Source of the DNA: Candidatus Poribacteria bacterium
GTDB lineage: Bacteria; Poribacteria; WGA-4E; WGA-3G
Length of the DNA: 64,000 nt
Assembly: GCA_963663765.2 (NCBI GenBank)
Contig: CAXXUA010000005.1
Location: 768,001 to 832,000 of the forward strand
Direction: 5' to 3'
In this document: one piece after another, positions 1-64,000 of the stretch
Position numbering within the stretch: the first letter of the stretch is position 1
How the letters are laid out: each line of letters begins with the position of its first letter
Translations under genes and position numbers: made by a program
Notes under the pieces: model-generated
Told to the model about the DNA's origin: nothing
Database searches by the model: none
The model's input: the letters and a program-made list of their open reading frames with translations, nothing else

Positions 1-16
1 GATTTACACTTATTGC

Positions 17-502
17 CTAATACGGCACACGCATACCCCGATAAAAATCAGGTTCCATATAATCTTTTCGCAGCGGGTATCCTTCCCAGTCATCAGGAAG
101 TAAGATACGGCGGAGATCGGTATGTCCTTCAAAGAAAATACCGTATAGGTCATAAGCTTCGCGTTCGTGCCAATCTGCAGTTTTCCAAATATGTGAAACG
201 GTCGGAAGCTGCGCTTCAGTTTTTGGCATGGAGGTCTTCAGAACCACATTATGCCGATGTCGTAAAGAATGGAGATGGTATACAACGGAGAATTCTTCAT
301 CCTTGGTGCTCAAATCAAGACCACTCAAACACATCAATGAATTGAACGCCAACGAGTCAGTTTCTACAAGATATTTGCACACGTCTGCAATAGCTGCGGG
401 GGTGATGAGAATGTTTGGGTCTCCAACAAGTTCAGTATCAAAACCGAGGACAGCGTCACCAAACTGATCGGTAAGGATTTTATATATTTCTTCTGGGTTC
501 AC
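17..502 (-). CDS. nuoC: NADH-quinone oxidoreductase subunit C
   Basis: ADWHEREAYDLYGIFFEGH...RRILLPDDWEGYPLRKDY motif; follows nuoA and nuoB. Confidence 0.95.
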   Translation of the reverse strand: MNPEEIYKILTDQFGDAVLGFDTELVGDPNILITPAAIADVCKYLVETDSLAFNSLMCLSGLDLSTKDEEFSVVYHLHSLRHRHNVVLKTSMPKTEAQLPTVSHIWKTADWHEREAYDLYGIFFEGHTDLRRILLPDDWEGYPLRKDYMEPDFYRGMRVPY

Positions 503-540
503 GTATTATTCTTCTCCAAATCAAATGAAATAGCACTGTT

Positions 541-1170
541 TTATGCAGTTTGTACTTCGTTCTCGTCTTCAGATGTCGGCACGTCAGACTCTACATTAAT
601 ATCTTCTGTCCCCTTATCCATATCTTCAGTTTTTTCAAGTTCGTACCATTCTGTTTTGGTGAATAGTCTTTTTAGGAAAGGCACATTTGTGCGTTTTGCA
701 ATGGTCTGCGTTTTGATTTTCTCTTGTAGTTTCAGTAGTCCTTCAATAAGTGCCTCTGGACGTGGAGGACAACCGGGAACATATACATCAACAGGGATAA
801 TCCTATCTACACCTTTAAGAACGTGATATCCGTGTTGCCAGTATGGACCGCCACTTGTTGCGCAGCTGCCCATTGAGATGACATACTTCGGTTCAGGCAT
901 CTGTTCATATAGACGTTTGATTCGAGTAGCCATTTTCAGTGTCACTGTACCAGAAATCACCATTAAATCAGATTGTCGGGGTGTTGCGCGAGGCACACCT
1001 GCTCCAAATCTGTCCAAATCGTAGTTTGAAGCAGCAGCTGCCATGAACTCAATGGCACAACAAGCCAAACCGAAGGTCATCGGCCAGAGTGCAGAGGAAC
1101 GCGCCCAGTTCGCAACAGCATCAACTGAAGTCACGATTATGTTCTTGTCTAATTTCTCATCAATTATCAT
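541..1170 (-). CDS. nuoB: NADH-quinone oxidoreductase subunit B
   Basis: [15 protein letters not shown] and VPGCPPRPE Fe-S motifs. Confidence 0.97.
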
Positions 1171-1570
1171 AACTTTCCTCCCGCTGTATAGATTGGACTT
1201 CTAACTGCGTGGATCTGATCCACTCAAGGTCACCTTTTGCCCAGACATAAGCAAGACCGACTAACAGGATAGCGATAAAAACAAGCATTTCCACAAACGC
1301 AAAGAGGCCTAACTTTCGGAACACAACTGCCCACGGAAGAAGGAATACGACTTCCACGTCAAAGATTAAGAAGATGAGCGCGATAACGTAAAAACGGGTG
1401 TTGAACTTAATCCGTGTGTCGCCAATCGGATCTTCCCCGCATTCGTAGGGGATATATTTTTCACCTGAAAACAACTTTGTATGTAATAGGCGAGAAATAG
1501 TAAGGTTTAGGACAACAAACAGACAACCGACAACTAAGAAAATCAGAACATTTGCAAAATTAAAGAGCAT
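1160..1570 (-). CDS. nuoA: NADH-quinone oxidoreductase subunit A
   Basis: PYECGEDP and FLIFDVE motifs, three TM helices. Confidence 0.97.
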
Positions 1571-1824
1571 GTAAACTTGCCTTTATTTAGGAAGTAAGGT
1601 TTTGTCAGTCTTATTGTTATTTGAGTAGCATTTTATTGATAAAGTATATCTTAAATTTGTAGAAATTTGCAAGGAAAAAATATGCAAGTCACGCATTTCC
1701 GTTATCTGAACAAAGTGTGGTCATCTTGAAACAATAAAACATGAATGTGATTTACTTAAGGATTTATTGCTAAATTTTGTTGGAATTGGTATAAGGGTGT
1801 GTAAAATTTTTCTCCATAGCCGAG

Positions 1825-2191
1825 CTTTGTAAGCGCGCACCGAACGGTAGGCGTGCTTTGTAAGCGCGCCCCACAACTGCAGGCGTGCTTTGTAAGCGCG
1901 CCCCACAACTGCAGGCGTGCTTTGTAAGCGCGCCCCACAACTGCAGGCGTGCTTTGTAAGCGCGCCCCGTTGATTTGGTGCTTTGTAAGCGCACCCCCGA
2001 TGGTAGGCGGGGAATGCCTAAATGGCATTCATACCGTTGATTTGGTGCTTTGTAAGCGCGCTCCCCAACTGCAGGCGTGCTTTGTAAGCGCGCCCCCCAA
2101 CTGCAGGCGTGCTTTGTAAGCGCACCCCCCAACTGCAGGCGTGCTTTGTAAGCGCACCCCCCAACTGCAGGCGTGCTTTGTAAGCGCACCC
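1825..2191 (+). repeat. Head-to-tail array of ~32-bp REP-like units (GCAGGCGTGCTTTGTAAGCGCGCCCCACAACT)
   Basis: About 10 near-identical copies; same family at 46467-47023 and 39541. Confidence 0.95.
2009..2044 (+). mobile_element. 36-bp hairpin micro-insertion, type 1 (GGGGAATGCCTAAATGGCATTCATACCGTTGATTTG)
   Basis: Interrupts GTAGGC|GTGCTTT; the empty version is at 1847. Other copies at 2396-2431, 12779-12813, 37199-37234, 37601-37663, 39548-39583, 44401-44433, 44562-44605. Confidence 0.85.
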
Positions 2192-2500
2192 CGATGTTAT
2201 GCGTGGGTTAGATAGAATTACAAATTCATTTATTAATCTTCATTTAGTTTCTGTCCGCATCTGCACAAACTAAATGTTTGATGCTCAAAATGTCCAAATA
2301 ATTTTATGTTTTACTATAATCGGGGTTGAAAACCCCTCCCACAAGAGGTCAAAATCCTTAAATTGACGCTTATGGGTTTCGCATACGCTCTACCCGGGGA
2401 ATGCCAATAAGGCATTCATACCGTTGATTTGGACCTACGATATAAACTTTAAGTAACACCCATTAAATGATAATTCTTAAAACTGAATAACCCTGTCCGT

Positions 2501-2994
2501 GGGGTGTGTAAAGATTTTGCACAGAGGTACAAACATTTGTTCTCTTTAGTCCCGTAGGGACGCAATGTTTATAGAAAGACGTTATCACCCCTCTCTTGAG
2601 TTCCGTAGGAACGACATAAAAGGTTAAACATATCGTCCCTACGGGAATAAAAAAGACGTGAGGATATGTATTTCTATAAACATTGCGTCCCTACGGGACT
2701 GAAGCGTATGGTTGATATTAACAATATTTCCTTATATTGACACCTAATGAAGTTTGACAATCAATCGGTAGTTGAATACGTAGGGGTTGGGTTCCCCAAC
2801 CCGTTTGGTTTTTAAGTTTGCGTAGATCGGGCGTGGCAACCACGCCCCTACGAATACACAAAATACACAACTTGAACGTCAAAACTCATTAGGGCTCTGT
2901 GCCCCGCATTCTCTCATTTAATCAGTTGGGGCGGGCACAGAGTCCCGCCCTACAATGAAGAATGAGTAGTTTGTGCAAAAATTTTACACACCCC
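2501..2994. mobile_element. MITE with TIR GGGGTGTGTAAA(G/A)(A/T)TTTTGCACA carrying several REP families and a nested MITE (~2744-2892)
   Basis: Inverted ends at 2501-2523 and 2972-2994; internal GTCCCGTAGGGAC, GTAGGGGTTGGG and GCCCTAC palindromes. Confidence 0.75.
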
Positions 2995-3009
2995 ATAAAA
3001 GTATTCCAC

Positions 3010-3038
3010 TTGCTAAAATTGTGAGAGTATGTTAATAT
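3010..3038 (+). promoter_or_regulatory. Sigma70-like promoter, probably the ancestral promoter of the VOC gene
   Basis: TTGCTA-17bp-TAATAT with extended TG. Confidence 0.45.
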
Positions 3039-3053
3039 CTCTACACATTCATT

Positions 3054-4094
3054 AGACATTATAATGATTTAGTTGCAAAGTTTAGTTAACCTCTGTTATA
3101 TTAATTACAATCTTATAAATGGAGGTTATAACATGATCATTTTTGAAAATATCAAAGACAAAGCTAATACGCTTCTATCCCTCACTGGATATACTTTAGA
3201 GGAGTTTACAGCACTATTGCCTCATTTCTCTAAGAGTTTTTTAGAGTATATGGAAACACATACACTTGATGGAAAACCGCGTAAAAATCGGAAATATAAA
3301 CCCTACAAGAATAGTTGTTTTGCTTCCCTTGAAGATATGTTGCTATTTATATTAATTTACCTTCATGAAGCTCCGAAGCAAGTTCTATTCGGCACGCTCT
3401 TTGGTATGTCTCAACCTCTTACCAATAAATGGATCCACTTGCTTTTGCCGATATTGAACACCGCATTAGCAGAACTTGGAGAGGTGCCATCTCGGGAAAC
3501 AGACCCCGCATCTCTGCGTGGTGCTTGTGAGGTATCAACTCAAAGTCAAGAAGGAGAACTTTTTTTCATGATGGTGTAGAGCGACCCATACTGCGTCCAA
3601 AAGACCCGCAAACTCAAAAGGCGTATTATAGCGGTAAAAAGAAATGCCATACAGTAAAAAACAATCTGATAATCAATGAACACTGCAAAGTCGTTTTATT
3701 GACACCTTCTTTTGAAGGAAGACACCATGACAAACGGATAGCTGATATCGTAGGTTATTGTGTGCCACCGGGAAGCACATTGTATCAAGATACCGGTTTT
3801 CAAGGGTTCGACCTTCCTGATGTAAACATTGTTCAACCGAAGAAAAAACCAAAAGGTAGAGAACTTACGGATGAAGAAAAAGAAAACAATCGGAAGATAG
3901 CATCCATACGCATACGTATTGAACATGTGATTAGTGGTATCAAAAGATACCGCATCGTCAAAGATAAACTCAGAAATTGGAAGAAAGGGTTTAGTGATTC
4001 AGTAATGGAAACCTGTTGTGCCTTACACAATTTTCGACTAAATTTCAGACCCTGGCGATATGAAACTCCTGCGATTTAATTCATTATAATGTCT
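3054..4094 (+). mobile_element. IS5-family (ISL2-like) insertion sequence
   Basis: TIR AGACATTATAATGA / TCATTATAATGTCT, 3-bp TSD ATT, split transposase. Confidence 0.9.
3133..4079 (+). CDS. IS5/ISL2-type DDE transposase in two frames (-1 shift at T7 run 3560-3566)
   Basis: ORF A is HTH-like; the -1 frame reads FFHDGVERPILRPKD...YYSGKKKCHTVKN, DTGFQG, RIRIEHVISGIKRY. Confidence 0.88.
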
Positions 4095-4197
4095 ATTATT
4101 TGATTTTTGATACATCATAAACTTGAAGGTAGAGTGACAGTATCTAAATATCTACATATTTCTTGACATTCCTTGATATTTATGTGATACTATATAC

Positions 4198-4785
4198 ATG
4201 ACTTATGTATCAGCGCGCAAAGCAAGTGAGCTGCTGGATTATACACCTGACCATTTACGGAGGTTGGCAAATGAAGGAAAGATTGATATTATCCGCACAG
4301 GAGGCGGACACAGACGCTATGATGTTGACGGATACATCAAAAGCAAATCCAAATCAATTGCAACTGTTTGCTACTGCAGAGTATCTAGCACAAAGCAAAG
4401 AGAAGACCTTGAACGACAAGTTGAATATATGCGAAGTATCTACCCCGAAGCAGAAGTTATCCGAGACATCGGAAGCGGAATCAACTTCAAAAGAAAAGGG
4501 CTTAGAACCTTATTGGAACGGCTTATGCAAGGTGATAAGCTCAAAGTTGTTATTGCCCATTGGGATAGACTCGCCCGCTTCGGTATCGACCTTATACAAT
4601 ACCTCATTGAACAAAACGGTGGCGAACTCGTGGTTCTCGATCAAACAGAACACAGTCCGCAAGAAGAACTCACGTCGGATCTTCTCGCAATCCTGCACGT
4701 CTTCAGTTGCAGAATGCACGGACTCCGAAGTTACCGTGACAAAATCAAAGAAGATAAGAGTTTATCCGACAACAGAACAACGTGA
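4198..4785 (+). CDS. tnpA: IS607 serine recombinase TnpA (MerR-like HTH + resolvase)
   Basis: RTGGGHRRY, YCRVSSTKQ, DIGSGINFKR, DRLARFG. Confidence 0.95.
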   Translation: MTYVSARKASELLDYTPDHLRRLANEGKIDIIRTGGGHRRYDVDGYIKSKSKSIATVCYCRVSSTKQREDLERQVEYMRSIYPEAEVIRDIGSGINFKRKGLRTLLERLMQGDKLKVVIAHWDRLARFGIDLIQYLIEQNGGELVVLDQTEHSPQEELTSDLLAILHVFSCRMHGLRSYRDKIKEDKSLSDNRTT

Positions 4786-5854
4786 AACACTGCGTCAGTG
4801 GTTTGGCACAGCACGTTTTACTTATAATAAAACAATTGCTTTGTTGAACGAAACAGACACAAAAGCGAATTGGAAAGCGATAAAAACAGGTATTCTTCAC
4901 GATCTTCCTGATTGGAGCAAAGAAACACCGTATCAAGTGAAATCTGTTGCTATCCGTGACGCTTGTATTGCTGTCCGAGAAGCAAAGCGAAAATGCAAGA
5001 AAACAGGTCAATATCAGTCTGTTTTTTTCAAATCCAAACGTCATCCATCAGATAGTATTTTCATACCAAAGTCTGCTATAAAACCTCGCGGTGTTTATCA
5101 CACAGTGCTTGGTGATCTCAAAATGTCAGAGATGTTACCTGATAATATCTGTGACTCACGCCTCGTGAAAGAGAATGATAAATACTATCTCTGTGTTTCC
5201 TATACTGTGACAACTCCGAAGCGAAAACCAAACGGAAGTGTTGTTGCTTTAGACCCTGGCGTGAGAACATTCCTCACATATTTCCATGAGCGTGGTTTCG
5301 GATGGCTTGGACACCATGCTATCAATCGGATTCAAAGACTTTGTTCATACCTTGATAATCTTTTATCCCGTGCAATAAAAGCGACACAACAATCACGCAA
5401 GAATATGAGACGTGCTGCAAATCGCATCAGAAAACGTATCAGATATCTTGTTGACGAGTTGCATCATAAAATAGCACGTTTCCTTGTGGATACCTTTGAT
5501 ATTATCCTACTCCCTACTTTTGAGACTTCAGATATGGTAATGCGTGGAAACCGCAAACTACACAAGAAGTCTGCCCGACAAATGTTGACACTGTCGCACT
5601 ACAGATTCAAACATTTTCTAAAGCACAAAGCGAAAGAGACTGGATGTCTCGTCATTGATGTCTGTGAAGCATACACATCAAAAACAGTGTCGTGGAATGG
5701 TGAGATTAGAAAATCACTCGGTGGACGAAAGATAATAAAAGATAGCATGGGACTCAAGATGGACAGAGACTTGAATGGCGCACGCGGGATATTTTTGCGT
5801 GCTTTGGTAGATGAACCCTGGTTGCTTTCTATAAGCAACTTGCAAACCGTATAA
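4205..5854 (+). CDS. tnpB: RNA-guided endonuclease TnpB (start uncertain; core from ~4740)
   Basis: KIRVYPT..Q, ARFTYN, ALDPGVRTF, LHHKIARFL, EAYTSKT, DRDLNGARGI. Confidence 0.92.
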   Translation: MYQRAKQVSCWIIHLTIYGGWQMKERLILSAQEADTDAMMLTDTSKANPNQLQLFATAEYLAQSKEKTLNDKLNICEVSTPKQKLSETSEAESTSKEKGLEPYWNGLCKVISSKLLLPIGIDSPASVSTLYNTSLNKTVANSWFSIKQNTVRKKNSRRIFSQSCTSSVAECTDSEVTVTKSKKIRVYPTTEQRETLRQWFGTARFTYNKTIALLNETDTKANWKAIKTGILHDLPDWSKETPYQVKSVAIRDACIAVREAKRKCKKTGQYQSVFFKSKRHPSDSIFIPKSAIKPRGVYHTVLGDLKMSEMLPDNICDSRLVKENDKYYLCVSYTVTTPKRKPNGSVVALDPGVRTFLTYFHERGFGWLGHHAINRIQRLCSYLDNLLSRAIKATQQSRKNMRRAANRIRKRIRYLVDELHHKIARFLVDTFDIILLPTFETSDMVMRGNRKLHKKSARQMLTLSHYRFKHFLKHKAKETGCLVIDVCEAYTSKTVSWNGEIRKSLGGRKIIKDSMGLKMDRDLNGARGIFLRALVDEPWLLSISNLQTV

Positions 5855-5912
5855 GATGTGAAATGCACAGCATTGCACGGAAATATACAGGTTAATATCA
5901 TCGGAGATGAAT

Positions 5913-6335
5913 ATGGCAGTATTTTTACATACACGGGTTCGCGTAAGCGATCTTGATAAATCTATTAATTGGTATTGTGATCATTTGGGGTTCAAAGTTC
6001 GTAGCAGGAGTGACAAATCCCCCGCAGGCAACCAAATTGTGCATCTGGAACTTCCGGGCAACGCACACACACTGGAATTAACCTATTCCCCTGATTTCGA
6101 TCTTCAGGTGCAGGAAGACCTAATGCATTTTGCTATCGGTGTTCCCGATCTCGTAGAATTTTGCGACGGTTTGGATAAAGCAGGTTTGGAAATTTGGCCA
6201 GATGAGTGGCGTAAACAGTTCACATCCGGTGGCATGAAGATGGCGTTCATCACGGATCCAGATGGCTACGAAGTAGAACTATTGGAACGTAAAGACGCTG
6301 CAGGTGATCAACTGGATGTCCTCAAAGAATCCTAA
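5913..6335 (+). CDS. VOC/glyoxalase I family protein
   Basis: FLHTRVRVSDL, LELTY, HFAIGV, FITDPDGYEVEL. Confidence 0.9.
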   Translation: MAVFLHTRVRVSDLDKSINWYCDHLGFKVRSRSDKSPAGNQIVHLELPGNAHTLELTYSPDFDLQVQEDLMHFAIGVPDLVEFCDGLDKAGLEIWPDEWRKQFTSGGMKMAFITDPDGYEVELLERKDAAGDQLDVLKES

Positions 6336-7147
6336 GTATAGGGCCAGAACTGATTCCATGCTGTCATCCAACCTTTTGCGTGACTTTCTACGGTGACCGG
6401 ACCTGTTATTTCAATACCCGGTCTCCCTTTGAAGTCCGCGAGTTTATCTACAGTGGACACTTCAATCTTAATTGTTGTCGGTTTGGAAGGAATGTACGGA
6501 GGAACCCTCGTTAAATCTGAGAGTGCTTCTTTGGTTGCATTTTCAATCAGTTTGCGAGCTCGCACGGGTGGGATTTGTCTTGCACTGTACTTACTGAGTC
6601 CCTTTTTGACAGCAAGTGTTGGCAATTCGTCACCGAGTAGTTCTTTTGCTTCTCTACACACAGCAGTGTCCCCAGTAACAAGTGCGATCGGAACTCCGTA
6701 ATGTCCATTGAGCGCAGCGTTGACACCTGTTTCTCCAACAAGATCATCGTTGAACCAAAGGTTTCTATATTGAACTGTAGAAATTGTATGACACAGTACG
6801 CCGTCAGGTGTGTTGTTACGGGCATGCATTCCGATAAGCAAACACGCGTCACATCCATCTTTCCACATATCCTCAAATCGTCCCCAACCGTGGTGTGCGA
6901 CCCATTCACAATCGGGATGGATTTTTTCTGGTATAAGCGAATTAAATGTCCAACCTCTCCCCGCGCCATGGCAATCAACGACAACAATCTCTGTAGCACC
7001 CGCGGCTTTTGCACCGCGCACAGCAGCGTTTATCTCTTCTGTGTAGAGAAGTCTACCCTCTTCAAACATCGCAGCACCGCCATCAACTTGATCCCACACG
7101 ACGATGCCGCTTACGCCTTCCATATCCGACATAATCAATACTCGCAC
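6332..7147 (-). CDS. dppA: D-aminopeptidase, peptidase M55 family
   Basis: SDMEGVSG, VVDCHG, IGMHA, LCHT, GETGVNA. Confidence 0.93.
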   Translation of the reverse strand: MRVLIMSDMEGVSGIVVWDQVDGGAAMFEEGRLLYTEEINAAVRGAKAAGATEIVVVDCHGAGRGWTFNSLIPEKIHPDCEWVAHHGWGRFEDMWKDGCDACLLIGMHARNNTPDGVLCHTISTVQYRNLWFNDDLVGETGVNAALNGHYGVPIALVTGDTAVCREAKELLGDELPTLAVKKGLSKYSARQIPPVRARKLIENATKEALSDLTRVPPYIPSKPTTIKIEVSTVDKLADFKGRPGIEITGPVTVESHAKGWMTAWNQFWPYT

Positions 7148-7401
7148 TACTGTTTTTTCTCCTTGCTACATAAGTTGATGTATTTGAGTTTGAGTATAAA
7201 TCAATCACAGTTTGAATGCAAGTTCAATATTGGATTTAGGTGTATAAAGTTGTTGTACATATTTCACGCAAATTCCGTTCTTAACAAGTATATTGGAAAT
7301 TTATTGGATATATATTGGTTCCAAGACCAAATAACATACAAAAAATTGTTACCATCCCTTATAATATTACTAAAAAACACATTACAACAAACATAAAAAT
7401 A

Positions 7402-7818
7402 TTATGTTTTCGACAAAAACCCTTTCAGATTAAGACAAAAGTGTTGGCATTCTCTTGTGGGAGGGGTTTTCAACCCCGAATTATCTTCCTCTTTATATAT
7501 AGCAAGTTCTAATTTTGAATCAATGCTCGTTTGGGTTCGCAGCAACTGATCTAAATTTTGTTGTATCTGAAGATAGTTGGCGCGGGCATGGTTAACCTTT
7601 TGAAATTCTATGGTTCTCTCTAAGCTTGCGATAACTTCTCGTAGAATCTCGGGTGTTTCACTCAGTTCAGTTTCTAATTGTTTGAGTTTTTCTTTCATCT
7701 CCGCAAGTTGCTGTTCAACATCGGAAGAGTCTTCATTCGCGTATGTAAAAAAAGCCAGATTGCTAAAACACAAAATTGTAATAATGAATAACAGATATCT
7801 AATCGTTTTCATTGTCAA
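7402..7818 (-). CDS. Hypothetical secreted coiled-coil protein; 3' end runs into a REP
   Basis: Signal peptide; REP GTGGGAGGGGTTTTCAACCCCG at ~7457. Confidence 0.6.
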   Translation of the reverse strand: MTMKTIRYLLFIITILCFSNLAFFTYANEDSSDVEQQLAEMKEKLKQLETELSETPEILREVIASLERTIEFQKVNHARANYLQIQQNLDQLLRTQTSIDSKLELAIYKEEDNSGLKTPPTRECQHFCLNLKGFLSKT

Positions 7819-8524
7819 CCTCCTCTAAACTCTGCATATATTGCTTGATCTCTATAGCGTCAGGACTTTCGTCAATCTCTTTAATCTGTCGACTCCATTC
7901 TTCCCATGAAATTTCACCGGATTTAAGTGCTGCATTAAGTTCGTCCTTCTGCCTATTTATCTCAAAACTTTTTTGTCCTTTAGCGTATATCTTCTGTGAT
8001 AGCTCTACTGCTTGAGTATACAGGTTTAAAGCTTCAGCATAACCTGGACTCACCTCTTCTGCTTTTTTATCGAGTTCAACAAGTTTCTCCTGCACTTTTG
8101 CCATATCTTCAGGTGTTAAATTTACTCGTTTGATTGCATAACGCTTATCATATACATGATAAATGTAATAATCTTTATCAGTTATGTCAACATCATCACC
8201 TTCAAGAAACAACGGTTTATTAGATGGTTCATCTGATACAACCGTTTGCGCTAGTGGAATTTTGGCCCAATGGTCGCCGTGTCGTACCCATTCAAATCCC
8301 GGTTCATCTTGGGGCTTTTCTTTGTTTGAGGAAAAACCCACAACTTGTGGTGTTTCTTTCTCTGGATCCACCTCAACTTCTTCGTCTTGTTGCAGGCTTT
8401 TACGAAACGCTCCAAAATCATTCATCTGATCCCTAAACTTCACGTTATCAAAGTGCATGTAAATCATAAATACTATAAAGATAACGATGAGGAACCCCAG
8501 TCCCCAAAACATTTTCTTTTCCAT
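7799..8524 (-). CDS. Hypothetical membrane-anchored protein
   Basis: N-terminal TM, GFEWVRHGDHW motif, AGGAG RBS. Confidence 0.7.
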   Translation of the reverse strand: MEKKMFWGLGFLIVIFIVFMIYMHFDNVKFRDQMNDFGAFRKSLQQDEEVEVDPEKETPQVVGFSSNKEKPQDEPGFEWVRHGDHWAKIPLAQTVVSDEPSNKPLFLEGDDVDITDKDYYIYHVYDKRYAIKRVNLTPEDMAKVQEKLVELDKKAEEVSPGYAEALNLYTQAVELSQKIYAKGQKSFEINRQKDELNAALKSGEISWEEWSRQIKEIDESPDAIEIKQYMQSLEEVDNEND

Positions 8525-8555
8525 TTCTATCTCCTTATTGTAAAAAGTTATCCTA

Positions 8556-8765
8556 CTATTTCGCTGTGTCCAGCGGGCAGGGGTTTAAAATTAAATTCGG
8601 ACAAATCGGTTTCAGTTCTTCAGGGGTACACTCATCGCAAATCCGATCCGTTTGATCGCAAATATTTTCAGTGACATCTGTGGTACCAAACAAGATAAAA
8701 CCACTTGCAAGCATCAACGTAAAAACAGTAATTATTGTAAGAAAGACTTTATAGTTCTGTTTCAC
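8556..8765 (-). CDS. Small Cys-rich exported peptide (69 aa)
   Basis: GAGGTG RBS before GTG; hydrophobic N-terminus; 5 Cys in the C-terminal half. Confidence 0.5.
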   Translation of the reverse strand: MKQNYKVFLTIITVFTLMLASGFILFGTTDVTENICDQTDRICDECTPEELKPICPNLILNPCPLDTAK

Positions 8766-9134
8766 ATTACACCTCACTATTATATCATAAATCAGCAATT
8801 TTAAAAATTCCAATATGACTTATTCCACAAAACAACGTACTTCCCCCTTGCAACAGCAAAAGTCCGCGAAAAAAACACTGTCTTGACGAAGTGCGCGCGA
8901 ACATAGTAACCAAGAAAACCTGTAGGTTTTCTAACGTTATCCTGCAGTATGTTTTTGACACAACCAACAAATGCAATAAAATAATTAATGGATATGAAGT
9001 GCAGGGGGGGCAAGTTAAGATGAAATTTTCTGTGTATAGTGAATTGATAATTTGCATAGATGGTAAACGACTTACAGATTTGTTTCTCATTAGATTAATA
9101 AAAAGTGTAATGAAAATGACAGAACATAATTCCT

Positions 9135-10225
9135 CAGGACTTACGCAGTCTCAAAGATTATTGATGGATTTGAGAGTTGATATCGCATATAATCATCCAA
9201 TAAACTTTGTTTAAGTTCATAAATTGTTTTGCCAAGTTTACGCGCAACACGTTTCAAACAGACCCATATTTGAAAACAACAGGCAATATGATTTCTTTGG
9301 GCACGCAACTTGCGACATTGACATTTGCCAATACCCGTGACTTGTTTGATCTCACGATGGAGTTGTTCAATCTTCCAACGCATACGACATTCTTGGTGTG
9401 CCGCATCCGCATCCGATTGAGATAAATCGTTTGTCACAATATATTCCGTGCGCCCGGTAGAGGAGGCTATCCGGAACAACTTGACTTGATACCCTTTTGG
9501 AAACTTCTTGATGTGCACGCTTTTCCCTTGCCGGATTTCTGTCCGGGTCCAAGATAGGTCTTGGACTTGTTGGTGCGGTTGCTCGCCATCCGTATCGTTT
9601 ACAAGACGATTTCGTTTCAGGGGCACGTAGTAAATCTTAGAAAGTTTTTCAATCGCTTTCATAACTTGCATGGAGGCATACCAAGTATCCATTAGCACCG
9701 TCCGAAACGGTATCTGTTTTTTAGAGTAAGCGTTGTGCAACATTTCCAGTAAATGGTCTATTTTGGTTTTACCATCATGATCTATGTCATAAATACGGTA
9801 ATCAATAATCCAATACTCTTCTGTCTTTGGATTGACATAGATACACGTCACAATACCAATGCCTTTAACGACTTTTTTGTCGCTACCACTCCACTGAGAA
9901 CGGAGGACCTCAATCTCTTTCGCATAGAGTTTAGGTAGCACAACATCGTCAAAAACAATGTAGCCATCATCATCAAACTCAATGTCGTTTTTGACCGAGT
10001 TCCAAAGTTCATTCGCGGGGATGTTTTCACCGCTCAGAAACCGATTGATTTGATCGTGGCTCCACTTATCAGTATGGTCTGCCATATAGGTTTGTGTAAA
10101 GTTTGTAAAACTTGATAACAAAAATTGACAATAATCTGAATATAAACTTTGTTTCTTTTCGGAAAGTGTAAATGTAATCATAATGGAATAGTATAGCACA
10201 AATCTATTATAGTGCGTAAGTCCTG
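9135..10225 (-). mobile_element. IS701-like insertion sequence
   Basis: TIR CAGGACTTACGCA at both ends, 5-bp TSD TTCCT. Confidence 0.9.
9141..10181 (-). CDS. IS701-like DDE transposase
   Basis: SHDQINRFL, IVFDDVV, VLMDTWY, RWKIEQLHREIKQ; stop lies inside the TIR. Confidence 0.9.
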   Translation of the reverse strand: MITFTLSEKKQSLYSDYCQFLLSSFTNFTQTYMADHTDKWSHDQINRFLSGENIPANELWNSVKNDIEFDDDGYIVFDDVVLPKLYAKEIEVLRSQWSGSDKKVVKGIGIVTCIYVNPKTEEYWIIDYRIYDIDHDGKTKIDHLLEMLHNAYSKKQIPFRTVLMDTWYASMQVMKAIEKLSKIYYVPLKRNRLVNDTDGEQPHQQVQDLSWTRTEIRQGKSVHIKKFPKGYQVKLFRIASSTGRTEYIVTNDLSQSDADAAHQECRMRWKIEQLHREIKQVTGIGKCQCRKLRAQRNHIACCFQIWVCLKRVARKLGKTIYELKQSLLDDYMRYQLSNPSIIFETA

Positions 10226-10254
10226 TTCCTAAAATGTAGTATACTATAATTCTC

Positions 10255-10374
10255 ACAGGGTTATTCAGTTTTCCTAATTTTTGGATTTTTCCAAAAAGAA
10301 CCCCGCGGTAGGAGCGACCTCCCGGTCGCGATTTTCTCAGAAAACGACTAAAAGGCCTAAAACTATATAACCCT
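10255..10374. mobile_element. MITE with TIR CAGGGTTAT carrying a GTAGGAGCGACC REP
   Basis: 10-bp TSD ATAATTCTCA; sister copy at 60865-60985. Confidence 0.85.
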
Positions 10375-10465
10375 GATAATTCTCAAACAATGTCAAGTAT
10401 TTTTTTGAAAATTTTCGTTTCGCAATATTTGGATGTGATTATAACGTTGATAGAAAGTAAGGATA

Positions 10466-11857
10466 TTGATGAATAAGTCCCGAAGTGATCTGACACAAGG
10501 AAGTTTGCTACGCCATCTCATAAAACTTGCAGTGCCGATAACGTGTGGATACATCTTACAAGATGCGTTTAACATTGTTGATATGATTTTTGTTGGTAGA
10601 TTAGGTCCTGCTGCCATTGCAGCAGTTGGTTATAGCGGCAATTTGCTTAGATTAGTAGGTATTTTCTCACTTGGCATCTCAACGGGTGCGGGTATAATGG
10701 TCGCACAGTACCTTGGTGCAAGAAATCATGCACAAGCAAGCTATGTATCTATGCAGGCGATTCTACTCGCCTTTTTCTTTTCCGTTGGTATCGGTATTGT
10801 TGGGTATCCATTGGCAGAATTTGGTTTACGTGCAATAAGAACAACGGAACCGGATGTACTACAACTCGGAACAACTTACATGCATATCATCCTTGTCGGT
10901 ATCAGCACGATGTTTCTGTCAATGACACTCGGTTCTATCTTTCGTGCGGGTGGTGATGCTGTTACCCCCATGATTGTGCTGATTTTTTCTACGTTGATAA
11001 ACATCGGACTTGATCCACTTCTGATTTTCGGTCTATGGCATTTTCCGAAATTAGGCGTTGCAGGTTCAGCTTATGCAACGCTTATCGGTAGGGGTGTCGG
11101 TGTGGTCATTTTGCTTGTCCTCTGTTTCAGTGGACGCGCACCGATCTCTTTACGTAATATTCGGTTCCGCACAGATCTTGTTGAAATGCTTGACATTTTA
11201 AGGTTAGGGATTTATAGTTCTATGCAGGGATTCTGGAGACATTTTACCCGACTCGGTTTTTTGTGGGTAATAAATCCTTATGGCAAATTTGCTGGTGCTG
11301 CGTATATAATATGTATGCGGCTTCGCATACTGGTAATGAACCCCGGTTTTGGCATTGCCAACGCTGTAGCACCTGTTGTAGGTCAGAATGTAGGTGCAGA
11401 TCAGATAGAACGTGCCGAAGAAACAGCAAAGATGGGAAATATCATCGGGACAACACTCATGGTTTGCATTGGAGCACTATTCCTAATTTACCCCAATATA
11501 TTTCTTAGAATTTTTTCCGATGATTTAGAAGTCATCGGGATCGGATCAGATTTTCTTCAATGGTTGTCACCCACATTTGGATTCATAGCGTTCTCTTTAG
11601 TATTGGGTAAAGCACTAAACGGCGCAGGAGATACCTTTTCACCGATGATGATTACACTTGCTGCCCAATTAGGAGTTGGTTTGGTGCTGGTCATTCTATT
11701 ATCACATTATATCGGTCTAAAAGGTGTTTGGATCGGGATTGCACTCTCAAACGTGGTTCAAGGGGGTGCAATGTGGTTCTGGTATAGAACCGGAAGATGG
11801 AAAACAAAAAAGGTTATAAACAACGGTGGTAGGAATCCTACCAGAAAGGTGGTCTGA
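10466..11857 (+). CDS. MATE family efflux transporter
   Basis: DLTQGS, FNIVDMIFVGRLG, RAGGDAVTPM, NIGLDPLLIFG; ~12 TM. Confidence 0.95.
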   Translation: MMNKSRSDLTQGSLLRHLIKLAVPITCGYILQDAFNIVDMIFVGRLGPAAIAAVGYSGNLLRLVGIFSLGISTGAGIMVAQYLGARNHAQASYVSMQAILLAFFFSVGIGIVGYPLAEFGLRAIRTTEPDVLQLGTTYMHIILVGISTMFLSMTLGSIFRAGGDAVTPMIVLIFSTLINIGLDPLLIFGLWHFPKLGVAGSAYATLIGRGVGVVILLVLCFSGRAPISLRNIRFRTDLVEMLDILRLGIYSSMQGFWRHFTRLGFLWVINPYGKFAGAAYIICMRLRILVMNPGFGIANAVAPVVGQNVGADQIERAEETAKMGNIIGTTLMVCIGALFLIYPNIFLRIFSDDLEVIGIGSDFLQWLSPTFGFIAFSLVLGKALNGAGDTFSPMMITLAAQLGVGLVLVILLSHYIGLKGVWIGIALSNVVQGGAMWFWYRTGRWKTKKVINNGGRNPTRKVV

Positions 11858-11859
11858 AG

Positions 11860-12696
11860 ATGACAGACAAAGGTTACGATAACCCTCAACTGATAATTAC
11901 TGCGGAAACGTTGAAAGAGAGTCTTAATGATAAAACGTTTTGTATTGTGGATACACGTCCAACACACGAATATACACGCGGACATATTCCAGGTGCATTA
12001 CATCTCGACCTATTCGGGTTGAGTCTTATCAATACGAGCCAAGAAACGTATGATACATTTATGTGGATGATCGCTTATCTATTTCAACAACGCGGTATCG
12101 ATCACGCAAAAACGATTATTTGGTATGAAGATATTTCAGGGACCCGTGCCTCTCGAGGTTTATGGTTCTGTGAGTATTTAGGACATACGAATACGCAGGT
12201 ATTAGATGGAGGGTACAAAACGTGGTTAGCAGCTGACGGACCTGTCAGTACTGAAGGCGTTGAACCACCTGAAGTTCCAGAGTTTCCGATTGAAGCACAA
12301 AACGATTTACACATGTGTGTTAACAGTATACATGCTTCGTTGAACCAGACAGACTTTATCCCATTAGATACTCGGACAGATGATGAACACTACGGCAGAG
12401 TGGCGCGCGCAGAACGCGCAGGGGCAATTCCAGGTTCTATACATATAGAATGGATCAACAATCTTGACGATAGTGGTGCTTTCAAACCTGCTGCTGAACT
12501 CCGTCAAATGTATGAAGCTGCAGGAATCACACCGGAAAAGCAGGTCATGTGCTACTGACAAGGCGGATACCGCTCTTCCCAAACCTATTTAGCGTTGAGG
12601 CTCATCGGTTATCCGAAAGTCAGCAACTATATTGGGTCATGGAAAGAGTGGGGAGACCGGCTGGATCTGCCGGTTGAAATTCCTGAGGAAAAGTAA
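11860..12696 (+). CDS. Two-domain rhodanese/sulfurtransferase with in-frame UGA (probable Sec) at the active site
   Basis: GHIPGA and GAIPGS; frame continues past TGA 12556-12558 as QGGYRSS...[10 protein letters not shown] to TAA 12696. Confidence 0.88.
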
Positions 12697-12887
12697 TAAC
12701 AATTCAAATAAATCTTGTCTCATTAAGGAATTATAATGTTTACTGGCACGGGGTTACTCTCTTCGGTAGGAGCGACCCGGGGAATGCTATATAGCATTCA
12801 TACCGTTGATTTGCCGGTCGCGACCGGGAGGTCGCTCCTACCAGATTTCCGCTGCTAATGAGACATTATCAAACGGAAATGGTATTA
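12694..12887. mobile_element. MITE (TACCATTTC...TGTCTCATTA ends) with REP doublet and a micro-insertion
   Basis: Single-copy form of the module amplified at 24850-26478. Confidence 0.7.
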
Positions 12888-12934
12888 CTAAGAATTCTTA
12901 AAACTGAACAACCCTTGTTCTTTTTCAAAATGCG

Positions 12935-12963
12935 TTGACTTTTGCCCGCGTTTGTAGTATAAA
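12935..12963 (+). promoter_or_regulatory. Sigma70-like promoter
   Basis: TTGACT-17bp-TATAAA upstream of a GGAGG RBS. Confidence 0.6.
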
Positions 12964-12992
12964 ATTAGCATCGCTTTTTGGGAGGTATACTT

Positions 12993-13961
12993 GTGAGACT
13001 CGTAACATTCAAACATCCCTCGTTTAACAAAAATACTGCTGCTCCAGACAGACCACATATCGGTGTCTGGATTGACGATGCTCATATTCTTGTACTCTAT
13101 TTAGGTACTCAAAACATGATCGAGTTTTTTGATCATGATTGTATTGAAAGAGCTCCGAATCGTATTGAGTCTATGCAAAATCTATTTAACCAGGGCAGCG
13201 ATATGTCGGAGATCATTTTTCCTGCTACTGAGGTTGAACTGCTTGCACCATTTCCACAACCAACGAGTCTACGTGATTTCGGAGTGTTCAAAACGCACAT
13301 GGACGCAGCAGCACGTATCACGGGTAAAGAAATATCACCTGAATGGTTCAAACTTCCCAACTACTATCGCGGCAGCACAAGTCCAGCATCTATTGCCGGG
13401 CACAACGCCGTAGTGACGTGGCCCAACTACACAGAAAAACTCGACTTTGAACTGGAATGGGGTGTCTACATCAGCAAAACTGGAAAAAACATCTCAATTG
13501 AGGAAGCACCAAATTATATCGCAGGATATACGATTTACAACGACATAAGTGCTCGAGATATCCAATTCCGGCACATGACCTTGGCACTGGGACCCGCTAA
13601 GGGCAAGGATTTTGACAACAGCAACATTATGGGACCCTGTCTTGTTACTCCTGATGAAATCGGAGATCCTTATAACCTGAATATGATCGCACGGGTAAAC
13701 GGTGAAGTATGGGCTGAAGGCAATACCTCAGATATGTACTACACCTTTCCTGAGATGATCTCCTTTGTCTCACAATCAGAGACCCTTTTTCCGGGTGATT
13801 TTTTAGGCTCTGGCACCGTTGGTAAGGGATGCGGTTGGGAACTTGATAGATGGATCCAACCGGGAGACATCATAGAACTGGAAGTCGAAAATATCGGTGT
13901 GTTAAGAAATACAATTGGTGAACCAGAACAGAATCCCGCAGCGTGGAAGGAAAAAGTATAA
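12993..13961 (+). CDS. Fumarylacetoacetate hydrolase family protein
   Basis: LDFELE, YNDISARDIQ, AKGKDFD, GSGTVG. Confidence 0.93.
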   Translation: MRLVTFKHPSFNKNTAAPDRPHIGVWIDDAHILVLYLGTQNMIEFFDHDCIERAPNRIESMQNLFNQGSDMSEIIFPATEVELLAPFPQPTSLRDFGVFKTHMDAAARITGKEISPEWFKLPNYYRGSTSPASIAGHNAVVTWPNYTEKLDFELEWGVYISKTGKNISIEEAPNYIAGYTIYNDISARDIQFRHMTLALGPAKGKDFDNSNIMGPCLVTPDEIGDPYNLNMIARVNGEVWAEGNTSDMYYTFPEMISFVSQSETLFPGDFLGSGTVGKGCGWELDRWIQPGDIIELEVENIGVLRNTIGEPEQNPAAWKEKV

Positions 13962-13963
13962 CT

Positions 13964-14713
13964 GTGCGACTGAAAGATAAGGTGGCGATTATCACAGGGG
14001 CTGCTTCGGGTATCGGCAAAGCCACTGCAAAACTCTTTGCTGAACACGGCGCGAAGGTCGTTGTCGCTGATATTGATAAAGAGGGTGGAAACCAAACCGT
14101 CGCTAACATCAAAGACTGTGGAGACGAAGCAATCTTCATTCATACCGATGTGACAATAAAGTCGCACACTGAACAGATGGTCGCACAAACCGAAAATACT
14201 TACGGCAAGCTTGATATTCTGTTCAACAATGCTGGTATTGCAATGCGATTGCCTGTTGCTGAACTGCCAGAAGCAGACTGGCATCGCTGCATAGATGTGA
14301 ATCTCACAGGTGTGTTTCTGTGTGCAAAGGCTGCTATCCCTGCTATGCAAAGGAACAGCGGAGGTTCCATCATCAATATGTCCTCCATCTACGGGATTGT
14401 CGGTGCGGATGTCCGAGCTGCGTATGTCGCATCCAAAGGCGCAGTCACAAACCTAACACGCGGCATGGCATTGGATTACGCACAAGACAATATCCGAGTC
14501 AACTGCATCTGTCCAGGGTTCGTGGAAACACCTTTAGTCGCAGGTGTCATCAAAACACCAGAAGAATATCAGCAACTTGCGGATAAGCATCCAATGCGCA
14601 GACTCGGACAACCCGAAGAAATCGCTTACGGCACGCTATACCTTGCATCCGATGAATCCGCATTCGTTACGGGCATCGCCTTACCCATTGATGGAGGCTA
14701 TACCGCAGGATAG
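13964..14713 (+). CDS. SDR family oxidoreductase
   Basis: TGAASGIG, NNAG, YVASKG. Confidence 0.95.
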   Translation: MRLKDKVAIITGAASGIGKATAKLFAEHGAKVVVADIDKEGGNQTVANIKDCGDEAIFIHTDVTIKSHTEQMVAQTENTYGKLDILFNNAGIAMRLPVAELPEADWHRCIDVNLTGVFLCAKAAIPAMQRNSGGSIINMSSIYGIVGADVRAAYVASKGAVTNLTRGMALDYAQDNIRVNCICPGFVETPLVAGVIKTPEEYQQLADKHPMRRLGQPEEIAYGTLYLASDESAFVTGIALPIDGGYTAG

Positions 14714-14729
14714 ATAATCAGGTAAATTC

Positions 14730-17408
14730 ATGCGAAGATTCTCCATCTACATTTTTCTCATATTACTAATCAATAGTGCCTATCTATTCAGTTTCGGTGA
14801 ACCAACCCTCTTTTATATACTAAATGTCCTATTTCACATTACACTCGGAATATTCCTCATAATTCCATTCAGTGTCTATCTCTGTAAAAAAATCAAAAGC
14901 ATTACACTAATTGAACGAGTTAGCATTCTCAATATAATTGTCGGAATCCTTAGCGGTGCCTATTTGATGATAGTCGGAGCTACCACTCCATATCGTTGGC
15001 TGCTCATTACACATATTATCAGTATTAGTATAGGCAGCATTCTTTTATGCGTTCATTTGGTGAAGCATAGTAACCTTCTTTCACCAATTCTAAAGAAAGT
15101 TACTGTTGGTGTTTTAGTCGCAGTCCTGTTTTTCCCGATAGGGGCGAAACTCTCACAGCACCTTTTCCCAAATAAAAACTACCTCGTCAAAAACCCAGAA
15201 CTACCACCTGCCAGCATGTATGACGAAGGGGGAGGAACTACAGGTCACTTTTTTCCCGCATCCGTTGAAACGGACACAGGAGACCTGATACCAACCGACT
15301 TCTTCCTTACCTCTGAAACTTGCGCAACAAATGGATGCCACCCTGATATCTATCAGCAATGGAATGAATCTGCACATCATTTTTCTTCATTCAATAACCA
15401 GTGGTACAGAAAATCTATCATCTATATGCAGGAAGTAAACGGAATTCAACCCTCAAAATGGTGCGGCGGATGCCACGATCCTGCTATTTTGCTCAACGGT
15501 ATCATGGATAAACCTATCCGAGAAAATCTGCATACGCCTGCAGCACACGCAGGACTTGCTTGTACTGCATGTCACTCAATTGAAAGGGTTAAGGATACGA
15601 TGGGAAACAGCGGATATGTTATAAAATATCCGCCACTCCATGAACTCGCGTCAAGTAACAATGCAATTATCAGAGGTCTACATAACTATCTCATCAGATT
15701 AGATCCTGAGCCACATAAGAAAAGTTTCCTAAAACCTTTCCATCGCAACAACACTGCCGAATTTTGTTCTACTTGTCATAAGGCACATCTGGATTTCCCA
15801 GTCAATAACTATCGATGGGTGCGTGGATTCAACGACTACGACCAATGGCAGAAAAGTGGTGTCTCTCATCAAGGCGCACTCTCATTTTACTATCCTGAAA
15901 AAGCACAGAAATGTGTTGATTGCCACATGCCACTCGTAGACTCTACAGATGCTGGTAATATCAACGGCAAGGTTCACAGTCATCGCTTTCCAGCTGCAAA
16001 CACTGCCCTTCCCTATGTAAATCAGCATGCAGAGCAGCTACAAGCAGTGATAGACTTTCTACAAAATGATGTGGTAACCTTAGATCTGTTTGCCAATGGA
16101 AAACCAATTCCAAAAAACGGAACTGAAGTAGCACGCGATGAAAGTCCACTGATTGAAGTTGTTGTTCGTACACGTGGTGTCGGTCATCAATTCCCCGCTG
16201 GTACTATTGATGCCTTTGATATCTGGCTTGAGGTGAAAGCCACCGATGAAAACGGAAAAATTGTGTTTTGGAACGGGAGAATCGATGCACCCGATGGAAA
16301 CGGACCTGTTGATCCGAGCGCGCATTTTTATCGTAGTTATATGTTAGACGCACACGGAAACCTTATCAACAAACGAAATGTGTGGGCAATGCGAACTGTG
16401 TTATATTCACGCACCATACCCCCCGGTGCCGCCGATACCGTCCGATACAGATTAGAAATCCCACATGACTGTGGTGAGACACTCTCTTTGGAAGTGAAAC
16501 TGAACTACCGAAAATTCAACTGGTGGCATACACAGTGGGCTTATGCGGGAGTTCGTGACCCAGAAGATAAGGATTTTCAGGTGGACAAGGGTTATGATGA
16601 TGGTAAATGGATTTGGAAAGGTGATACATCAGATGTCGCAGGAAAAATCAAAGCTATTCCTAACCTTCCAATTACCGTGATGGCAGATGTAAAAGCAACC
16701 ATACATGTCATACAGAAATCACAAAACCCACCTTCTCAACAAACAATTGTTCTTGCAAACGCTCGTGAACGGTGGAACGACTACGGAATCGGACTGCTCC
16801 TGCAAGGTGACCTCAGGAAAGCCAAAACAGCATTCCAACAAGTCACCAAAATTGAACCGAATTACCTTGATGGATGGGTGAATATCGCACGATGCCACAT
16901 CAAAGAAGGTGATATGAAAGGTGCAGAAGCAATGCTCAATAAAGCGTTTGAGATACAGAAAACACTACCACTCAAAAACCCACACCGTGCAAAGGTTCAC
17001 TACTTTTACGCTCTCATTCAAGAATCCTATGGTAACTATGACACAGCGATTCAACATCTCCAACAAGCTGCATCCCAATTCCCGCGCGATACACGTGTCC
17101 GAAACGTATTAGGTCGTATGCACTTCTTAAAACGCGATTATGAAACCGCTTTGACTCATTTTCAGAAGACGCTTGCGGTTGACCCAGAAGATTTAGATGC
17201 ACACTATAATATGATGCGTTGCTATCGGGCACTCAAGAACCCATCTATGGCAGCGAAGGCACATAAACTATATATGCGATTTAAGGCAGATGAATCTGCT
17301 GATCAGATTACCGGTATTCCCCGACGCGCAGACCCCAATGCCAACCGGGAACGACAACCCATCCATGAACACACAAATAGTTACACAACATATAATAAAA
17401 CTGATTGA
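14730..17408 (+). CDS. Membrane-anchored multiheme cytochrome c with C-terminal TPR repeats
   Basis: N-terminal TMs; CATNGCH, CGGCH, CTACH, CSTCH, CVDCH; TPR-like repeats. Confidence 0.85.
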   Translation: MRRFSIYIFLILLINSAYLFSFGEPTLFYILNVLFHITLGIFLIIPFSVYLCKKIKSITLIERVSILNIIVGILSGAYLMIVGATTPYRWLLITHIISISIGSILLCVHLVKHSNLLSPILKKVTVGVLVAVLFFPIGAKLSQHLFPNKNYLVKNPELPPASMYDEGGGTTGHFFPASVETDTGDLIPTDFFLTSETCATNGCHPDIYQQWNESAHHFSSFNNQWYRKSIIYMQEVNGIQPSKWCGGCHDPAILLNGIMDKPIRENLHTPAAHAGLACTACHSIERVKDTMGNSGYVIKYPPLHELASSNNAIIRGLHNYLIRLDPEPHKKSFLKPFHRNNTAEFCSTCHKAHLDFPVNNYRWVRGFNDYDQWQKSGVSHQGALSFYYPEKAQKCVDCHMPLVDSTDAGNINGKVHSHRFPAANTALPYVNQHAEQLQAVIDFLQNDVVTLDLFANGKPIPKNGTEVARDESPLIEVVVRTRGVGHQFPAGTIDAFDIWLEVKATDENGKIVFWNGRIDAPDGNGPVDPSAHFYRSYMLDAHGNLINKRNVWAMRTVLYSRTIPPGAADTVRYRLEIPHDCGETLSLEVKLNYRKFNWWHTQWAYAGVRDPEDKDFQVDKGYDDGKWIWKGDTSDVAGKIKAIPNLPITVMADVKATIHVIQKSQNPPSQQTIVLANARERWNDYGIGLLLQGDLRKAKTAFQQVTKIEPNYLDGWVNIARCHIKEGDMKGAEAMLNKAFEIQKTLPLKNPHRAKVHYFYALIQESYGNYDTAIQHLQQAASQFPRDTRVRNVLGRMHFLKRDYETALTHFQKTLAVDPEDLDAHYNMMRCYRALKNPSMAAKAHKLYMRFKADESADQITGIPRRADPNANRERQPIHEHTNSYTTYNKTD

Positions 17409-17498
17409 ACCTTAAATTGAAATTGAAAGAATATGTGGAAGCATAAAAAAATAAGCAGATAACTCCAAGATTGTTTGCATATACCATAATATTTGGTA

Positions 17499-18003
17499 TT
17501 AGTTTTCTTCTTCTGGAGGCCACATATCTATCCCAATATAACCTGCATCATCATCAACGCCATCAGGGTCTACTCGTCCAGATGCAAAACCACCTGCATC
17601 AATTGGGGCAAGAAACCAAACTCTAGTATTTGAAAATAATACTTCACTGTCTAATCCTTCATATCTACCACTGTGTGGACCGTCTTTTCCTGTTGTTTAA
17701 AGACCAAGCACCTTTATTTATTTGATTGTTTGAATTAAGTTCGGTAGTCTCGAATTTAGCAACTTGTACTACATCTGTATACCGTATACATAACCTATTT
17801 CTACCTGTGCTCTTGTTAAGATATAAGAATACTGTGGCAGTTTCTACCAAATTCGATTGCAAATGTACTTTCCAGCCTGTACCATCCGGATTCATATCTT
17901 GCTCAATAATTTCCCGTCGGTCAGCATTCACATAGGTCACTGTTGCGATCACTAAAATTACAGTAAGTAATAGCATCATTCTTACATAATTACGATTAAA
18001 CAT
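17499..18003 (-). pseudogene. Hypothetical secreted protein, frameshifted near 17697
   Basis: Signal peptide; after GAWSL an alternative frame stays open (TTGKDGPHSGRYEG...WPPEEEN*). Confidence 0.55.
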
Positions 18004-18016
18004 ATTATCTCCTTGT

Positions 18017-18772
18017 TTATTGTTTGGGAAGGTCAAGATACTCATAAGGATCAATGCCTTCCTTTTCACCATCTAACACACGTACTCCGGGGGGAACAAT
18101 ACCTTTACGCATTTGCTCAAGAGACAAACTCATCCCCTTGGCGCGTATAAAATATCGGGTAATACTGCCGTCGTCGTTTTCTTTTTCTCCATACCAAACG
18201 TAGACGGTTTTGGGATAGTTAAAATATATAATTCCGTTGGAACTACCTATACCAATCCAATCACGGTGTAGTCCTTCTTTCCATGCTTTTATAGCTACAC
18301 GGGACAACAATTCTGCCATTTCAGGTAGACCGATATTCGGCCAATTTGTATCTTTCCATATCGGTTTGTAAGGCTGTTTTATAGAATTAAGCATTCCTTC
18401 TGGAACTTCCGGATAAGGACCGAAACCAAAAGGTGACACTTCAAGTGCGTCTGCAGTTTCCTCATGCATTACAGTTTGTTGTTCCTGTCCTGCATCGGAT
18501 ATGATGTCTGTCTCTAAGACATCTGAAGACTCAACTATCGGATTATCTTCATGTGGCGTTGTGCTTTCCATAGGAGATATCTCTGACATCGATTCGGTGT
18601 CAGGAAATGTGTCCACTTGTTGAGGGGTTTCACGTTGATTTTGCAGTTTCATTATTCCACGCTTAAACCTTGTTGAATCTATTTCCACAAACACAATAAA
18701 CACAATGCATGCAATAATTATCAGTAAGCACGTTCTCATAAACCATTTATTAGTCAAAATGTCACTAAACAT
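18017..18772 (-). CDS. Lineage-specific membrane-anchored protein (SPFGFGPYP...GIDPYEYL family)
   Basis: Paralogous to 19407-20087 and 48320-49084. Confidence 0.8.
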   Translation of the reverse strand: MFSDILTNKWFMRTCLLIIIACIVFIVFVEIDSTRFKRGIMKLQNQRETPQQVDTFPDTESMSEISPMESTTPHEDNPIVESSDVLETDIISDAGQEQQTVMHEETADALEVSPFGFGPYPEVPEGMLNSIKQPYKPIWKDTNWPNIGLPEMAELLSRVAIKAWKEGLHRDWIGIGSSNGIIYFNYPKTVYVWYGEKENDDGSITRYFIRAKGMSLSLEQMRKGIVPPGVRVLDGEKEGIDPYEYLDLPKQ

Positions 18773-18847
18773 CTAATTATTACCTCCTAATTTTTCTATT
18801 TCACCTTTGTGTTACTTGCTTATTGAAATTGACACTCTAAATTGTTC

Positions 18848-19414
18848 TTACCTAAGTTGCTTCTCTAATCCCGCGGATGGAAAGTAGAGTTCAGTATATG
18901 GAAGAAATGAATCTGCAACTTTTGTTATAGGGAATACGCTACACTTCTTTTGGGCAACAACTAAGGACCCTGCGATACATTTATTAATAGCCATTTTAAT
19001 GTTTTTGATGCTATTATTCATATTTTTTGAACTGACAGAATAAGAAAACTTTCCATCAAATTGAAAACTTTGATGGTTTTTGGGTAATTTTGCTTTACCG
19101 TTTGTGATTACGAGAGCATACGAATCCTTGACTTTATAGTTATTAGCAATATTCGAAATGGTAGTCAACGATTCCCATTTATGTTGTTGAGGAATATTAG
19201 AACGTTGTATAGCAATTGTACGAGTCCAAGATTTTATAGGGGCATTTGCATCACTTGCATATCTGACAAAAACACTATCTCCAACATCAGTTGTTTTGAT
19301 TTCTTCATAGTGATAGTCTCCAACGACACCTTTCGTGTCTGTTATTTCACTACCTGACAACACGCTTGAAAACAGGATTGTCATAACAATCATAATAATT
19401 ATTTGCCTACTCAT
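18848..19414 (-). CDS. Hypothetical secreted protein
   Basis: Signal peptide; overlaps the stop of the upstream gene. Confidence 0.6.
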   Translation of the reverse strand: MSRQIIIMIVMTILFSSVLSGSEITDTKGVVGDYHYEEIKTTDVGDSVFVRYASDANAPIKSWTRTIAIQRSNIPQQHKWESLTTISNIANNYKVKDSYALVITNGKAKLPKNHQSFQFDGKFSYSVSSKNMNNSIKNIKMAINKCIAGSLVVAQKKCSVFPITKVADSFLPYTELYFPSAGLEKQLR

Positions 19415-20087
19415 TTACTTTCTCCTTATCAAAATTTAAAAATTGATACGGCTCAATACCAGCATCATCAAAACTAATTACTTTTAGATTCTTCTCTTTA
19501 ATGACATCTTCCACGTATTTAGACATATTAAAGGAAGGTGAACGCCACTGTTTCTCTGACGGTTCGTAATCGGAATCCCATAGAATTTCTTGAATGTATG
19601 TATCTATTACTTCTCCATCCTTTCCACACCTTGTTTTCTTATGTAAATACACAGCATCTTGAAAAATAGGATAAATTTTACCGTGCAAAAAACCTGCACC
19701 GACCGCGTATTTTCCTTGTTCCTTCCATATTTTTAACTTAACACGTGCTATCAATTCAAAATTAGGGTTATCAGTGTAATAACGCCACCGAAATTTCTTA
19801 TCGGGATAATCATCTGGTACTGCTGGAAGCGGTCCGAAACCGTTCGGTGACAATGACTCCGCTGCTGTTTTTGAGTCGTCCTTTGATTGTTTTTTATCAT
19901 TAACTGTATTCTTTGAAGAGTCTTTTTGTTTTCCCGATGTAGGTACTGGGTTTTCAACAAGCGAACTATCTGAGAGTTCTGACTTGCTGTCTGAATTGTG
20001 ATGATACTTTAAGACACCGACTAAAACGAAGAACATCAGGAGAACTACCGAACTGATAAACCATTTATTACTCATGAGGTTACGCAT
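19407..20087 (-). CDS. Lineage-specific membrane-anchored protein (SPNGFGPLP...GIEPYQFL family)
   Basis: Paralog of 18017-18772; GGAGG RBS. Confidence 0.8.
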   Translation of the reverse strand: MRNLMSNKWFISSVVLLMFFVLVGVLKYHHNSDSKSELSDSSLVENPVPTSGKQKDSSKNTVNDKKQSKDDSKTAAESLSPNGFGPLPAVPDDYPDKKFRWRYYTDNPNFELIARVKLKIWKEQGKYAVGAGFLHGKIYPIFQDAVYLHKKTRCGKDGEVIDTYIQEILWDSDYEPSEKQWRSPSFNMSKYVEDVIKEKNLKVISFDDAGIEPYQFLNFDKEKVNE

Positions 20088-20591
20088 CGCCTAAAACCTC
20101 CGATTGTTGTTTGAACCTACAAGGAACAGGACTAATATAATAACCACCAATACCAAGAATATTCTGTTTTTTGGAATAGGTGCATATAAGTGATTTACCT
20201 TCAATTATATGTACATAAAAAAAAATGCAAGTTTTTTTTCAAATTTTATCATAATATCATAAATTTACACGCAATTCACTTTATTGTTTCTACAGCGTAT
20301 CTCAAGAATACAATTTTGTCCAAAATCACCGAATCGCGTGTGAGGTAAATCGGGGTTACAAACCCCTCCTACGATTTATGAGATAGGTTGTAGAACTTAC
20401 ACATTCTTGACGATTTTTTCAATAATTATATCAAAAATGGTATAATTTCATAAGATTAAACCCCATCTTTAATTGGGTGTTTTTCAGACAAACCATGTTT
20501 TTCTGTTTCAACTGACAGGATTTTTTCTTGCAATACATCAAATATTTTGCAATAATACTTATAGGAATTAAAAAGTTGGAAGGAGTACGAA

Positions 20592-21353
20592 ATGATCAGT
20601 TGTGACTATCATATTCATACACAACTTTCCGGATGTGCTGACAACGAATTAAGTGTAAAGAAGATTATTCAATTTCAACAAGACCTTGGTATAGAAGCAA
20701 TTGGAATTACCGATCACGACTACAGTTACAAGTCTAAAGTAAAGACAATTCAAGCTGCACAACAAGCAATAAAGGAAGCTGACCCAGCAATTAAAGTGCA
20801 CTTTGGCGTGGAATCACAGATGTTGGAATATCAGGTCACCTCAATTACCATCCGTCTGGCATCATATTTTGATTATGTCCTGATGGCTCCAAATCACTAT
20901 CATCTCCGCGGCGTTGCACAACCGAGAAGTTTCCGAGACCCACGTAGAGTTGCACTTCATGAAATCTATATGTTTGAGGCGGCGGTTGCATGTCCTATGA
21001 CCGATGCAGTTGTTCATCCTTTCCTCCTATCCCCACGTATTTTCCAGTTTTCAACAGAAGAACTCTCTGCTTTCGGACAAGAAATGATGCGCAATATTGA
21101 ACAGAAGCGGTTAATCTACCAACTTGATCTCGCTTCTCAACGCGGACTCGGTATAGAAATCAGTCCCAAAATGGTTCGTTACAATCAACTGCATCTGGTG
21201 GAATTTTACAAACTCTGTTTGGAAAGAGATGTGAAATTGCTTATTGGAAGTGATGCACATAACCTAAAGCAGTTGGAAGAACTATCACTGCTGGCACCGA
21301 TTTTGGAAGAATTAGGTGTTACTGAAGAACATCTTTGGAATCCAAAAGAATAG
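20592..21353 (+). CDS. PHP-domain metallophosphoesterase
   Basis: DYHIHT, GITDHD, IGSDAH. Confidence 0.9.
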   Translation: MISCDYHIHTQLSGCADNELSVKKIIQFQQDLGIEAIGITDHDYSYKSKVKTIQAAQQAIKEADPAIKVHFGVESQMLEYQVTSITIRLASYFDYVLMAPNHYHLRGVAQPRSFRDPRRVALHEIYMFEAAVACPMTDAVVHPFLLSPRIFQFSTEELSAFGQEMMRNIEQKRLIYQLDLASQRGLGIEISPKMVRYNQLHLVEFYKLCLERDVKLLIGSDAHNLKQLEELSLLAPILEELGVTEEHLWNPKE

Positions 21354-21382
21354 CAATATGTAAACAGAACAGATACCTAAGT

Positions 21383-22033
21383 TTATTTTATTTTTTCCAA
21401 AGTACAGTGGATGTGTCCTGTTCGCACCCAACCTTCTGGACGTAGTTCCATCCTACCATAACGTGTTAACTGAAGTATATCCTTCATTCCAGTTTCATCT
21501 TGTGAAAAGGTGACACTGACCCCTGGTATTAGAGCACGGGAAAATGGCACATCGCTCTTCTCAGGTTTCGCTGCTTCACCCCATAGAAAACGTTCCATCG
21601 TTTCACCTTCACGACGTGTGAACTTTAGGACAGGATATAGTTTTTCACCGTAGAGTAAGCTATCGATTTTGTAATCACCTTCTACAGCCAAAGTGCCGTT
21701 TCTGCCTTTGTACCCATAGCGAGCATACTCTCTAAAGAACTCAAGTGTCAGATGTTGTCGGGTAGATGCAGCAAGCGAGACTTGGATGGCTAACTTCGAC
21801 GCAATGTCATCACCTTCCTCATAAGTGAGACTTACCAACTTCCATTTGCCAATCAATTGATCTTGAACGGCAAATTCATGCGTCCGTTTGTCTTGCTGTT
21901 GACGGATTTCCCCGTAAGACTTAAGCAAATTCTCACGCTCGGTTTGGGTCTTTTGGGTTGTATGCACAGTCTCGCTTATACTACAACTATAAAAAATAAG
22001 GAACACTGCACACAGAATTGTTATCTGTTTCAT
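21383..22033 (-). CDS. Hypothetical lipoprotein
   Basis: Lipobox-like FYSC. Confidence 0.65.
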   Translation of the reverse strand: MKQITILCAVFLIFYSCSISETVHTTQKTQTERENLLKSYGEIRQQQDKRTHEFAVQDQLIGKWKLVSLTYEEGDDIASKLAIQVSLAASTRQHLTLEFFREYARYGYKGRNGTLAVEGDYKIDSLLYGEKLYPVLKFTRREGETMERFLWGEAAKPEKSDVPFSRALIPGVSVTFSQDETGMKDILQLTRYGRMELRPEGWVRTGHIHCTLEKIK

Positions 22034-22038
22034 AATCT

Positions 22039-22791
22039 TTACTCTTCTATGGTGATAGAGACGGTGTTGGATTCCAGTGTGGCTTTGCCCCGAAACGATG
22101 GCAGCGGCAGATAAATGTCCTGCAACTCGTCTTTGTATTTCTCTCTAAGGACATCAATCTGGTCTTGCGTATAACCGATCGCTTCCTTTTTTGCCTCTGG
22201 GGAATATTGTGGGTTCCTGTTATTCTGAATTCTCATAATGTCCTTCTGCAATTCTATTATTTGAGGGTGTTGATCTTCTAAAAACTCATTGTATACCTCT
22301 AACACAATATCAAGTTTTACTGTGTAGTTACCCGCTTGAAGTTCATAATGTGATAGCAAATTCTTTAATGAAACTTTTTGCGATAATTCAGCTTTCATGT
22401 CAAACCCTTGAACGCATCTGATAGATTTAGCATCCTTGTAGAGCGTTTTGAGAGTGTTTGAAATGGGAATCGGTCTTTTCATCTTCACAACAACACCGTT
22501 GCTGTCAGTCAATGTGATTTGCTTAAATGCACTTGGGGCTGTGACGCTTGAAATCGGCACAAGCAGATCATATTTACCATTTTGAATTTTTAGTTCAAGC
22601 GGAATTGAATCTTGCGTTGTATATGTTGTTTTTGGTGTGGAAAGCTCAAGAACCGCAAGAAAACTTTCAGTTTCCTTTTCAGATGAAGATTTACCATCCT
22701 CCATAGGATTTTGTGTTGTTGTCTGCTGACCACCCAGACATCCAAACAAGCATGCAATAAGTAAGATATTTAGCATTATCAATGATTTCAT
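22039..22791 (-). CDS. Hypothetical lipoprotein
   Basis: Lipobox LFGC; AGGAGG RBS. Confidence 0.7.
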   Translation of the reverse strand: MKSLIMLNILLIACLFGCLGGQQTTTQNPMEDGKSSSEKETESFLAVLELSTPKTTYTTQDSIPLELKIQNGKYDLLVPISSVTAPSAFKQITLTDSNGVVVKMKRPIPISNTLKTLYKDAKSIRCVQGFDMKAELSQKVSLKNLLSHYELQAGNYTVKLDIVLEVYNEFLEDQHPQIIELQKDIMRIQNNRNPQYSPEAKKEAIGYTQDQIDVLREKYKDELQDIYLPLPSFRGKATLESNTVSITIEE

Positions 22792-22817
22792 AAAATGTTC
22801 CTCCTAAAAAGTTCAGT

Positions 22818-23906
22818 TTACAATGATTTGAGCGATTTGCCTAATCCTGGCAGCTTAGACACTTCAATAAAACCTTCTGTTATTTGTTCAGGCGGATCAA
22901 CAAGCGTATTACGCCAATCAACTTCACCCCAGGCAAATTCAAGAATACCAAAGTTCGGTGCACTTGCCATACACTGCACACTCGCCGCTGTTGCAACAGG
23001 ACCGCTGGGATTGTGGGGTGTTATCTTTACATTCGTTGTTTCAGCGAGTGTTGAAATCTTCTTCAATCCCAACAACCCACCCACATGTTTTACATCAGGT
23101 AAAATGTAGTCAACGCGCCCGTGTCTTAGCAATTTGTCAAAATCTGTCAACGTGCGTAGTCGTTCACCCGTTGCGATCGGCATGGAGGTAGATTGACTTA
23201 CATGTGCAACTGCATTCAGATCACTCAAAGGCACTGGGTCCTCTATCCAAAATAGGTTCAAATCATCTAATGCTTTTGCGGTTTGTATGATAAGACCCGC
23301 ATTAAACCGACTGTGACAATCTACTAACAGATCGATATCTGGACCGATTGCTGTGCGGATAGTACGAATACGATCTATACCTTCTCGTATTGCAGGTGTA
23401 AGCGTGCCATTAGTGATATTAGATGCCGAAACACCATCAAATGGTGAGCATTTTATTGCAGTGAACCCTTCAGACACTGCTTGCTCAGCATGTTGAGCAA
23501 AACCGAAAGGACTACGGTCTGTCGTTGCACGATTGATGTTTGCATATAACCGAATCCGATGACGACACGTGCCACCCAACAATTGATAACTCGGAACATC
23601 TAACGCTTTCCCCGCTAAATCCCACATCGCCTGTTCAATGCCGCTAACCGCTGTAAGATAGGCGTGCCCCTCATTCTCGCGAAAAAAACGGCTATGAAAT
23701 GATTCTAAATCAAACACATTAAAACCGACAAGTGACGGTTCTAAGGTTGCAATGAAATCCCTAACCTGCTCATCGTTTCTACCGTGGGATGCCTCACCTA
23801 TACCGATGGTGCCATCTTCAACGTGAAGTTTTACAAAAAGCCAATTGCCACGGTGATTTACATGAATGATTTCTGTTTCGATGGACTTGATTTTTAGGCT
23901 GTTCAT
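22818..23906 (-). CDS. Mandelate racemase/galactonate dehydratase-like enolase superfamily protein
   Basis: SGIEQAMWDLAGK, VDCH, WIEDP, ATGE, PHNPSGP. Confidence 0.92.
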   Translation of the reverse strand: MNSLKIKSIETEIIHVNHRGNWLFVKLHVEDGTIGIGEASHGRNDEQVRDFIATLEPSLVGFNVFDLESFHSRFFRENEGHAYLTAVSGIEQAMWDLAGKALDVPSYQLLGGTCRHRIRLYANINRATTDRSPFGFAQHAEQAVSEGFTAIKCSPFDGVSASNITNGTLTPAIREGIDRIRTIRTAIGPDIDLLVDCHSRFNAGLIIQTAKALDDLNLFWIEDPVPLSDLNAVAHVSQSTSMPIATGERLRTLTDFDKLLRHGRVDYILPDVKHVGGLLGLKKISTLAETTNVKITPHNPSGPVATAASVQCMASAPNFGILEFAWGEVDWRNTLVDPPEQITEGFIEVSKLPGLGKSLKSL

Positions 23907-23915
23907 TTGTCAGAC

Positions 23916-24563
23916 TTATGATGTCGCTGCCCATCTCACCGCTTGCGTCAAGAATTTTTGCATACCGATACGTTCAAATGTTCCCGGTCCGTGTCCTAAC
24001 GTGGTATAGAAAACCCTACCCGCACCGTAATCTTTTACCCATGCCATCGGATGTGCTTTCCCAAACCACTCAGCAGTTGCTAATACATGGATTTGCGGCT
24101 CAAAAGCAGAAATGTATATTTCATCTTCTACATCAAAGTCAGAAACACCTTGCGTTGTTGGGTGTTCAGTGTCCTCAATACGTACTGTGAAAGTTGACCC
24201 TGGCGGGTGCCAGTTCGCATGCCCACCAATGAGGTCCACAGCACGTCCACCTATCCACCACGCAGTGCCGTGAATGCCAACTAACCCTTTCCCACCAGAA
24301 ACAAACTGAAACAGCCCATCTTCCTGGTCATGGGTTAAATCGGGGACACGTTTGGATGTACCATCCTTTTGGCGTTCTGAACGTGTAAAGCCAGTACCAA
24401 AAACACACGCATCGTAGTTATCTAAAGAAGAGGACGCTAAAACATCTTTGTCGTCAGTTATCGTCGCAGAAATTTCTGCATCGGCATCAAGAAAACCGTG
24501 AATCACACTTGCACTTGCATTGAAACGATGATTTTCACCAGATAGCACGAGAATTTTTGACAT
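23916..24563 (-). CDS. ThuA-like domain protein
   Basis: GKGLVGIH, DEIY, GRVFYTTLGH. Confidence 0.88.
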   Translation of the reverse strand: MSKILVLSGENHRFNASASVIHGFLDADAEISATITDDKDVLASSSLDNYDACVFGTGFTRSERQKDGTSKRVPDLTHDQEDGLFQFVSGGKGLVGIHGTAWWIGGRAVDLIGGHANWHPPGSTFTVRIEDTEHPTTQGVSDFDVEDEIYISAFEPQIHVLATAEWFGKAHPMAWVKDYGAGRVFYTTLGHGPGTFERIGMQKFLTQAVRWAATS

Positions 24564-24713
24564 AATTGTCTCCTATAAAACTGCAATCGCAGCTGCAGCG
24601 ATGTATTGGTTGCTTGAAACATCTTATGTGCTAAAGTGTAAAGGAAATATAAAATTATGTCAAGGTGTGTAAAGTTTTGCTTCAGAGGCATTCAATTGTA
24701 GAAATTTTCTTAA

Positions 24714-26478
24714 TTATGGTAAATTATGGAATTAATTACACACATGCACAGGTAGGAGCGACCTCCTGGTCGCGACCGTATGGGGACCATGTATCAAAAC
24801 AGTCGCGATCGGGAGGTCGCTCCTACCAAAGAAAAGAATAGGATAATTATACCATTTCAAATAAAGCTTGTCTCATTAAGGAATTCTACTGTTTACTGGC
24901 AGGGGATTACTCTCTTCGGTAGGAGCGACCTCCCGGTCGCGACAGTATGGGGACCATGTATCAAATTACTGGCAGGGGGTTACTCTCTTCGGTAGGAGCG
25001 ACCTCCCGGTCGCGACCGTATCGGGACCATGTATCAAAACAGTCACGACCGGGAGGTCGATCCTACCAAAGAAAAGAATAGGATAATTATACCATTTCAA
25101 ATAAAGCTTGTCTCATTAAGCAATTCTAATGTTTACTGGCAGGGGGTTACTCTCTTCGGTAGGAGCGACCTCCCGGTCGCGACCGTATCGGGACCATGTA
25201 TCAAAACAGTCACGACCGGGAGGTCGATCCTACCAAAGAAAAGAATAGGATGCTTATACCATTTCAAATAAATCTTGTCTCATTAAGCAATTCTAATGTT
25301 TACTGGCAGGGGGTTACTCTCTTCGGTAGGAGCGACCTCCCGGTCGCGACCGTATGGGGACCATGTATCAAAACAGTCACGACCGGGAGGTCGATCCTAC
25401 CAAAGAAAAGAATAGGATAATTATACCATTTCAAATAAAGCTTGTCTCATTAAGCAATTCTAATGTTTACTGGCAGGGGATTACTCTCTTCGGTAGGAGC
25501 GACCTCCCGGTCGCGACAGTATGAGGACCATGTATCAAAACAGTCCCGACCAGGAGGTCGCTCCTACCAAAGAAAAGAATAGGATAATTATACCAGTTCA
25601 AATAAAGCTTGTCTCATTAAGGAATTCTAATGTTTACTGGCAGGGGGTTACTCTCTTCGGTAGGAGCGACCTCCCGGTCCCGACCGTATGAGAACCATGT
25701 ATCAAAACAGTCCCGACCAGGAGGTCGATCCTACCAAAGAAAAGAATAGGATAATTATACCATTTCAAATAAAGCTTGTCTCATTAAGCAATTCTAATGT
25801 TTACTGGCAGGGGGTTACTCTCTTCGGTAGGAGCGACCTCCCGGTCGCGACAGTATGAGGACCATGTATCAAAACAGTCACGACCAGGAGGTCGATCCTA
25901 CCAAAGAAAAGAATAGGATAATTATACCATTTTCATGTGATAATGTCTCATTAGCAGCGGAAATCTGGTAGGAGCGACCTACCGGTCGCGACCGTATGAG
26001 GACCATGTATCAAAACAGTCACGACCAGGAGGTCGATCCTACCAAAGAAAAGAATAGGATAATTATACCATTTCAAATAAATCTTGTCTCATTAAGCAAT
26101 TCTAATGTTTACTGGCAGGGGATTACTCTCTTCGGTAGGAGCGACCTACCGGTCGCGACAGTATGGGGACCATGTATCAAATTACTGGCAGGGGGTTACT
26201 CTCTTCGGTAGGAGCGACCTCCCGGTCGCGACAGTATGAGGACCATGTATCAAAACAGTCACGACCGGGAGGTCGATCCTACCAAAGAAAAGAATAGGAT
26301 GCTTATACCATTTCAAATAAATCTTGTCTCATTAAGCAATTCTAATGTTTACTGGCAGGGGATTACTCTCTTCGGTAGGAGCGACCTCCCGGTCGCGACA
26401 GTGAGGTCCCTCCTACCAGATTTCCGCTGCTCCAGATTTCCGCTGCTAATGAGACATTATCAGATGAAAATGGTATAA
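24714..26478. repeat. Tandem array of ~167-bp REP-doublet/MITE hybrid units
   Basis: GGTAGGAGCGACC starts at 24751, 24918, 24991, 25158, 25325, 25492, 25659, 25826, 25967, 26134, 26207, 26374. Confidence 0.95.
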
Positions 26479-26558
26479 GATGTTCGTTACCACAATTGTA
26501 CCTCCTTCGTTAATATATTTCTGGTCAATTTAACAGATTGAGTAAAGTATTTTTTGCA

Positions 26559-26696
26559 TTATAGTAGATTTTAGAATTATTTTTATACTTTCAGGTGTAG
26601 GAGGGAACTCCGATTCCCGACTATCAAGACGTTCAGTCGCGATTCGGAGATCGCTCCTACAGAACAAGTGTAAACTTAATTGTATATTTCACTATA
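26559..26696. mobile_element. MITE-like element (TATAGT...ACTATA ends) with REP doublet GTAGGAGGGAACTCCGATTCCCGAC
   Basis: Imperfect inverted ends; same REP at ~53715. Confidence 0.6.
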
Positions 26697-26756
26697 ACTG
26701 ATTTTTCTTTTGTAGTTTGGACAGAGTTTGTGAAACCCATAAACCTACGGTATAAA

Positions 26757-26910
26757 ACCTGAAAATCCTGGTTCAAACAGAATCTCGGATAACACGAATT
26801 TCGCGGATAAGATATAAATCGGAAGATAATTACCATAGAATAAACGTTCTCTAAGGAATACGATCTGATGTATAGGTCTTATCCGCGAAATCCGTGTAAT
26901 CTGTAATTCC
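26757..26910. repeat. Palindromic repeats (CACGAATTTCGCGGATA...TATCCGCGAAATCCGTG; CCTGAAAATCCTGGTTC)
   Basis: Inverted arms at ~26792-26808 and ~26880-26896. Confidence 0.5.
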
Positions 26911-27014
26911 GCACCCAAGCTTGTGTCACCGCAATTCAGACACAAAGGATGGCAGACTTTGCACCCCCTCAATTCATGCGAAAAACCTTCCACACTTTAC
27001 ACTTAATAAATTCC

Positions 27015-27043
27015 TTGACTTTTCCTAAAAGTTTTGGTATCCT
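27015..27043 (+). promoter_or_regulatory. Sigma70-like promoter
   Basis: TTGACT-17bp-TATCCT with extended TG. Confidence 0.5.
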
Positions 27044-27139
27044 TAACAGTATATGATATTCTTAAATGTGTTAAACAATAATATATGGAGTTCTGTATAA
27101 ATAACGCAGACAAAACATTTTGAATGAGGAATAGATTGT

Positions 27140-27916
27140 ATGTTTGATTGGATAAGAAACCGTAGATTTTCAGGTGTTTTAACTGTGTGCGTTCTTTTGA
27201 TAATTACACTGATGTCAAACAGAATATGTTCCGCACAAGACCTCGTTTTACACCTTTCGTTTGAAGAATTGAGAAACGATGTTGCAGAAGATCTCTCAAA
27301 ATTTGGTAATGATGCTACCTTCCATGGAGATGTTGAAATAGTTGATGGTGAGTTTGGAAAAGCAATTCAGTTTGATGGTGCATCTTGGGGTGAAATTCCT
27401 GACGATGATAGTTTAGATATGGTTGATGGTATAACGATTGAAATGTGGGCAAAACTCAACCCCGCAGGTGCTGAACAAACAGGTGTGGAAAAAGGTACAA
27501 CTTGGAAAGCGGGTTTGTATACGCTTGCACCGTACTACCGACAAGGGTCAATCCTCCAATTCTTTGATTTACCAGAACATTGTGACGACGAAAACATCGG
27601 TGGGAATATACAAGACGAAGATTGGCATTTTATTGCAGGCACATGGGATGGAACTACAATCAAATTGTATATTGATGGTGAACTCAACAAAGAATTGGAA
27701 TGTGAAGGAACACTTACTGGTAATGATGACCCACTTTTTATTGGGGCACGCGGAGGAAGCGAACGTTTTGTCAACGGTGCACTTGATGAAATTAAAATGT
27801 ACAACTATCCGCTAACAGAAGAGGAACTCAAAATAGATATGGATAACCCTCATGCAATGAGTGTTGACCCTCAAGACAAATTAACAACAACATGGGCAAA
27901 TATCAAAAAGAAATAA
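27140..27916 (+). CDS. Secreted LamG-like jellyroll protein
   Basis: WHFIAGTWDG..KLYIDG, LDEIKMYN; C-terminal VDPQDKLTTTWANIK. Confidence 0.9.
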   Translation: MFDWIRNRRFSGVLTVCVLLIITLMSNRICSAQDLVLHLSFEELRNDVAEDLSKFGNDATFHGDVEIVDGEFGKAIQFDGASWGEIPDDDSLDMVDGITIEMWAKLNPAGAEQTGVEKGTTWKAGLYTLAPYYRQGSILQFFDLPEHCDDENIGGNIQDEDWHFIAGTWDGTTIKLYIDGELNKELECEGTLTGNDDPLFIGARGGSERFVNGALDEIKMYNYPLTEEELKIDMDNPHAMSVDPQDKLTTTWANIKKK

Positions 27917-27935
27917 TTTATACTCAAAAGGATTA

Positions 27936-28619
27936 TTGATGAAAACGACGGTATACTTACTATCACTATTTACTGTTTTACTAACCATCATAAGTTGCAC
28001 ACCGCAATTAAGTGATCAGCCTACAGAAAAGGAACCTGTCACAACAAAGACACAGGAACCTGTTATAAATACAGAGAAGGAACCTGTCGAAAAAAAGGAA
28101 CAGGAATCTGTTACAAAAACAGAGAAGGAGACTGTTGAAATAAAGGAACAGGTCGCAGTTATTACAACTGAAAAGGGAACAATCGTGATCGAATTCTATA
28201 CCGAGTCTGCCCCTAAGGCAGTTGAAAACTTCAAAAAACTGATCAACAACAAGTTTTACGATGGATTGATATTTCATCGTATAGAGAATTACCCCGGTTT
28301 GAATATTGTTCAGGGAGGTTGTCCTAATGGAGATGGATTTGGTGGTCCTGGTTGGACGATTGTAGATGAATATACAAATCCGAACCAGCGGAAACACATC
28401 AGAGGCACAATCGCTATGGCGCGATCACAATTACCGAATTCTTCTGGAAGCCAGTTTTACATCTGTCTGAAGCCGCAACCTCATCTTGATGGACAATATA
28501 CCACTTTCGGGGGTGTCATAAAAGGAATGGAGGTCGTTGACACATTAGTTGTTGGCGATACCATGACAACAATCCGATTGGAGGCAAAGTCAAATTATGT
28601 TAAGGCAACAGAGAACTAA
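27936..28619 (+). CDS. Cyclophilin-type peptidyl-prolyl isomerase, lipoprotein
   Basis: FYDGLIFHR, QGGCP, AMAR, GSQFYI, HLDGQYTTFG; 8-aa linker repeats. Confidence 0.93.
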   Translation: MMKTTVYLLSLFTVLLTIISCTPQLSDQPTEKEPVTTKTQEPVINTEKEPVEKKEQESVTKTEKETVEIKEQVAVITTEKGTIVIEFYTESAPKAVENFKKLINNKFYDGLIFHRIENYPGLNIVQGGCPNGDGFGGPGWTIVDEYTNPNQRKHIRGTIAMARSQLPNSSGSQFYICLKPQPHLDGQYTTFGGVIKGMEVVDTLVVGDTMTTIRLEAKSNYVKATEN

Positions 28620-29274
28620 CCTATTTTCCATCACACTCGTATTATTCGTTTGTTTGTCCATGATCTTTCTGTTCAGTTGTTCTCCGCAAGAAGAAAAGGA
28701 AGCGGATACCGCTACTGATCAAACTGATACCACAGCTGAATCCGATACTGAACAAACAGTCATTACAGAAGCACCTGAAACTGAGGAAACTGAATCCGAA
28801 GCCACACCTCAGATAGAAGCTGCTAACGCAATCGCAGTCATTGAAACAGACAAAGGCAACATTGAGTTTGAGTTCTTTGCAACAGACGCACCGAACGCAT
28901 CAAAGAACTTTATCAAGAACGCAAGCATGGGATATTATAAAACTTCTTCCTTTCATACTGTGGAAGATCTTCATGTACAAGCGGGTTCTGATTTTATTGA
29001 TGAAACACTTCCATTTGAAAAAAGCGAACAAGCACTTGAAAAAGGCATTGTCGTACAAGTGGCGAACGAAGATGGGGGAAGTGTCTCAGACGGTGAAGAA
29101 TTTCTAATCTGTAAAGATGTCGTTGAACTTGATGATGACTATACTGTCCTTGGAAAAGTTATCAGCGGATTAGAGATATTAGACAGTATTGAAAAAGATG
29201 ATAAGATTGTGAACATCACAATACGTGAACGTGAAACAGAGAACGAAACAGAGAGCGATGAAGAAAGTAAGTAA
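28597..29274 (+). CDS. Degenerate cyclophilin-like lipoprotein
   Basis: IETDKGNI, DAPNASKNF, YTVLGKVISG; catalytic FHR is FHT. Confidence 0.75.
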   Translation: MLRQQRTNLFSITLVLFVCLSMIFLFSCSPQEEKEADTATDQTDTTAESDTEQTVITEAPETEETESEATPQIEAANAIAVIETDKGNIEFEFFATDAPNASKNFIKNASMGYYKTSSFHTVEDLHVQAGSDFIDETLPFEKSEQALEKGIVVQVANEDGGSVSDGEEFLICKDVVELDDDYTVLGKVISGLEILDSIEKDDKIVNITIRERETENETESDEESK

Positions 29275-29334
29275 TTAATGAGACGGTCAAGTATCTATTG
29301 ACCGTCCACTCTTGAATACTGAAAGGAAAATCGA

Positions 29335-29703
29335 ATGGCGTTAACAGTTATACGGACGGCACGACCAAGTCCCGTTTGGCAAGAGAGTTATGTACGCGTA
29401 GAAAAAGGGCAACGTATCATTATTGATGCTGATGGTGCATGGTCGCCAGACTTGCAAAATCGAACGGGTTGGTGTGGTGCTGATGGTGTACCGAAAACAC
29501 CCGGCGGTGGCAACTATCTCCTTCCCGGAACTAATATCGGTGCCTTAATCGCAAAAATTGGAAGTGCCGTTTTCGCTGTCGGGTCACGTTATGATAATCC
29601 TGCCCCCGCAGATGGTGTTATTTTCCTCGCCATGAATGAAAACCCGAACAATAACAACCAAGCGGGAAGTCTGCTTGCACAAATTATCGTCTTAGACGAA
29701 TAA
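29335..29703 (+). CDS. LecA/PA-IL-like lectin-fold protein
   Basis: WQES..V..GQ.I.I.A.GAW, GALIAKIG, FAVG, IFLAMNE pattern. Confidence 0.6.
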   Translation: MALTVIRTARPSPVWQESYVRVEKGQRIIIDADGAWSPDLQNRTGWCGADGVPKTPGGGNYLLPGTNIGALIAKIGSAVFAVGSRYDNPAPADGVIFLAMNENPNNNNQAGSLLAQIIVLDE

Positions 29704-29790
29704 TTATACTCTTGAAACACACAAAATAATATCTATAAACAAACTGAAGTATCATTCATCGGAACCCTTGCGTCAAATCAGGAGAGATAC

Positions 29791-30183
29791 ATGGAAGAAA
29801 ATACAAATGAGGAAGAAATCCAACTCCCACCGGTTGATTTTATAACTTTTGTTACTGACCTAATCACTACCGCGCATCTCTATCTTCAGGGATTTCGGAA
29901 CCCAGAAACTGAAGAAGTGATTGTCAATCTTGAATATGCAAAACGAATGATTGATACCTTAGAGATGCTTGAACAAAAAACAAAAGGAAACTTGTCCGCC
30001 CCGGAAACCAATTTTTTAACTAACTCTCTTTACGAACTTAGAATGGGATATGTTCGTGTTGTCAATAGCCAGAAAAATGCTTTTGATCAGGATACATCAA
30101 CTGACAAGGAAGCAGCGCAAGAAGACAGAACTCCTCCTGAAGCAGAAGAAACACTAAACGAAGAAGTAAACAGTAATACCTGA
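29791..30183 (+). CDS. DUF1844 family protein
   Basis: DFITFV, AKRMIDTLEMLEQKTKGNL, LYELRM. Confidence 0.85.
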   Translation: MEENTNEEEIQLPPVDFITFVTDLITTAHLYLQGFRNPETEEVIVNLEYAKRMIDTLEMLEQKTKGNLSAPETNFLTNSLYELRMGYVRVVNSQKNAFDQDTSTDKEAAQEDRTPPEAEETLNEEVNSNT

Positions 30184-30252
30184 TTATAGGTTCTGTCAGG
30201 TTATGGACAACTATTTTTGAGTTTGACATAGGCGGAGTCGCAGCGGAGGATA

Positions 30253-31266
30253 ATGAATTATCAACGCAAGATTATCATAGCCTTCAGTTTGTTGTTTGGT
30301 CTCATTATCATTGGTACTGTTGGATATTCCATACTTGAAAAGAACAATCCTGATTGGAATTTATTTGTTTCAGTTTGGATGACCGTTATTACATTAACGA
30401 CTACTGGGTATGATGCCATGGGGATGGGTTATCCTAGCCGCGCCTTCACCCTATTTCTACTTATCGGTGGTTTTGGGATGTTTGCATATTGTGTTACAAT
30501 CGCGACTGCTTTTCTCGTTGAGGGACAATTACAGAGTTTTTTTAAACATAGAAAAATGCTACGAACTGTTGTTAAATTATCCAATCACTATATAATCTGC
30601 GGACTCGGTGATACCGGGGTGCATGTTCTTGATGAAATGCTTGAGCATGAAGTTAATTTTGTTGGTATTGAAATGGATGAGGAACGTTTAGAGCACCTCG
30701 CTGAAACGCGTAATTTTCTATATATACACGGGGATGCGACAGACGACGACATCCTCATCCGTTCAGGTGTGGAACGTGCGAAAGGACTTGTTACATGTCT
30801 TAGTCGTGACCAGGATAATCTGTTTGTAGTTATTTCTGCCAAAAACCTGAATCCCACATTACGTATTGTCTCCAAGGCAGTGGAATACAATTCTCCCGAC
30901 AAACTGATGACCGCTGGAGCAGATGAAGTCGTCTTACCCGATCATATCGGTGGTATCCGACTAGCATCAGGTATCCTTGAACCGCATCTAATTGATTTCA
31001 TCACCAAAATGCAGGAAAGTCGACAAATCACAAGATTTGCTGAATCTATTGTCCAGGCCGATTCAAAACTTGATGGGGTTTCTCTTCGGGATTCACATAT
31101 TCTCGAAGAAACGGGTTTAGTGGTTATCGCACTGCGCAGTAAAGATGGAACATATATATACAATCCATCGGGAGATTGGAAAATTGAAGCAGGAGACGGT
31201 CTCTTTATTATCGCCGACCCAAAACAATTGCAAACTCTTAACAAATTAACTGGCGACCCACACTAA
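30253..31266 (+). CDS. Potassium channel with RCK (TrkA-N/TrkA-C) domains
   Basis: TLTTTGY filter, ICGLGDTG, GDAT. Confidence 0.92.
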   Translation: MNYQRKIIIAFSLLFGLIIIGTVGYSILEKNNPDWNLFVSVWMTVITLTTTGYDAMGMGYPSRAFTLFLLIGGFGMFAYCVTIATAFLVEGQLQSFFKHRKMLRTVVKLSNHYIICGLGDTGVHVLDEMLEHEVNFVGIEMDEERLEHLAETRNFLYIHGDATDDDILIRSGVERAKGLVTCLSRDQDNLFVVISAKNLNPTLRIVSKAVEYNSPDKLMTAGADEVVLPDHIGGIRLASGILEPHLIDFITKMQESRQITRFAESIVQADSKLDGVSLRDSHILEETGLVVIALRSKDGTYIYNPSGDWKIEAGDGLFIIADPKQLQTLNKLTGDPH

Positions 31267-31302
31267 CATGATCTTGCATCTAAGATAAAGAAGGAAATCT
31301 GT

Positions 31303-32841
31303 ATGCTCGCAACTGTCCTCAGCAGTGCTGTACTGGGAATTGATGCTTATATTGTCAAAGTAGAAGTAGATGTCTCGGACGGTCTACCCGCATTTAACAC
31401 TGTTGGTTTACCAGACAGTGCTATTAAAGAGAGCAAAGATCGAGTTACAGCAGCAATAAAAAATTCTGACTTTTACTTCCCACCGAGTCGTATTACTGCT
31501 AACTTAGCACCTGCGGATATCCGTAAAACTGGTTCCGCATTTGACCTCCCCATCGCTATCGGTGTTATGGCTGCTACGAATCAAATAGATTTTACCAATC
31601 TTGAAAATACGATGATCCTGGGTGAACTCGCACTTGATGGTACTATCCGGAGCATACAAGGTGGCCTGCCAATTGCAATTGCAGCAAAAAAACACGGTGT
31701 GGAAAACCTTATTCTCCCAGCAGAAAATGCTAAGGAAGCAGCAATCGTTGACGCGTTGAGAGTATTCCCCGTTAAATCTCTATCGGATGCAGTCGCCTTC
31801 CTGAATTCTGCAAAAGAAATTGATCCCGAAACACATACACTCAGCACAGACCTAGAAACAGAGGAGACTCAACCCTATGTCGATTTAATTGATGTCAAAG
31901 GACAAGAGCATGTAAAACGTGCTGTTGAAGTTGCAGCAGCGGGAGGACATAACCTGATAATGATTGGTCCGCCCGGTTCCGGTAAAACGATGATCGCAAA
32001 GCGAATCCCATCAATTTTGCCAAAATTGTCTACAGAAGAATCCTTGGAAACAACGAAGATACAGAGTATCATCGGCATTTTACCCAGCGATACACCATTG
32101 GTAACGAAACGTCCTTTCCGTTCTCCACATCACACTATTTCTGACGCAGGATTGATTGGCGGTGGCAATGTACCAAAACCCGGTGAGGTGAGTTTGTCAC
32201 ATAACGGTGTACTTTTTCTTGATGAACTGCCAGAATTCCGTAGAAACGTGCTTGAAGTCATGCGGCAACCATTGGAAGATGGACATGTGACAATTTCGCG
32301 GGCCGCTGCATCACTAACCTATCCTGCCAATTTCATGCTCGTAGCAGCCATGAACCCTTGTCCATGCGGCTTCTTCAGCGACCCAAACCGTGAGTGCAAA
32401 TGTTCTTCTAAGCAAATTCAGACCTATGTTTCACGCATTTCTGGACCGCTGTTAGACAGAATTGATATCCAAGCTGAAGTGCCTGCGGTGAAGTATGCTG
32501 AACTATCTGCAGACGTTACAGGTGAAACTTCAACGATCGTACGCAAACGGGTGGAGGCAGCCCGAAGAATACAACATCAACGCTTTTGCGATACAAATAT
32601 ACATGCAAACGCGAGCATGGAATCCAAGCAGATACGAGAATACTGTAAGATCGAATCTTCCGCACAAGACCTACTTCGAGTTGCAATCAACCAATTAGGT
32701 TTGAGTGCAAGAGCTTATGATCGGATCTTGAAGGTCTCTCGGACTATCGCAGATTTAGACATCAGTTCCAATATAGAAGCAGGACATGTCTCCGAGGCAA
32801 TACAATATCGGAGTTTAGATCGAAGTTTCTGGAAAAAATAG
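31303..32841 (+). CDS. comM: YifB/ComM Mg-chelatase-like AAA+ ATPase
   Basis: [34 protein letters not shown]. Confidence 0.95.
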
Positions 32842-32911
32842 CATCTAAAACTTTACAATCCACATAAATTGAAATGTCATTAACTCTGGTAATGCTGTTC
32901 ACACAATAGAT

Positions 32912-34564
32912 ATGAGTCAGGAGGAAACTGAACAAATGTCTCATCGTATCTTACACATTATAATCGTTGTATTCCTTTTCTGCTATTTGACATTTGCTGA
33001 AGCGGCATCTCTCATCAATGTCCCGCTCAACCCCAACATTTCCGATTTCAATACTGAAACCTACCGCTTTATTCATCGTTTACTTAATAAACGTGTAGTG
33101 TCGGGTGTTACGCGCGGTTCTCTACCTTTCACACGAAAACAGATTGTATCTATCCTATTAGATGTCTCTAAAAGACAGGAAAATGGTGATATCTCACTGA
33201 GTATCAACGACCAGAAGCGACTGAGAGAATTGTTAGCGTTTTATTCAGAGGCTGGCACCCAAACACCACCTGACCGTAGATTACACCTGATGACACTCAC
33301 CGATAATGCATCCTATCGGTTCTCCTTTGATTTACGAGCTGGACACCGAGAAATCACACGTCTGGTTGATAACATGTCAGAAATACCTGCGGAGGAAGGG
33401 AATATGCATACCACTGCACTGTTCCCGCATGTGTATGGACAGGTGGAGGAAGGTTTCGCTTTCTCAGCCGATATGGCATACAGATTCCTATATGGAGACA
33501 TCTTTGACGATGTCTATCAAGACGAGTCAAAATATAGACAATTGGAGGGACAACTAAAAAATAGAACTACCATCAATAGTTATCTCAAGTTTAATATGCC
33601 ATGGTTTGAATTGCAGTTTGGGCAAGACAATCTGCAATGGGGACCCGGTTATCACGGCAATCTACTGGTTTCCTCAAACCCCATTGCTATGGACATGGTG
33701 AAGTTTCAAGCCACATTCAAAACGATAACTTTTACCGGATTCACTGGTGTTTTAGAAGACATGTCCGAAGACATCAATGACAAGTATATTTCTGGGCATA
33801 GAATCGAAGGATATTTCTGGAACAGGTTCGGGTTAGGGATATCTGAAGTCGTTGTTTATGGAAACCGTTTTGAACCCGGTTATCTAAACCCAGTCAATAT
33901 TTACCTTATTAATGAGCAAACTATATCCCGTGCTGACAGTCGCGCACCTGGGAGTGGAGATAATGTGTTTGCAAGTGTTGATATGCGACTCCGTCTTATG
34001 GATAATTTTGAAATATACAGTGAGTTAATAATGGACGATGGGAATCCTGCTGCCAGTTTTAAACATTGGGATACAAAATTCGGCATACTTGGCGGTATCT
34101 ATATTACTGACCCATTCGGACTTACAGATACCGACTTTCACGCAGAATATGCATTTGTTAACCAATACACATATACACATGTCAATCCAGTAAACGTCTA
34201 CAAACATTTTACGTCTGTTATAGGGCATCACATTGGAACTGACGCTGATAATTTATGGATTGAACTCAGAAGACGTTTTACGGATAAACTTGAAACCGTT
34301 TTTGGTTATGAACTTGAACGGCACGGTGAAGGTGACATAGAGAAAAATCATCCTGTTGATGCCCCAAAAGATGACGTATGGACACCGCTTTCCGGAATAA
34401 CTGAAAGTGAACACCGATTACGAATCGGATTTAACTGGGTTAATATCGGAGATTATTCAGTATATGGTGAATGGAATCGGATTTGGCGGCGAAACTATGG
34501 AAATCAATACGGGGTCCACGAAACAGGAAATGAAATTCAAGCAAAGGCACTTTATAGATTTTAA
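32912..34564 (+). CDS. Wzi-family capsule assembly outer-membrane protein
   Basis: QWGPGYHGNLLVS, YISGHR, GISEVVVY, IGHHIG; C-terminal aromatic residue. Confidence 0.75.
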   Translation: MSQEETEQMSHRILHIIIVVFLFCYLTFAEAASLINVPLNPNISDFNTETYRFIHRLLNKRVVSGVTRGSLPFTRKQIVSILLDVSKRQENGDISLSINDQKRLRELLAFYSEAGTQTPPDRRLHLMTLTDNASYRFSFDLRAGHREITRLVDNMSEIPAEEGNMHTTALFPHVYGQVEEGFAFSADMAYRFLYGDIFDDVYQDESKYRQLEGQLKNRTTINSYLKFNMPWFELQFGQDNLQWGPGYHGNLLVSSNPIAMDMVKFQATFKTITFTGFTGVLEDMSEDINDKYISGHRIEGYFWNRFGLGISEVVVYGNRFEPGYLNPVNIYLINEQTISRADSRAPGSGDNVFASVDMRLRLMDNFEIYSELIMDDGNPAASFKHWDTKFGILGGIYITDPFGLTDTDFHAEYAFVNQYTYTHVNPVNVYKHFTSVIGHHIGTDADNLWIELRRRFTDKLETVFGYELERHGEGDIEKNHPVDAPKDDVWTPLSGITESEHRLRIGFNWVNIGDYSVYGEWNRIWRRNYGNQYGVHETGNEIQAKALYRF

Positions 34565-34715
34565 TAAAACCTTAACTTTTCGCTGTTTTTTCTTGATTTT
34601 TAAGGGGCATTGCGAATTTCAATCGTAACAATATTTTAAATGAAGATTCATTTCGGTCTACGCAACAAAAAAATTGATTTTTAGGTAATCTTGGTATCAT
34701 TCAGAAGGACAAAAA

Positions 34716-35846
34716 ATGAAAATTCGCGTATTAGGTATTCGCGGACTACCGGGAACCTATAGTGGCTTGGAAACCATTATGGGTGAACTTGCACCACGTT
34801 GGGTAGAAGCAGGACATGAGGTTACTGTATATTGCAGAAAAGCAGCATACAAAGAAAGACCCCCCGAATGGAAAGGAATCAAATTAATCTATTTACCCAG
34901 TATTGAACACAAAGTCTTTAGTACCCTTAGTCATAGTTTTTTGGCAACTGTACATGCATCATTTTCACCCTCTGATGCCATACTTGTTTGGAATGCGGGT
35001 AACGGTCCATTTGGTTGGTTTTTCCGCTTCGCTGGAAAAAACGCTGTTATCAACGTTGATGGCATGGAGTGGCTGCGTCCAAAGTGGAAAGGTATCGGAG
35101 CAGTCTATTTCAAATGGGCAGCAAAGATGGCAACATCAGCATTTCCCCTTGTGATTACCGATGCCGAAGAAATGAAAAGACTCTATCTTCAAGAATTAGG
35201 AGCTGAAACTACATATATCGCTTACGGTGCAAACATTGAACCTTCTGAACATCCTGAAATACTCAAGGACTATGGACTTGAATCAAGAGAATACTATCTG
35301 ATCGCAAGTCGTCTTGTTCCCGATAACAATGCTGACCTGATTTTAGAAGCGTTCGTTAATTCAAATAGCACGAAAAAACTCGCAATAGCCGGTGGTGCAG
35401 ACTACAAAGGCAACAAACTTGAAAACCAATTTTTGGATAAATTAAAAAGTATCGCAAATGAGAATGTCATGTTCCTCGGACACATTGACAATTCTGAGCA
35501 TATAAAAGAACTACATCACCATTGTTTCGCGTACATACACGGACATCAGTTCGGTGGCATTAATCCTTCAATATTGAAAGCGTTGGGTTTTTCTAACTGC
35601 ATTCTGGCTCTGAATACCCCTTTCAACCATGAAGTGTTAGAAGGAGGAACCTACGGTGTGCTCTTTGAGAAAAATTCTGAATCTCTCAAAACCAAAATTG
35701 ATGAATTAGAACAAAATCCCGATACAGTAGAGAACTTTCGCGAACGAGCACCAGAACAGATACGTAAACGATTCAATTGGGATCATATCGCGGCACAATA
35801 CATTGACGCATTCCAAAAACTGCAAAAAAAAAAAAGTAAACATTAA
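34716..35846 (+). CDS. GT4 glycosyltransferase (DUF1972 type)
   Basis: GIRGLPGTYSGLET, INVDGMEW, YIAYG, GGINPS. Confidence 0.92.
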   Translation: MKIRVLGIRGLPGTYSGLETIMGELAPRWVEAGHEVTVYCRKAAYKERPPEWKGIKLIYLPSIEHKVFSTLSHSFLATVHASFSPSDAILVWNAGNGPFGWFFRFAGKNAVINVDGMEWLRPKWKGIGAVYFKWAAKMATSAFPLVITDAEEMKRLYLQELGAETTYIAYGANIEPSEHPEILKDYGLESREYYLIASRLVPDNNADLILEAFVNSNSTKKLAIAGGADYKGNKLENQFLDKLKSIANENVMFLGHIDNSEHIKELHHHCFAYIHGHQFGGINPSILKALGFSNCILALNTPFNHEVLEGGTYGVLFEKNSESLKTKIDELEQNPDTVENFRERAPEQIRKRFNWDHIAAQYIDAFQKLQKKKSKH

Positions 35847-35881
35847 CCCTAACTTATTAATTTAGCACAAGGTAAAGCACA

Positions 35882-36544
35882 ATGGCACATTTGCCAATAA
35901 ATTACGGGGTAACCAAAACTGATTTTTCATATATGAACGATCCAGCAGCACCTACTTCAGTTGAAAAACTTACCTCATTCTATGCAAGACGGGGAAAATA
36001 TCTACTTGACTTTGTCGCATCATTTTTCTTGATTCTGATATTTGCTCCTTTGATGATACTGTTAGCGATAGTAATAAAACTCACTTCGCGCGGTCCAATC
36101 TTTTTCTCTCACAAGAGGGTAGGTTTAAACAACAAACTCTTTGTCATACATAAGTTTAGAAGCCTTCATATTGATACGCCTTCCTATTCTGAAAAGCCTG
36201 ATTCAACGCAAGATGTTCGCATCACGCCGATTGGGAAATGGATTCGAAAAACAAGCTTAGACGAATTACCGCAACTGTTTAACGTTATAAAAGGGGAGAT
36301 GAGTCTGGTCGGACCGCGTCCTGAAATGCCCTTCCTTGCAGATGATTATGAACCTTGGGAAAATCAACGGCATCTGGTACGTCCCGGTATGACTGGTTTG
36401 TGGCAGCTAAGTTTCCGCAGAAAAGGCTCCATACGTGAAGGTATTCCTGTGGATTTGGAATACATTGAAAATCTATCATTGTGGAATGATTTCAAAATAC
36501 TACTCCGCACCTTCAAAGTATTTTGGGATGACAACACATACTAA
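35882..36544 (+). CDS. Polyprenyl-phosphate sugar phosphotransferase (Bac_transf)
   Basis: KFRS, RKTSLDELPQLFNV, MSLVGPRP, PGMTGLWQ. Confidence 0.95.
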   Translation: MAHLPINYGVTKTDFSYMNDPAAPTSVEKLTSFYARRGKYLLDFVASFFLILIFAPLMILLAIVIKLTSRGPIFFSHKRVGLNNKLFVIHKFRSLHIDTPSYSEKPDSTQDVRITPIGKWIRKTSLDELPQLFNVIKGEMSLVGPRPEMPFLADDYEPWENQRHLVRPGMTGLWQLSFRRKGSIREGIPVDLEYIENLSLWNDFKILLRTFKVFWDDNTY

Positions 36545-36784
36545 AACCATTCCGTAATCCTACACGCTATATTCAATAGCAATCAATTATGGTGAAATTT
36601 AAAAATAAGTTTACATTTCTACAATTTACCATATTGGCTGTCATCTAATACCATTTCTATTAATTATTATCGCATTATCGATTGTTAGAAATGAAACGGA
36701 ATATGGCACAAACTAACAGTTTATGCTACAAAAAAGAGACATTATTTATTAGAAATGGTATAACAATACCTTCGCCAATAATAG

Positions 36785-36960
36785 ACATTCTGCCAGATTG
36801 TGCGAGCAGTTGTAGCACATTCTGCCAGATTGTGCGGACAGTTGTAGCACATTCTGCCAGATTGTGCGGACAGTTGTAGCACATTCTGCCAGATTGTGCG
36901 GGCAGTTGTAGCACATTCTGCCAGATTGTGCGAGCAGTTGTAGCACATTCTGCCAGATTG
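36785..36960 (+). repeat. Tandem 32-bp REP-like units (ACATTCTGCCAGATTGTGCGxxCAGTTGTAGC)
   Basis: About 5.5 copies; GTAG followed by a hairpin. Confidence 0.95.
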
Positions 36961-37002
36961 CTGATATAGTCATTTCTATTGTCAAATTAGAGGCTATGAT
37001 AA

Positions 37003-37379
37003 CAAGGTTATTCAGTTTTCAATACTTTTGATAATATTTTGCTATGTCGTTAATTTTATGTGTTGCCATCTTGTCCATGTCTTTAGTCCCGTAGGGACGA
37101 TATGTTTATAGAAAAATGTTATCTATCCCTCTTGAGTTCCGTAGGAACGACATAGAAAAATAAACATATCGTCCCTACCAAATCAACGCCAAATGCGCCA
37201 AATCAACGTTATGAATGCCATTAAGGCATTCCCCGTATGGCATTTGTCGGGACTAAAGAGCGATGTTCATTTTTCAATAATCTAAAACTGATGCAGAAAG
37301 TTCGGTTAGGAAACCAAACCTGGGTATTAACTTTCAGTAAATCTCAATAACAGAAAACTCTTAAAACTAAATAACCCTG
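37003..37379. mobile_element. Nested CAGGGTTATT-type MITE
   Basis: 9-bp TSD CTATGATAA; empty site at ~54502; sister at 60507-60845. Confidence 0.9.
37179..37248 (-). mobile_element. Type-2 hairpin micro-element with a type-1 copy nested inside
   Basis: GACAAATGCCATAC[36-bp type 1]GCGCATTTGGCGTTGATTTG; plain copies at 47184, 47268, 49236, 60683. Confidence 0.85.
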
Positions 37380-37715
37380 CTATGATAAAAAAATACTTCA
37401 ACGAAAACCTGAAGTTATTTTTATTTATATAATCCTAACAATATCACAGAGCAATAGTAGATCAACACTATATACTCATTCAACTGAAGTACTCAAAAAT
37501 GGCGAAGGTATTCGTATAAGTATCCTATTCTTTTCTTTGGTAGGAGCGACCTCCTGGTCATGACTGTTTTGATACATGCTCTCCATACGGTCGCAACCAG
37601 TAAATCAACGGTATGAATGTCATTATGAAGATTATATTATTAATCTTCATAATGACATTCCCCGGGCCGCTCCTATCTGTGTGAGTGTGTAATTAATTCC
37701 ATAATTTACCATAGT

Positions 37716-38468
37716 TTATCTTGTAGAAATCGTTCCGCGCACATAAGAACCCTCATCTGATGCAAGAAAGGTCAGTACTCTTGCGACACCAGCCGGATCA
37801 CCAAGGGATTTCGCAGCGTTTGCAACCGCTGCATCAGGGTCCTTTCCTTCACGTTTAGCAGACTGTGCAATTTGTCCGAGCTTAAGCGGCGTTGCTAAAC
37901 CACCGGGACAGATCGTATGCATACGGATATTGAGTGATGCCACTTGGTTGACAACTGTCATTACCAAACCGTTCACACCCCCTTTGCTTGAAGCATAGGC
38001 GACTGAAGAACTACCACCCCGAACTCCAGCCCCAGATGCAATACAGAGGATAACACCTTCATCACTCTTACCCATAATTGGAACAGCATGTTTTACTGCA
38101 TAGAAAGTGCCTTTCAGATTAACATCAATGACTGTATCAAAGGTTGCAGCATCAAAATCTTCAATACGGACGTTTGCCCCCTGCAAGACACCAGCACAAG
38201 TCACTAATGTATCAATCCGACCATACACATCTGTTATAGTTTGCATCAAAGTAGCGACATCAGATTCGGAGGTAACATCGGTATGGTAGTATTTCGCTTC
38301 TCCACCGTTTTTCAGAATCAGTTTCAACGTTTCTTGCCCATCAAGATCATTGATATCTGCCATGACAACATTTGCGCCTGCATCTGCATAGGTAAGTGCC
38401 GTTGCTGCACCGATACCTGTTGAGGCACCCGTAATCACCGCAACCTTGTCTGTGAGTTGTATATTCAC
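37716..38468 (-). CDS. SDR family oxidoreductase
   Basis: TGASTGIG, YASSKGG. Confidence 0.93.
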   Translation of the reverse strand: MNIQLTDKVAVITGASTGIGAATALTYADAGANVVMADINDLDGQETLKLILKNGGEAKYYHTDVTSESDVATLMQTITDVYGRIDTLVTCAGVLQGANVRIEDFDAATFDTVIDVNLKGTFYAVKHAVPIMGKSDEGVILCIASGAGVRGGSSSVAYASSKGGVNGLVMTVVNQVASLNIRMHTICPGGLATPLKLGQIAQSAKREGKDPDAAVANAAKSLGDPAGVARVLTFLASDEGSYVRGTISTR

Positions 38469-38557
38469 GTGTTTTCTCCATCATCAAAAGGGAATTGTAA
38501 ACATAAAGAAAAACTCTTCGTATAAACATCCGTTTTATGCAGTCCTACTGGATGCTG

Positions 38558-39397
38558 CTATTTCTCGTTCCAACAACCCTCTGTATACCCATCCCGTGTA
38601 AATAGTTTCTTACGTTCTGGTGTGGTGCGTTCCATCCATTCAGTGGGAATCTCTTGTGTATAAAGATGTGGCGGACCTGCCTGCTTGAAAATGTCAATGC
38701 AGAAGATTCGGTAAGGTTGTGGTGAATCCAAAGGTTTTGCTTCTACGCCGTGAAAGATGCGTGCGTCAATATAAACCATGCTTCCCGGTGGGAGTTCAAG
38801 CCTTTTTTCTTCCAGTTTGCGTCCAACCTTATCATCAAACTCACCTGCTAAAATTCTTTCAGGTGTTACACCTTCAATTGGTTCAACTTTGTGGCTTCCA
38901 GGGATGACCTTTAGATTTCGGTCTCCGCGTTTAAACCCATTAGGATAATAAAGTATCTGGATGTAGTATTTATCACGTTCAGCGAGATTGATTGGGTTTT
39001 CATAACGCCAATGGTGATGGTCAAAATGATATTGTATTGGACCTATACCTCTTGGTGCAAGGTTTAGCGCGGAATGACAGAAATGATACGCATCACGAAT
39101 AGTTGCACTTAGTAGGTTCGTGATGAAAGGATCGTCAATAAGTCGGTCACTATACTCCTTACGTTCGTTCCAAGGACGTATGAAAAAAGCTCGTGTGTTG
39201 TCTGGATTGCGTTCCAATTCTGCAATGTAGTTTCGTGTAGGTTCAAAATGTTGCGTAATCTCTTGAATCAAACCTTCTCGTCCATCGTCCGTGAATACAT
39301 CAGGATAAGCGATATACCCATCGTTATGAAACGAATCAATATCTTCCTGTGAGGGACCTGATAAACGGAAGAGTGAATCAAGATTAGTTTTTTCCAT
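38558..39397 (-). CDS. Phytanoyl-CoA dioxygenase (PhyH) family protein
   Basis: FHNDGY, YHFD, VIPGSHK, PGS...IFHG. Confidence 0.85.
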   Translation of the reverse strand: MEKTNLDSLFRLSGPSQEDIDSFHNDGYIAYPDVFTDDGREGLIQEITQHFEPTRNYIAELERNPDNTRAFFIRPWNERKEYSDRLIDDPFITNLLSATIRDAYHFCHSALNLAPRGIGPIQYHFDHHHWRYENPINLAERDKYYIQILYYPNGFKRGDRNLKVIPGSHKVEPIEGVTPERILAGEFDDKVGRKLEEKRLELPPGSMVYIDARIFHGVEAKPLDSPQPYRIFCIDIFKQAGPPHLYTQEIPTEWMERTTPERKKLFTRDGYTEGCWNEK

Positions 39398-39446
39398 AGT
39401 GTTATCCTACCATGAGTATTGAATGTGATAGTTTCTGCTAATTTGT

Positions 39447-39475
39447 TTGACTTTTATTTTTTTTAAGAGTACAAT
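39447..39475 (+). promoter_or_regulatory. Sigma70-like promoter of the TA operon
   Basis: TTGACT-17bp-TACAAT. Confidence 0.6.
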
Positions 39476-39522
39476 TTAATTATCCATTGATAATGTGCGT
39501 TATGTTAGACTTTTGTACACAC

Positions 39523-39680
39523 TAGGACTTACGCAAAAACGGTAGGCGGTGAATGCCTAAATGGCATTCATACCGTTGATTTGGTGCTTTGTAAGCGCGC
39601 TGGAAACCCATAGAAACGCTGATAATTACATCATTTTCATCATAATATTTGATTAAAACAAGAAAACTGCGTAAGTCCTG
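39523..39680. mobile_element. MITE sharing ends with the IS701-like element
   Basis: TIR (T/C)AGGACTTACGCA, 5-bp TSD CACAC; carries a REP with a micro-insertion. Confidence 0.88.
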
Positions 39681-39708
39681 CACACAATCTGATAGTAGGA
39701 GAAGTCCA

Positions 39709-39951
39709 TTGAAAAAAATAGATCGCATTACGTTTAATCCAAATGTAATGGGTGGTAAAGCGTGTATACGTGGCATGAGAGTTACCGTTGGAACAGTTGT
39801 TGGTTTGGTTACTTCTGGTTATTCTAATGCTGACATTCTTAAAGCCTACCCTTATTTGGAAGAAGAAGATATTCATCAATCTCTATCTTATGCCGCATGG
39901 CGTGTTGAAGAAATAGAGGTACCACTGAACAACTATGAAGTTGCTGATTGA
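39709..39951 (+). CDS. DUF433 antitoxin
   Basis: RITFNPNVMGGKACIRGMRVTV...YPYLEEEDI; AGGAG RBS. Confidence 0.92.
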   Translation: MKKIDRITFNPNVMGGKACIRGMRVTVGTVVGLVTSGYSNADILKAYPYLEEEDIHQSLSYAAWRVEEIEVPLNNYEVAD

Positions 39952-40297
39952 TATGAATCTCCCACCCGATTGGGTAAATATATTTCAACAGCACGGATGG
40001 TATGCTATTCATTGGCGAGAAATTGGTGATCCACGTGCATCAGATAGTACTATCATGGCATGCGCGCGTGACAACGGTTATGTTGTCTTCAAAAGGGATC
40101 TTGACTTTGGAACGTTGCTTGCAACTACTAATGCGAAAGGTCCAAGCGTGATTCAGATTCGTGCAAAAGACGTTATTCCTCAGACTATGGGAAATTTGCT
40201 TGTTGAAGTTATTCATCAACACCATTCAACTTTAGATCAGGGTGTTTTGATTACCGTGACCGAAGATCGAGTTCGTTTACGGACTTTGCCTTTATAG
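39935..40297 (+). CDS. DUF5615 PIN-like toxin
   Basis: MKLLIDMNLPP, ASD, DLDFG. Confidence 0.9.
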   Translation: MKLLIDMNLPPDWVNIFQQHGWYAIHWREIGDPRASDSTIMACARDNGYVVFKRDLDFGTLLATTNAKGPSVIQIRAKDVIPQTMGNLLVEVIHQHHSTLDQGVLITVTEDRVRLRTLPL

Positions 40298-40314
40298 ACG
40301 AGGATACATAAGTC

Positions 40315-41787
40315 TTACATTCTGCTATGTCCTTCCGCTTCAAACTTCTCTAACAGTGTTGTCAACCGTTCCACAATTTCTGGACAACTGTCCCAGTGAT
40401 TGTCTGTTTCATAAGGATCGTCGTAAATATGATATAGTTGCCCAGGAGAGTCCGGTTTGGGACCGCCGTCACTGGGTGGAGGCCATCCACCTGATCCTTG
40501 AGTGCCTATAATCAGTTTCCACTCTTCGTGCCGTATAGAAAAGACACCGTTGCTGGAATGGTGTACGATCGCTTCACGTAAAGGATGTTCTGTTTCTTCA
40601 CCTAACAAAGCAGGTAAGATGTTGCAACTATCTTCTCCTGCGTTGTCTGGTACTTGCTTTCCAACAATCGCAGCAGATGTTTCCATCAAATCGGTTAAGC
40701 ACACCAACTCATCCGATGTTGTATTCGGTTGAATTACACCGTTCCATCTTGCAATGAAAGGTTCACGATGTCCACCTTCCCAGATATGTGCCTTATATCC
40801 ACGCCAGTCGCCACAAGATTTGTGATCGTATAGGTTATATGGCATTGGACCTTTTCCACCGCGAACTCGGTCACCAGGTAGGGCTCCGTTATCACTGGTA
40901 ACAAAGATCAATGTATCATCCGTTTTCCCCGTGCGGTCTAAAGCATCCATCACCTCACCGACCATCCAATCAACTAACCAGACGAGATCACCTCTGGGAC
41001 CCGCATCGCTTTTTCCACGTGCAAATTCTGGTACGACCTCTTCCACACACGGTTCATGCGGAGCTGAAGGTGTCATATACAGAAAGAACGGATCATCCGA
41101 ATCTGCTTGTGTTTCAATGTATTCAACAGCCTTCTGTGCGATCATTGGGTCTGCATCCTTATGTTGCCAACTTGGTGCGGTCATTCCACGTCGTCCGGTA
41201 AAGTCTGGCACCCCACGGTATTCACTTGGAATTTCAACAAAAGCGTCATTTTCAATAAAGCCATACGGGGGTTGGCATGTCGGGCAGCCTGCTGTTCCGT
41301 AGAAATAGTCAAACCCAATATCGTTTGGTCCGCCTGTTATTGGTGCGTGAAAATCAATATGTTCTTCTAACTCGCGTTTCGCATTGCCCCATGGCAGCGG
41401 TGCATCAAAATCGTAATCGTAGTCCGGCACCGTCGAAAACCCCATCCCTAAGTGCCATTTACCGACACAGGCAGTATTGTATCCCGCATCTTTCAACATA
41501 CTGGCAACTGTCAAACGTTCAGGCTCAATCAAAGCGGGTTCATACCCATATAGCACACCTCGCTTAAGACGACTCCGCCAGCAATATCTGCCTGTTAGGA
41601 CACCGTATCGGGTGGGTGTGCAAACAGCAGATGGAGAATGCGCATCAGTAAAGCGAATTCCTTCCTGTGCAAGTTGATCCATATTTGGGGTAGGAATTTT
41701 TGAATCTGGGTTATAACAACCGACATCCCCGTACCCCATGTCATCAGCCATAATGAAAATAATATTTGGTTGTTTTTGAAAATCCAT
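40315..41787 (-). CDS. Arylsulfatase family protein
   Basis: ADDMGYGD, CTPTR FGly motif, GKWHLG, SDNG. Confidence 0.96.
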   Translation of the reverse strand: MDFQKQPNIIFIMADDMGYGDVGCYNPDSKIPTPNMDQLAQEGIRFTDAHSPSAVCTPTRYGVLTGRYCWRSRLKRGVLYGYEPALIEPERLTVASMLKDAGYNTACVGKWHLGMGFSTVPDYDYDFDAPLPWGNAKRELEEHIDFHAPITGGPNDIGFDYFYGTAGCPTCQPPYGFIENDAFVEIPSEYRGVPDFTGRRGMTAPSWQHKDADPMIAQKAVEYIETQADSDDPFFLYMTPSAPHEPCVEEVVPEFARGKSDAGPRGDLVWLVDWMVGEVMDALDRTGKTDDTLIFVTSDNGALPGDRVRGGKGPMPYNLYDHKSCGDWRGYKAHIWEGGHREPFIARWNGVIQPNTTSDELVCLTDLMETSAAIVGKQVPDNAGEDSCNILPALLGEETEHPLREAIVHHSSNGVFSIRHEEWKLIIGTQGSGGWPPPSDGGPKPDSPGQLYHIYDDPYETDNHWDSCPEIVERLTTLLEKFEAEGHSRM

Positions 41788-41821
41788 ATTACTCCAATAG
41801 AGAACAGTAGGTATAACGCAT

Positions 41822-43042
41822 CTACTGTAATTTCTTCTTTAATTCCGCGAGTTCTTTGTCAATTGATGCTTCTTCAGCATACCCCGCAAACTCACGTTCT
41901 AATTTCGTATCTTGATATACGACATCTACTTCAGCTGCGGCTTTCGCCAAAGTAGCCGACTCGGACGCGTCCTGCTCTATCTTTACCAGCGTTCCAAACG
42001 CTTTAGTGTCTTGTAATTCATTGAGCATCTCACGGAGATGGTTTTCGGCATCAATGTTTCTGTGTTGTGCGACGACTGCTGTCTTTTTCCCTTCAGCTTC
42101 CATCATCTTCTGTTGAAGATGTTCAAAAAGGTCGCTGAGTGCTTGAACAACCTCTTTCTGTTCATCCCATTGTGCATTGTATTGATTGGCAAGTTGGCGG
42201 TATTCGTTGCGCTGGGTAAGGTCTTCCCGTGCCAAATCTTCACGTCCAGCTTTGATTGCAATAGTTGCCCGTTCTTCACACCGTTTGGCTTGAGCGAGAG
42301 CACCTTCATAAGCGTCCTGAAATTGTTTTTCAACGCCGATGGAAGCGTCAACCTTCTCGCGTGCTTCTGAAAGTCTATTTGTCATCTCAGCGATGGTGTT
42401 CTCTAAAACCATTTCCGGGTCTTTGGTCTCAGTCTCAATCTGTTCCAATTCTGGCTCATATTTCACAACAACTGTCTCTGCTAACTTATCCCCCATCCGC
42501 TGCCGTCTTTTTCCGAATGTCCAGAAGAAATCCAACGGCTGCAAGATTGATGTGAGTCGGCGAATGAATGAGTCCTTGAGAGTGGCAGGTTTGCCATCTT
42601 TCAATCGAAGTACTTGTAATGATAGCAACTTTTTACCAATCCCTTGTCCATTTTTGAAACCGTCCATGAAAAATAGACCGGCTGCCCACAAGGCAATCCC
42701 TCTCCAAGTTAGGACCTGGAAATCGTCACCTATCCACAATCCAAAAAGAAAAACTATAAACAGTTGTGCGGCAACCAGTACTATTATTGGATGTTTGGTT
42801 TTCGGTCCGAATATCCACAGTAATGCGCTGAACAATCCAATCAGAATAGTAGAAAAACCCACTGCTATCAAGAGAAAGAACGCAATCAATAGGATACTCG
42901 CGAGGAACATTCCATCTATGAAAAACGCAGACAACCGCGCCCTTCGGGAGCCTAATGTAAATTCTTTGCCTGCAATTTTAATAGTCTTCACTTTCAACCC
43001 TATAAATTCTTTTGTGTTTGTGCTATAGATGTTCTGATGCAC
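41822..43042 (-). CDS. RDD-PspA/IM30 fusion protein
   Basis: RLSAFFID..GKKLLSL..QRMGDKLAETVVV, then DPEMVLE...GREDLARE...IDKELAELKKKL. Confidence 0.85.
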   Translation of the reverse strand: MHQNIYSTNTKEFIGLKVKTIKIAGKEFTLGSRRARLSAFFIDGMFLASILLIAFFLLIAVGFSTILIGLFSALLWIFGPKTKHPIIVLVAAQLFIVFLFGLWIGDDFQVLTWRGIALWAAGLFFMDGFKNGQGIGKKLLSLQVLRLKDGKPATLKDSFIRRLTSILQPLDFFWTFGKRRQRMGDKLAETVVVKYEPELEQIETETKDPEMVLENTIAEMTNRLSEAREKVDASIGVEKQFQDAYEGALAQAKRCEERATIAIKAGREDLAREDLTQRNEYRQLANQYNAQWDEQKEVVQALSDLFEHLQQKMMEAEGKKTAVVAQHRNIDAENHLREMLNELQDTKAFGTLVKIEQDASESATLAKAAAEVDVVYQDTKLEREFAGYAEEASIDKELAELKKKLQ

Positions 43043-43091
43043 ATTTATTTCTGTAGTTTACCTTTAATTCTGCTAACAGCGTATCTCATAT

Positions 43092-44210
43092 CTATTGTAG
43101 TTTTGCTTTTAGTTCTGTGAGTTCTCTGTCAATTGATTCGTCATCTGCATACTTCTCAAATTCGCGTTGTAAGTTTATGTCCTTGAATTCAATATCTACT
43201 TCGGATGCAGCCTTTGCTAAGGCAGCAGCCTCAGTTACGTTTTGCCCCATTTTCTTGAGTATTTCAAAAGCTTTATTATCACGGAGTTCTGTCAATGTTT
43301 GTTGTAGATGTTCTTGGGCATCCACATTTCTGTGTTTGGCTATTACAACGTCCCTTTCTCTCTGTGTTTGCTGTGTTTTTTGTTGTAAGGCATCAAGTAA
43401 CGTTGTGAGATGTTCTACAGTCTGTTTCTGTTCCTCCCACTGCTGTTTGTATTGGGTTGCAAGTTGTTGGTATTCATTTCGTTGTGCGAGGTCTTCCCGT
43501 GCCAAGTCTTCTCGTTCAGCTTTCAGTGCAATGAGTGCGCGTTCTTCACATTTTTTGGCTTGTGCAACAGCACCATCGTGAGCATTTTGAAACTGTTTTT
43601 CTATCCCAATAGAAGCATCTACCTTTTGCTTCGCTTCTGAAAACCGATTTGTGATTTCCAGGATAACATCTTCTAATACCTTTTCAAGGTCCTTTTCTTC
43701 GTTTTCTGCTTCACGTTCAACTTCTATATCAGACACAATTTCTACAATTGGTGAATCTAATTGTACTACAACCGTTTTCGCGAGCTTATCTCCCATTCGT
43801 TGCCTTACTTTTCCAGATAGAAATAACCAGTCAATAGGTTGAAATATACCTGAAAAACGTCGCACGAAAGCGTCCCATAAGTTTGCTGGTTTTCCATCTT
43901 TCAATCGGACAATTTGTAGAGATAAGAGCCTTTTTCCAAACCCACCCCCTTTTATGACACCGTCCATACAAAATATGCCAAAGAACCACAAGACAACAGA
44001 TAATAGAATCATAGATCTTAATGTTAGTTGATTTGCATCATAGATGTCCAGAAAGAAAAATTTTTCAAGAACCCAAATTTCCAAGTATCCTCCAAGAAAC
44101 ACAATACATTGGAGGAAAACACAGAGAACTATGTCCAGCAAAAACGCGCAGAACCGCTTCCATCGAGATGCTAATTTAAACTTTTCCCCTATGATCTTTA
44201 CAAAAGACAT
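43092..44210 (-). CDS. RDD-PspA/IM30 fusion protein (paralog)
   Basis: RFCAFLLD..GKRLLSL..QRMGDKLAKTVVV, then PspA helices ending IDRELTELKAKL. Confidence 0.85.
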   Translation of the reverse strand: MSFVKIIGEKFKLASRWKRFCAFLLDIVLCVFLQCIVFLGGYLEIWVLEKFFFLDIYDANQLTLRSMILLSVVLWFFGIFCMDGVIKGGGFGKRLLSLQIVRLKDGKPANLWDAFVRRFSGIFQPIDWLFLSGKVRQRMGDKLAKTVVVQLDSPIVEIVSDIEVEREAENEEKDLEKVLEDVILEITNRFSEAKQKVDASIGIEKQFQNAHDGAVAQAKKCEERALIALKAEREDLAREDLAQRNEYQQLATQYKQQWEEQKQTVEHLTTLLDALQQKTQQTQRERDVVIAKHRNVDAQEHLQQTLTELRDNKAFEILKKMGQNVTEAAALAKAASEVDIEFKDINLQREFEKYADDESIDRELTELKAKLQ

Positions 44211-44436
44211 TCTTACAATTCCTCTATAGCGTATCTCATAAATGCAATTTTGTCCAAATTCATCAAATCACGCGTCTGGTAAATCGGGGTTTCTAACCTC
44301 GATTGTTTGAGCCAAAACCTGCAAATCGGGGTTAGAAACACCTCCAACAACTCTAATAGTAAACGTTTCAACAATAGGTCACATCACTAAATTGACACCC
44401 GGGGAATGCTATAGAGAATTCAGACCTTTGATTAAT

Positions 44437-45100
44437 GGGTAAAACTATGCAAAATCCATAGGCGTCAATTTAAGCGACAAATCCCGCCACACATTGTAGG
44501 GCGGGGTCTCTGTGCCCCGCCATGTATTCAAAAAGGAAACAATGGGCGGGCACAGAGACCCGGGGAATGCCTAAATGGCATTCATACCGTTGATTTCTTG
44601 ATTTGGTCCCTACAATCAAGATGACAACGTTGGTTGTGCTAAACTGAACAATACCTTGAAATAAATCCCTAAATTGACGCCTATGGGTATAACTATGCAA
44701 AACCTATAGGTGTCAACTTAAGGATATTAACCTCTTGTGGGAGGGGTTTTCAACCCCGACAGAAGCCAAACGCGCTTCTGACGTTGATTTGGATTTATTA
44801 GGGCATTTCCGCTCAAATCGGGGTTAAAAACCCCTCCCACAAGAGAAAATGCAAACAATATTTTCTTAAGTTGACACCTATAGGGTATAACTATGCAAAA
44901 CCCATAGGTGTCAACTTAAGGATATTAACCTCTTGTGGGAGGGGTTTTCAACCCCGTCAGAAGCCAAACGCGCTTCTGACGTTGATTTGGATTTATTAGG
45001 GCATTTCCGCTCAAATCGGGGTTAAAAACCCCTCCCACAAGAGAAAATGCAAACAATATTTTCTTAAGTTGACACCTATGGGTATAACTATGCAAAACCC
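44437..45100. mobile_element. Three ATAGG(T/C)GTCAA-TIR MITEs separated by four 21-bp direct repeats
   Basis: Repeats at 44437, 44685, 44883, 45080; inserts 44458-44684, 44706-44881, 44904-45079. Confidence 0.85.
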
Positions 45101-45192
45101 AACCTACGAAAAGTCTTTCCTACATCAAACTATTACACATATCTCTTAATAATAGAGCCAGTAAGAATGAAAAAGATAGCCAAATTACGTGG

Positions 45193-46257
45193 TTACAATG
45201 TGGGGACTGTTACCTCCACTTCACGTCCATCAGATTCAGAGGAATCAATGACTCCCTGAATGATGACGTTAGTTAGCAGGACACCGTAAGGATCAATCGG
45301 TGAGGGTTTGCCTTCTCTAACAGCATCAATAAACGCACTATCTTCCTCGTGAAACACATTTACCGACTTAAATTCCGTGTATGTTTCATCATGGATCTCA
45401 CCGTTCTTGTCACCATAGACACGTACACCATTCTGAGGACCGCGCACTTCACCGACTCCGACGCGTAAACCTGCTTTCTTACCGAGAAAAATAGTACCAC
45501 CAAGGGAATCCATATTCATACACCAACATGTCTTGAAAACCATGCGTGCACCGTTGTCAAATACCACCCAACCGACACCGAAATCTTCTACCTCTGTTTC
45601 TCTGAGTGCGGGATTCCAATTGTTGTGTAGACTTAAGTAGTTTGAGGTAATGCCTGAGACAGCAACAGGTTTGGGGTGTTCCATCAGATAGAGTGCAGTA
45701 TCCAATGCGTAGACACCGATGTCTGCGGACGCGCCTAAACCGGCTGTCGCTTTACGTATGAAACTGCCACCAGGATTGCCGCGACGTCTGTCTGCTACAG
45801 TCTCAACGTAATAGATGTCACCCAGTGTACCAGCGTCTACAATCTCTTTCGCCTTGATGACTTGGGAGGAATAGCGAAGTTTTAATCCAATCATGAGTAT
45901 TTTGTCGTTTTCCACGGATGCACGCCACATTGCAGCTGCTGCGTCCAACGTTGCTTCCATGGGTTTTTCGCAGAAGACGTGTTTGCCCGCGTTGAGTGCA
46001 GCAACGGTTGGAGCAGAATGTACACCTGTCGGGGTGCATACGTAGACCGCTTCAATCTCATCCATTTTGAGCATTTCGTTATAATCGGTGAATGTATTTT
46101 TGATTCCCCATCTTTCTTTTGCGCGTTCTAAGTTACCCGATACCAAGTCTGCAGCTGCGATAATTTCCGCGCCTTCTATGTTAGCAAGCGTTCCGCAATG
46201 TGACTGTGCAATGCCACCTGCCCCAATTAAACCTAATTTGACTGTTCTCATAGCCAT
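45193..46257 (-). CDS. Gfo/Idh/MocA family oxidoreductase
   Basis: IGAGGIA, CTPTGVH, GKHVFCEKP. Confidence 0.95.
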   Translation of the reverse strand: MAMRTVKLGLIGAGGIAQSHCGTLANIEGAEIIAAADLVSGNLERAKERWGIKNTFTDYNEMLKMDEIEAVYVCTPTGVHSAPTVAALNAGKHVFCEKPMEATLDAAAAMWRASVENDKILMIGLKLRYSSQVIKAKEIVDAGTLGDIYYVETVADRRRGNPGGSFIRKATAGLGASADIGVYALDTALYLMEHPKPVAVSGITSNYLSLHNNWNPALRETEVEDFGVGWVVFDNGARMVFKTCWCMNMDSLGGTIFLGKKAGLRVGVGEVRGPQNGVRVYGDKNGEIHDETYTEFKSVNVFHEEDSAFIDAVREGKPSPIDPYGVLLTNVIIQGVIDSSESDGREVEVTVPTL

Positions 46258-46396
46258 CTCCTCGTTACAGATATATTTTATTGATTTTATCCTTTTTCAT
46301 TTTCATAGTCAAGTTAATTTATGGTGCGGGGTGTGTAATGTTTTGGCACAAACTGCTCATTCTCCATGGTAGGGCGGGGTCTCTGTGCCCCGCCGC

Positions 46397-47071
46397 ATAG
46401 GTGTCAACTTAGCGATTCATATTATTGTTGGAGGAAAATCTTGAAATCACGATTTTCTCACTCAAGGTAGACGTGCTTTGTAAGCGCACCCCCCCAACTG
46501 CACTCCCTCGCACTCACCCGCACTCACCTGCAGGCGTGCTTTGTAAGCGCACCAAGCACTCACCCGCACTCACCCACACTCCCCTGCAGGCGTGCTTTGT
46601 AAGCGCACCCCGAACTCACCCGCACTCAACCGCAGGCGTGCTTTGTAAGCGCACCCCTCAACTGCAGGCGTGCTTTGTAAGCGCACCCAACACTCACCCG
46701 CACTCAACTGCAGACGTGCTTTGTAAGCGCACCCCTCAACTGCAGGCGTGCTTTGTAAGCGCACCCAACACTCACCCGCACTCAACTGCAGACGTGCTTT
46801 GTAAGCGCACTCCTCAACTGCAGGCGTGCTTTGTAAGCGCGCCTGCACTCACCCGCACCCCCCAACTGCAGGCGTGCTTTGTAAGCGCACCTACCAACTG
46901 CACTCCCCTGCAGGCGTGCTTTGTAAGCGCGCCAAGCACTCACCCGCACTCCCCTGCAGGCGTGCTTTGTAAGCGCACCGTTGCCAATCCTGTGTTTATC
47001 GGCGCACTTACAAAGCACACCTACCGGGATGGGGTATTTAGCACTTGACTTTTTCTTAAGTTGACACCTAA
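46397..47071. mobile_element. ATAGGTGTCAACTT-TIR MITE containing a REP tandem array
   Basis: 21-bp imperfect TSD at 46376-46396 and 47072-47092; GCAGGCGTGCTTTGTAAGCGC repeats 46467-47023. Confidence 0.8.
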
Positions 47072-47175
47072 GGGGTCTCTGTGTCCCGTCACAACTGATT
47101 AAATAAGAGATTACGGGAACAGCACCCATAGGTGTTGTCAACATAAGGAAATATTGTTAATATCAACCATACTCT

Positions 47176-47400
47176 TCAGTCCCGACAAATGCCATACGCG
47201 CATTTGGCGTTGATTTGGTAGCGACGATATGTTTATAGAAAACGAGTTCACACGCCTTTTTAGTCCCGACAAATGCCATACGCGCATTTGGCGTTGATTT
47301 GGTAGGGACGATATGTTTATTCTTCTATGCCGTTCCTACGGAACTCAAGAGGGGTAGATAACATTTTTCTATAAACATATCGTCCCTACGGGACTAAATG
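47176..47400. repeat. Cluster of AGTCCCGTAGGGAC REPs, two carrying type-2 micro-insertions
   Basis: Insertions at 47184-47217 and 47268-47301; empty copy at 47382-47397. Confidence 0.85.
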
Positions 47401-47714
47401 GTTTTCTTGCTAAGTATTTGTTATATGTTCCCATTGACGATCTTCTACTTAAACAGATGACGACTGGGTTCTTCAGCATTGAAATTTTATTTTATGCTAA
47501 AATTAATTGCCGAAAGAACCACTAAAGACATGGACAAGATGGCAACGCATAAAATTAACGGCATAGCAAAAAATCATCAAAAATGCCTAAAACTAAATAA
47601 TCCTACCATTTCCAATAATTTGTTGATATTGAAGTTAAAGTCTGCTAAAATACTTGTGGATAGGTATTAAACCACTACATCTTACACCTGAAATAGAACT
47701 GGAGAAAAAGCAGC

Positions 47715-48323
47715 ATGACAGCAAACGCAATAACACTTTATAGACTTTTTATGACTCTTATTGTTATCATCATTTTCGGACAACATCTATACATCAATAT
47801 AGCGTGTGTTGTAACAATTGTCCTAATTTATATACTTGATGCGGTGGATGGTATCGTTGCTCGTAGGCAGGATAAGGCAACAACATTCGGTGCTGTCTTT
47901 GATATTGCAGCGGATAGAGTGATTGAAAACGTATTCTGGATATACTTTGCTGCTAACAGTTCTATTCACGTCTGGATGCCGATTGCCGTGGTGACGCGTG
48001 GGTTTCTCACAGATGGTGTCCGTGGCCTTGCACTTACAGATGGAAAAACACCTTTTGAGATGATGGCTATACCTTGGACGCGCGCATTGACAAGTTCTCG
48101 TATCTCTCGCTTTTTCTCCGGTTTTTCTAAAGCACTCGCCTTCACTTGCCTCTCAGCTATTCCTGTCGTTGAAGAGATTTTTTCCCATAACGACACTGTT
48201 ATAAGTGCCTTTAAGACTGCATCTGTTGTAATAGCAATTTTTGCTGTTGGTATCTGTTTGATCCGCGGTTTCCCTGTGCTTATTGATGGGTGGAAGTATA
48301 TTAAAGAAAGTAGTCAAAAATGA
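47715..48323 (+). CDS. CDP-alcohol phosphatidyltransferase
   Basis: DAVDGIVARR....TFGAVFDIAADR signature. Confidence 0.93.
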   Translation: MTANAITLYRLFMTLIVIIIFGQHLYINIACVVTIVLIYILDAVDGIVARRQDKATTFGAVFDIAADRVIENVFWIYFAANSSIHVWMPIAVVTRGFLTDGVRGLALTDGKTPFEMMAIPWTRALTSSRISRFFSGFSKALAFTCLSAIPVVEEIFSHNDTVISAFKTASVVIAIFAVGICLIRGFPVLIDGWKYIKESSQK

Positions 48324-49084
48324 AAAAAAGGCTTTTTACAACTGGTGAATTGATATTCGGTGGCATTGCCTGCCTATTAATCCTATTGATTGGGGCGGGT
48401 GCCTGCTATTATTGGTATAAACATAGTATTGCTCCTTACGAAAAAGAAGCAGCCCAAACAGCCAAACCTGTCAGCGAATGGGAAAAATCACAGAAAGTGA
48501 ATACCAACAACGTGACGGAAGAAGTAAATACCACACCTGCGGAAAAACATAACGCAACAACAGAGAAACCTATAACCGAAACAATAGATGTTTCCGATAA
48601 TGTATTGCAAAACGCTAACACAAAAAATGTTGAAGCTGAGAACTATGTTGAAGCAGGGACTTCACCAACAGAAACTGTAGAAGATGTACCCGTCTCTCCG
48701 CACGGATTTGGTCCCTATCCGAAAATACCAAAGGGTGCGCCAATTGCAAAATTTGACGACAGTGACGATATAGACATGGAATTATTGATTCGTGTTGCTG
48801 TCAAGGCTTGGAACGAAGGTGAAAGATTCGAAAGTGCTTTCACTGATGGGAATACAGGTAGGGTCTACCTAAATTATCCTGGAATAGTTTATGTCGAATA
48901 TTCAGAAAAGAGAGATACCGCAACTGGTGAAGTAAAATTAGTTGTTAGTAATGTTACTGGACCTGCTTCATTAAGTCAGAGTGTTATCAGTTCAGTTTTC
49001 GATGGTAACACACCTGCAGGATACACAACTATAGATATTAAAGAATCTGGGATAGACCCTTATGAGTATTTAGAATTACCTTAA
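48320..49084 (+). CDS. Lineage-specific membrane-anchored protein (SPHGFGPYP...GIDPYEYL family)
   Basis: Paralog of 18017-18772. Confidence 0.8.
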   Translation: MKKRLFTTGELIFGGIACLLILLIGAGACYYWYKHSIAPYEKEAAQTAKPVSEWEKSQKVNTNNVTEEVNTTPAEKHNATTEKPITETIDVSDNVLQNANTKNVEAENYVEAGTSPTETVEDVPVSPHGFGPYPKIPKGAPIAKFDDSDDIDMELLIRVAVKAWNEGERFESAFTDGNTGRVYLNYPGIVYVEYSEKRDTATGEVKLVVSNVTGPASLSQSVISSVFDGNTPAGYTTIDIKESGIDPYEYLELP

Positions 49085-49329
49085 TTTAACGAGTTGTGCT
49101 AAATAACTATACGTTAATCATTGTTTCACATAAGCATGGCGTTTTGCAGGTGTCCTTCATAGTTTGAAACTATCTTTAGTCCCGTAGGGACGATATGTTT
49201 ATAGAAAAACGTCATAGTACATCCTCTTTAGTCCCGACAAATGCCATACGCGCATTTGGCGTTGATTTGGTAGGGACGATATGTGTGCATTATAAACCTA
49301 ATATATGTAAAAACTTTGAAAACAATGGG

Positions 49330-50601
49330 TTAACTGGCACAAGTCGTTAATTTACCTTCTGACGTATCAACAAGTGAATTTAGAATGGGCAGCAACGAAT
49401 TCATTGTTGGCACATCGCGGAAGGTAAAGCCGAATTGTGAGAAATAGTCTGACTCCGACAACGCATCCGCGATAATCTGTTGCTTCTCCAACTCCTTTGA
49501 TACACCGAGAATAAGGGGTGTGTCGGTATGTTCCGCAAGTGTATTGAGACGGGCAAGTAGATGTCCTTGGTGCCACGGATGGAACAGCTCAATTGCGATT
49601 TTCACACCACTGCTATGGATCAGTTGATAATCTGGGAAGCAGTAGAAATCACCGGGTAAAGGTAGAAACTGACTTCCAGGGTGTATCTGCCATGTATCGG
49701 TTTTGTTGCGGAGCATCTCTTGAAAGAGATGAATGTCTTCAGGAATGTAGGCGAGGAATTGTTGCGATATGGGTTTGATACCGCACGAATCATCAAGAAT
49801 CAACCGACAACTCTGTTTATTGCGAAACTGAATTTCCGCGGTGAGTTCCCATTTCGGTTGATGTAGTATAGCGACAAAAAAATTGGCTAAGTTCATGCCA
49901 TATCGTTTGGTTTTGTAAAAGAGGTTTAGCGGTCCGTCTACAGTAATGTGGAATAGATCCTCGTTTGTGGTTTTCTCCTTCCGAATAGTGGAGAGGAGTT
50001 GGTTAAATCTAAGATACTTGAACAACTGCCGGAGTTCTGCTGTCATGGATTCAGTGAGAACTAATGTGAGTGTGTTGCAATGTAGGAGCAATCCTTGCAC
50101 CTGCGCAGTGTTGTAGCGGTGGAGTAGATGTTCGGCAGATATTCTTCTGAAAGACAGCACGGGTTGGCAATTCGGCAGATCCGCATAGAGTTTATCACCC
50201 AACCCGTTCCCCTCTAATACCCCTTCGTTTCCAACAATCTGCGAAACTTTCTGCTGATAGTCGGCATAATCCTGAAACCTTTCTTGTGAAAGCATGCGGC
50301 TTGTTTCTGTAAACAGTTTATGCCGAAATGCAATAAGTTCTTCATTAGGAGCAGTGTCAAACTCAGTGCGGTCTAATAGCAGTTTTTCAAAGCCACGTTT
50401 GATGATAAGTTGCCCTGATGTCGTATCAATGACATGTTTACTCGCTTCTAATATCGTTGCCCTCGGCTTGTCCTGTGATTCTTCAAACACGGATATTAGC
50501 TGGTCAGCAATTGCCAGTAATTTGCTGTCTGTAGGATCAACAAATTGGGGAAAAATCTTCCCTTTTTGAATTCTGTAGCGGAGTAGGTCTTTGGTAAGCA
50601 T
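49330..50601 (-). CDS. DUF790 (Bax1-like) endonuclease
   Basis: MLTKDLLR, LYADL, RYNTAQVQGLL, DGPLNLF..TKRYG, FPDY...IELF. Confidence 0.88.
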   Translation of the reverse strand: MLTKDLLRYRIQKGKIFPQFVDPTDSKLLAIADQLISVFEESQDKPRATILEASKHVIDTTSGQLIIKRGFEKLLLDRTEFDTAPNEELIAFRHKLFTETSRMLSQERFQDYADYQQKVSQIVGNEGVLEGNGLGDKLYADLPNCQPVLSFRRISAEHLLHRYNTAQVQGLLLHCNTLTLVLTESMTAELRQLFKYLRFNQLLSTIRKEKTTNEDLFHITVDGPLNLFYKTKRYGMNLANFFVAILHQPKWELTAEIQFRNKQSCRLILDDSCGIKPISQQFLAYIPEDIHLFQEMLRNKTDTWQIHPGSQFLPLPGDFYCFPDYQLIHSSGVKIAIELFHPWHQGHLLARLNTLAEHTDTPLILGVSKELEKQQIIADALSESDYFSQFGFTFRDVPTMNSLLPILNSLVDTSEGKLTTCAS

Positions 50602-50628
50602 AACGGTTTGATAGCACAGAGGATGTGC

Positions 50629-52008
50629 CTACGACTTTGTTTGGTAGGCGTGGTGTTGTCGTCTTCGTTTGTTGACATAATGTTCGCTGGTCTGTTTTGA
50701 AATGAGTTCGTAAAGTACAGCCTGTTTCCCCTCTCTTTTTCTTAGAATGCGTCCTAACCGCTGCACATGTTCACGCACACTACCACTACCGGAAACAATA
50801 ATAGCGACATTCGCTTCTGGCACATCTATACCTTCATTTAGCACTTTTGAGGTAACCAGTATAGAATAGGTACCGTCGCGAAATCCGTTCAAAAATGCAT
50901 TTCGTTCTTTGAGTTTCGTTTGATGCGTTAGTACAGGTAGGAAGAAGCGAGTGCCGATTTGATATGCGGTATCGTTGTCCTGCGTAAAGATGATGATGCG
51001 ATCCCCACTATGCCGTTGGATGAGTTTCCACACCCACTCCTGCTTCGTTGTGGAAGCAAAACTAAGCTGCTTCTGTGTGAGATATGCTTTGAATGCGGTG
51101 CGCCCCGCTTCGGATTGTGATGACTTCCACAAAAATGTTTTCCATCCGGATGATGTTCCCATGTTTATCCTTTCGCGCTTAAGGAAGTCCAAATAGGTCT
51201 TGCGTGCTGTTTCATACTGAACCCGTTCTGTGTCCTTCATGTCTACTGCGATTGTAACAACACGATAGGGTGAAAGCGTTTTACCAGAGAGTTCCTGCAC
51301 TTTTGCTTCATAACAACATTCTCCCACAAGTGCGTAGAGTCTGCTCTCTTTGCCATCAACGCGTTCGGGGGTCGCGGTCAATCCTAACCGAAATGGTGCA
51401 ATGCTGCTAATCGCACCATATTGATATTGTTCTCCCGGTAGGTGATGGCACTCGTCAAAGATGGCGAAACCGAAACGGTTCCCGTAATGCGGCGCATGCA
51501 TCACAGCAGATTGATAAGTGGTTACAGTCAGGTCGCATAGTTCGTGTTGTCCACCGCCATATAATCCTACCTCCTGCCCAAAATGTTCCTTGAGGACTTC
51601 GTACCATTGGTGCATCAAATCTATTGTCGGCACATGCACAAGCGTTGGACGTTGTGTTTCTGCAATGAGCAGAACTGCGATGAAGGTCTTGCCAGCACCT
51701 GTTGGTAGACTTACGACACCGCGCTGACCGTTGGCATGCCACGCGTCAATTGCTTCGCTTTGATACGGATACGGGGAGACATGTTTTTGATTGGTGAAGG
51801 TTTTGACTGTGAATTGTCGTGCCGTATCTTCATAAGGGATGTTGTTGGCACGTAGCTGCGAGACAATGCTACGATAGCGATAGGCTGGTGCACGGAAGGT
51901 AAGTGTACGTTCGTCCCACTGGATGTCCGGTAATTGTAGTTGGAGTACATCTGGGACGTTCTGTAGGATGAGCGTGCCTTTGTCAAAGTTTAGTTTGAGT
52001 GGTGCCAT
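50629..52008 (-). CDS. XPB/Rad25-like SF2 helicase
   Basis: LPTGAGKT, FDECHHL, GLTATPER, QRLGRILR; paired with DUF790. Confidence 0.92.
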   Translation of the reverse strand: MAPLKLNFDKGTLILQNVPDVLQLQLPDIQWDERTLTFRAPAYRYRSIVSQLRANNIPYEDTARQFTVKTFTNQKHVSPYPYQSEAIDAWHANGQRGVVSLPTGAGKTFIAVLLIAETQRPTLVHVPTIDLMHQWYEVLKEHFGQEVGLYGGGQHELCDLTVTTYQSAVMHAPHYGNRFGFAIFDECHHLPGEQYQYGAISSIAPFRLGLTATPERVDGKESRLYALVGECCYEAKVQELSGKTLSPYRVVTIAVDMKDTERVQYETARKTYLDFLKRERINMGTSSGWKTFLWKSSQSEAGRTAFKAYLTQKQLSFASTTKQEWVWKLIQRHSGDRIIIFTQDNDTAYQIGTRFFLPVLTHQTKLKERNAFLNGFRDGTYSILVTSKVLNEGIDVPEANVAIIVSGSGSVREHVQRLGRILRKREGKQAVLYELISKQTSEHYVNKRRRQHHAYQTKS

Positions 52009-52062
52009 GATTGGGTCTCAGGTGGAAACGGTATAATGGTGCGATTTTCAACAATTATGATG

Positions 52063-52704
52063 TTAACCGTTATCTGTTTTAGAGTAGGGTTGTGCTCCGA
52101 GTTGTAACAGTGGTTTGTTGTATGATGAATCAAAGGTGTAGACTGGTTTATTCCATTTCAAGAGTGTTTGTGCAAAATCTAAGGTCTTACTACCTTCTGC
52201 GGCATGCGCGATTAAAATTTTACTTGCCAATGCTGCGACAAAGTGATTGCGTTTACCCGCCATTGCGCTATTCTGCTGAGGTTCCTTATGGAATATGGAT
52301 AAGATCAGGAGTCTATCTTGAGATAACGGTTCTTTCCATTCTGGTTTAATTCGCATACTCTCAATACTCCGCGCTGGACTTATAATAATCGGTTGTGAAC
52401 CGCGTAGCAGCACACGCAAGCATTCCCTTTCAATAGGTGAATGAAACCCGCCAACTGTTGAAACCCCTTTATTTTTTAAATCGTGTGCTAAATCGTGTGC
52501 TTTTAAAATGATCTCACCGGGACATTTGTTAGAGCAGAATATTGCCCATACATCTTCTTTTTTAGCGTTGTTTGTTCTGTTAGGTAGTAAATCTATATTT
52601 CCACGCGCCCAAATCGTTTCTGGTGTATCATTCTTCAAGTATACCTGTATAGATGATGGAAAGTTCTTGTCTGTTTGGGTAATGCGTTGAATTGGTTGTG
52701 TCAC
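52063..52704 (-). CDS. DprA/SMF-like SLOG protein (short form)
   Basis: PETIWARGNIDLL, GGFHSPIE, RNHFVAALA. Confidence 0.8.
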   Translation of the reverse strand: MTQPIQRITQTDKNFPSSIQVYLKNDTPETIWARGNIDLLPNRTNNAKKEDVWAIFCSNKCPGEIILKAHDLAHDLKNKGVSTVGGFHSPIERECLRVLLRGSQPIIISPARSIESMRIKPEWKEPLSQDRLLILSIFHKEPQQNSAMAGKRNHFVAALASKILIAHAAEGSKTLDFAQTLLKWNKPVYTFDSSYNKPLLQLGAQPYSKTDNG

Positions 52705-52758
52705 TTTTGAATGCTGATGATATATCTGTTGAATTTTAATGATGTGTTAATCGTTTAC

Positions 52759-52900
52759 CTAATCGTTTAATTCTCGGATGTATTTAGTTCCTCTACCTTT
52801 TCCCACCACGGTCAATAAACCCTTATCTGTCAAATCCCTTAATTCCACATAAGCATAACGAAATGAAATCTTGTTAATTTCTACATATTCCTTGCAAAAG
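52759..52900 (-). pseudogene. Remnant C-terminal winged helix
   Basis: ELRDLTDKGLLTVVGKGRGTKY with no intact upstream gene. Confidence 0.5.
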
Positions 52901-52927
52901 TAGTGAATTTGGTTGACATGGTCTCTT

Positions 52928-53387
52928 TTATGGACTAACAATACGTCCCTGTTTGAGTGTTTCTATCTCATTTAGCAAGTTCTCTATCTGGTTCTGTTGG
53001 GATTCTATTTTCTCGTCTTGGGAATCTTATGTCTTTTTGTTGCATCGCGACGATGATTTGTGGTACTCCAACGACTACTGCTATGAAAGCGACTAAAGTT
53101 ATTACCAAAGCAAAGATTTGGTTTAAACGTTTATCCATTTCCACAATTGTAATATTCACCGGACGAATCTCACTTGCAATCTCTTGAGAAATATGTTCTT
53201 TCATTCGCTTCTCAGTGGTATCTACATATTCTTTCATACGCTTTTCAGATGTTTCAATTTCCTCTTTCACAACTAACCGGATCTTATTCAGGTCCGCATC
53301 TGTTAATTGACAGTAAGCGGTTGTGGTAAAGAGCATAAGTCCACTGATCAAAGTCATCATTAATTTCAATTGTGTCTCCTTCAACAT
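52928..53387 (-). pseudogene. Secreted/membrane coiled-coil protein, frameshifted near 53022
   Basis: The shifted frame restores QDEKIESQQNQIENLLNEIETLKQGRIVSP*. Confidence 0.6.
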
Positions 53388-53401
53388 GGTACTCGTTTAC
53401 T

Positions 53402-53605
53402 TTATTCTTCCCAAAAGTTTTCTACAGGAAACGGTTTGCTGCGTCCTTTTTATATCAACTTAACCCGAATTGTACCCGATCGGCGCGGCGGTGGCATGGT
53501 TATGGCAACATCCCAGTTAAGGATGTCTTCCTCATTGTCCGATGGAAAGGCGCGGCGTTGCGTCTGTTTGTCGTTAGTCGTGTTTGTGCGTTGTGGTGTT
53601 TTCAA
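53402..53605 (-). pseudogene. Decayed copy of 54673-54876 (TAT>TAA stop)
   Basis: Colinear 204-bp duplicate with a premature stop. Confidence 0.75.
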
Positions 53606-53646
53606 GATATTTTGTTCTCCTTTTACATAACAATTTTAACAGGAGC

Positions 53647-53780
53647 CTAGTGCTTAGTCAACATATTTTCGTAGGTCATGAATCGGAGATTGCTCCTACA
53701 GAAATCTTGGTATTGTAGGAGGGAACTCCGATTCCCGACTTCTTTTTAGCCCCATCAATAAACACTTGACTAAGCACTAG
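53647..53780. mobile_element. MITE with TIR CTAGTGCTTAGTCAA carrying two REPs
   Basis: Perfect 15-bp inverted ends. Confidence 0.8.
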
Positions 53781-53853
53781 ATTAGAATCGTTCACTTTTC
53801 CGACAGATCAACTTCCTATTCTTCCAAATTACAAGAACGTGAAAAACGATTAT

Positions 53854-54165
53854 CTAATCAAAGTCGTGATTGTGAGTTCGTTGAATATTACCATTTTTAT
53901 GGCAGACAACAAACTCAGTTTTCTGATTTCGACTCACCTGCCGTCCATACGCCACAGCACCCTTTTTGGTATCAAAGTGTTTCAATGCTCTCAAAGCGTT
54001 GCCGCGTACTACATCCCAACCTCCATCAGGATTGGAAACGACGTAATGTTCTTTCTCAGTACGACTGTAAACAACAGCCTCTACTGAACGCCGAACTTCA
54101 ACTCTTGAGAGTTTCCCGCGTTTCGGAGTGCTTTTGACAATTCTTTTTCTTCCCATTGTAATCAC
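53854..54165 (-). CDS. DUF2188 family protein
   Basis: HYVVSNPDGGWDV...HFDTKKGAVAYGR...HKNG. Confidence 0.8.
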   Translation of the reverse strand: MITMGRKRIVKSTPKRGKLSRVEVRRSVEAVVYSRTEKEHYVVSNPDGGWDVVRGNALRALKHFDTKKGAVAYGRQVSRNQKTEFVVCHKNGNIQRTHNHDFD

Positions 54166-54261
54166 CTCTCTTAGTCGTAATTCAAGAACTTAATCACTCG
54201 TAATCTTTAACCATTCCTCAATCACCAAAGTATAATCATTAAAAACCATCTCTTCAACTAT

Positions 54262-54637
54262 CAATACCTTCGCCAATAAATTACATTCTGTCAGATTGTG
54301 CGGGCAGTTGTAGCACATTCTTCCAGATTGTGTGGTCCGTTGTAGCACATTCTTCCAGATTGTGTGGTCCGTTGTAGCACATTCTTCCAGATTGTGTGGT
54401 CCGTTGTAGCACATTCTTCCAGATTGTGCGGTCAGTTGTAGCACATTCTTCCAGATTGTGCATATAAATTATTCTGTCAGATTCTATCGTCAAATTAGAC
54501 GCTATGATAAATAAAAATACTTCAACGAAAACCTGAAGTTATTTTTATTTATGTAATCCTAACAATATCACAGAGCAATGGTAGATCAACACTATATACT
54601 CATTCAACTGAAGCACTCAAAAATGGCGAAGGTATTG
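54262..54637. mobile_element. CAATACCTTCGCCA-TIR MITE with a 32-bp REP array (54283-54461)
   Basis: Perfect 14-bp TIRs; homologous to 36764-37513. Confidence 0.88.
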
Positions 54638-54672
54638 ATTATAGTGAGGTGATTTCATGAATTGTCAATTGC

Positions 54673-54876
54673 CTATTCTTCCCAAGGATTTTCTACCGGA
54701 ATTGGTTTGCTGCGTCCTTTATATATCAACTTAACCCGGATTGTCCCCGATCGGCGCGGCGGTGGCATGGTTATAGCAGCATCCCAGTCAAGGATGTCTT
54801 CCTCATTGTAAGTTGGAAAAGCGAGACGTTGCGTCTGTTTGTCATTAGATGTGTTTGTGTGTTTTGGTGTTTTCAT
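54673..54876 (-). CDS. Small hypothetical protein (67 aa)
   Basis: AAGGAG RBS; duplicated at 53402-53605. Confidence 0.65.
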   Translation of the reverse strand: MKTPKHTNTSNDKQTQRLAFPTYNEEDILDWDAAITMPPPRRSGTIRVKLIYKGRSKPIPVENPWEE

Positions 54877-54944
54877 GAGATGTATAGTTGCTCCTTTGCG
54901 AACAATTTTAACAGAAACTGATGATAATGGCAAATGATTTACTC

Positions 54945-56498
54945 TCATTCTGTATCTTTTTGAAAATGCCTACGTATAAACTCTGTTACCTCAATACCTA
55001 ATAATTTCTTTTTGCCTCCTTCAGTTTTGACGTGAAGTTCCCCCTTACCTGTATAAAAAATGTCCCTTCTTTGCGGAGGTGAGACTAAAAGTTCAACAAC
55101 CCATAAATCTTCTATAGTTTCTCCTGGCAAGTCATAGACATTATGAAATTCAAGGTGCCAGTCATCAACGCTAATTGGGGGACGTATTGCCCCAAGTTTT
55201 TCAGAGACTATACGACGAACTTCATCTCTCTGTTCTTCGTCAAGCTTTACACCTACTGTGATTCTATCGTTATTCCTTACACCCCAGAAAATTCGTCCAC
55301 CTTCGCGATTAAGAAAGGCAACAGCGTATATATCAGAAGTATCCGTGATGGAGCGAGAGGCATTTCCACCCACGATTTCCTTAAACTCGTAGAAGCGTGT
55401 TTCCTCAAAAGGGAGAGGTTGATCCAAAACAAAACGAATATGTGTCGGTTCAGTAAGGTTGTCAGCGTCTGTGGCACGCGCTAAGTATTCTTCAGCTAAC
55501 TGTTTGTTTGCACGTAATTCGGGAATTTCATCTTCCACATCGAGGACAATACCTTCTTCAAAACAATCAATCGCTTTTTGAAATTGTTCTGATCTGAGAA
55601 AAGCCAAGCCTTTATTATTCAATACGATTGCTTTACTAATCGGATCTATTACTGCGCTTAATGCTTTATCAAACATTTCATGTGCAAATTGAAACTCCCC
55701 AAGATGCATCAATGCTATTCCATCTTGCGAGAAAACCATTGGATTAACAGCCGAAGTCAATTCTCCAGCACGTAAATCCTCTGCTGCTTTAAATAAGGAA
55801 TAGTTTCCCCCTCCAATTGCCTCAACGTACTTTTCTTGCGCAGTTGCTAACCTCACTTGCGTACGAACTAGTGCTACCCGAACTCCGAGTTTAGCGTAGA
55901 GAAAACAGTAAGAAAGAACTTTCATATCGGCAATAAGGTTTTCTAATAATGGTGTTATGAACTGTGAATTAAGGATTTGAGTTAACCATTCTCGTGTTTC
56001 ATCCGAGGAATCCAACTGATCTGAACTTGACATCATTTGACGAAATATCTCCGTGTCACTATACAAAGCGAAAAGCAAAGCTGAAGGTGATGCAAGTAAT
56101 ATTCTCCCAATTGGCAGTTTATCTTCATCAGTTTGATATGCAGAATCAAGATAAAAGCGACTAAGCACATAATCAATTAATTCAAAGTCAATTCTTGCAA
56201 AGTAATACTCTGAAGTAATAAACTGTTCAATCTGTTCTTTATGCTCTTCCTTATTTGATAGAAATTCTTTAACCAATTGTGCAAAAGTTTCAATATCTTT
56301 TCTGATAACATACTGGTCTACTTGATCTTGATTTACTTTTTCACAGATATTGTCTGAGACAAGCGTTGTAAGTTGTTCCTCTAAATCTTCCAACGATTCG
56401 CCAATCTTATTACAAATTGCATCAGAATCTTTAGGATCGCTATCAAGTAGACTCAATACAATCTTTTTACGAATTAAATCGTCCATAACCTCTTCCAT
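54945..56498 (-). CDS. TPR + Schlafen (AlbA_2) domain protein
   Basis: TPR LNNKGLAF; EETRFYEFKE...AFLNREGGRIFWGV. Confidence 0.85.
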   Translation of the reverse strand: MEEVMDDLIRKKIVLSLLDSDPKDSDAICNKIGESLEDLEEQLTTLVSDNICEKVNQDQVDQYVIRKDIETFAQLVKEFLSNKEEHKEQIEQFITSEYYFARIDFELIDYVLSRFYLDSAYQTDEDKLPIGRILLASPSALLFALYSDTEIFRQMMSSSDQLDSSDETREWLTQILNSQFITPLLENLIADMKVLSYCFLYAKLGVRVALVRTQVRLATAQEKYVEAIGGGNYSLFKAAEDLRAGELTSAVNPMVFSQDGIALMHLGEFQFAHEMFDKALSAVIDPISKAIVLNNKGLAFLRSEQFQKAIDCFEEGIVLDVEDEIPELRANKQLAEEYLARATDADNLTEPTHIRFVLDQPLPFEETRFYEFKEIVGGNASRSITDTSDIYAVAFLNREGGRIFWGVRNNDRITVGVKLDEEQRDEVRRIVSEKLGAIRPPISVDDWHLEFHNVYDLPGETIEDLWVVELLVSPPQRRDIFYTGKGELHVKTEGGKKKLLGIEVTEFIRRHFQKDTE

Positions 56499-56520
56499 GT
56501 TTGAGTAATTGCTCTAGACT

Positions 56521-59500
56521 TCAACCGGATGTAAAATATTTTAAACCCATACGATATTTGAAATCGTAGTTGATGATAAAATCCAATTCTTCCTCTGTGA
56601 AGCAGTAATGTTGAGCTAACTCACGGTCTATATCATCAATAATGTGTTTGGACAGTGCGGGATAAAAGGAATCAAACTGTGTCAAAACACCTCTGACAAC
56701 TCGTTTATATATTTTGGAATTCTTCCTAAGGTCCGTCATTAAGGAATCTGAAAGTTGACGAAAAGTTTCAATTGATTCATGTGAGAATCCAGACAGATCA
56801 ACCCTTGAACGATCAATGTCAGTAAATGTTAAATCTCTACAATTAGTAAAATGCCAATTCCACCAATAAAACAAATTGCTATTAAGAAAACATAAAACAA
56901 CTTTGGATATATCCTTATCAAAATACAAAGATTTAATGTGTGATGATTTTTTTGGTCTTTCATTACCAACTTGGTAGAATGGAATGAAATCAAGAACCTT
57001 TCCCCAGTGGACTGGCGCATTATGATAATATATCGCTGAATCCTCGATTCCTCTTTTGTGTCGCCACTTTCCTAAAGTTGGTTTTTCAAAAACTTTCTTC
57101 AGAACTGATTCTTCTAAAGAACTAGACAGCTTTGAATTTGCTGGTAAATAGACTAAATCCTCAATAGAATGGCTTTGGAGAATTGCATTAAAAAGGAATT
57201 CTCTTTCTGAATTGAACCACTTGAGAAATCGAGTTGTTGAAATAACTTTTGAACATGAACGACGATTAACAAATATCATCAGACGATACCTAACACCAGT
57301 AAACAATGATGCTGGTTGATCTGATGCTGAAAAATAACTCAAATGGTTTTCTGAATAAGATTTCAAAAGTAAGGTTCTAAGACTGCACATTTTTTCTGTA
57401 GAATATCCGTTCAATGGTATAATCATAGAAAAACTTCCAGACTTATTGTTGAGAAAAGATGACCTCTCACAGCACAATGCAAACAAGTCCCTACACTCAA
57501 TGGTATTATAATTGACAGGGGAGTAGTTGATTTTGTTTATTGACCTATAAGGCGGATTACCGATAATCACATCAAAACCACCATCTTGAAGGATACCGTA
57601 AAACGCAATAAACCAGTGAAAAGGATTGTGTGATTTTTTCCATTCTTGATATTTTGATTGATCGTTTTTGTCTATTGCGTATACAAAAGCAAGGTATTCA
57701 TTGAGTTCGTCCTCTAATTCCATTAGTCTACCCTGCAAATTCTGTTTGTCTTCAGGTGTTACAACACCACCATGGGTTGTCTGCTGATCGCGAAATTCGT
57801 CATATAGCTTTTTTATGTCCTTCGCTTTATCTTCAATCCGTTGCATTGTGTCGTCAAAGTGAGAGTCAAGTCTTTCCGTCACTGCTTTTTCTACTTCTTC
57901 ATAAGTTGCGAAACCGACGAGGGTATTACCTGCTTGAATGTTAAAGTCAATATCTGGTAGCGGTTCAATATCCTTGACATTGTCAATCTGTGCGACCATT
58001 TTGAGGAAGAGTCTAAGTTTGCAAATTTCAATTGCCTCGTCCATGATGTCTACGCCGTATAGGTTATGGATGATGATAGATTTCAGGACAAAGTACTTGT
58101 GGTTGGGATGTTGGTTTATTTTTTTAAGAACTTCGTGGAAATCACTGTATTTTTTGGGATGCGGTTTTTCATCAGATAGTTTTAACTCATCAACGAAAAC
58201 CTGCATGCGATTGAGGCATGCCTCATAAAGCGGTTCAAGTATGTTGAGAGCGGCGAATAGGAACGCCCCGGAGCCACAGGTTGGGTCAAGTACTGTTACT
58301 TTTGTGATGGCTTTCCAAAAGGCACGGAGTAGTTCCGGTCCCTCACAGTTTTCTATGACATCCTGTGCAAATTGACGGATGTTGAGATTATAGGTAATCA
58401 GGTCGTTGATGTTTTTAATCTCTCCGTTTGCAAGTTTGGAGCGGACGGTTTCATAACGTTGCCTACGTGCGACAACCTCTCGCCAAATTTCTGTCGGCAG
58501 TGCGATCTCATCAACGCCATCAGGGGCACGTTCATTCCACTTTGTACGTTCAGACACTTTATCAATGCCGATAGCGATATCCTCTGGTAAATCTAAATCA
58601 GTGCCTTTTTTGACTGCATCGTATATATACTTATCAGGGTTTTCTTGTAGAAGTTTCCAAACGAAAGTGTTCCCATCAAAAGCAATTTTACACTTCTCGC
58701 GTGCTTTATCAAAGAGGAATGGAATGATGGTGTTTTTGCTGATGTATTCTGTGATGTCCTCTTTGGTGTAGTATGCCCCCATCTGTTTCTGGTTGATGTA
58801 TTTTTCGAAGATGTAGCCAAGCACATCGGGGTTAATTTCGTTATCGTTTCGCAGTGGACGGTCATCAAGGTGCCAGTCGTATTGCTCAAAAAAGTTAAAA
58901 ATCTGTTCAAATGCAGTATCAGGGATTTCAATGTTTTCACCGTGAAGTGTCTCAAGTTGGTGTTTTTGGAATATGCCGCCGTTGAGGTAAGGGATTTTTC
59001 CGAGCAGTCTACTCATTTCAGGAGTGCGTTCGTCTTCTGGTTTGGCAAATCCTTCAAAGAAAAGTGGACACAGGAATTCTTTGTAATAAAGATCCGTACC
59101 TTTTTCTTGTGTTTCTCTTAGCTTCGTTTGCAGATAGTTTATATCACTATTCAGAAAACCTTTCTTTTGTATGAAGTAGATAAACATGAGGCGGTTGAGC
59201 ATCACAGAGACATACCACTTTTGCATCTCTTCATCGGGAATCCCGCTGAGGAATTCGAGAAATGCATCGTGTTCCTTCTTGAAACGGTCATAAAACTTTT
59301 TGGTGACCTTTTCAACGTCAAAACTTGCATGAACACGTCCAGTTACATCAAAAAGCGTTAGTCCCTCTTCTTCTTCAAGGGGAATGACAATGTTTTGCAG
59401 TTTTTGTATGAGCGATTCTCCGGATTGCCAATTTTCGTACCGGTGTTCACGACATGCGTCCGGTTTGCCTTGTTCCTTTTTTACCCACTGCCATATTTGT

Positions 59501-59796
59501 ATAGATTTATCGGTGTTTGCATATATGATTAAGTTCTCGTAAGAAGTTTTTGCGACCTGTTTTTGTATCTTGCGGCGGGTGGCATAATCTGGAATGTTTT
59601 CCTGAGATATAGGTTGTGGACATTCGTAGACTGCCATACCGCGTTTCTGTGCAATTGCGGTAAGTATGTATTCGGTTTCATCTACTACTATTGGCAGGGT
59701 TTGCGTATGATTCTCCCAACCGAGAGTTTGCGTAAAGAGATCTTCAAATTCGGATTCCCTAAGGTATTGGCGTGTTTCGTTGAGGTTAATTTGCAT
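56521..59796 (-). CDS. Eco57I/type IIG-like N6-adenine DNA methyltransferase with C-terminal TRD
   Basis: YLNGGIF, GAYYT, DPTCGSGAF, YGVDI, IGNPPY. Confidence 0.92.
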   Translation of the reverse strand: MQINLNETRQYLRESEFEDLFTQTLGWENHTQTLPIVVDETEYILTAIAQKRGMAVYECPQPISQENIPDYATRRKIQKQVAKTSYENLIIYANTDKSIQIWQWVKKEQGKPDACREHRYENWQSGESLIQKLQNIVIPLEEEEGLTLFDVTGRVHASFDVEKVTKKFYDRFKKEHDAFLEFLSGIPDEEMQKWYVSVMLNRLMFIYFIQKKGFLNSDINYLQTKLRETQEKGTDLYYKEFLCPLFFEGFAKPEDERTPEMSRLLGKIPYLNGGIFQKHQLETLHGENIEIPDTAFEQIFNFFEQYDWHLDDRPLRNDNEINPDVLGYIFEKYINQKQMGAYYTKEDITEYISKNTIIPFLFDKAREKCKIAFDGNTFVWKLLQENPDKYIYDAVKKGTDLDLPEDIAIGIDKVSERTKWNERAPDGVDEIALPTEIWREVVARRQRYETVRSKLANGEIKNINDLITYNLNIRQFAQDVIENCEGPELLRAFWKAITKVTVLDPTCGSGAFLFAALNILEPLYEACLNRMQVFVDELKLSDEKPHPKKYSDFHEVLKKINQHPNHKYFVLKSIIIHNLYGVDIMDEAIEICKLRLFLKMVAQIDNVKDIEPLPDIDFNIQAGNTLVGFATYEEVEKAVTERLDSHFDDTMQRIEDKAKDIKKLYDEFRDQQTTHGGVVTPEDKQNLQGRLMELEDELNEYLAFVYAIDKNDQSKYQEWKKSHNPFHWFIAFYGILQDGGFDVIIGNPPYRSINKINYSPVNYNTIECRDLFALCCERSSFLNNKSGSFSMIIPLNGYSTEKMCSLRTLLLKSYSENHLSYFSASDQPASLFTGVRYRLMIFVNRRSCSKVISTTRFLKWFNSEREFLFNAILQSHSIEDLVYLPANSKLSSSLEESVLKKVFEKPTLGKWRHKRGIEDSAIYYHNAPVHWGKVLDFIPFYQVGNERPKKSSHIKSLYFDKDISKVVLCFLNSNLFYWWNWHFTNCRDLTFTDIDRSRVDLSGFSHESIETFRQLSDSLMTDLRKNSKIYKRVVRGVLTQFDSFYPALSKHIIDDIDRELAQHYCFTEEELDFIINYDFKYRMGLKYFTSG

Positions 59797-59825
59797 AGGT
59801 TTAAAATGGGATTAGGGCAGTATAG

Positions 59826-60107
59826 TTAATAAATATCACCACGATTGTCAATTTGTATAATACGGATTGTTCTATTCTCTCTATCGACTCGGTAAATGAA
59901 ACGAATGTCCCCTATCCGATAGCGATAACTTTCTCTCTTTGCTCCACGTAATCGTTTAATTATCGTTGAATTTTCGTGTTGAAATGGGGATCTGACGATG
60001 TATTCAAAAGCACCATTAATTCGTTCCTGCGTCACCCGGTCTCGTTTTCTGATAAAATTCACGACTTTTCCTGGAAGGGATTCAAGTCTATATGACTGTT
60101 GATTCAC
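59826..60107 (-). CDS. RelE/ParE family toxin
   Basis: IKRLRG...YRYRIGDIRFIY...RGDIY. Confidence 0.88.
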   Translation of the reverse strand: MNQQSYRLESLPGKVVNFIRKRDRVTQERINGAFEYIVRSPFQHENSTIIKRLRGAKRESYRYRIGDIRFIYRVDRENRTIRIIQIDNRGDIY

Positions 60108-60433
60108 AGACCGATCTCCTCCTTAATCTGTGCCCATGGTATTCCACCGCCAGCATCCAATTCCTGTTCTGCCTGTGCCATATCAGCCAAGACGTTCGGT
60201 TCTGAGTTGATTAAAGCGGTTTCACGCCATTCGGAGAGAAAAATAGAGAGTGTATCTGCGTTTTTTTTGCCTTCCGAGATTTGTGTTAGCATCTTAAATA
60301 ATTCAGCAAAAAATTCAACAAGTTCTTCTGAATCTAACCATTTTATCCAATCAAAGGTTTTTAATAGTGTAACAGATTTGACAGATAATTCATCGTTTAT
60401 GAGGTGTCCAACGACAAGTTTTGATTTTTTCAT
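60104..60433 (-). CDS. Putative antitoxin
   Basis: GTGA overlap with the toxin; EWRETA, IPWAQIKEEIGL. Confidence 0.75.
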   Translation of the reverse strand: MKKSKLVVGHLINDELSVKSVTLLKTFDWIKWLDSEELVEFFAELFKMLTQISEGKKNADTLSIFLSEWRETALINSEPNVLADMAQAEQELDAGGGIPWAQIKEEIGL

Positions 60434-60506
60434 CTGATACCTCCAAAGATAAAGTTATGTTAATATCTATTATACAGGTTTTTGCTTTGAGATTCAACAC
60501 TTGTAT

Positions 60507-60845
60507 TAGGGTTATTCAGTTTTAGGTATTTTTGATAAGTATTTACTATAACGTTAATATTATATGTTGCCATCTTGTCCAGTTCTTTAGTCCCGTAGGG
60601 ACGATATGTTTATAGATAAATGTTATCTACCCCTCTTGAGTTCCGTAGGAACGGCATAGAAGAATAAACATATCGTCCCTACCAAATCAACGCCAAATGC
60701 GCGTGTGGCATTTGGCAGGACTAAAGACCGATGTTCATGTTTCAATTTTCTAAAATTGATGTGTAAGGTGCAGTTAGGACCTCATTTGGGTATTAACTTT
60801 CAGTAAATCTCAATAACAGAAAACTTTTAAAACTGAATAACCCTG
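60507..60845. mobile_element. CAGGGTTATT-type MITE with REPs and a type-2 micro-insertion (60683-60716)
   Basis: TIRs; TSD (c/t)ACTTGTAT. Confidence 0.85.
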
Positions 60846-60864
60846 TACTTGTATAGATTACTTC

Positions 60865-60985
60865 CAGGGTTATTCAGTTTTCCTAAGTTTCAGATATATT
60901 TAAAAAGACAGCCCCCGGTAGGAGCGACCTCCCGGTCGCGATTTTCTCACAAAATGTGAAAAATGGTTAAAACTGAATAACCCTG
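60865..60985. mobile_element. CAGGGTTATT-type MITE with a GTAGGAGCGACC REP
   Basis: 9-bp TSD GATTACTTC. Confidence 0.88.
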
Positions 60986-61001
60986 GATTACTTCTAAAAG
61001 T

Positions 61002-64000
61002 TTAATCATTTTTGGTGAGTCCTAATGAACAGACAATTATAGGTTCTTGCATTTGGTGTTCTTCCTCAACAATGCAGAGTTTGCCATCGTTCCATAAATC
61101 GATCACAAGGTCAGCGAGTTGTTGTTTAGATACTCCGACGCGGAGTTGCCTGTTAAGAGTATCTCTTGCCACTGGACGCAGTGGATAACGGTATATATTT
61201 TCTATGACCTGTTTGAGTTCTGGTGTATCAAAGAGTCCACCTTCAACTTCTGATGCATAGTCTTTTAGTTGTTCATAAGTTCGGAAACGTGCGCCTGATT
61301 TTCGACCAAGTTGCCCACCGATTCTCCTGTCTTCAGAAATGATTAATCTTGCTGCTTCATGGACAAGGTGATGGTGTTTCTCTAATGGTTGTAATGCGTC
61401 AGTATCTGGTTCACAGGCGGCAGCTTGCAGAATAGTGAACTGTGATTCTGTCACACTTTCTCCATTTTTGTCTACCCATGCAAGAGCGTCATTGTCGTCC
61501 CCCGTTCTGATATAGACTAAAGCTCCTTCAGGTTGCATGTCTGTTGGTGAATGGGGTTTTGTTGAATAAACAACTGATGGGAGTTTAGTGATAATTTTCT
61601 CTAAGATTGGGTCTTCAGTGATTGCGTTTTTCCAGATTTGGTAAGCGTGAGAGGCGAGATCAACGTCGTTATCCATATCATCGTCGAGTAATCCTGAATG
61701 TTCATTATACAAGTCAACGAATATTTGGTTGCCTTCTTCACCGTCATCTTCAAAAAATGCCTCATCAGTACCGACAACTTCAGCGTTTTCTTGTAAACGT
61801 GTACGTACACGTCCTCGTAGATTGATAATCCGCTCAACCCCATCTGCTGGCAAAAAGGAGTAGCATAATATGTCTTCAGCTGTTTGTCCGATTCTGTCAA
61901 CACGTCCTGCGCGTTGAACTAACCTTATAATTGCCCACGGGAGGTCGTAGTTGACTACGATTGCGCAATCCTGTAAGTTCTGACCTTCACTCAGAACATC
62001 AGTGCTGATGAGTACACGCAACTCGTCTTCTGGTCTGATAGTGCCTTTTCTATTGTTGCTAATTGGACTGAATCGGGTTGCCAATTGTGTAGGGTTAGCG
62101 GAACCACCTGTAGCTGCTGCTAATTGTGTCACACCGCGTTCTTCTAAAACATCCTTTAAATAATGCACGGTGTCTGCAAATTGTGTGAAAACCAAAACCT
62201 TGGTATCTGGATGTGTTTGTGTTATTAGGTCTTCAAGTGCGTTGAGTTTTGCATCCCTTGTTTCATCCCAATCACCGTATTGTTGCAAAACCTGAATGAG
62301 AGCAGTCGCGTCTTCAGTTAACCGCTGCTTCAGGATAGGTATAAATAGGTTAGAACGTATCCATTTGAACCGTTTTTTATGCTTGGTCAAGTAGAGACTA
62401 TAGAATAATGCAGCGCGTTCTTGATAGTGTTCATGAGTATAGATAGTATCTTGTATATCTTCTGAATCTATCATTTCTGTGTCTTCATCATCAGTGTTTG
62501 CTGTGAGTAAATTTGGATCATCAGTATCCTCGTCGCTCAAACGTGTATCTAACATGGTAGCATCAAGTCCACCGATTGGAAAATGTTGCCCGTTCTCAAT
62601 TGCATAAAGAAAAATGTAGTTTCGTAAGATGTGTCTGTCAACGGATTGTATGAATGCTTTACCGCTACTTTCCAGCCGTTTAAACAGATTTGTGCGACAG
62701 AAACCCATGAGACGTTGTCCCGCTCGCGACAAATCCTGTAACTGCAATTTTTCTTTATCAGTTGCTGAAGCCATTGCGTCTTCATCTATATAATTCGCCA
62801 GTCCATATCGCGACAGATTGAGTTTGTTTATGGTATTCACCACATTTTCAGAATATAGCTGCGCGTAAGTATCCTCTGGGTCTTTTTCATCAATGGAGAA
62901 TTTGGCTGACTTTGGAATGCGTGTGGGAAAGTAGGATCGTGATCCATCAGGAAATAGCAGATATTTTCTTTTTGAATCGGTATCTTCTTCAGCATAGTTC
63001 TGCATGATGAAGCTGCGTGTTCTCCTGACAAGGTAGCGCCGCATGAGTTCTCTCCAGTCGTCAATTTCCTCACTGTGTTCAAATGCTGCGAGTGTCCGTA
63101 TTCCGCTTTGATGTTTCGTCATAAACATCAGTTTACCACCAATTTTATTGATGTAATGGTCTGGTCGAATGCCGATGTCTTCGGATTCATCAACAAATAG
63201 GCGGAGTTGATTTGAGAGATCGAGGAAGGTCTTGTTATATGGTGTTGCAGTGAGTAAAATTACTTTACTCTCATTTTTCTGAATATAGTCTTGAATTACA
63301 CTATAACGTTTACCTTCACGGTTTCTGAGATTATGGCTTTCGTCAATCATTACCAATCTATAACGTCTGAGATCGGGGAGTTTGTTTAATACCTGACTGA
63401 TTGAAAGCACCATGCCGCGTAAGCCGTATTCTTCTCGATAATGCTCCCACATGCTGACAAGATTTCTTGGGCAGATGATAAGTGTTTCAAGACCGAAATC
63501 GTCTTCCATTATCCGTGCAAGTGCTGTTCCCATAAGTGTTTTACCCAAACCGACAACATCCCCGATAAGTACACCGTCACGCTTGTTTAGGTGATGTGCG
63601 GCGATTTTTACAGCAGCTGTTTGGAACTCAAAAAGAATGTCTTCAAATTCGCGTGGAATCTTAAATTCATTTAATCCTGTCCGCGCTTCATGGGAAAGGT
63701 GATAAGCCATTTTTATGTAGATATGGTAAGGAGGAATCAGTTCTTCACGTGCCCAACTTTCCTCTATTATCTCAGCTAATGCTTTAGATATATCAATACA
63801 CCATTTTTCAGTCCATCTATCTTCGAACCAAGCTTCTAATTTCTGACATGCGTCAGAGTCAAGCACATCAATGTTGAGTTCTCCCTGTTGTGATAGTCCT
63901 GCAAGTGTCAGATTACTACTACCGAGATAGCCGACTGTTGGTGATACAATATCTTGTCGGTAAAGCAGGTATAGTTTAGCATGGAGTGGGTGTTTTAGAA
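61002..64000 (-). CDS. PLD-nuclease + SNF2-like helicase (5' end outside window)
   Basis: LHAKLY..GSSNLT..GELN at the window edge; DVVGLGKT, IDESHN, LTATP, SEGQNLQ, QRAGRVDRIG. Confidence 0.92.
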   Translation of the reverse strand, partial: LKHPLHAKLYLLYRQDIVSPTVGYLGSSNLTLAGLSQQGELNIDVLDSDACQKLEAWFEDRWTEKWCIDISKALAEIIEESWAREELIPPYHIYIKMAYHLSHEARTGLNEFKIPREFEDILFEFQTAAVKIAAHHLNKRDGVLIGDVVGLGKTLMGTALARIMEDDFGLETLIICPRNLVSMWEHYREEYGLRGMVLSISQVLNKLPDLRRYRLVMIDESHNLRNREGKRYSVIQDYIQKNESKVILLTATPYNKTFLDLSNQLRLFVDESEDIGIRPDHYINKIGGKLMFMTKHQSGIRTLAAFEHSEEIDDWRELMRRYLVRRTRSFIMQNYAEEDTDSKRKYLLFPDGSRSYFPTRIPKSAKFSIDEKDPEDTYAQLYSENVVNTINKLNLSRYGLANYIDEDAMASATDKEKLQLQDLSRAGQRLMGFCRTNLFKRLESSGKAFIQSVDRHILRNYIFLYAIENGQHFPIGGLDATMLDTRLSDEDTDDPNLLTANTDDEDTEMIDSEDIQDTIYTHEHYQERAALFYSLYLTKHKKRFKWIRSNLFIPILKQRLTEDATALIQVLQQYGDWDETRDAKLNALEDLITQTHPDTKVLVFTQFADTVHYLKDVLEERGVTQLAAATGGSANPTQLATRFSPISNNRKGTIRPEDELRVLISTDVLSEGQNLQDCAIVVNYDLPWAIIRLVQRAGRVDRIGQTAEDILCYSFLPADGVERIINLRGRVRTRLQENAEVVGTDEAFFEDDGEEGNQIFVDLYNEHSGLLDDDMDNDVDLASHAYQIWKNAITEDPILEKIITKLPSVVYSTKPHSPTDMQPEGALVYIRTGDDNDALAWVDKNGESVTESQFTILQAAACEPDTDALQPLEKHHHLVHEAARLIISEDRRIGGQLGRKSGARFRTYEQLKDYASEVEGGLFDTPELKQVIENIYRYPLRPVARDTLNRQLRVGVSKQQLADLVIDLWNDGKLCIVEEEHQMQEPIIVCSLGLTKND

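Follow-up and report, generated by a model that had tools for sequence, protein, structure and literature searches.

Hairpin-and-tail repeats of 34-36 nt lodged in REP-type palindromes and in each other in Candidatus Poribacteria

Hundreds of copies of a 34-36-nt DNA unit lie precisely lodged in other repeats and in each other in the genome of a Candidatus Poribacteria sponge symbiont (6.35 Mb; about 624 units by slightly looser patterns), so the unit appears to rank among the smallest mobile DNAs known. The reading that we favor, with moderate confidence, is a non-autonomous, structure-defined micro-element, mobile now or recently, that is moved in trans by an enzyme. A minimal non-autonomous element residing in structured repeats had been proposed in an earlier sequence-only reading of one 64-kb stretch of this genome (the window, that is, the whole stretch analyzed); the proposal is upheld by the number of host contexts (at least 12), unlike heads in nested copies, covarying stems, and variable cargo. 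The mover itself is probably not a Y1/RAYT transposase.

Unit structure and copies in the window

Each unit comprises a head of 25-27 nt and a conserved 9-nt tail, and DNA folds of representative units give a hairpin with the tail free. The tail is the conserved unpaired part, beginning 0-5 nt past the stem, and the two ends of the unit are unequal, with 3 nt outside the stem on one side and 14 nt on the other. The constant part amounts to 35 nt plus the preceding C; the unit's final base and its right-hand neighbor differ between hosts and between lineages. The compensatory stem changes and near-invariant tail noted in the earlier reading both hold: among 20 distinct variants, selected by hand, changes fall on both sides in five of nine stem pairs, 92.8% of cells are paired, and the covariation score is 0.290 against 0.104 for shuffles, a score reached in 0 of 500 shuffles. 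Three compensated type-1 stems occur 290, 19, and 16 times, and the tail is invariant.

Longer forms, of 60 nt (38 copies), 63, 86-98, 188-191, and 357-749 nt, have these ends too, with cargo ranging from 4 nt to about 700 nt; genes bounded by such ends were searched for and none was found. The earlier statement that terminal inverted repeats (TIRs) are lacking needs qualification, as the stem itself is a 7-9-bp inverted repeat and, in the longer relatives, the same ends form the base of long palindromes. A target-site duplication was not found at any host class, which, together with the unequal ends (3 versus 14 nt), led us to reject a classical MITE of a DDE transposon.

Within the window, the tail has 15 exact matches, whereas 100 shuffles averaged 1.26 and never exceeded 5. 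Twelve of them close a hairpin unit (2036, 2423, 12805, 37179c, 37199c, 39575, 44783, 44981, 47209, 47293, 49261, and 60683c, with c marking the minus strand), while those at 44027 and 63206 have no upstream hairpin and look like chance occurrences. Three further units carry variant tails (37601c, 44562, and 44401), so that all 15 units listed earlier (eight of type 1, five of type 2, two of type 3) are present at their places. The headless tail is entered with them below:

1969..1977, plus strand: headless tail, exact, within a tandem REP-like array
2009..2044, plus: type-1 unit made up of a 27-nt head, a junction G, a 7-nt tail core, and a terminal G, lodged in the main REP-like host's 5' arm; DNA fold
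2396..2431, plus: type-1 unit in a different palindromic host; exact tail
12779..12813, plus: type-1 unit whose stem variant is compensated; it occupies the loop of a third REP-like hairpin and has C on its right
37179..37248, minus: type-2 unit, loop split by a type-1 insert; exact tail
37199..37234, minus: type-1 unit nested within the type-2 loop; exact tail
37601..37663, minus: 63-nt long-stem form with type-1 ends and a 20-bp stem; tail ends in A; DNA fold
39548..39583, plus: type-1 unit whose head has a single substitution; lodged in the main REP-like host; exact tail
44401..44435, plus: degenerate type-1 unit; variant tail
44562..44605, plus: type-1 unit with one head and two tails (tail-C-tail-G); lies in a GC-rich hairpin host, on the 3' arm
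44758..44791, plus: type-3 unit at the 3' foot of a MITE-like hairpin; exact tail; DNA fold
44956..44989, plus: type-3 variant whose 9-bp stem is fully paired; exact tail
47184..47217, plus: type-2 unit in a small REP-like hairpin, where stem meets loop; exact tail; DNA fold
47268..47301, plus: type-2 unit, 84 nt downstream of the 47184 unit, same host family; exact tail
49236..49269, plus: type-2 unit; exact tail
60683..60716, minus: type-2 unit, stem variant, left flank T; exact tail

Genome-wide, 550 exact tails were counted, of which 260 follow type-1 heads, 136 type-2 heads, and 16 type-3 heads; the 138 without these heads are at about chance level, and conservation falls off at the unit ends.

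Host repeats, nesting, and passive spread

Most hosts are REP-type hairpins. The 376 type-1 heads of the source genome occupy at least eight contexts, a second genus adds further ones, and over the two genera the unit boundaries are precise in at least 12 unrelated host contexts. Insertion at C^G, as first proposed, stands for its left half: C precedes 261 of the 303 outermost type-1 chains and 19 of 19 listed copies in the second genus, but the following base varies by host and lineage, so the site is not strictly C^G. Empty copies of the hosts are plentiful, with empty/filled counts across the genome of 348/159 for the first host, 598/121, 206/13, and 129/59 (the type-2 loop) for the four classes counted. 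The claim that empty hosts occur inside the window is sound for type 2, with six; for type 3, a single empty copy whose right flank is a variant can be made out on the minus strand (about 2316-2335), and a longer pattern found none.

A different account would have a few ancient insertions per host class, multiplied since by moving REP or MITE hosts and by gene conversion, with the units themselves now immobile alone. We regard this as rather unlikely overall. Unique DNA lies on both sides of none of the 303 type-1 chains, and both flanks are highly repeated in 261. Clonality is evident in some host classes: of 28 copies in the first host's 3' arm, 26 have one outer-head loop, about 13 copies of one REP class have another loop in common, and all type-3 copies belong to a single MITE family as host. 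In that same 3' arm, a preferred hexamer is filled in 23 copies and empty in one, against two filled and 287 empty for the usual hexamer, a split that fits co-conversion of flanks or a single origin. Yet such spread would still require as many precise insertions as there are unrelated contexts, and in each major context several type-1 loop variants are mixed. Filled and empty copies also share flank subfamilies. Filled copies of the type-2 host occur in 37 left contexts, 20 of which contain empties as well, and these 20 account for 109 of the 126 filled copies; for the first host, filled copies range over at least seven flank classes, with empties dominant in each. A site preference is visible as well, since sites with T five bases upstream are filled in 52 copies and empty in 348, compared with 5 and 561 for C (odds ratio 16.8, p = 6e-16); the opposite orientation occurs once.

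Nesting bears on the same choice. Type-1 units occur within their own head-tail junction, the insertion point being the first letters of the tail, and the junction G is replaced by C-insert-C: head-C-head was counted 118 times and tail-C-tail 238 times, head-G-head and tail-G-tail not once. By number of heads and tails, (2,2) was counted 25 times, (2,3) six times, and (2,1) just once. In 21 of 40 nested pairs the heads differ, which argues against passive spread; identical heads, in the other 19, exceed the 9.0 +/- 2.5 expected, an excess that favors it and that fits local copying or conversion equally with transposition. Simple cut-and-paste at C^G would not yield the G-to-C change that borders the nested insert on both sides. 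Tandem piles are present, as are nested ones, the tandem arrays running head to tail without spacers, and eight double-tailed palindromes (inverted doublets) were seen beside hundreds of single units.

Comparison among genomes cuts both ways. Among the related genomes searched, those with the type-1 family belong to just two genera. The family's 18-20-nt core is identical in both while flanking DNA diverges (about 90% identical in the nearest species, about 75-80% in the rest of the genus), a pattern that speaks against immobile passengers. In a comparison with the nearest species over 190 kb of syntenic DNA (identity about 82-92%), no clean orthologous filled/empty pair was found, and hitch-hiking with gene conversion is therefore a live rival; all 12 differing gaps in that synteny are whole repeat blocks, as passive spread would have it. 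Contigs from four public read runs were broken at every repeat block.

Candidate movers and candidate functions

The sequence-only reading had pointed to an HUH Y1 enzyme (RAYT or IS200/IS605 TnpA) that moves the units as single-stranded DNA, a proposal that fared badly and that we now consider quite unlikely. IS200/IS605 elements are not known to make target duplications or to have long TIRs; they insert behind a fixed short sequence, and their end carries a hairpin with a cut about 10 nt to its 3' side. The Poribacteria units likewise lack target duplication and long TIRs and have a hairpin near the end, with a putative cut site 8-10 nt 3' of it and a conserved 5' base, a geometry that presumably resembles IS200/IS605 right ends; in the unit, however, one hairpin serves both ends, and the target is little beyond a C, with the longer context varying. 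The REP-type nature of most hosts would suit such a mover, as would the presence in the source genome of one intact RAYT and four IS200/IS605 copies (six Y1 matches with a broken RAYT). Against this, no unit lies within 900 nt of the six matches, the sole exception being a bare tail motif at the truncated sixth, and none flanks the 14 Y1 loci of five relatives. The resident IS200/IS605 copies have ends unrelated to the unit. Of 40 genomes of the genus, 11 have no RAYT homologue, among them ones with 186, 171, 136, and 120 type-1 copies, whereas genomes with 4-10 copies retain a RAYT 88-94% identical. A Y1_Tnp profile (E up to 0.01) matched nothing in three of five copy-rich genomes (G024, G010, and G001), one of which is a single-contig chromosome with 92% estimated completeness; matches were present in the other two (G014 and G045).

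Strand placement lends the Y1 enzyme a weak argument in the source genome, where orientation is linked with GC-skew sign (odds ratio 0.47 against sign, p = 4e-4 at 200 kb; not significant at 400 kb). Empty host copies show the same lean as units there, and in a complete relative 38 plus-strand and 42 minus-strand copies are interleaved along the chromosome without a visible strand switch, which counts against it.

The units might instead be functional sites (candidate protein-binding sites or structured RNAs) kept by selection, with spread secondary. Compensated stems and an invariant tail over two genera would fit, as would the placement of units almost only in intergenic DNA, 27 of 624 lying within open reading frames of at least 150 aa though such frames make up 76.5% of the genome. 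We hold this to be very unlikely, given that orientation is unlinked to flanking co-directional genes (115 same, 128 opposite), that copy number varies between 2 and 468 across the species of a single genus, that the units form tandem and nested piles, and that an Rfam scan of the window returned no family at threshold.

Close to refuted is the reading of the units as minimal integron attC-like sites or stray CRISPR repeats. It has some appeal in shape, the size and form (a hairpin with an 8-9-nt handle) resembling those of CRISPR repeats and the tail being one letter off the consensus of the integron core site; nesting at the first letters of the tail and the resemblance of the eight double-tailed palindromes to small attC sites point the same way. 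CRISPR identity was rejected on the head-to-tail arrays, which have no regularly spaced unique spacers. For attC, the nested product differs from the crossover product at that point, and identity was rejected because no integron integrase scored above the 265-bit cut-off in five genomes, weak matches there being like those in all 14 control genomes.

Known relatives and a possible mechanism

A literature search did not find the unit sequences in print, nor a paper tying Poribacteria to REP-type repeats. The view that this is not a described class is right for the sequences, but less so for the kind, for tagged REP palindromes and cyanobacterial small dispersed repeats (SDRs) come close and are the closest known kinds. 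Tagged REPs and REPINs (PMC3733652 and PMC3116915) are short hairpins of intergenic DNA that number in the hundreds and bear an unpaired tag on one side, and some families are reported within small palindromic targets also found empty; one tagged REP super-family is reported, in PMC3733652, without a dedicated transposase. The Poribacteria unit is likewise a short intergenic hairpin in about 624 copies with an unpaired end tail. It differs in that the REP tag is 4 nt whereas the unit has a 9-nt 3' tail common to several unrelated stems, and in that units lodge in other REPs and nest at their own head-tail junction; it also differs from REPIN-RAYT pairs in having no RAYT association. A conserved 4-letter tag directly beside the stem was not found in the units, a near-tag (one letter off, on the other strand) occurring in type 1 only.

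In the micro-element that we favor, the C before the unit and the G after the head form the closing pair of the 25-27-nt hairpin, with the invariant single-stranded tail next. By the mechanism envisioned, an enzyme supplied in trans would recognize hairpin and tail on single-stranded DNA, cut at the 5' edge of the hairpin and again 8-9 nt beyond its 3' side, and join the excised piece behind a C where other repeats can fold; after such founding insertions many copies also multiplied passively along with their hosts. More tentatively, it is possible that this sub-40-nt DNA (a hairpin and a 9-nt single-stranded tail) is moved without Y1 or integron integrase, by an enzyme class new to transposition or by replication or repair machinery. 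Its own head-tail junction would then be its favorite target, C taking the place of the junction G at either edge of the insert, a footprint that fits none of the cut-and-paste or crossover schemes considered.

The SDRs of Nostocaceae (SDR1-8) are, as Elhai et al. reportedly described in 2008 (Genome Res 18:1484), very small presumed mobile repeats of 21-27 nt, several families of which are said to have a common fold with compensatory changes; they are also said to nest in their own copies, to be embedded in other repeats and mini-transposons, and to have precise insertion points with the mechanism unknown. They are reportedly confined to a subgroup of heterocystous cyanobacteria, whereas the units reside in Candidatus Poribacteria, another phylum. 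As far as the available descriptions of SDR1-8 reach (PMC5861425, PMC4390886, and PMC13756078), the Poribacteria units are alike in their very small size, common fold with compensation, self-nesting, residence inside other repeats, and precise points of insertion. They differ in length (34-36 nt, the head alone 25-27 nt, against 21-27 nt) and in having a common invariant tail, the comparison being by description and not by sequence. Should the tentative mode of movement above be correct, the Poribacteria family and the cyanobacterial SDRs would be two independent cases of one unrecognized DNA movement.

Composition of the family and its repeat hosts

The hairpin-and-tail family is real, abundant and defined by its structure. 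The window has 15 occurrences of the 9-nt tail, where 1.26 would be expected (maximum 5 in 100 shuffles), and a hairpin unit ends at 12 of these 15 exact tails; with three variant-tail copies added, all 15 units listed in the sequence-only reading are accounted for.

Tails, copies and an array in the window (c, minus strand)
1969: headless tail, one of the 15 exact tails
44027 and 63206: tails without any hairpin, chance-like
37601c, 44562 and 44401: variant-tail copies, beyond the exact 15
37199c: type-1 copy that splits the loop of a type-2 copy (37179-37248c)
1900-2200: tandem array with a period of about 32 nt, formed by the main REP-like hairpin (the commonest palindromic repeat holding type-1 units) and a C-rich spacer, with a type-1 copy in one period and a lone tail in another

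With h for the head (the hairpin part), followed by a junction base, t for the 7-nt tail core and x for the final base, the standard type-1 unit is h-G-t-G (window 2009-2044); type-1 heads measure 27 nt (window 2009-2035), those of the other two types 25 nt. Across the whole genome (6.35 Mb in 15 contigs, the window being C5:768001-832000), exact tails number 550, comprising 260 type-1, 136 type-2, 16 type-3 and 138 other, and slightly looser patterns yield 624 units (465 type 1, 142 type 2, 17 type 3). The units were rejected as the end of a known IS: genome-wide, the 138 of 550 tails without heads are close to the roughly 125 expected by chance, and plasmid and phage collections gave no match to the unit. 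The window gave no hit in Rfam.

Predicted single-strand folds have a free tail following a stem of 7 bp in type 1 and of 9 bp in the other two types; for types 2 and 3, pairing is predicted between the junction G and the C preceding the unit. Compensatory stem changes, proposed earlier from the window, are confirmed by three compensated type-1 stem versions (290, 19 and 16 copies) and by an alignment of 20 type-2/3-like variants, all distinct, which were drawn from four genomes and two loci and picked because they differed, irrespective of pairing. Of the aligned cells, 92.8% are paired, and both sides have changed in five of nine pairs; the covariation score of these 20 chosen variants is 0.290 vs 0.104 shuffled, a value reached by 0 of 500 shuffles. 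Shifting the partner strand lowers pairing to 21-53%. The tail, already described as nearly invariant, is unchanging with its junction G in all 20 variants.

Hosts of the units are other hairpin repeats. Only 27 of 624 units lie inside ORFs of at least 150 aa, although such ORFs make up 76.5% of the genome; a terminator role was rejected, since units beside co-directional genes point with them in 115 cases and against them in 128. None of 303 type-1 chains has unique DNA on both sides, and for 261 of them each 60-nt flank matches the genome at least 20 times.

Context of the 376 type-1 heads of this genome
Main REP-like host: 146
Type-2 loop: 60
Within another type 1: 75
Tandem arrays: 28
Other palindromes: 67

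Host copies without (empty) and with (filled) a unit
Main REP-like host: 348 empty, 159 filled
Type-2 host: 598 empty, 121 filled
Type-3 host: 206 empty, 13 filled
Type-2 loop as host: 129 empty, 59 filled

Empty copies, on which the sequence-only reading had relied, exist in four host classes genome-wide (129 to 598 each), with six empty type-2 hosts inside the window. Its placement of insertion at C^G does not hold strictly: a C precedes 333 of 376 type-1 heads and 261 of 303 outermost chains in this genome, and all 19 copies listed from a second genus, where the palindromic hosts are different; x is G in 257 of the 303 chains, and T, G, C and A all occur among the 19. Because the upstream C is near-invariant and x is variable, the constant part is 35 nt plus the preceding C.

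Insertion, nesting and passive spread

The units are probably mobile, now or recently, through some trans-acting activity, and several features suggest independent insertion. Filled copies of the type-2 host occur in 37 left contexts; empties are also present in 20 of these, which hold 109 of 126 filled copies; in the main host, filled copies span at least seven flank classes, with empties the majority in each, and type-1 loop variants are intermixed in every context. Sites also differ in occupancy: in the main-host 5' arm, copies with T five bases before the site are 52 filled and 348 empty, those with C at the same position 5 filled and 561 empty (odds ratio 16.8, p 6e-16). A single case has the opposite orientation. 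Other cargo is found between the same ends: a 60-nt form (38 copies) whose inner hairpin is type-2-like and may face either way, a 63-nt copy in the window, and forms of 86-98 nt, of 188-191 nt (enclosing two main-host copies in inverted arrangement) and of 357-749 nt. Eight double-tailed palindromes have the same ends.

Nesting leaves a strict footprint, and head and tail numbers per type-1 chain are not independent.

Type-1 chains by number of heads and tails
1 head, 1 tail: 178
1 head, 2 tails: 63
1 head, 3 tails: 17
2 heads, 2 tails: 25
2 heads, 3 tails: 6
2 heads, 1 tail: 1

A second head therefore brings a second tail (25 chains with two tails vs 1 with one), and we infer that adjacent heads later collapse, leaving the surplus tails. 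The nested type-1 product is always h-C-h-G-t-C-t-x, with 118 cases of head-C-head, none of head-G-head and one of head abutting head, and with tail-C-tail in 238 cases vs tail-G-tail in none; plain tandem arrays read t-G-h (36 cases). The outer junction G thus becomes C on either side of the insert, as it also does in the second genus and in other species. Junction invasion of type 2 was never observed. Single cut-and-paste, one-base duplication, circular permutation and integron-type crossover were each considered for the nested junction, and none fits every host class.

Heads are unlike in 21 of 40 nested pairs, so another copy entered; the identical heads of the other 19, against 9.0 +/- 2.5 expected, indicate an additional preference for self or local copying. 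Such entry by unlike copies, like the mixture of filled and empty copies within common flank sub-families, makes it less likely that passive hitch-hiking and conversion are the main route by which units multiply, although both do contribute to spread. In the main-host 3' arm, a preferred hexamer is nearly always filled (23 filled, 1 empty; the usual hexamer, 2 filled, 287 empty) because it marks a clonal class, with one outer-head loop common to 26 of 28 copies; about 13 copies of another REP class share a single, different loop and are likewise clonal, and type 3 is confined to one MITE family. Comparison with relatives favours passive spread as well: intergenic differences of the window from the two nearest species (about 90% identity) are of whole blocks, e.g., 1168 bp vs 49 and 38 bp, and along 190 kb of synteny with one of them, all 12 gaps with the tail in either genome are block differences.

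Repeat blocks inflate the intergenic DNA of this genome: window 36549-37717, 39385-40314, 43076-45193 and 46327-47617 are intergenic stretches of 0.9-2.1 kb, vs 11-145 bp in the two nearest species. The proposed comparison of filled and empty alleles across related genomes and reads yielded no orthologous pair: a clean 35-36-nt indel was found neither in window 36000-50000 against the two nearest species, nor in the 190 kb of one, nor at 80 loci of relatives. Six public sequencing runs contain the stretch; contigs from four of them over window 36001-50000 end at every repeat block, none bridging one, and gave no site-specific filled or empty evidence.

Taxonomic range and the search for an enzyme

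The type-1 20-mer core (at most one mismatch) is present in all 39 other genomes of the same genus and in 57 of 65 of the second genus, and in none of seven from four further genera of the family. Phylum-wide, 71 of 176 genomes contain an exact 18-mer of the core; among the 71 searched genomes that lie outside the two positive genera, one has a match, in a single copy. Copy number ranges from 2 to 468 among genomes, the maximum being this one. Type-2-like units occur in three of three genomes of the first genus vs none of two of the second.

An HUH/Y1 mover, of RAYT or IS200/IS605-like kind, had been suggested, and is unlikely. No units lie within 900 nt of the six Y1_Tnp matches of this genome, only a bare tail motif near the truncated sixth, and none of 14 Y1 loci in five relatives is flanked by units. 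Of 40 genomes in the genus, 29 have the RAYT clade; among the 11 that lack it are genomes with 186, 171, 136 and 120 type-1 copies, and genomes with 4 to 10 copies retain a RAYT 88-94% identical. Three of five copy-rich genomes have no Y1_Tnp match at all (E up to 0.01), and one Y1-less copy-rich genome is a single-contig chromosome of 92% estimated completeness. Strand bias relative to GC-skew sign is weak in this genome (odds ratio 0.47, p 4e-4 at 200 kb; no significance at 400 kb), empty hosts tend in the same direction as units, and no strand switch is visible along the chromosome of a complete relative.

Y1 genes and related loci (G000, this genome; G017 and G024, relatives)
G000 C5:688634, C3:287718, C5:550867 and C5:353059: four near-identical IS200/IS605-type copies, a tnpB-like frame following three; left ends of the IS200/IS605 copies of this genome are unrelated to the micro-elements
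G000, one RAYT: own REPs on its flanks
G000 C10:24997-25277 (contig end): broken RAYT-like gene, interrupted by stop codons beyond about residue 64 and situated right behind a main-host array, so that the host repeat's own transposase looks broken here
G017:C1:313905-317231 (locus L110): RAYT flanked on both sides by a distinct REP doublet of its own; no other Y1 gene occurs in this relative, which is complete and carries about 300 type-1 units
G024:C1:4402056-4402123 and 4431339-4431406: type-2-like units with differing stem variants, head to tail at a 34-nt period, in a genome with no Y1 match

Other candidates fared no better. An integron integrase was rejected, none reaching the 265-bit cut-off in five genomes, where weak matches resemble those in all 14 controls. 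A master element was rejected, as no gene recurs between unit pairs, and no gene bounded by the element's ends was found. The longer copy enclosing or flanking a transposase gene that had been envisaged did not appear; a transposase is present in just one long cargo, an ordinary IS in a type-1 loop. The IS lies on the minus strand of G000 C15 at about 258146 (1762 nt), with a 492-aa ORF, inverted repeats of its own and a short target duplication; the type-1 unit that it entered itself lies in a type-2 loop.

Relation to described repeats

Some tagged REP palindromes are reported to lie in palindromic targets also found empty, and one tagged super-family to have no dedicated transposase (PMC3733652). 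The plan of hairpin plus tag is held in common; the units differ in that their tag is a 9-nt tail common to unrelated stems and in having no RAYT link. The small dispersed repeats (SDRs) of Nostocaceae, described in 2008, are reportedly tiny repeats with compensated folds, self-nesting and precise sites (see also PMC5861425, PMC4390886, PMC13756078). In these same respects the units and SDRs are alike; SDRs are shorter and belong to another phylum, and the likeness is at the level of description. Identity with Elhai's SDRs was rejected: the host is a poribacterium and the cyanobacterial octamer palindrome is rare in this genome (29 copies), so SDRs are taken as an analogue and not the same family. 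The family's element-specific sequences were not found printed in the literature searched, where only a 10-nt tail string occurs, in unrelated papers; literature on Poribacteria with REP-type or mobile-element terms gave no link among the matches listed.

How repeats too small to encode anything, below ordinary MITE size, spread has been a question since the SDRs of 2008, and the hairpin-and-tail family offers a second case in an unrelated, uncultured phylum. It should be easier to test here, given an invariant tail, several compensated stems, a near-invariant preceding C, the strict nested footprint, 2 to 468 copies in sister species and complete Y1-less relatives; gene-family profiles set against copy number, over the many public long-read Poribacteria chromosomes, could name the enzyme. 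Together with their hosts, the units enlarge intergenic DNA, and in sponge symbionts they fragment short-read assemblies at each block of repeats.

Follow-up and report, generated by a model that had tools for sequence, protein, structure and literature searches.

According to current models of PspA, Vipp1 and ESCRT-III, helix a0 is key to the binding and bending of membranes (PMC12358876). Two adjacent genes of a Candidatus Poribacteria bacterium raise the question of whether a protein of this kind can dispense with that helix and be built into the membrane instead. The original prediction described them as tandem fusions of an N-terminal RDD domain with a PspA/IM30 region and suggested a membrane-tethered, possibly hetero-polymeric system for membrane remodelling or repair. 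We collected evidence on their domain composition, predicted fold, membrane topology, family spread and genomic context.

Two adjacent RDD-PspA fusion genes

Both genes were found where they had been placed, on the minus strand of the window (the whole stretch of 64,000 nucleotides that was analysed). The genes and the features within them are:

43092..44210, minus strand: gene A, RDD-PspA fusion, 'A-type' paralogue, 372 aa (ORF; Pfam RDD and PspA_IM30)
43776..44171, minus strand: gene A, RDD domain (PF06271), residues 14-145, E 7.3e-13, 49.4 bits (Pfam; AF2; hydropathy)
43695..43760, minus strand: gene A, acidic, poorly conserved linker, residues ~151-172, at the position of helix a0 in canonical PspA
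43101..43697, minus strand: gene A, PspA_IM30 domain (PF04012), helices a1-a5, residues 172-370, E 5.9e-21, 75.5 bits, profile positions 21-217 of 220 (Pfam; Vipp1 alignment; AF2; Foldseek)
41822..42991, minus strand: gene B, RDD-PspA fusion, 389 aa from GTG (ORF; Pfam; start by homologue alignment)
42479..42943, minus strand: gene B, RDD domain, ORF residues 34-188, E 9.6e-8, 32.8 bits (Pfam; alignment; hydropathy)
41831..42442, minus strand: gene B, PspA_IM30 domain, helices a1-a5, ORF residues 201-404, E 5e-21, 75.8 bits, profile positions 16-217 of 220 (Pfam)

The predicted gene positions could be kept, except for the start of gene B: its longest ORF spans 41822-43042 (406 aa), and the start is most likely the GTG at 42991 (MKTIKIAGKEF), 17 codons inside that ORF, because gene A and 22 of the 23 fetched homologues have the same beginning in the alignment. 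The two proteins share 190 of 399 aligned residues (48% identity, E 2e-119) and each carries both domains. All four domain matches exceed the respective Pfam cut-offs (24.1 bits for RDD and 33.9 bits for PspA_IM30), which bears out the proposed architecture of an RDD domain followed by a near-full-length PspA part. The C-terminal half, whose relation to PspA_IM30 was decisive for the prediction, thus matches that profile, and the motifs noted at its opening were recovered as KDLEKVLED in gene A and KDPEMVLEN in gene B. A search of the six frames of the 64-kb window with the family profile yielded no copies beyond A and B.

A PspA domain that lacks helix a0

The PspA part of gene A aligns with residues 20-216 of Vipp1 sll0617 (E 6.8e-14). 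The AF2 model of the full-length protein, which is of at most moderate confidence (pLDDT 66.4, pTM 0.36), contains helices at residues 162-230, 234-292, 299-344 and 349-371, in the order of an a1/a2-3 hairpin, a4 and a5. When the model was compared to the PDB with Foldseek, the top 17 matches were all Vipp1 or PspA (best E 9e-6), as was every one of the 9 matches at E ≤ 1e-3, and the hairpin superposed on E. coli PspA (4whe) with an rmsd of 2.1 Å over 115 columns and a TM-score (target) of 0.74. The ESCRT-III-type fold that had been anticipated is therefore the one to which the predicted model is closest. Helices a1 to a5 are all conserved in the family (mean majority-residue fraction 0.73-0.82).

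Membership of the established subfamilies was not recovered. The scores for phage-shock PspA proper (represented by the NCBIfam equivalog profiles TIGR02977 / NF007974) were 65.5 and 46.7 bits against a TIGR02977 cut-off of 242.95, and those for LiaH (NF045984), at 49.1 and 36.3 bits, likewise stayed below the cut-off of 380. The C-terminal extension of Vipp1 (helix a6) is absent: residue 371 of gene A aligns with residue 216 of 266 in Vipp1, and both A and B end 1-2 residues past the a5 match.

A further difference lies at the other end of the domain. Alignments to canonical PspA and Vipp1 begin at residue ~20 of the latter, such that the PspA part consists of a1-a5 only. The segment that precedes a1 has a best hydrophobic moment of 0.16 and a net charge of -5.6 (125 family rows), whereas residues 1-24 of canonical PspA (46 representatives) have values of 0.52 and +1.3. 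The linker is acidic throughout the family (mean net charge -6.2), hardly conserved (0.31) and, in the model of gene A, of very low confidence (pLDDT <50 for residues 153-172). Helix a0 has thus been lost, as the original prediction suggested, and an acidic, non-amphipathic segment is found in its place. The Foldseek matches included two deposited assemblies without a0, 8qhx ('Vipp1 H1-6 helical tubes') and 9hzm ('SynPspA H1-5 rod'), and by their titles a0 would be dispensable for the polymerisation of PspA and Vipp1.

The RDD module and its probable membrane topology

In the AF2 model of residues 1-160 of gene A (pLDDT 79.9) the RDD module starts with two TM helices (~16-51, ~56-80), after which residues 91-150 form a small alpha/beta core on the cytoplasmic side. 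Alignment and hydropathy indicate that the module of gene B contains, relative to that of A, a hydrophobic insertion of ~40 residues, equivalent to two extra spans. The description of the RDD domain as 'multi-TM' therefore needs refinement: it suits the approximately four spans of B, and A has two. Across 131 copies both the N-terminus (net charge +5.1) and the residues that follow the last span (+5.6) are strongly basic, from which we infer that both ends of the module are cytoplasmic. As the number of spans is even in A and probably also in B, the PspA domain would likewise reside in the cytoplasm.

Conservation is distributed unevenly over the module. No part of the protein is less conserved than the TM helices (0.37-0.43), and the cytoplasmic core reaches 0.78, with 33 of its 69 columns at ≥ 0.9. 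Because this core equals the PspA helices in conservation, the RDD module is probably more than a passive anchor. The residues conserved in at least 90% of the rows are R16, R19, D83, R117, R118, D127, R138 and D141; for R16, R19, D83 and D141 this holds among 90 aligned RDD domains, and these four are invariant in 25 family members. They presumably include, going by position only, the Arg preceding TM helix 1 and the two Asp whose conservation characterises the RDD family. A Foldseek search of the PDB with the RDD-only model gave no matches at E ≤ 1e-3 (best: a peroxisomal ubiquitin-ligase chain, E 0.44). When short proteins related to the RDD part on its own were searched for, the 7 matches were all fragments of the same RDD-PspA family. 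In some relatives the RDD module is duplicated to two or four copies before one PspA domain (P0122, P0125 and an 879-aa ORF in L031).

These features could also be read the other way around, with RDD as the working part, that is, as a small cation/proton transporter or channel that guards ion balance or the proton-motive force and is clustered, gated or sensed for by the PspA coiled coil. Na+(Li+,K+)/H+ antiport that depends on essential Arg/Asp residues has indeed been reported for an RDD-family protein of Halobacillus andaensis (PMC5996927), the one member studied, and the high conservation of the core, with Arg and Asp at ≥ 90% of the rows, and the multiplied RDD copies would agree with such a role. 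However, it is precisely the TM helices, through which transport is expected to proceed, that are least conserved, and their number varies between paralogues; the conserved residues lie mostly in the cytoplasmic core, outside the membrane. Moreover, no solved structure at E ≤ 1e-3 ties the RDD model to a transporter fold, and a mere regulator would not need the conservation of the whole of a1-a5. We therefore consider a transporter or channel fairly unlikely.

A family of old paralogues within the Poribacteria

Among the best 80 of 162 genome matches, the RDD-PspA fusion was recovered in at least 64 genome loci from 64 different assemblies, of which 61 are titled Poribacteria and 3 'uncultured bacterium'. 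The fusion is thus a family that runs through the phylum Poribacteria and not a single case, and the 131 near-full-length copies in 64 assemblies, including many complete chromosomes (such as OZ242381, OX638351 and OZ243938), rule out an assembly artefact or chimera. A search with the PspA part only gave 114 matches, all within the family. We inspected 13 matches that were annotated with PF04012 only: 7 start at the internal Met of RQRMGDK, 4 start later and 2 upstream, within the RDD core. From these start positions they were taken as truncated gene calls and rejected as RDD-less forms. The 36 fused PspA domains that were sampled form one branch with respect to 49 canonical PspA proteins (SH-aLRT 100), a topology that fits a single old fusion event.

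The copies occur in same-strand arrays of 1-4 that are built of old paralogue types, held side by side in a fixed order in most genomes. Gene A falls within a clade of 33 rows (support 100/100), and the nearest relative of gene B is L056 (81% identical). The paralogues differ mainly in their membrane module: co-resident pairs (n=85) have a median identity of just 0.27 in the TM region, as compared to 0.65 for the RDD core and 0.69 for the PspA domain. Of the 18 type-specific fixed differences between co-resident B and C types, the PspA helices contain only 1, and the other 17 fall within the N-terminus, the TM region or the RDD core. Some arrays also contain small ORFs that do not resemble the family profile, namely clusters of 101-aa and 201-aa ORFs found in 14 and 6 loci, respectively.

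The arrays bear directly on whether the paralogues would share a polymer. Eleven of the 56 complete loci hold a single copy, so a hetero-polymer is not obligatory for the family; and because these single copies fall in different paralogue clades, any one paralogue type seems sufficient. This would suit anchored polymers in which each paralogue forms its own homopolymer, meant for a different membrane site or condition, much as the bacterial PspA, Vipp1 and LiaH assemblies have been described as homo-oligomeric (PMC12358876). On the other hand, most genomes keep the old paralogue types together in a fixed order, and nothing obvious would separate the near-identical PspA surfaces of the co-resident B and C types. 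Strictly separate homopolymers are in our view unlikely. An uncontrolled prediction of the complex between the two PspA domains (residues 165-372 of A, 182-389 of B) returned a score of 0.00 and a mark of 0.32, values that carry no weight in either direction as regards binding.

A conserved genomic context with a sulfatase

The neighbourhood of the array in the window contains:

40315..41787, minus strand: sulfatase gene, 34 nt downstream of B (Pfam Sulfatase, E 5.9e-48)
44211..45192, no strand assigned: repeat-filled intergenic region upstream of A
45193..46257, minus strand: gene for a GFO/IDH/MocA oxidoreductase, the conserved upstream neighbour (Pfam)

A sulfatase gene follows the last copy on the same strand in all 56 complete loci, with a median gap of 36.5 nt (≤ 43 nt in 44 of the 56); the one downstream of B is probably co-transcribed with the array. 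The GFO/IDH/MocA cluster was present in 60 of 65 loci, and the order GFO/IDH/MocA, RDD-PspA(n), sulfatase is kept in 56 of 65. The promoter of the array should lie within the intergenic region 44211..45192; scans of positions 40000-46500 gave no more sites than shuffled sequences, either for promoters (13 versus 12.5 expected) or for terminators (5 versus 5.9 expected).

Partners of the known Psp and Lia systems were not encountered. No PspB, PspC, PspF or LiaI/LiaF domains were found in the 18 neighbouring ORFs between 30253 and 59796, nor were Psp/Lia partners (PspB/PspC/PspF, LiaI/LiaF/LiaRS) found when the conserved neighbours of related loci (18 clusters) were considered, which agrees with, and extends to the family, the earlier remark that no pspBC/pspF-type partner is adjacent. 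No defence system was recognised by PADLOC, of whose output a single stretch at E 0.007 was disregarded, and no Rfam families were found in the window.

The conserved presence of these enzymes would also be compatible with a PspA coiled coil that acts as a membrane docking scaffold for the cytoplasmic sulfatase and the oxidoreductases, for instance beside a sulfated-sugar importer, and that performs no ESCRT-III-like remodelling. Besides the conserved gene order, the short gap and the common strand, this is favoured by the sulfatase of the window, whose domain starts at residue 7 and leaves no room for a signal peptide, and by the fact that PspA also acts through protein binding, as in the E. 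coli PspA-PspF pair. Nevertheless, members of one phylum can inherit a gene order without the genes being functionally coupled, none of the usual enzyme-docking domains was found, and we found no link between the PspA family and sulfatases in the literature consulted; we regard a docking scaffold as very unlikely. A role in membrane repair does not explain the tight and conserved linkage with the sulfatase.

A putative membrane-tethered PspA polymer

Taking these data together, we cautiously favour the reading that each gene encodes a PspA-type protein of the bacterial ESCRT-III superfamily whose polymers would stay permanently anchored in the inner membrane, on its cytoplasmic side. The RDD module (two TM helices in A, approximately four in B) would stand in for the peripheral amphipathic helix a0, and the flexible acidic linker of 20-30 residues would suspend the complete a1-a5 polymerisation domain at the cytoplasmic face. 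The tethered subunits could then assemble via the usual hairpin and a5 contacts into carpets, spirals or rings, which would stabilise or bend the inner membrane without recruiters of the PspB/C or LiaI type. With their similar PspA surfaces and different TM modules, the 1-4 tandem paralogues could mix in one polymer. Topology, polymerisation, mixing and a function in membrane maintenance are what we infer. The shape of the assembly may be constrained: PspA and Vipp1 rods and rings have a narrow lumen into which the N-terminus points (PMC12358876), and there may be no room in that lumen for RDD modules of 17 kDa, one per subunit, in which case flat assemblies would be the sole option.

A more far-reaching version considers the fusions as an integral-membrane ESCRT-III, in which RDD is a coupling or regulatory domain and 2-4 ancient paralogues co-assemble as a hetero-polymer, like eukaryotic ESCRT-III, forming perhaps the only PspA-type system of the Poribacteria; we see it as a minor possibility.

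If the tethered polymer that we favour does form, it would reveal how an ESCRT-III lattice behaves with every subunit covalently fixed in the bilayer, supply a self-anchoring PspA for structural reconstitution and provide the poorly understood RDD domain with a first cellular context. The family is in any case a natural test of the a0 model, as a phylum has swapped a0 for TM helices, kept a1-a5 under strong selection and multiplied the gene. The fixed linkage with the sulfatase constitutes a further, unexplained lead, sulfatase genes being a hallmark of poribacterial carbohydrate use.

The Poribacteria are a sponge-associated phylum. A link between the fusions and the poribacterial 'compartments' was considered and found unsupported: the accessible text of PMC5087111 does not feature PspA, and the polar bodies it describes are apparently not membrane-bound.

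Comparison with known systems

We found no publication that describes or characterises the RDD-PspA design, although the supplementary tables or web application of PMC11237479 may list the architecture; in that broad survey more than 98% of the PspA homologues were single-domain. With canonical PspA, Vipp1 (IM30) and LiaH the fusions have in common helices a1-a5 of PF04012, and the hairpin superposes on solved PspA and Vipp1. They differ in that an integral RDD module and an acidic linker replace a0. In contrast to Vipp1 they end with a5, at residue ~216 of 266-277, and have no C-terminal extension, and in contrast to canonical PspA and LiaH they score far below the NCBIfam equivalog cut-offs and branch separately from the 49 canonical representatives.

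A small integral protein that holds a PspA-family protein at the membrane is likewise found in the LiaI-LiaH and PspB/PspC-PspA systems, and LiaI was reported to recruit LiaH to the membrane (PMC7619361, PMC11237479). In the fusions, however, anchor and effector form one polypeptide, such that tethering would be constitutive rather than stress-induced; the anchor is RDD and not PspC or LiaI-LiaF-TM, and regulator genes are not found nearby. A parallel in design is a PspC-PspA fusion (P0210, 274 aa), in which a membrane domain also precedes a PspA part that starts at profile position 20 and has lost a0. There the membrane domain is PspC (PF04024) instead of RDD, and the arrangement was seen once in the 30 representatives scanned. 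The fusion of Snf7 to an RND-family transporter in some Actinobacteria (PMC11237479) similarly combines an ESCRT-III-superfamily domain with an integral membrane protein, but its ESCRT-III part is of the Snf7 branch, its membrane part is a large transporter, it occurs in a different phylum, and no paralogue arrays are known for it.

With other members of the RDD family (PF06271) the module shares the Pfam match, the conservation of Arg and Asp residues and the presence of two or more TM helices; the stand-alone proteins (~140-200 aa) are 30-40% identical, whereas here RDD is N-terminal to PspA. Finally, sets of paralogues of one ESCRT-III-superfamily protein are also known from the eukaryotic ESCRT-III hetero-polymers and from the adjacent PspA/Vipp1 dyads and triads of cyanobacteria, which have been read as tandem duplications associated with oligomeric complexes (PMC11237479). 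In cyanobacteria, however, the proteins retain a0 and are either soluble or peripheral, whereas the RDD-PspA paralogues are all membrane-integral and differ mostly in their TM module.

Domain architecture of the gene pair

Two adjacent genes, A and B, each encode an N-terminal RDD domain (PF06271) joined to a PspA_IM30 domain (PF04012):

43092-44210, minus strand: gene A, ORF of 372 aa
41822-43042, minus strand: gene B, 406 aa as the longest ORF

Both domains scored above the Pfam cut-offs: RDD with 49.4 bits in A (residues 14-145) and 32.8 bits in B (curated cut-off 24.1), and PspA_IM30 with 75.5 and 75.8 bits, respectively (cut-off 33.9), covering positions 21-217 and 16-217 of the 220 in the profile. 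The proteins are 48% identical over their length (190/399, E 2e-119). The original prediction of two adjacent RDD-PspA paralogues was thus confirmed by ORFs and domain scores, and only the start of B was corrected: an internal GTG (MKTIKIAGKEF...) at 42991, giving 389 aa, is most likely the true start, since 22 of 23 fetched homologues and gene A begin at the same aligned position. A profile search in all six frames recovered no third copy within the 64-kb window.

The PspA half

The PspA half is a complete domain of helices a1-a5 without a0, the N-terminal amphipathic helix by which canonical PspA and Vipp1 bind membranes; the absence of a0 had been foreseen and was borne out by both the alignments and the linker. 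Residues 20-216 of Synechocystis Vipp1 match residues 171-371 of A (E 6.8e-14), and for dozens of canonical PspA representatives (220-260 aa) the alignment to the fusion begins at their residue ~21-23. The linker of ~22 residues between RDD and a1 is disordered in the AlphaFold2 model, poorly conserved (0.31) and acidic (mean net charge -6.2). Its best 18-residue hydrophobic moment averages 0.16 with a net charge of -5.6 (125 rows), as compared to 0.52 and +1.3 for the first 24 residues of 46 canonical representatives, and by these two measures no substitute amphipathic helix was found in the linker. In the full model of A (25-row alignment, mean pLDDT 66.4), long helices span residues 162-230 and 234-292, and two further helices span 299-344 and 349-371. 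Vipp1 and PspA account for all 17 of the model's best PDB matches (best E 9e-6), and its hairpin superimposes on E. coli PspA(1-144) with an rmsd of 2.1 A. The matches include deposited assemblies of constructs that lack a0 (8qhx, 9hzm), which indicate that a1-a5 is enough for polymerisation.

Among the representatives recovered by sequence search, P0210 (274 aa) is a PspC-PspA fusion whose PspA match likewise starts at profile position 20, and it is an independent instance of a membrane domain standing in place of a0.

The RDD half and membrane topology

A model of residues 1-160 of A (90-row alignment, pLDDT 79.9, pTM 0.67) shows an N-terminal beta-hairpin (3-13), a long helix for each of the two hydrophobic segments of the hydropathy profile (16-51 and 56-80), and a small alpha/beta core (91-150); it had no PDB match at E <= 1e-3. 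In B, alignment and hydropathy reveal an inserted hydrophobic stretch of ~40 residues, equivalent to roughly two more spans. Both the N-terminus (net +5.1) and the segment behind the last span (net +5.6) are strongly basic across 131 copies; by the positive-inside rule both would be cytoplasmic, which would place the PspA domain in the cytoplasm.

Conservation is 0.37-0.43 in the transmembrane helices, 0.77 in the N-terminal hairpin, 0.78 in the cytoplasmic RDD core (33 of 69 columns >= 0.9) and 0.73-0.82 in the PspA helices. The RDD core being conserved about as well as the PspA helices, RDD is probably more than a passive anchor. It might be an active transporter to which PspA is an accessory, and antiport has been reported for one distant RDD family member (PMC5996927); we consider this reading unlikely.

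An 879-aa ORF at L031:2867-5506, in a related genome locus, comprises four RDD repeats and then one PspA domain, and two representatives, P0122 (504 aa) and P0125 (566 aa), carry two RDD repeats ahead of one PspA. The RDD module can apparently multiply inside one polypeptide.

Distribution and origin of the family

In a protein collection clustered at 90%, 118 of the best 120 of 640 matches contained both domains, and the 8 organism-named proteins among them were all from Candidatus Poribacteria, annotated as 'PspA/IM30 family protein' or 'hypothetical'. An exhaustive phmmer search over 1.84 billion representatives gave 992 matches at E <= 1e-3 and only 23 at E <= 1e-30, beyond which the list continued with fragments and then plain PspA. 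Fifteen of these top representatives were scanned with Pfam, and all contained PspA_IM30 (13 above cut-off); RDD was above cut-off in 9, just below in 2 and without a match at E <= 1e-3 in 4. Other PspA fusions in the same scan had PspC, adenylate kinase, alpha-2-macroglobulin, CesT or HigB as partner and none had RDD. The ESM Atlas held one matching cluster (115 members, RDD 100%, PspA 100%, commonest taxon Poribacteria).

A genome scan with one genome per species yielded at least 64 loci in 64 different assemblies (61 titled Poribacteria, 3 'uncultured bacterium') among the best 80 of 162 confirmed matches; as this covers only the best 80, a range outside Poribacteria is possible. Most of the distant representatives have relatives of 55-90% identity within these loci; five (P0124, P0130, P0131, P0138 and P0142) reach only 39-46% and stay unplaced. 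Compared with 49 canonical representatives, the PspA domains sampled from 36 members of the family group into a single branch (SH-aLRT 100), which fits a single fusion event.

Paralogue arrays

Within each locus, all copies share the same strand. Among the 65 loci (64 and the window), 56 are complete, with both conserved neighbours present, and these contain one copy (11 loci), two (28), three (13), three and a fragment (1), four (2) or two frameshifted pieces only (1). In a maximum-likelihood tree of 131 copies, the paralogue clades span many genomes and array position is retained (22 changes of position label versus 53.9 when shuffled; none of 200 shuffles as low); the arrays appear to be composed of old paralogues. 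A belongs to a 33-member clade (support 100/100) whose members are the last array gene in 32 cases. Set against loci L002-L033, the window is the sole exception: its order has been altered, with A upstream of the B-type gene, which points to rearrangement at this site or to gene loss followed by a second duplication. B falls among the long paralogues with four spans, L056 being nearest (81%).

Paralogue pairs of the same genome (n=85) diverge most in the membrane part: median identities for the transmembrane region, the RDD core and PspA are 0.27, 0.65 and 0.69, respectively. The co-resident paralogue types B and C are separated by 18 fixed differences, one of them in the PspA helices and the other 17 in the N-terminus, the transmembrane region or the RDD core. 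Because the PspA surfaces are common to the paralogues, their co-assembly is possible; it cannot be obligatory, since single-copy loci exist and their copies fall in different clades. That the proteins form anchored homopolymers only seems quite improbable to us.

Between the second-last and last copy of 14 loci (L020:5621-5926 and 13 others) lies a conserved 101-aa ORF without Pfam match, which does not occur in the window.

Genomic context

The gene order is strikingly constant across the loci. ThuA and a Zn-dehydrogenase, both encoded on the opposite strand, come first, followed by a GFO/IDH/MocA oxidoreductase, the RDD-PspA array and a sulfatase; next there is often a DUF433 / PIN-like pair, again on the other strand, and the order ends with a PhyH dioxygenase, at least one sulfatase and a lactonase. 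In the window this order runs in reverse, and the genes include:

40315-41787, downstream of the array: sulfatase, catalytic domain from residue 7, C-x-P-x-R motif (CTPTR)
39649-40297, opposite strand, between the sulfatase and the PhyH gene: DUF433 / DUF5615 (PIN-like) pair
47715-48323, close to the array: CDP-alcohol phosphatidyltransferase (phospholipid synthesis)

A median of 36.5 nt separates the sulfatase from the last copy (34 nt in the window; 44 of 56 loci have <= 43 nt), and a median of 151 nt separates the array from the upstream oxidoreductase; array and sulfatase are likely co-transcribed. With its catalytic domain starting at residue 7 the sulfatase has no space for a signal peptide and appears cytoplasmic, an unexpected location for an enzyme acting on polysaccharides. 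The array might be a scaffold on which the linked catabolic enzymes dock, a reading that we regard as very unlikely. A homologue of the phosphatidyltransferase occurs in 19 of 65 loci, mostly directly upstream of the oxidoreductase gene and on the opposite strand, and a link to membrane lipid metabolism is possible. As originally predicted, no psp-type partner is adjacent: Psp or Lia partner domains were found neither in 18 window neighbours nor in 18 conserved neighbour clusters.

The DUF433 / DUF5615 pair probably constitutes a toxin-antitoxin module and recurs at this position in about 18-22 related loci. At 49330-59796 lies a gene run resembling nucleic-acid defence or repair genes (DUF790 with XPB/ResIII helicase, DprA-like, TPR with Schlafen AlbA_2, and a 1091-aa Eco57I/MmeI-type methylase). 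Upstream of A, the intergenic region 44435-45117 contains a 198-nt element in 2.2 tandem copies (97% matches) plus partial copies, with internal inverted repeats of 25-28 nt; the 4 window occurrences of its 20-mer core all fall in this region (0 expected by chance), and the element has the features of a small palindromic repeat or mobile sequence. Intergenic tandem arrays occur at 36785-36960 (32 nt, 5.5 copies, 97% matches) and 46500-46980 (units of 32, 46, 56 and 78 nt), where the repeat-rich ORFs are spurious products of the repeats. No Rfam family matched anywhere in the window.

Proposed mechanism

We lean slightly towards a PspA-type polymer in which RDD would fix each subunit in the inner membrane, replacing peripheral binding via a0. 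Within PspA rods, the membrane tubule that they enclose is contacted by a0, which precedes a1 at its N-terminus (PMC12358876); the transmembrane anchor would be attached through a flexible linker at this same end of a1, an orientation that would fit the polymer geometry. Given the bulk of a 17-kDa RDD module on each subunit, flat carpets or spirals would be more likely than closed rods or rings.

Comparison with known systems

Automated pipelines have recorded the RDD-PspA architecture (precomputed Pfam; ESM Atlas cluster), and full-text searches of the literature returned nothing relevant on it, nor anything joining Poribacteria with phage shock, PspA, Vipp1, IM30 or ESCRT-III; as far as these searches reach, the fusion is therefore catalogued yet undescribed and unstudied. 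The main text of a PSP-system survey (PMC11237479) mentions neither 'RDD' nor 'Poribacteria', and 'RDD' is absent from reviews of bacterial and archaeal ESCRT-III (PMC7619361, PMC10936438). According to the same survey text, > 98% of about 2,500 PspA homologues are single-domain, the fusions named are tandem PspA repeats, NlpC/P60, PspAA and, in Actinobacteria, a Snf7-RND transporter, and cyanobacteria have adjacent PspA/Vipp1 paralogues. A and B stand outside phage-shock PspA proper, LiaH and Vipp1, since tests for the defining scores, partners or extensions were negative; Vipp1, for one, has its own C-terminal tail after a5, whereas A and B terminate with a5 and thus lack such a tail. Both are members of the Pfam families PspA_IM30 and RDD.

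Follow-up and report, generated by a model that had tools for sequence, protein, structure and literature searches.

An insertion sequence of IS4 type and its miniature derivatives very probably make target duplications of about 19-20 bp and build repeat-insert arrays in Candidatus Poribacteria

Introduction

Within a family of DDE transposases, the length of the target duplication is regarded as a constant, since it mirrors the set distance between the two active sites on the target. Much longer units are duplicated by Cas1 enzymes: casposons duplicate a target of 14-15 bp, and in CRISPR adaptation the whole repeat is duplicated.

For the subgroups of the IS4 family, the text of De Palmenaer et al. 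(2008, PMC2266710) gives duplications of 7-13 bp with a norm of about one helical turn, and the groups with an incomplete YREK signature were moved there to separate families. Table 1 of the same paper lists CAT-------AA--TAA as the end consensus of the IS231 subgroup. IS231 elements of the Bacillus cereus group duplicate 10-12 bp at GGG-N5-CCC, and for IS231A an 11-bp duplication at GGGNNNNNCCC appears in Table 1 of PMC2577343, which cites Hallet 1994. MIC231 elements are described in PMC6199540 as non-autonomous derivatives of IS231 that are moved in trans. Duplications far above 10 bp are attributed in PMC2266710 to IS1634 and IS1549, whose transposases are related to those of the IS4 family; in that account their repeats vary from 8 to 514 bp and follow no target rule. 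REP sequences are the target of ISRm22, an IS4-family element of which all copies lie at the symmetry axis of REP palindromes (Tobes and Pareja 2006, PMC1525189). Direct repeats of 6 bp are reported for ISRm22, and of 0-3 bp for the remaining REP-targeting IS; in the passages of that paper which deal with them, none of these elements duplicates the whole top of the hairpin or builds arrays.

Here we analyse a stretch of 64,000 nucleotides (hereafter the window; G000:C5:768001-832000) of an assembly of 6.35 Mb (G000) from a sponge symbiont of the Candidatus Poribacteria, in which copies of a 21-bp REP top alternate with inserts that have inverted ends. Sequence comparisons make it very probable that an IS4-type IS and its MITEs make target duplications of about 19-20 bp and in this way build repeat-insert arrays.

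Results

Repeats and inserts in the window

The 21-mer GGGTATAACTATGCAAAACCC was found four times in the window, whereas 0.00 matches were expected from 100 shuffles, and the inverted-end pattern ATAGGYGTCAAYTTA gave 10 matches against 0.61 expected when up to two mismatches were allowed. The + and - ends (TIRs) form four pairs, which enclose the three inserts of the array and a longer element downstream (Table 1). Insert 1 shares 55.5% identity with insert 2, whereas inserts 2 and 3 are 99.4% identical. Thus, the repeat-insert arrangement is real, and the preliminary description of the window was right that four copies of the 21-mer separate three inserts with inverted ATAGGYGTCAAYTTA ends, the first of them unlike the other two. 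It was equally right about the 675-bp element, which is flanked by a 21-bp duplication, with three mismatches, of a different REP. Two of its observations held in part. It placed a further right TIR before the first repeat; such an end is present, but it is truncated and separated from the repeat by a 36-nt mini-element. It also saw REP arms behind the right TIRs near 2375 and 2745, and a REP follows the former directly, but the latter only after 32 nt. Behind the REP top of the former end, another mini-element (2396-2431) precedes the REP arm GACCTAC.

Table 1. Features in the window (positions 1 to 64,000) and, in the last row, sites elsewhere in G000 (contig:position)
Feature	Position	Strand	Remarks
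Solo right TIR (1 mismatch), then REP top GGGTTTCGCATACGCTCTACCC	2359..2395	+	TIR = 2359-2373
Solo right TIR, 2 mismatches, longer-end subfamily	2733..2747	+	REP 32 nt further on
Right inverted end, degenerate (CTAAATTGACACC), left by a fourth element now lost or truncated	44387..44399	+	terminal TAT(G) missing
Degenerate copy of an unrelated mini-element of ~36 nt (GGGGAATGC...TTGATT family)	44401..44436	+	between the old TIR and the first 21-mer
21-mer copy 0, REP top, 2 mismatches	44437..44457	+	C at 44457 read as terminal base of the element
Insert 1, 227-bp MITE, ends ATAGGCGTCAATTTA...TAAATTGACGCCTAT	44458..44684	+	terminal C/G at 44457 and 44685
21-mer copy 1, 1 mismatch	44685..44705	+	
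Insert 2, 176-bp MITE	44706..44881	+	terminal bases T..A at 44705 and 44882
21-mer copy 2, exact	44883..44903	+	
Insert 3, 176-bp MITE	44904..45079	+	terminal bases C..G at 44903 and 45080
21-mer copy 3, exact, then REP right arm AACCTAC	45080..45107	+	
Duplicated target, left copy (GGGGTCTCTGTGCCCCGCCGC), from the top of another REP	46376..46396	+	
675-bp member, same TIR family as the array inserts	46397..47071	+	internal minisatellite 46500-46979
Right copy of the duplicated target, GGGGTCTCTGTGTCCCGTCAC	47072..47092	+	21 bp, 3 mismatches against the left copy
Orthologous empty sites of three MITEs	C6:165984; C6:218965; C4:574639		compared with G016; with G016 and G017; with G003

Inserts 2 and 3 are near-twins and yet differ in both terminal bases, and insert 1 holds an internal REP and a mini-element. 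The left edge of the array (44387-45107) is without the left REP arm GTAGGTT, and the right arm AACCTAC (45101-45107) alone is present. The REP of the array is low-copy, with four copies in the genome, every one of them inside the array. We infer, rather than observe, the order of events that produced this array. A search of 43900-47400 against Rfam returned nothing relevant. In seven of nine relatives the corresponding locus has a short intergenic region without REP or MITE, and it therefore yields no empty site there. The ~36-nt mini-element is itself a very small nested element, with 587 matches in the genome, and it splits other repeats.

Flanking repeats throughout the genome

The end pattern (at most two mismatches) has 600 matches in the G000 assembly, among which 189 pairs of + and - ends lie closer than 3 kb; the elements so delimited are mostly 138-142 bp long. 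Of the 189 pairs, 117 are flanked by flush direct repeats that measure 20-23 bp from ATAGG (one of 20 bp, 60 of 21 bp, 54 of 22 bp and two of 23 bp), 44 of them perfect. When the left flank of one copy was combined with the right flank of another, such repeats were obtained in 3.8 per 189 pairs. In addition, a scan that was blind to the TIR sequence and accepted any inverted-end element with an exact direct repeat of 17-30 bp detected 36 cases, and 32 of these belong to the MITE family described here. Long repeats thus recur in the other copies of the family and are not confined to the window.

With the register set from the interior of the repeat, 115 duplications could be compared. They comprise 92 distinct strings in 38 clusters, and the 21-mer is therefore target and not a fixed part of the element, as the preliminary description had assumed. 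The other 72 pairs are without a clean repeat, and many of them have the tops of two different REPs as flanks. Such hybrid flanks would fit recombination between copies, as is argued for ISRm22 in the part of PMC1525189 that treats its flanks. The paired elements have the properties of MITEs: they are short and non-coding, share their TIRs with an IS of 1449 bp (see below), have a target duplication and are present in 189 paired copies. No transposase-like ORF was found inside the paired elements of G000, except in one nested foreign IS.

Empty sites

Uninterrupted counterparts were found both for the IS and for the MITEs. An IS copy (L019) in the genome G072 lies within a repeat of ~360 bp, and in the genome G073 its two flanks overlap by exactly 20 bp in at least seven uninterrupted paralogous copies of this repeat. 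The empty copy has a single TGGATGGGGCAACAGACACCCC, and the filled copy has the same stretch on both sides of the element. The orthologous empty sites that sister species have for three G000 MITEs with low-copy targets (Table 1) likewise show one copy of the segment and no element. For a second IS copy (L025), a search with the flanks in G072 recovered one flank only.

These sites bear on the idea that the roles are reversed, so that the short hairpin tops would be mobile and would insert between pre-existing inverted-end sequences. A mobile-small-repeat view of this kind was reportedly put forward for cyanobacteria by Elhai et al. in 2008, and the ~36-nt nested element of G000, with its 587 matches and its habit of splitting other repeats, shows a behaviour of the sort that would be needed. 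However, the orthologous empty sites are without the element, not without the top; hairpin tops occur in full REP context where there is no element; unique sequences are duplicated as well; and what the repeats enclose in relatives is a unit with a transposase gene. We consider mobile hairpin tops extremely improbable and treat the element with inverted ends as the mobile unit.

Arrays

In G000, 53 of the 189 paired elements are arranged in 22 clusters (16 doublets, three triplets and three quadruplets) whose neighbours lie one repeat apart, and 136 are solitary. Among the 26 pairs of neighbours, 11 consist of clearly different elements (55-90% identity, unlike lengths), which suggests that each inserted on its own into a regenerated target. 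The remaining 15 are at least 97% identical, a degree of identity met in 2.7% of random pairs of the same class, and this points to tandem amplification or local re-insertion. The array in the window shows both growth modes, since insert 1 is a different element and inserts 2 and 3 are near-twins. Many arrays therefore grew in one of these last two ways and not through independent hits, which qualifies the growth by repeat duplication originally proposed.

The high identity within arrays could also be taken to mean that there is no target duplication at all and that element and 21-mer form one composite repeat, the arrays and flanks being made by tandem duplication or recombination. The 15 near-identical neighbour pairs, and inserts 2 and 3 among them at 99.4%, are what such a repeat would produce. 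It would not produce 136 solitary elements, flanking repeats of 92 different sequences among the 117 pairs that have them, empty sites with one copy of the segment, or 11 pairs of neighbours that are different elements. A composite repeat is thus hardly credible, and duplication of the target upon insertion is the reading retained here.

Edge of the element and length of the duplication

The edge of the element is ambiguous because the targets mostly begin with GG and end with CC. We set the register from the interior of the repeat and then compared the end positions. At position +/-1, the base that adjoins ATAGG/CCTAT was C/G while the distal copy differed in 41 cases, and in nine the same non-consensus base was found on both sides. 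The counts at position +/-2, 22 against 7, are those of target sequence. The pair of filled and empty sites described above agrees with a CATAGG edge, as the base after CCTAT is G and not the T of the target. From these frequencies we infer statistically that the element is CATAGG...CCTATG, and this makes the duplication two bases shorter than when counted from ATAGG. The true duplication in G000 would then be 19 bp in 63 copies, 20 bp in 50 and 21 bp in two, i.e. 113 of 115 lie at 19-20 bp. This agrees with the preliminary description, which had given an unusually long stagger of 19-21 bp depending on the TIR edge. The shorter REP tops of relatives have duplications of 17-18 bp, and the full-length copies outside G000 have 17-20 bp. 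Nine cases favour an ATAGG edge with a duplication of 21-22 bp. A rigid transposase dimer on B-form DNA would not readily accommodate the observed range of spacings, 17-21 bp.

The IS ends read CATAGGYGTCAAYTTAAG according to the TIR consensus of the 189 pairs and the edge test, in which CAT occupies positions 1-3, AA positions 11-12 and TAA positions 15-17. A terminal T..A pair occurs in 13 copies scattered over the subfamilies, against about three expected if the two ends varied independently, and the nearest relatives of such elements are often C..G elements (98-99% identity). We considered the opening of a hairpin ("P-nucleotides") as an origin of the T..A termini, but this does not fit the C..G majority.

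Target sequence

Under the CATAGG edge, the half-site on both sides of the target is GTNG^GG(G/T), on the right side as its reverse complement. When the genome copies of each target were counted by BLAST, 89 of the 115 targets were multi-copy (at least six genome copies) and correspond to the tops of GTAG-type REPs, whose flanks read GTAGG.../...CCTAC. The remaining 26 are low-copy, and nine of them occur solely as the two copies of the repeat. Some low-copy targets are without hairpin potential, such as the one at C4:351053, which folds at -0.3 kcal/mol. Thus, of the recognition of REP structure that had been proposed, the preference for REPs stands (89 of 115 targets are REP-like), but a symmetric half-site GTNG^GG accounts for the data, and 26 targets are low-copy, some of them non-palindromic. 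Between the G/C target ends lie 13-16 bases, compared with N5 in the GGG-N5-CCC of the IS231 subgroup. From one REP cluster to another the length of the duplication can change, but among the members of a cluster it is nearly invariant: all 17 duplications of one cluster measure 20 bp, all 9 of another 19 bp, and 12 of the 13 in a third 19 bp. The cuts thus follow the half-sites and not a single fixed distance. A test of centring on the dyad gave a weak result: the best shift was 0 in 45 of the 115 targets, and pairing at 10 or more of 14 positions was seen in 11 of 115. This test is blurred by neighbours in arrays and by REP arms that are asymmetric.

The same data can be read as a stagger set by structure, in which the transposase would meet the REP extruded into a hairpin or cruciform, or folded into a hairpin on single-stranded DNA, and would cut it at a fixed place of the stem; the length would then be set by the hairpin top and not by the enzyme. 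This would account for the tolerance of 17-21 bp, and it is in keeping with the constant length within each REP cluster, with the relatives, whose smaller REP tops are cut at the same G^GG/CC^C positions of the stem and give 17 or 18 bp, and with the REP-like nature of 89 of the 115 targets. However, enzyme and target are confounded in the 17/18-bp cases, which stem from other genomes and belong to different IS subfamilies. Moreover, low-copy targets with little or no hairpin potential, including C4:351053, are still duplicated over 19-20 bp, the IS copy L048 lies in an AT-rich non-palindrome, and pairing around the duplication ends reaches at least 10 of the 14 symmetric positions in no more than 11 of the 115 reconstructed targets; for the non-palindromic targets a hairpin is not needed. 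We therefore hold a structure-set stagger to be unlikely, and a choice of two half-sites on double-stranded DNA is the reading pursued below.

The autonomous IS and its transposase

The autonomous element that the preliminary description suggested looking for is present in related genomes. In two of them, + and - ends 1453 bp apart delimit an IS of 1449 bp (L011, L012) with a single ORF of 438 aa (P0001), and the TIRs of this IS are those of the MITEs. Among the Poribacteria copies examined, autonomous IS with the same ends measure 1443-1465 bp, and one measures 1578 bp. P0001 matches the Pfam profile DDE_Tnp_1 (3.5e-25) and the NCBIfam profile NF033592, "IS4 family transposase", with 204 bits (cut-off 115). 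The residues D119, D191, E324, R320 and K331 are invariant among 12 homologues, and the DDE spacings of 71 and 132 fall within the D(60-110)D(100-150)E range of the IS4 family. The Y(2)R(3)E(6)K signature is incomplete: in P0001 a V takes the place of the tyrosine, at position 317, which is not a conserved one. A sequence profile search of the PDB with P0001 detected no relative. With an AlphaFold model (pLDDT 74), the best five matches of a Foldseek search of the PDB were Tn5 transposase (for 1muh, E 1.5e-9, probability 1.00, TM 0.44). By profile and model, P0001 is accordingly an IS4-family DDE transposase with a Tn5-like fold, in line with the DDE enzyme that had been postulated from the window.

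The extended end pattern was detected in 15 of 18 other genomes of the window's genus and in 0 of 42 genomes from ten other genera of the order. G000 itself has no long copy with these ends and no homologue of P0001, and none of its 37 matches to NF033592 reaches the cut-off. About 190 paired MITEs without a cognate transposase gene suggest that the copies in G000 are orphans of an IS that is still present in sister species. Several candidates for a partner in G000 were rejected. An apparent long copy of 1805 bp at C4:1180655 turned out to be a MITE into which an unrelated IS50/Tn5-like IS is nested, with ends of its own and a duplication of 8-9 bp. Among the other DDE_Tnp_1 genes, the best match to NF033592 (75 bits) belongs to an element that has ACTATAGTTTGGACAG as its ends and duplicates 5 bp. 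Pairs of distant TIRs whose flanks match, at separations of up to 40 kb, were just coincidences between REP copies, and clustering of the inward sequences of 222 unpaired TIRs yielded a 68-bp tandem array of MITE right halves and no IS.

The identity of the enzyme bears on a further possibility, that a Cas1-type (casposase-like) or site-specific integrase makes the long duplication. A partly palindromic repeat is duplicated and arrays are enlarged in this way, so the formal likeness that was noted early on stands as an analogy. The autonomous element, however, encodes only a DDE transposase of the Tn5 fold, and an element-borne attachment site is excluded by the fact that the flanking repeats differ from site to site. 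An integrase of this sort is therefore most improbable, and the DDE transposase remains the presumed agent.

Relatives of the IS

A scan of species-representative genomes detected 62 loci, 45 of them (L014-L058) in Candidatus Poribacteria, with protein identities of 100-45%. Among 33 correctly anchored full-length copies from Poribacteria, flush repeats of 19-22 bp counted from ATAGG are present in 26 and absent from seven. In ten copies of the 47% subfamily the anchor lay in an internal repeat; these stand outside the 33, and several of those checked have 18-22 bp. The nearest plasmid-borne relatives outside the phylum, counted from the CAT end, duplicate 19 bp (Herpetosiphon, 31.5% identity) and 20 bp (Candidatus Chlorohelix, 29.5%). 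Among more distant relatives, in Firmicutes and Bacteroidota, short duplications were found in a Clostridium MAG (11 bp, GGGTTAGACCC), Parageobacillus (11 bp), Bacillus sp. (11 bp) and Terrimonas (~10 bp). These lengths refer to relatives with definable TIRs and duplications, which leaves out L060, L063-L066, L078, L091, L093 and L094.

In a quick maximum-likelihood tree, which includes two rows from broken genes and no named IS231 protein, the elements with long duplications form a clade (SH-aLRT 85) apart from a clade with short duplications (SH-aLRT 90). The present element falls in a clade with elements of Chloroflexota, sister to a Firmicutes clade, and P0001 is 23-29% identical to Bacillus IS4-family and ISBth4 proteins.

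Discussion

Taken together with the family of the enzyme, the comparisons suggest the following course of events. The inserts are MITEs, i.e. non-autonomous derivatives of the IS of 1444-1459 bp that encodes the 438-aa transposase. A dimer of this transposase would act by cut and paste, as expected from its family, and would capture double-stranded target DNA. The targets it chooses consist of two inverted half-sites, GTNG^GG...CC^CNAC, with cut points 19-20 bp apart in G000 and 17-18 bp apart on the shorter REPs of relatives, and repair of the staggered joints would duplicate the stretch between them. As the duplicated stretch holds the cores of both half-sites, every insertion would regenerate two targets. 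Later insertions into either copy would then give repeat-insert-repeat arrays, which tandem amplification of the unit of MITE plus repeat, or local re-insertion, would enlarge.

By this account the element would be IS231-like, a cut-and-paste transposon of Tn5 fold with miniatures mobilised in trans and with REP-targeting as in ISRm22. Its fold, DDE spacing, single ORF and end consensus are those already known from the family; the incomplete YREK signature and a duplication beyond one helical turn depart from it, as the 19-20 bp of G000 lie outside the 7-13 bp of the IS4 subgroups. Like IS231 and MIC231, it has a one-ORF DDE transposase and a target made of a G-rich/C-rich inverted pair, and CATAGGTGTCAACTTAAG matches the IS231 end consensus position by position. 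Unlike in IS231, the duplication is 19-20 bp (17-21 bp overall), about one turn more, the tyrosine of YREK is absent, and in the quick tree the transposase falls outside the Firmicutes clade. The present clade looks as if it followed the target rule of IS231A with the half-sites about one turn further apart.

With ISRm22 the element shares the targeting of REPs and hybrid flanks of the kind that PMC1525189, where it discusses them, explains by recombination between copies, but the repeats reported there for ISRm22 and the other REP-targeting IS are far shorter. IS1634 and IS1549 resemble it in having IS4-related transposases and duplications far above 10 bp; in the account of PMC2266710, however, their repeats are of widely varying length, whereas those described here are held tightly at 19-20 bp and lie at a defined target. 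Casposons and the Cas1 enzymes of CRISPR systems have in common with it that a longer, partly palindromic target is duplicated, so that arrays can grow. The enzyme here has a DDE/RNase H fold instead of Cas1, and the "spacers" are copies of the MITE itself; the likeness thus appears to be formal only. In the literature searched, which left out the figures and supplements of PMC2266710, Elhai 2008 and Hallet 1991/1994 that may bear on priority, duplications of this length were not described for any IS4-family element; ISfinder, which was outside the scope of this search, may list that of the Herpetosiphon element.

A clade that combines the family fold, the end signature and a G/C-ended target with cuts 19-20 bp apart (17-21 bp tolerated) could serve as a handle on how a Tn5-like transpososome holds its target, and it has natural counterparts for comparison in its sister elements, which duplicate 11 bp. 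We raise tentatively, as a doubtful possibility, that in this Tn5-like clade of Poribacteria and Chloroflexota the capture of the target is shifted by one helical turn, perhaps through reading of a hairpin or cruciform, and that the stagger of 17-21 bp is set by the target. If so, the repeat duplication behind the growth of CRISPR arrays would have a counterpart among DDE transposases, and a REP family and a transposon family would provide a natural case of mutual amplification. The co-amplification of REPs and a target-regenerating transposon, which this clade shows, is relevant to how repeat-spacer architectures may arise without Cas1. RAYT-like Y1_Tnp genes are also present in G000 (six matches, four of them above 116 bits).

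Terminal bases of the MITE family and elements inserted in other repeats

A T..A terminal base pair in place of C..G was detected in 13 copies of the MITE genome-wide, belonging to unrelated subfamilies, against about 3 expected if the two ends varied independently; C..A was seen in 13 copies and T..G in 5.

An IS50/Tn5-like IS, found in the same assembly (G000) outside the window, encodes a 470-aa transposase (frameshifted in one copy), has the ends CTT(A/T)CTTTTACCCATAAGTTT and is flanked by duplications of 8-9 bp. Three of the four copies are inserted in the motif CCCACAAG(A)GG, which is also present within the MITE. Thus, one transposon family targets another.

We also observed a mini-element of about 36-40 nt with the structure GGGGAATGCC-N4-GGCATTCATACCGTTGATTTGG, whose 18-nt core has 587 matches in the assembly when up to 2 mismatches are allowed. 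It sits at exact positions within other repeats, interrupting REPs and adjoining TIR/REP junctions, and has the appearance of a tiny, nested mobile element.

Locations of the repeats, mobile elements and genes (C3-C10, contigs of G000)
Feature	Location	Strand
T..A-ended MITE, terminal bases	window 44705/44882	
IS50/Tn5-like IS	G000:C4:1180989-1182296	
IS50/Tn5-like IS	G000:C6:430133-431441	
IS50/Tn5-like IS	G000:C6:355626-356934	
IS50/Tn5-like IS	G000:C5:1130470-1131778	
Mini-element	window 2009	
Mini-element	window 2396-2431	
Mini-element	window 12779	
Mini-element	window 37226	(-)
Mini-element, degenerate	window 44401-44436	
Mini-element	window 44562-44600	
Minisatellite	window 46500-46979	
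Left-end-like sequence	window 47128-47150	
MITE right-half array	G000:C10:12246-13300	
704-bp element	G000:C3:394019-394722	
DDE_Tnp_1-type gene	window 9279-9779	(-)
Y1_Tnp gene	G000:C5:688634	
Y1_Tnp gene	G000:C3:287718	
Y1_Tnp gene	G000:C5:550867	
Y1_Tnp gene	G000:C5:353059	

Internal repeats, derivatives and other transposase genes

The 675-bp MITE contains a minisatellite whose units are based on GCAGGCGTGCTTTGTAAGCGCACC; TRF gave periods of 32-78 and as many as 5.9 copies. Other long MITEs of this family are likewise filled with arrays resembling it. Just to the right of the 675-bp element lies a left-end-like sequence carrying a 2-base insertion (CATAGGTGT-TG-TCAACATAAGG), which lacks an obvious partner. 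Elsewhere, the right half of the MITE is repeated in tandem every 68 bp, with 46-bp units in places; the array comprises a dozen units or more.

A 704-bp element with inverted ends CAGGACTTACGCA... unlike those of the MITE is flanked by an exact 19-bp direct repeat and may represent a second family with long duplications.

The DDE_Tnp_1-type transposase gene in the window, one of about ten copies in the assembly, belongs to a different IS family; its 413-aa open frame scored 49 bits against NF033592, the NCBIfam IS4 family transposase model (cut-off 115 bits). The assembly also carries four genes that match Y1_Tnp strongly (RAYT-like, 152-169 aa), which fits its many families of GTAG-tagged REPs that act as targets.
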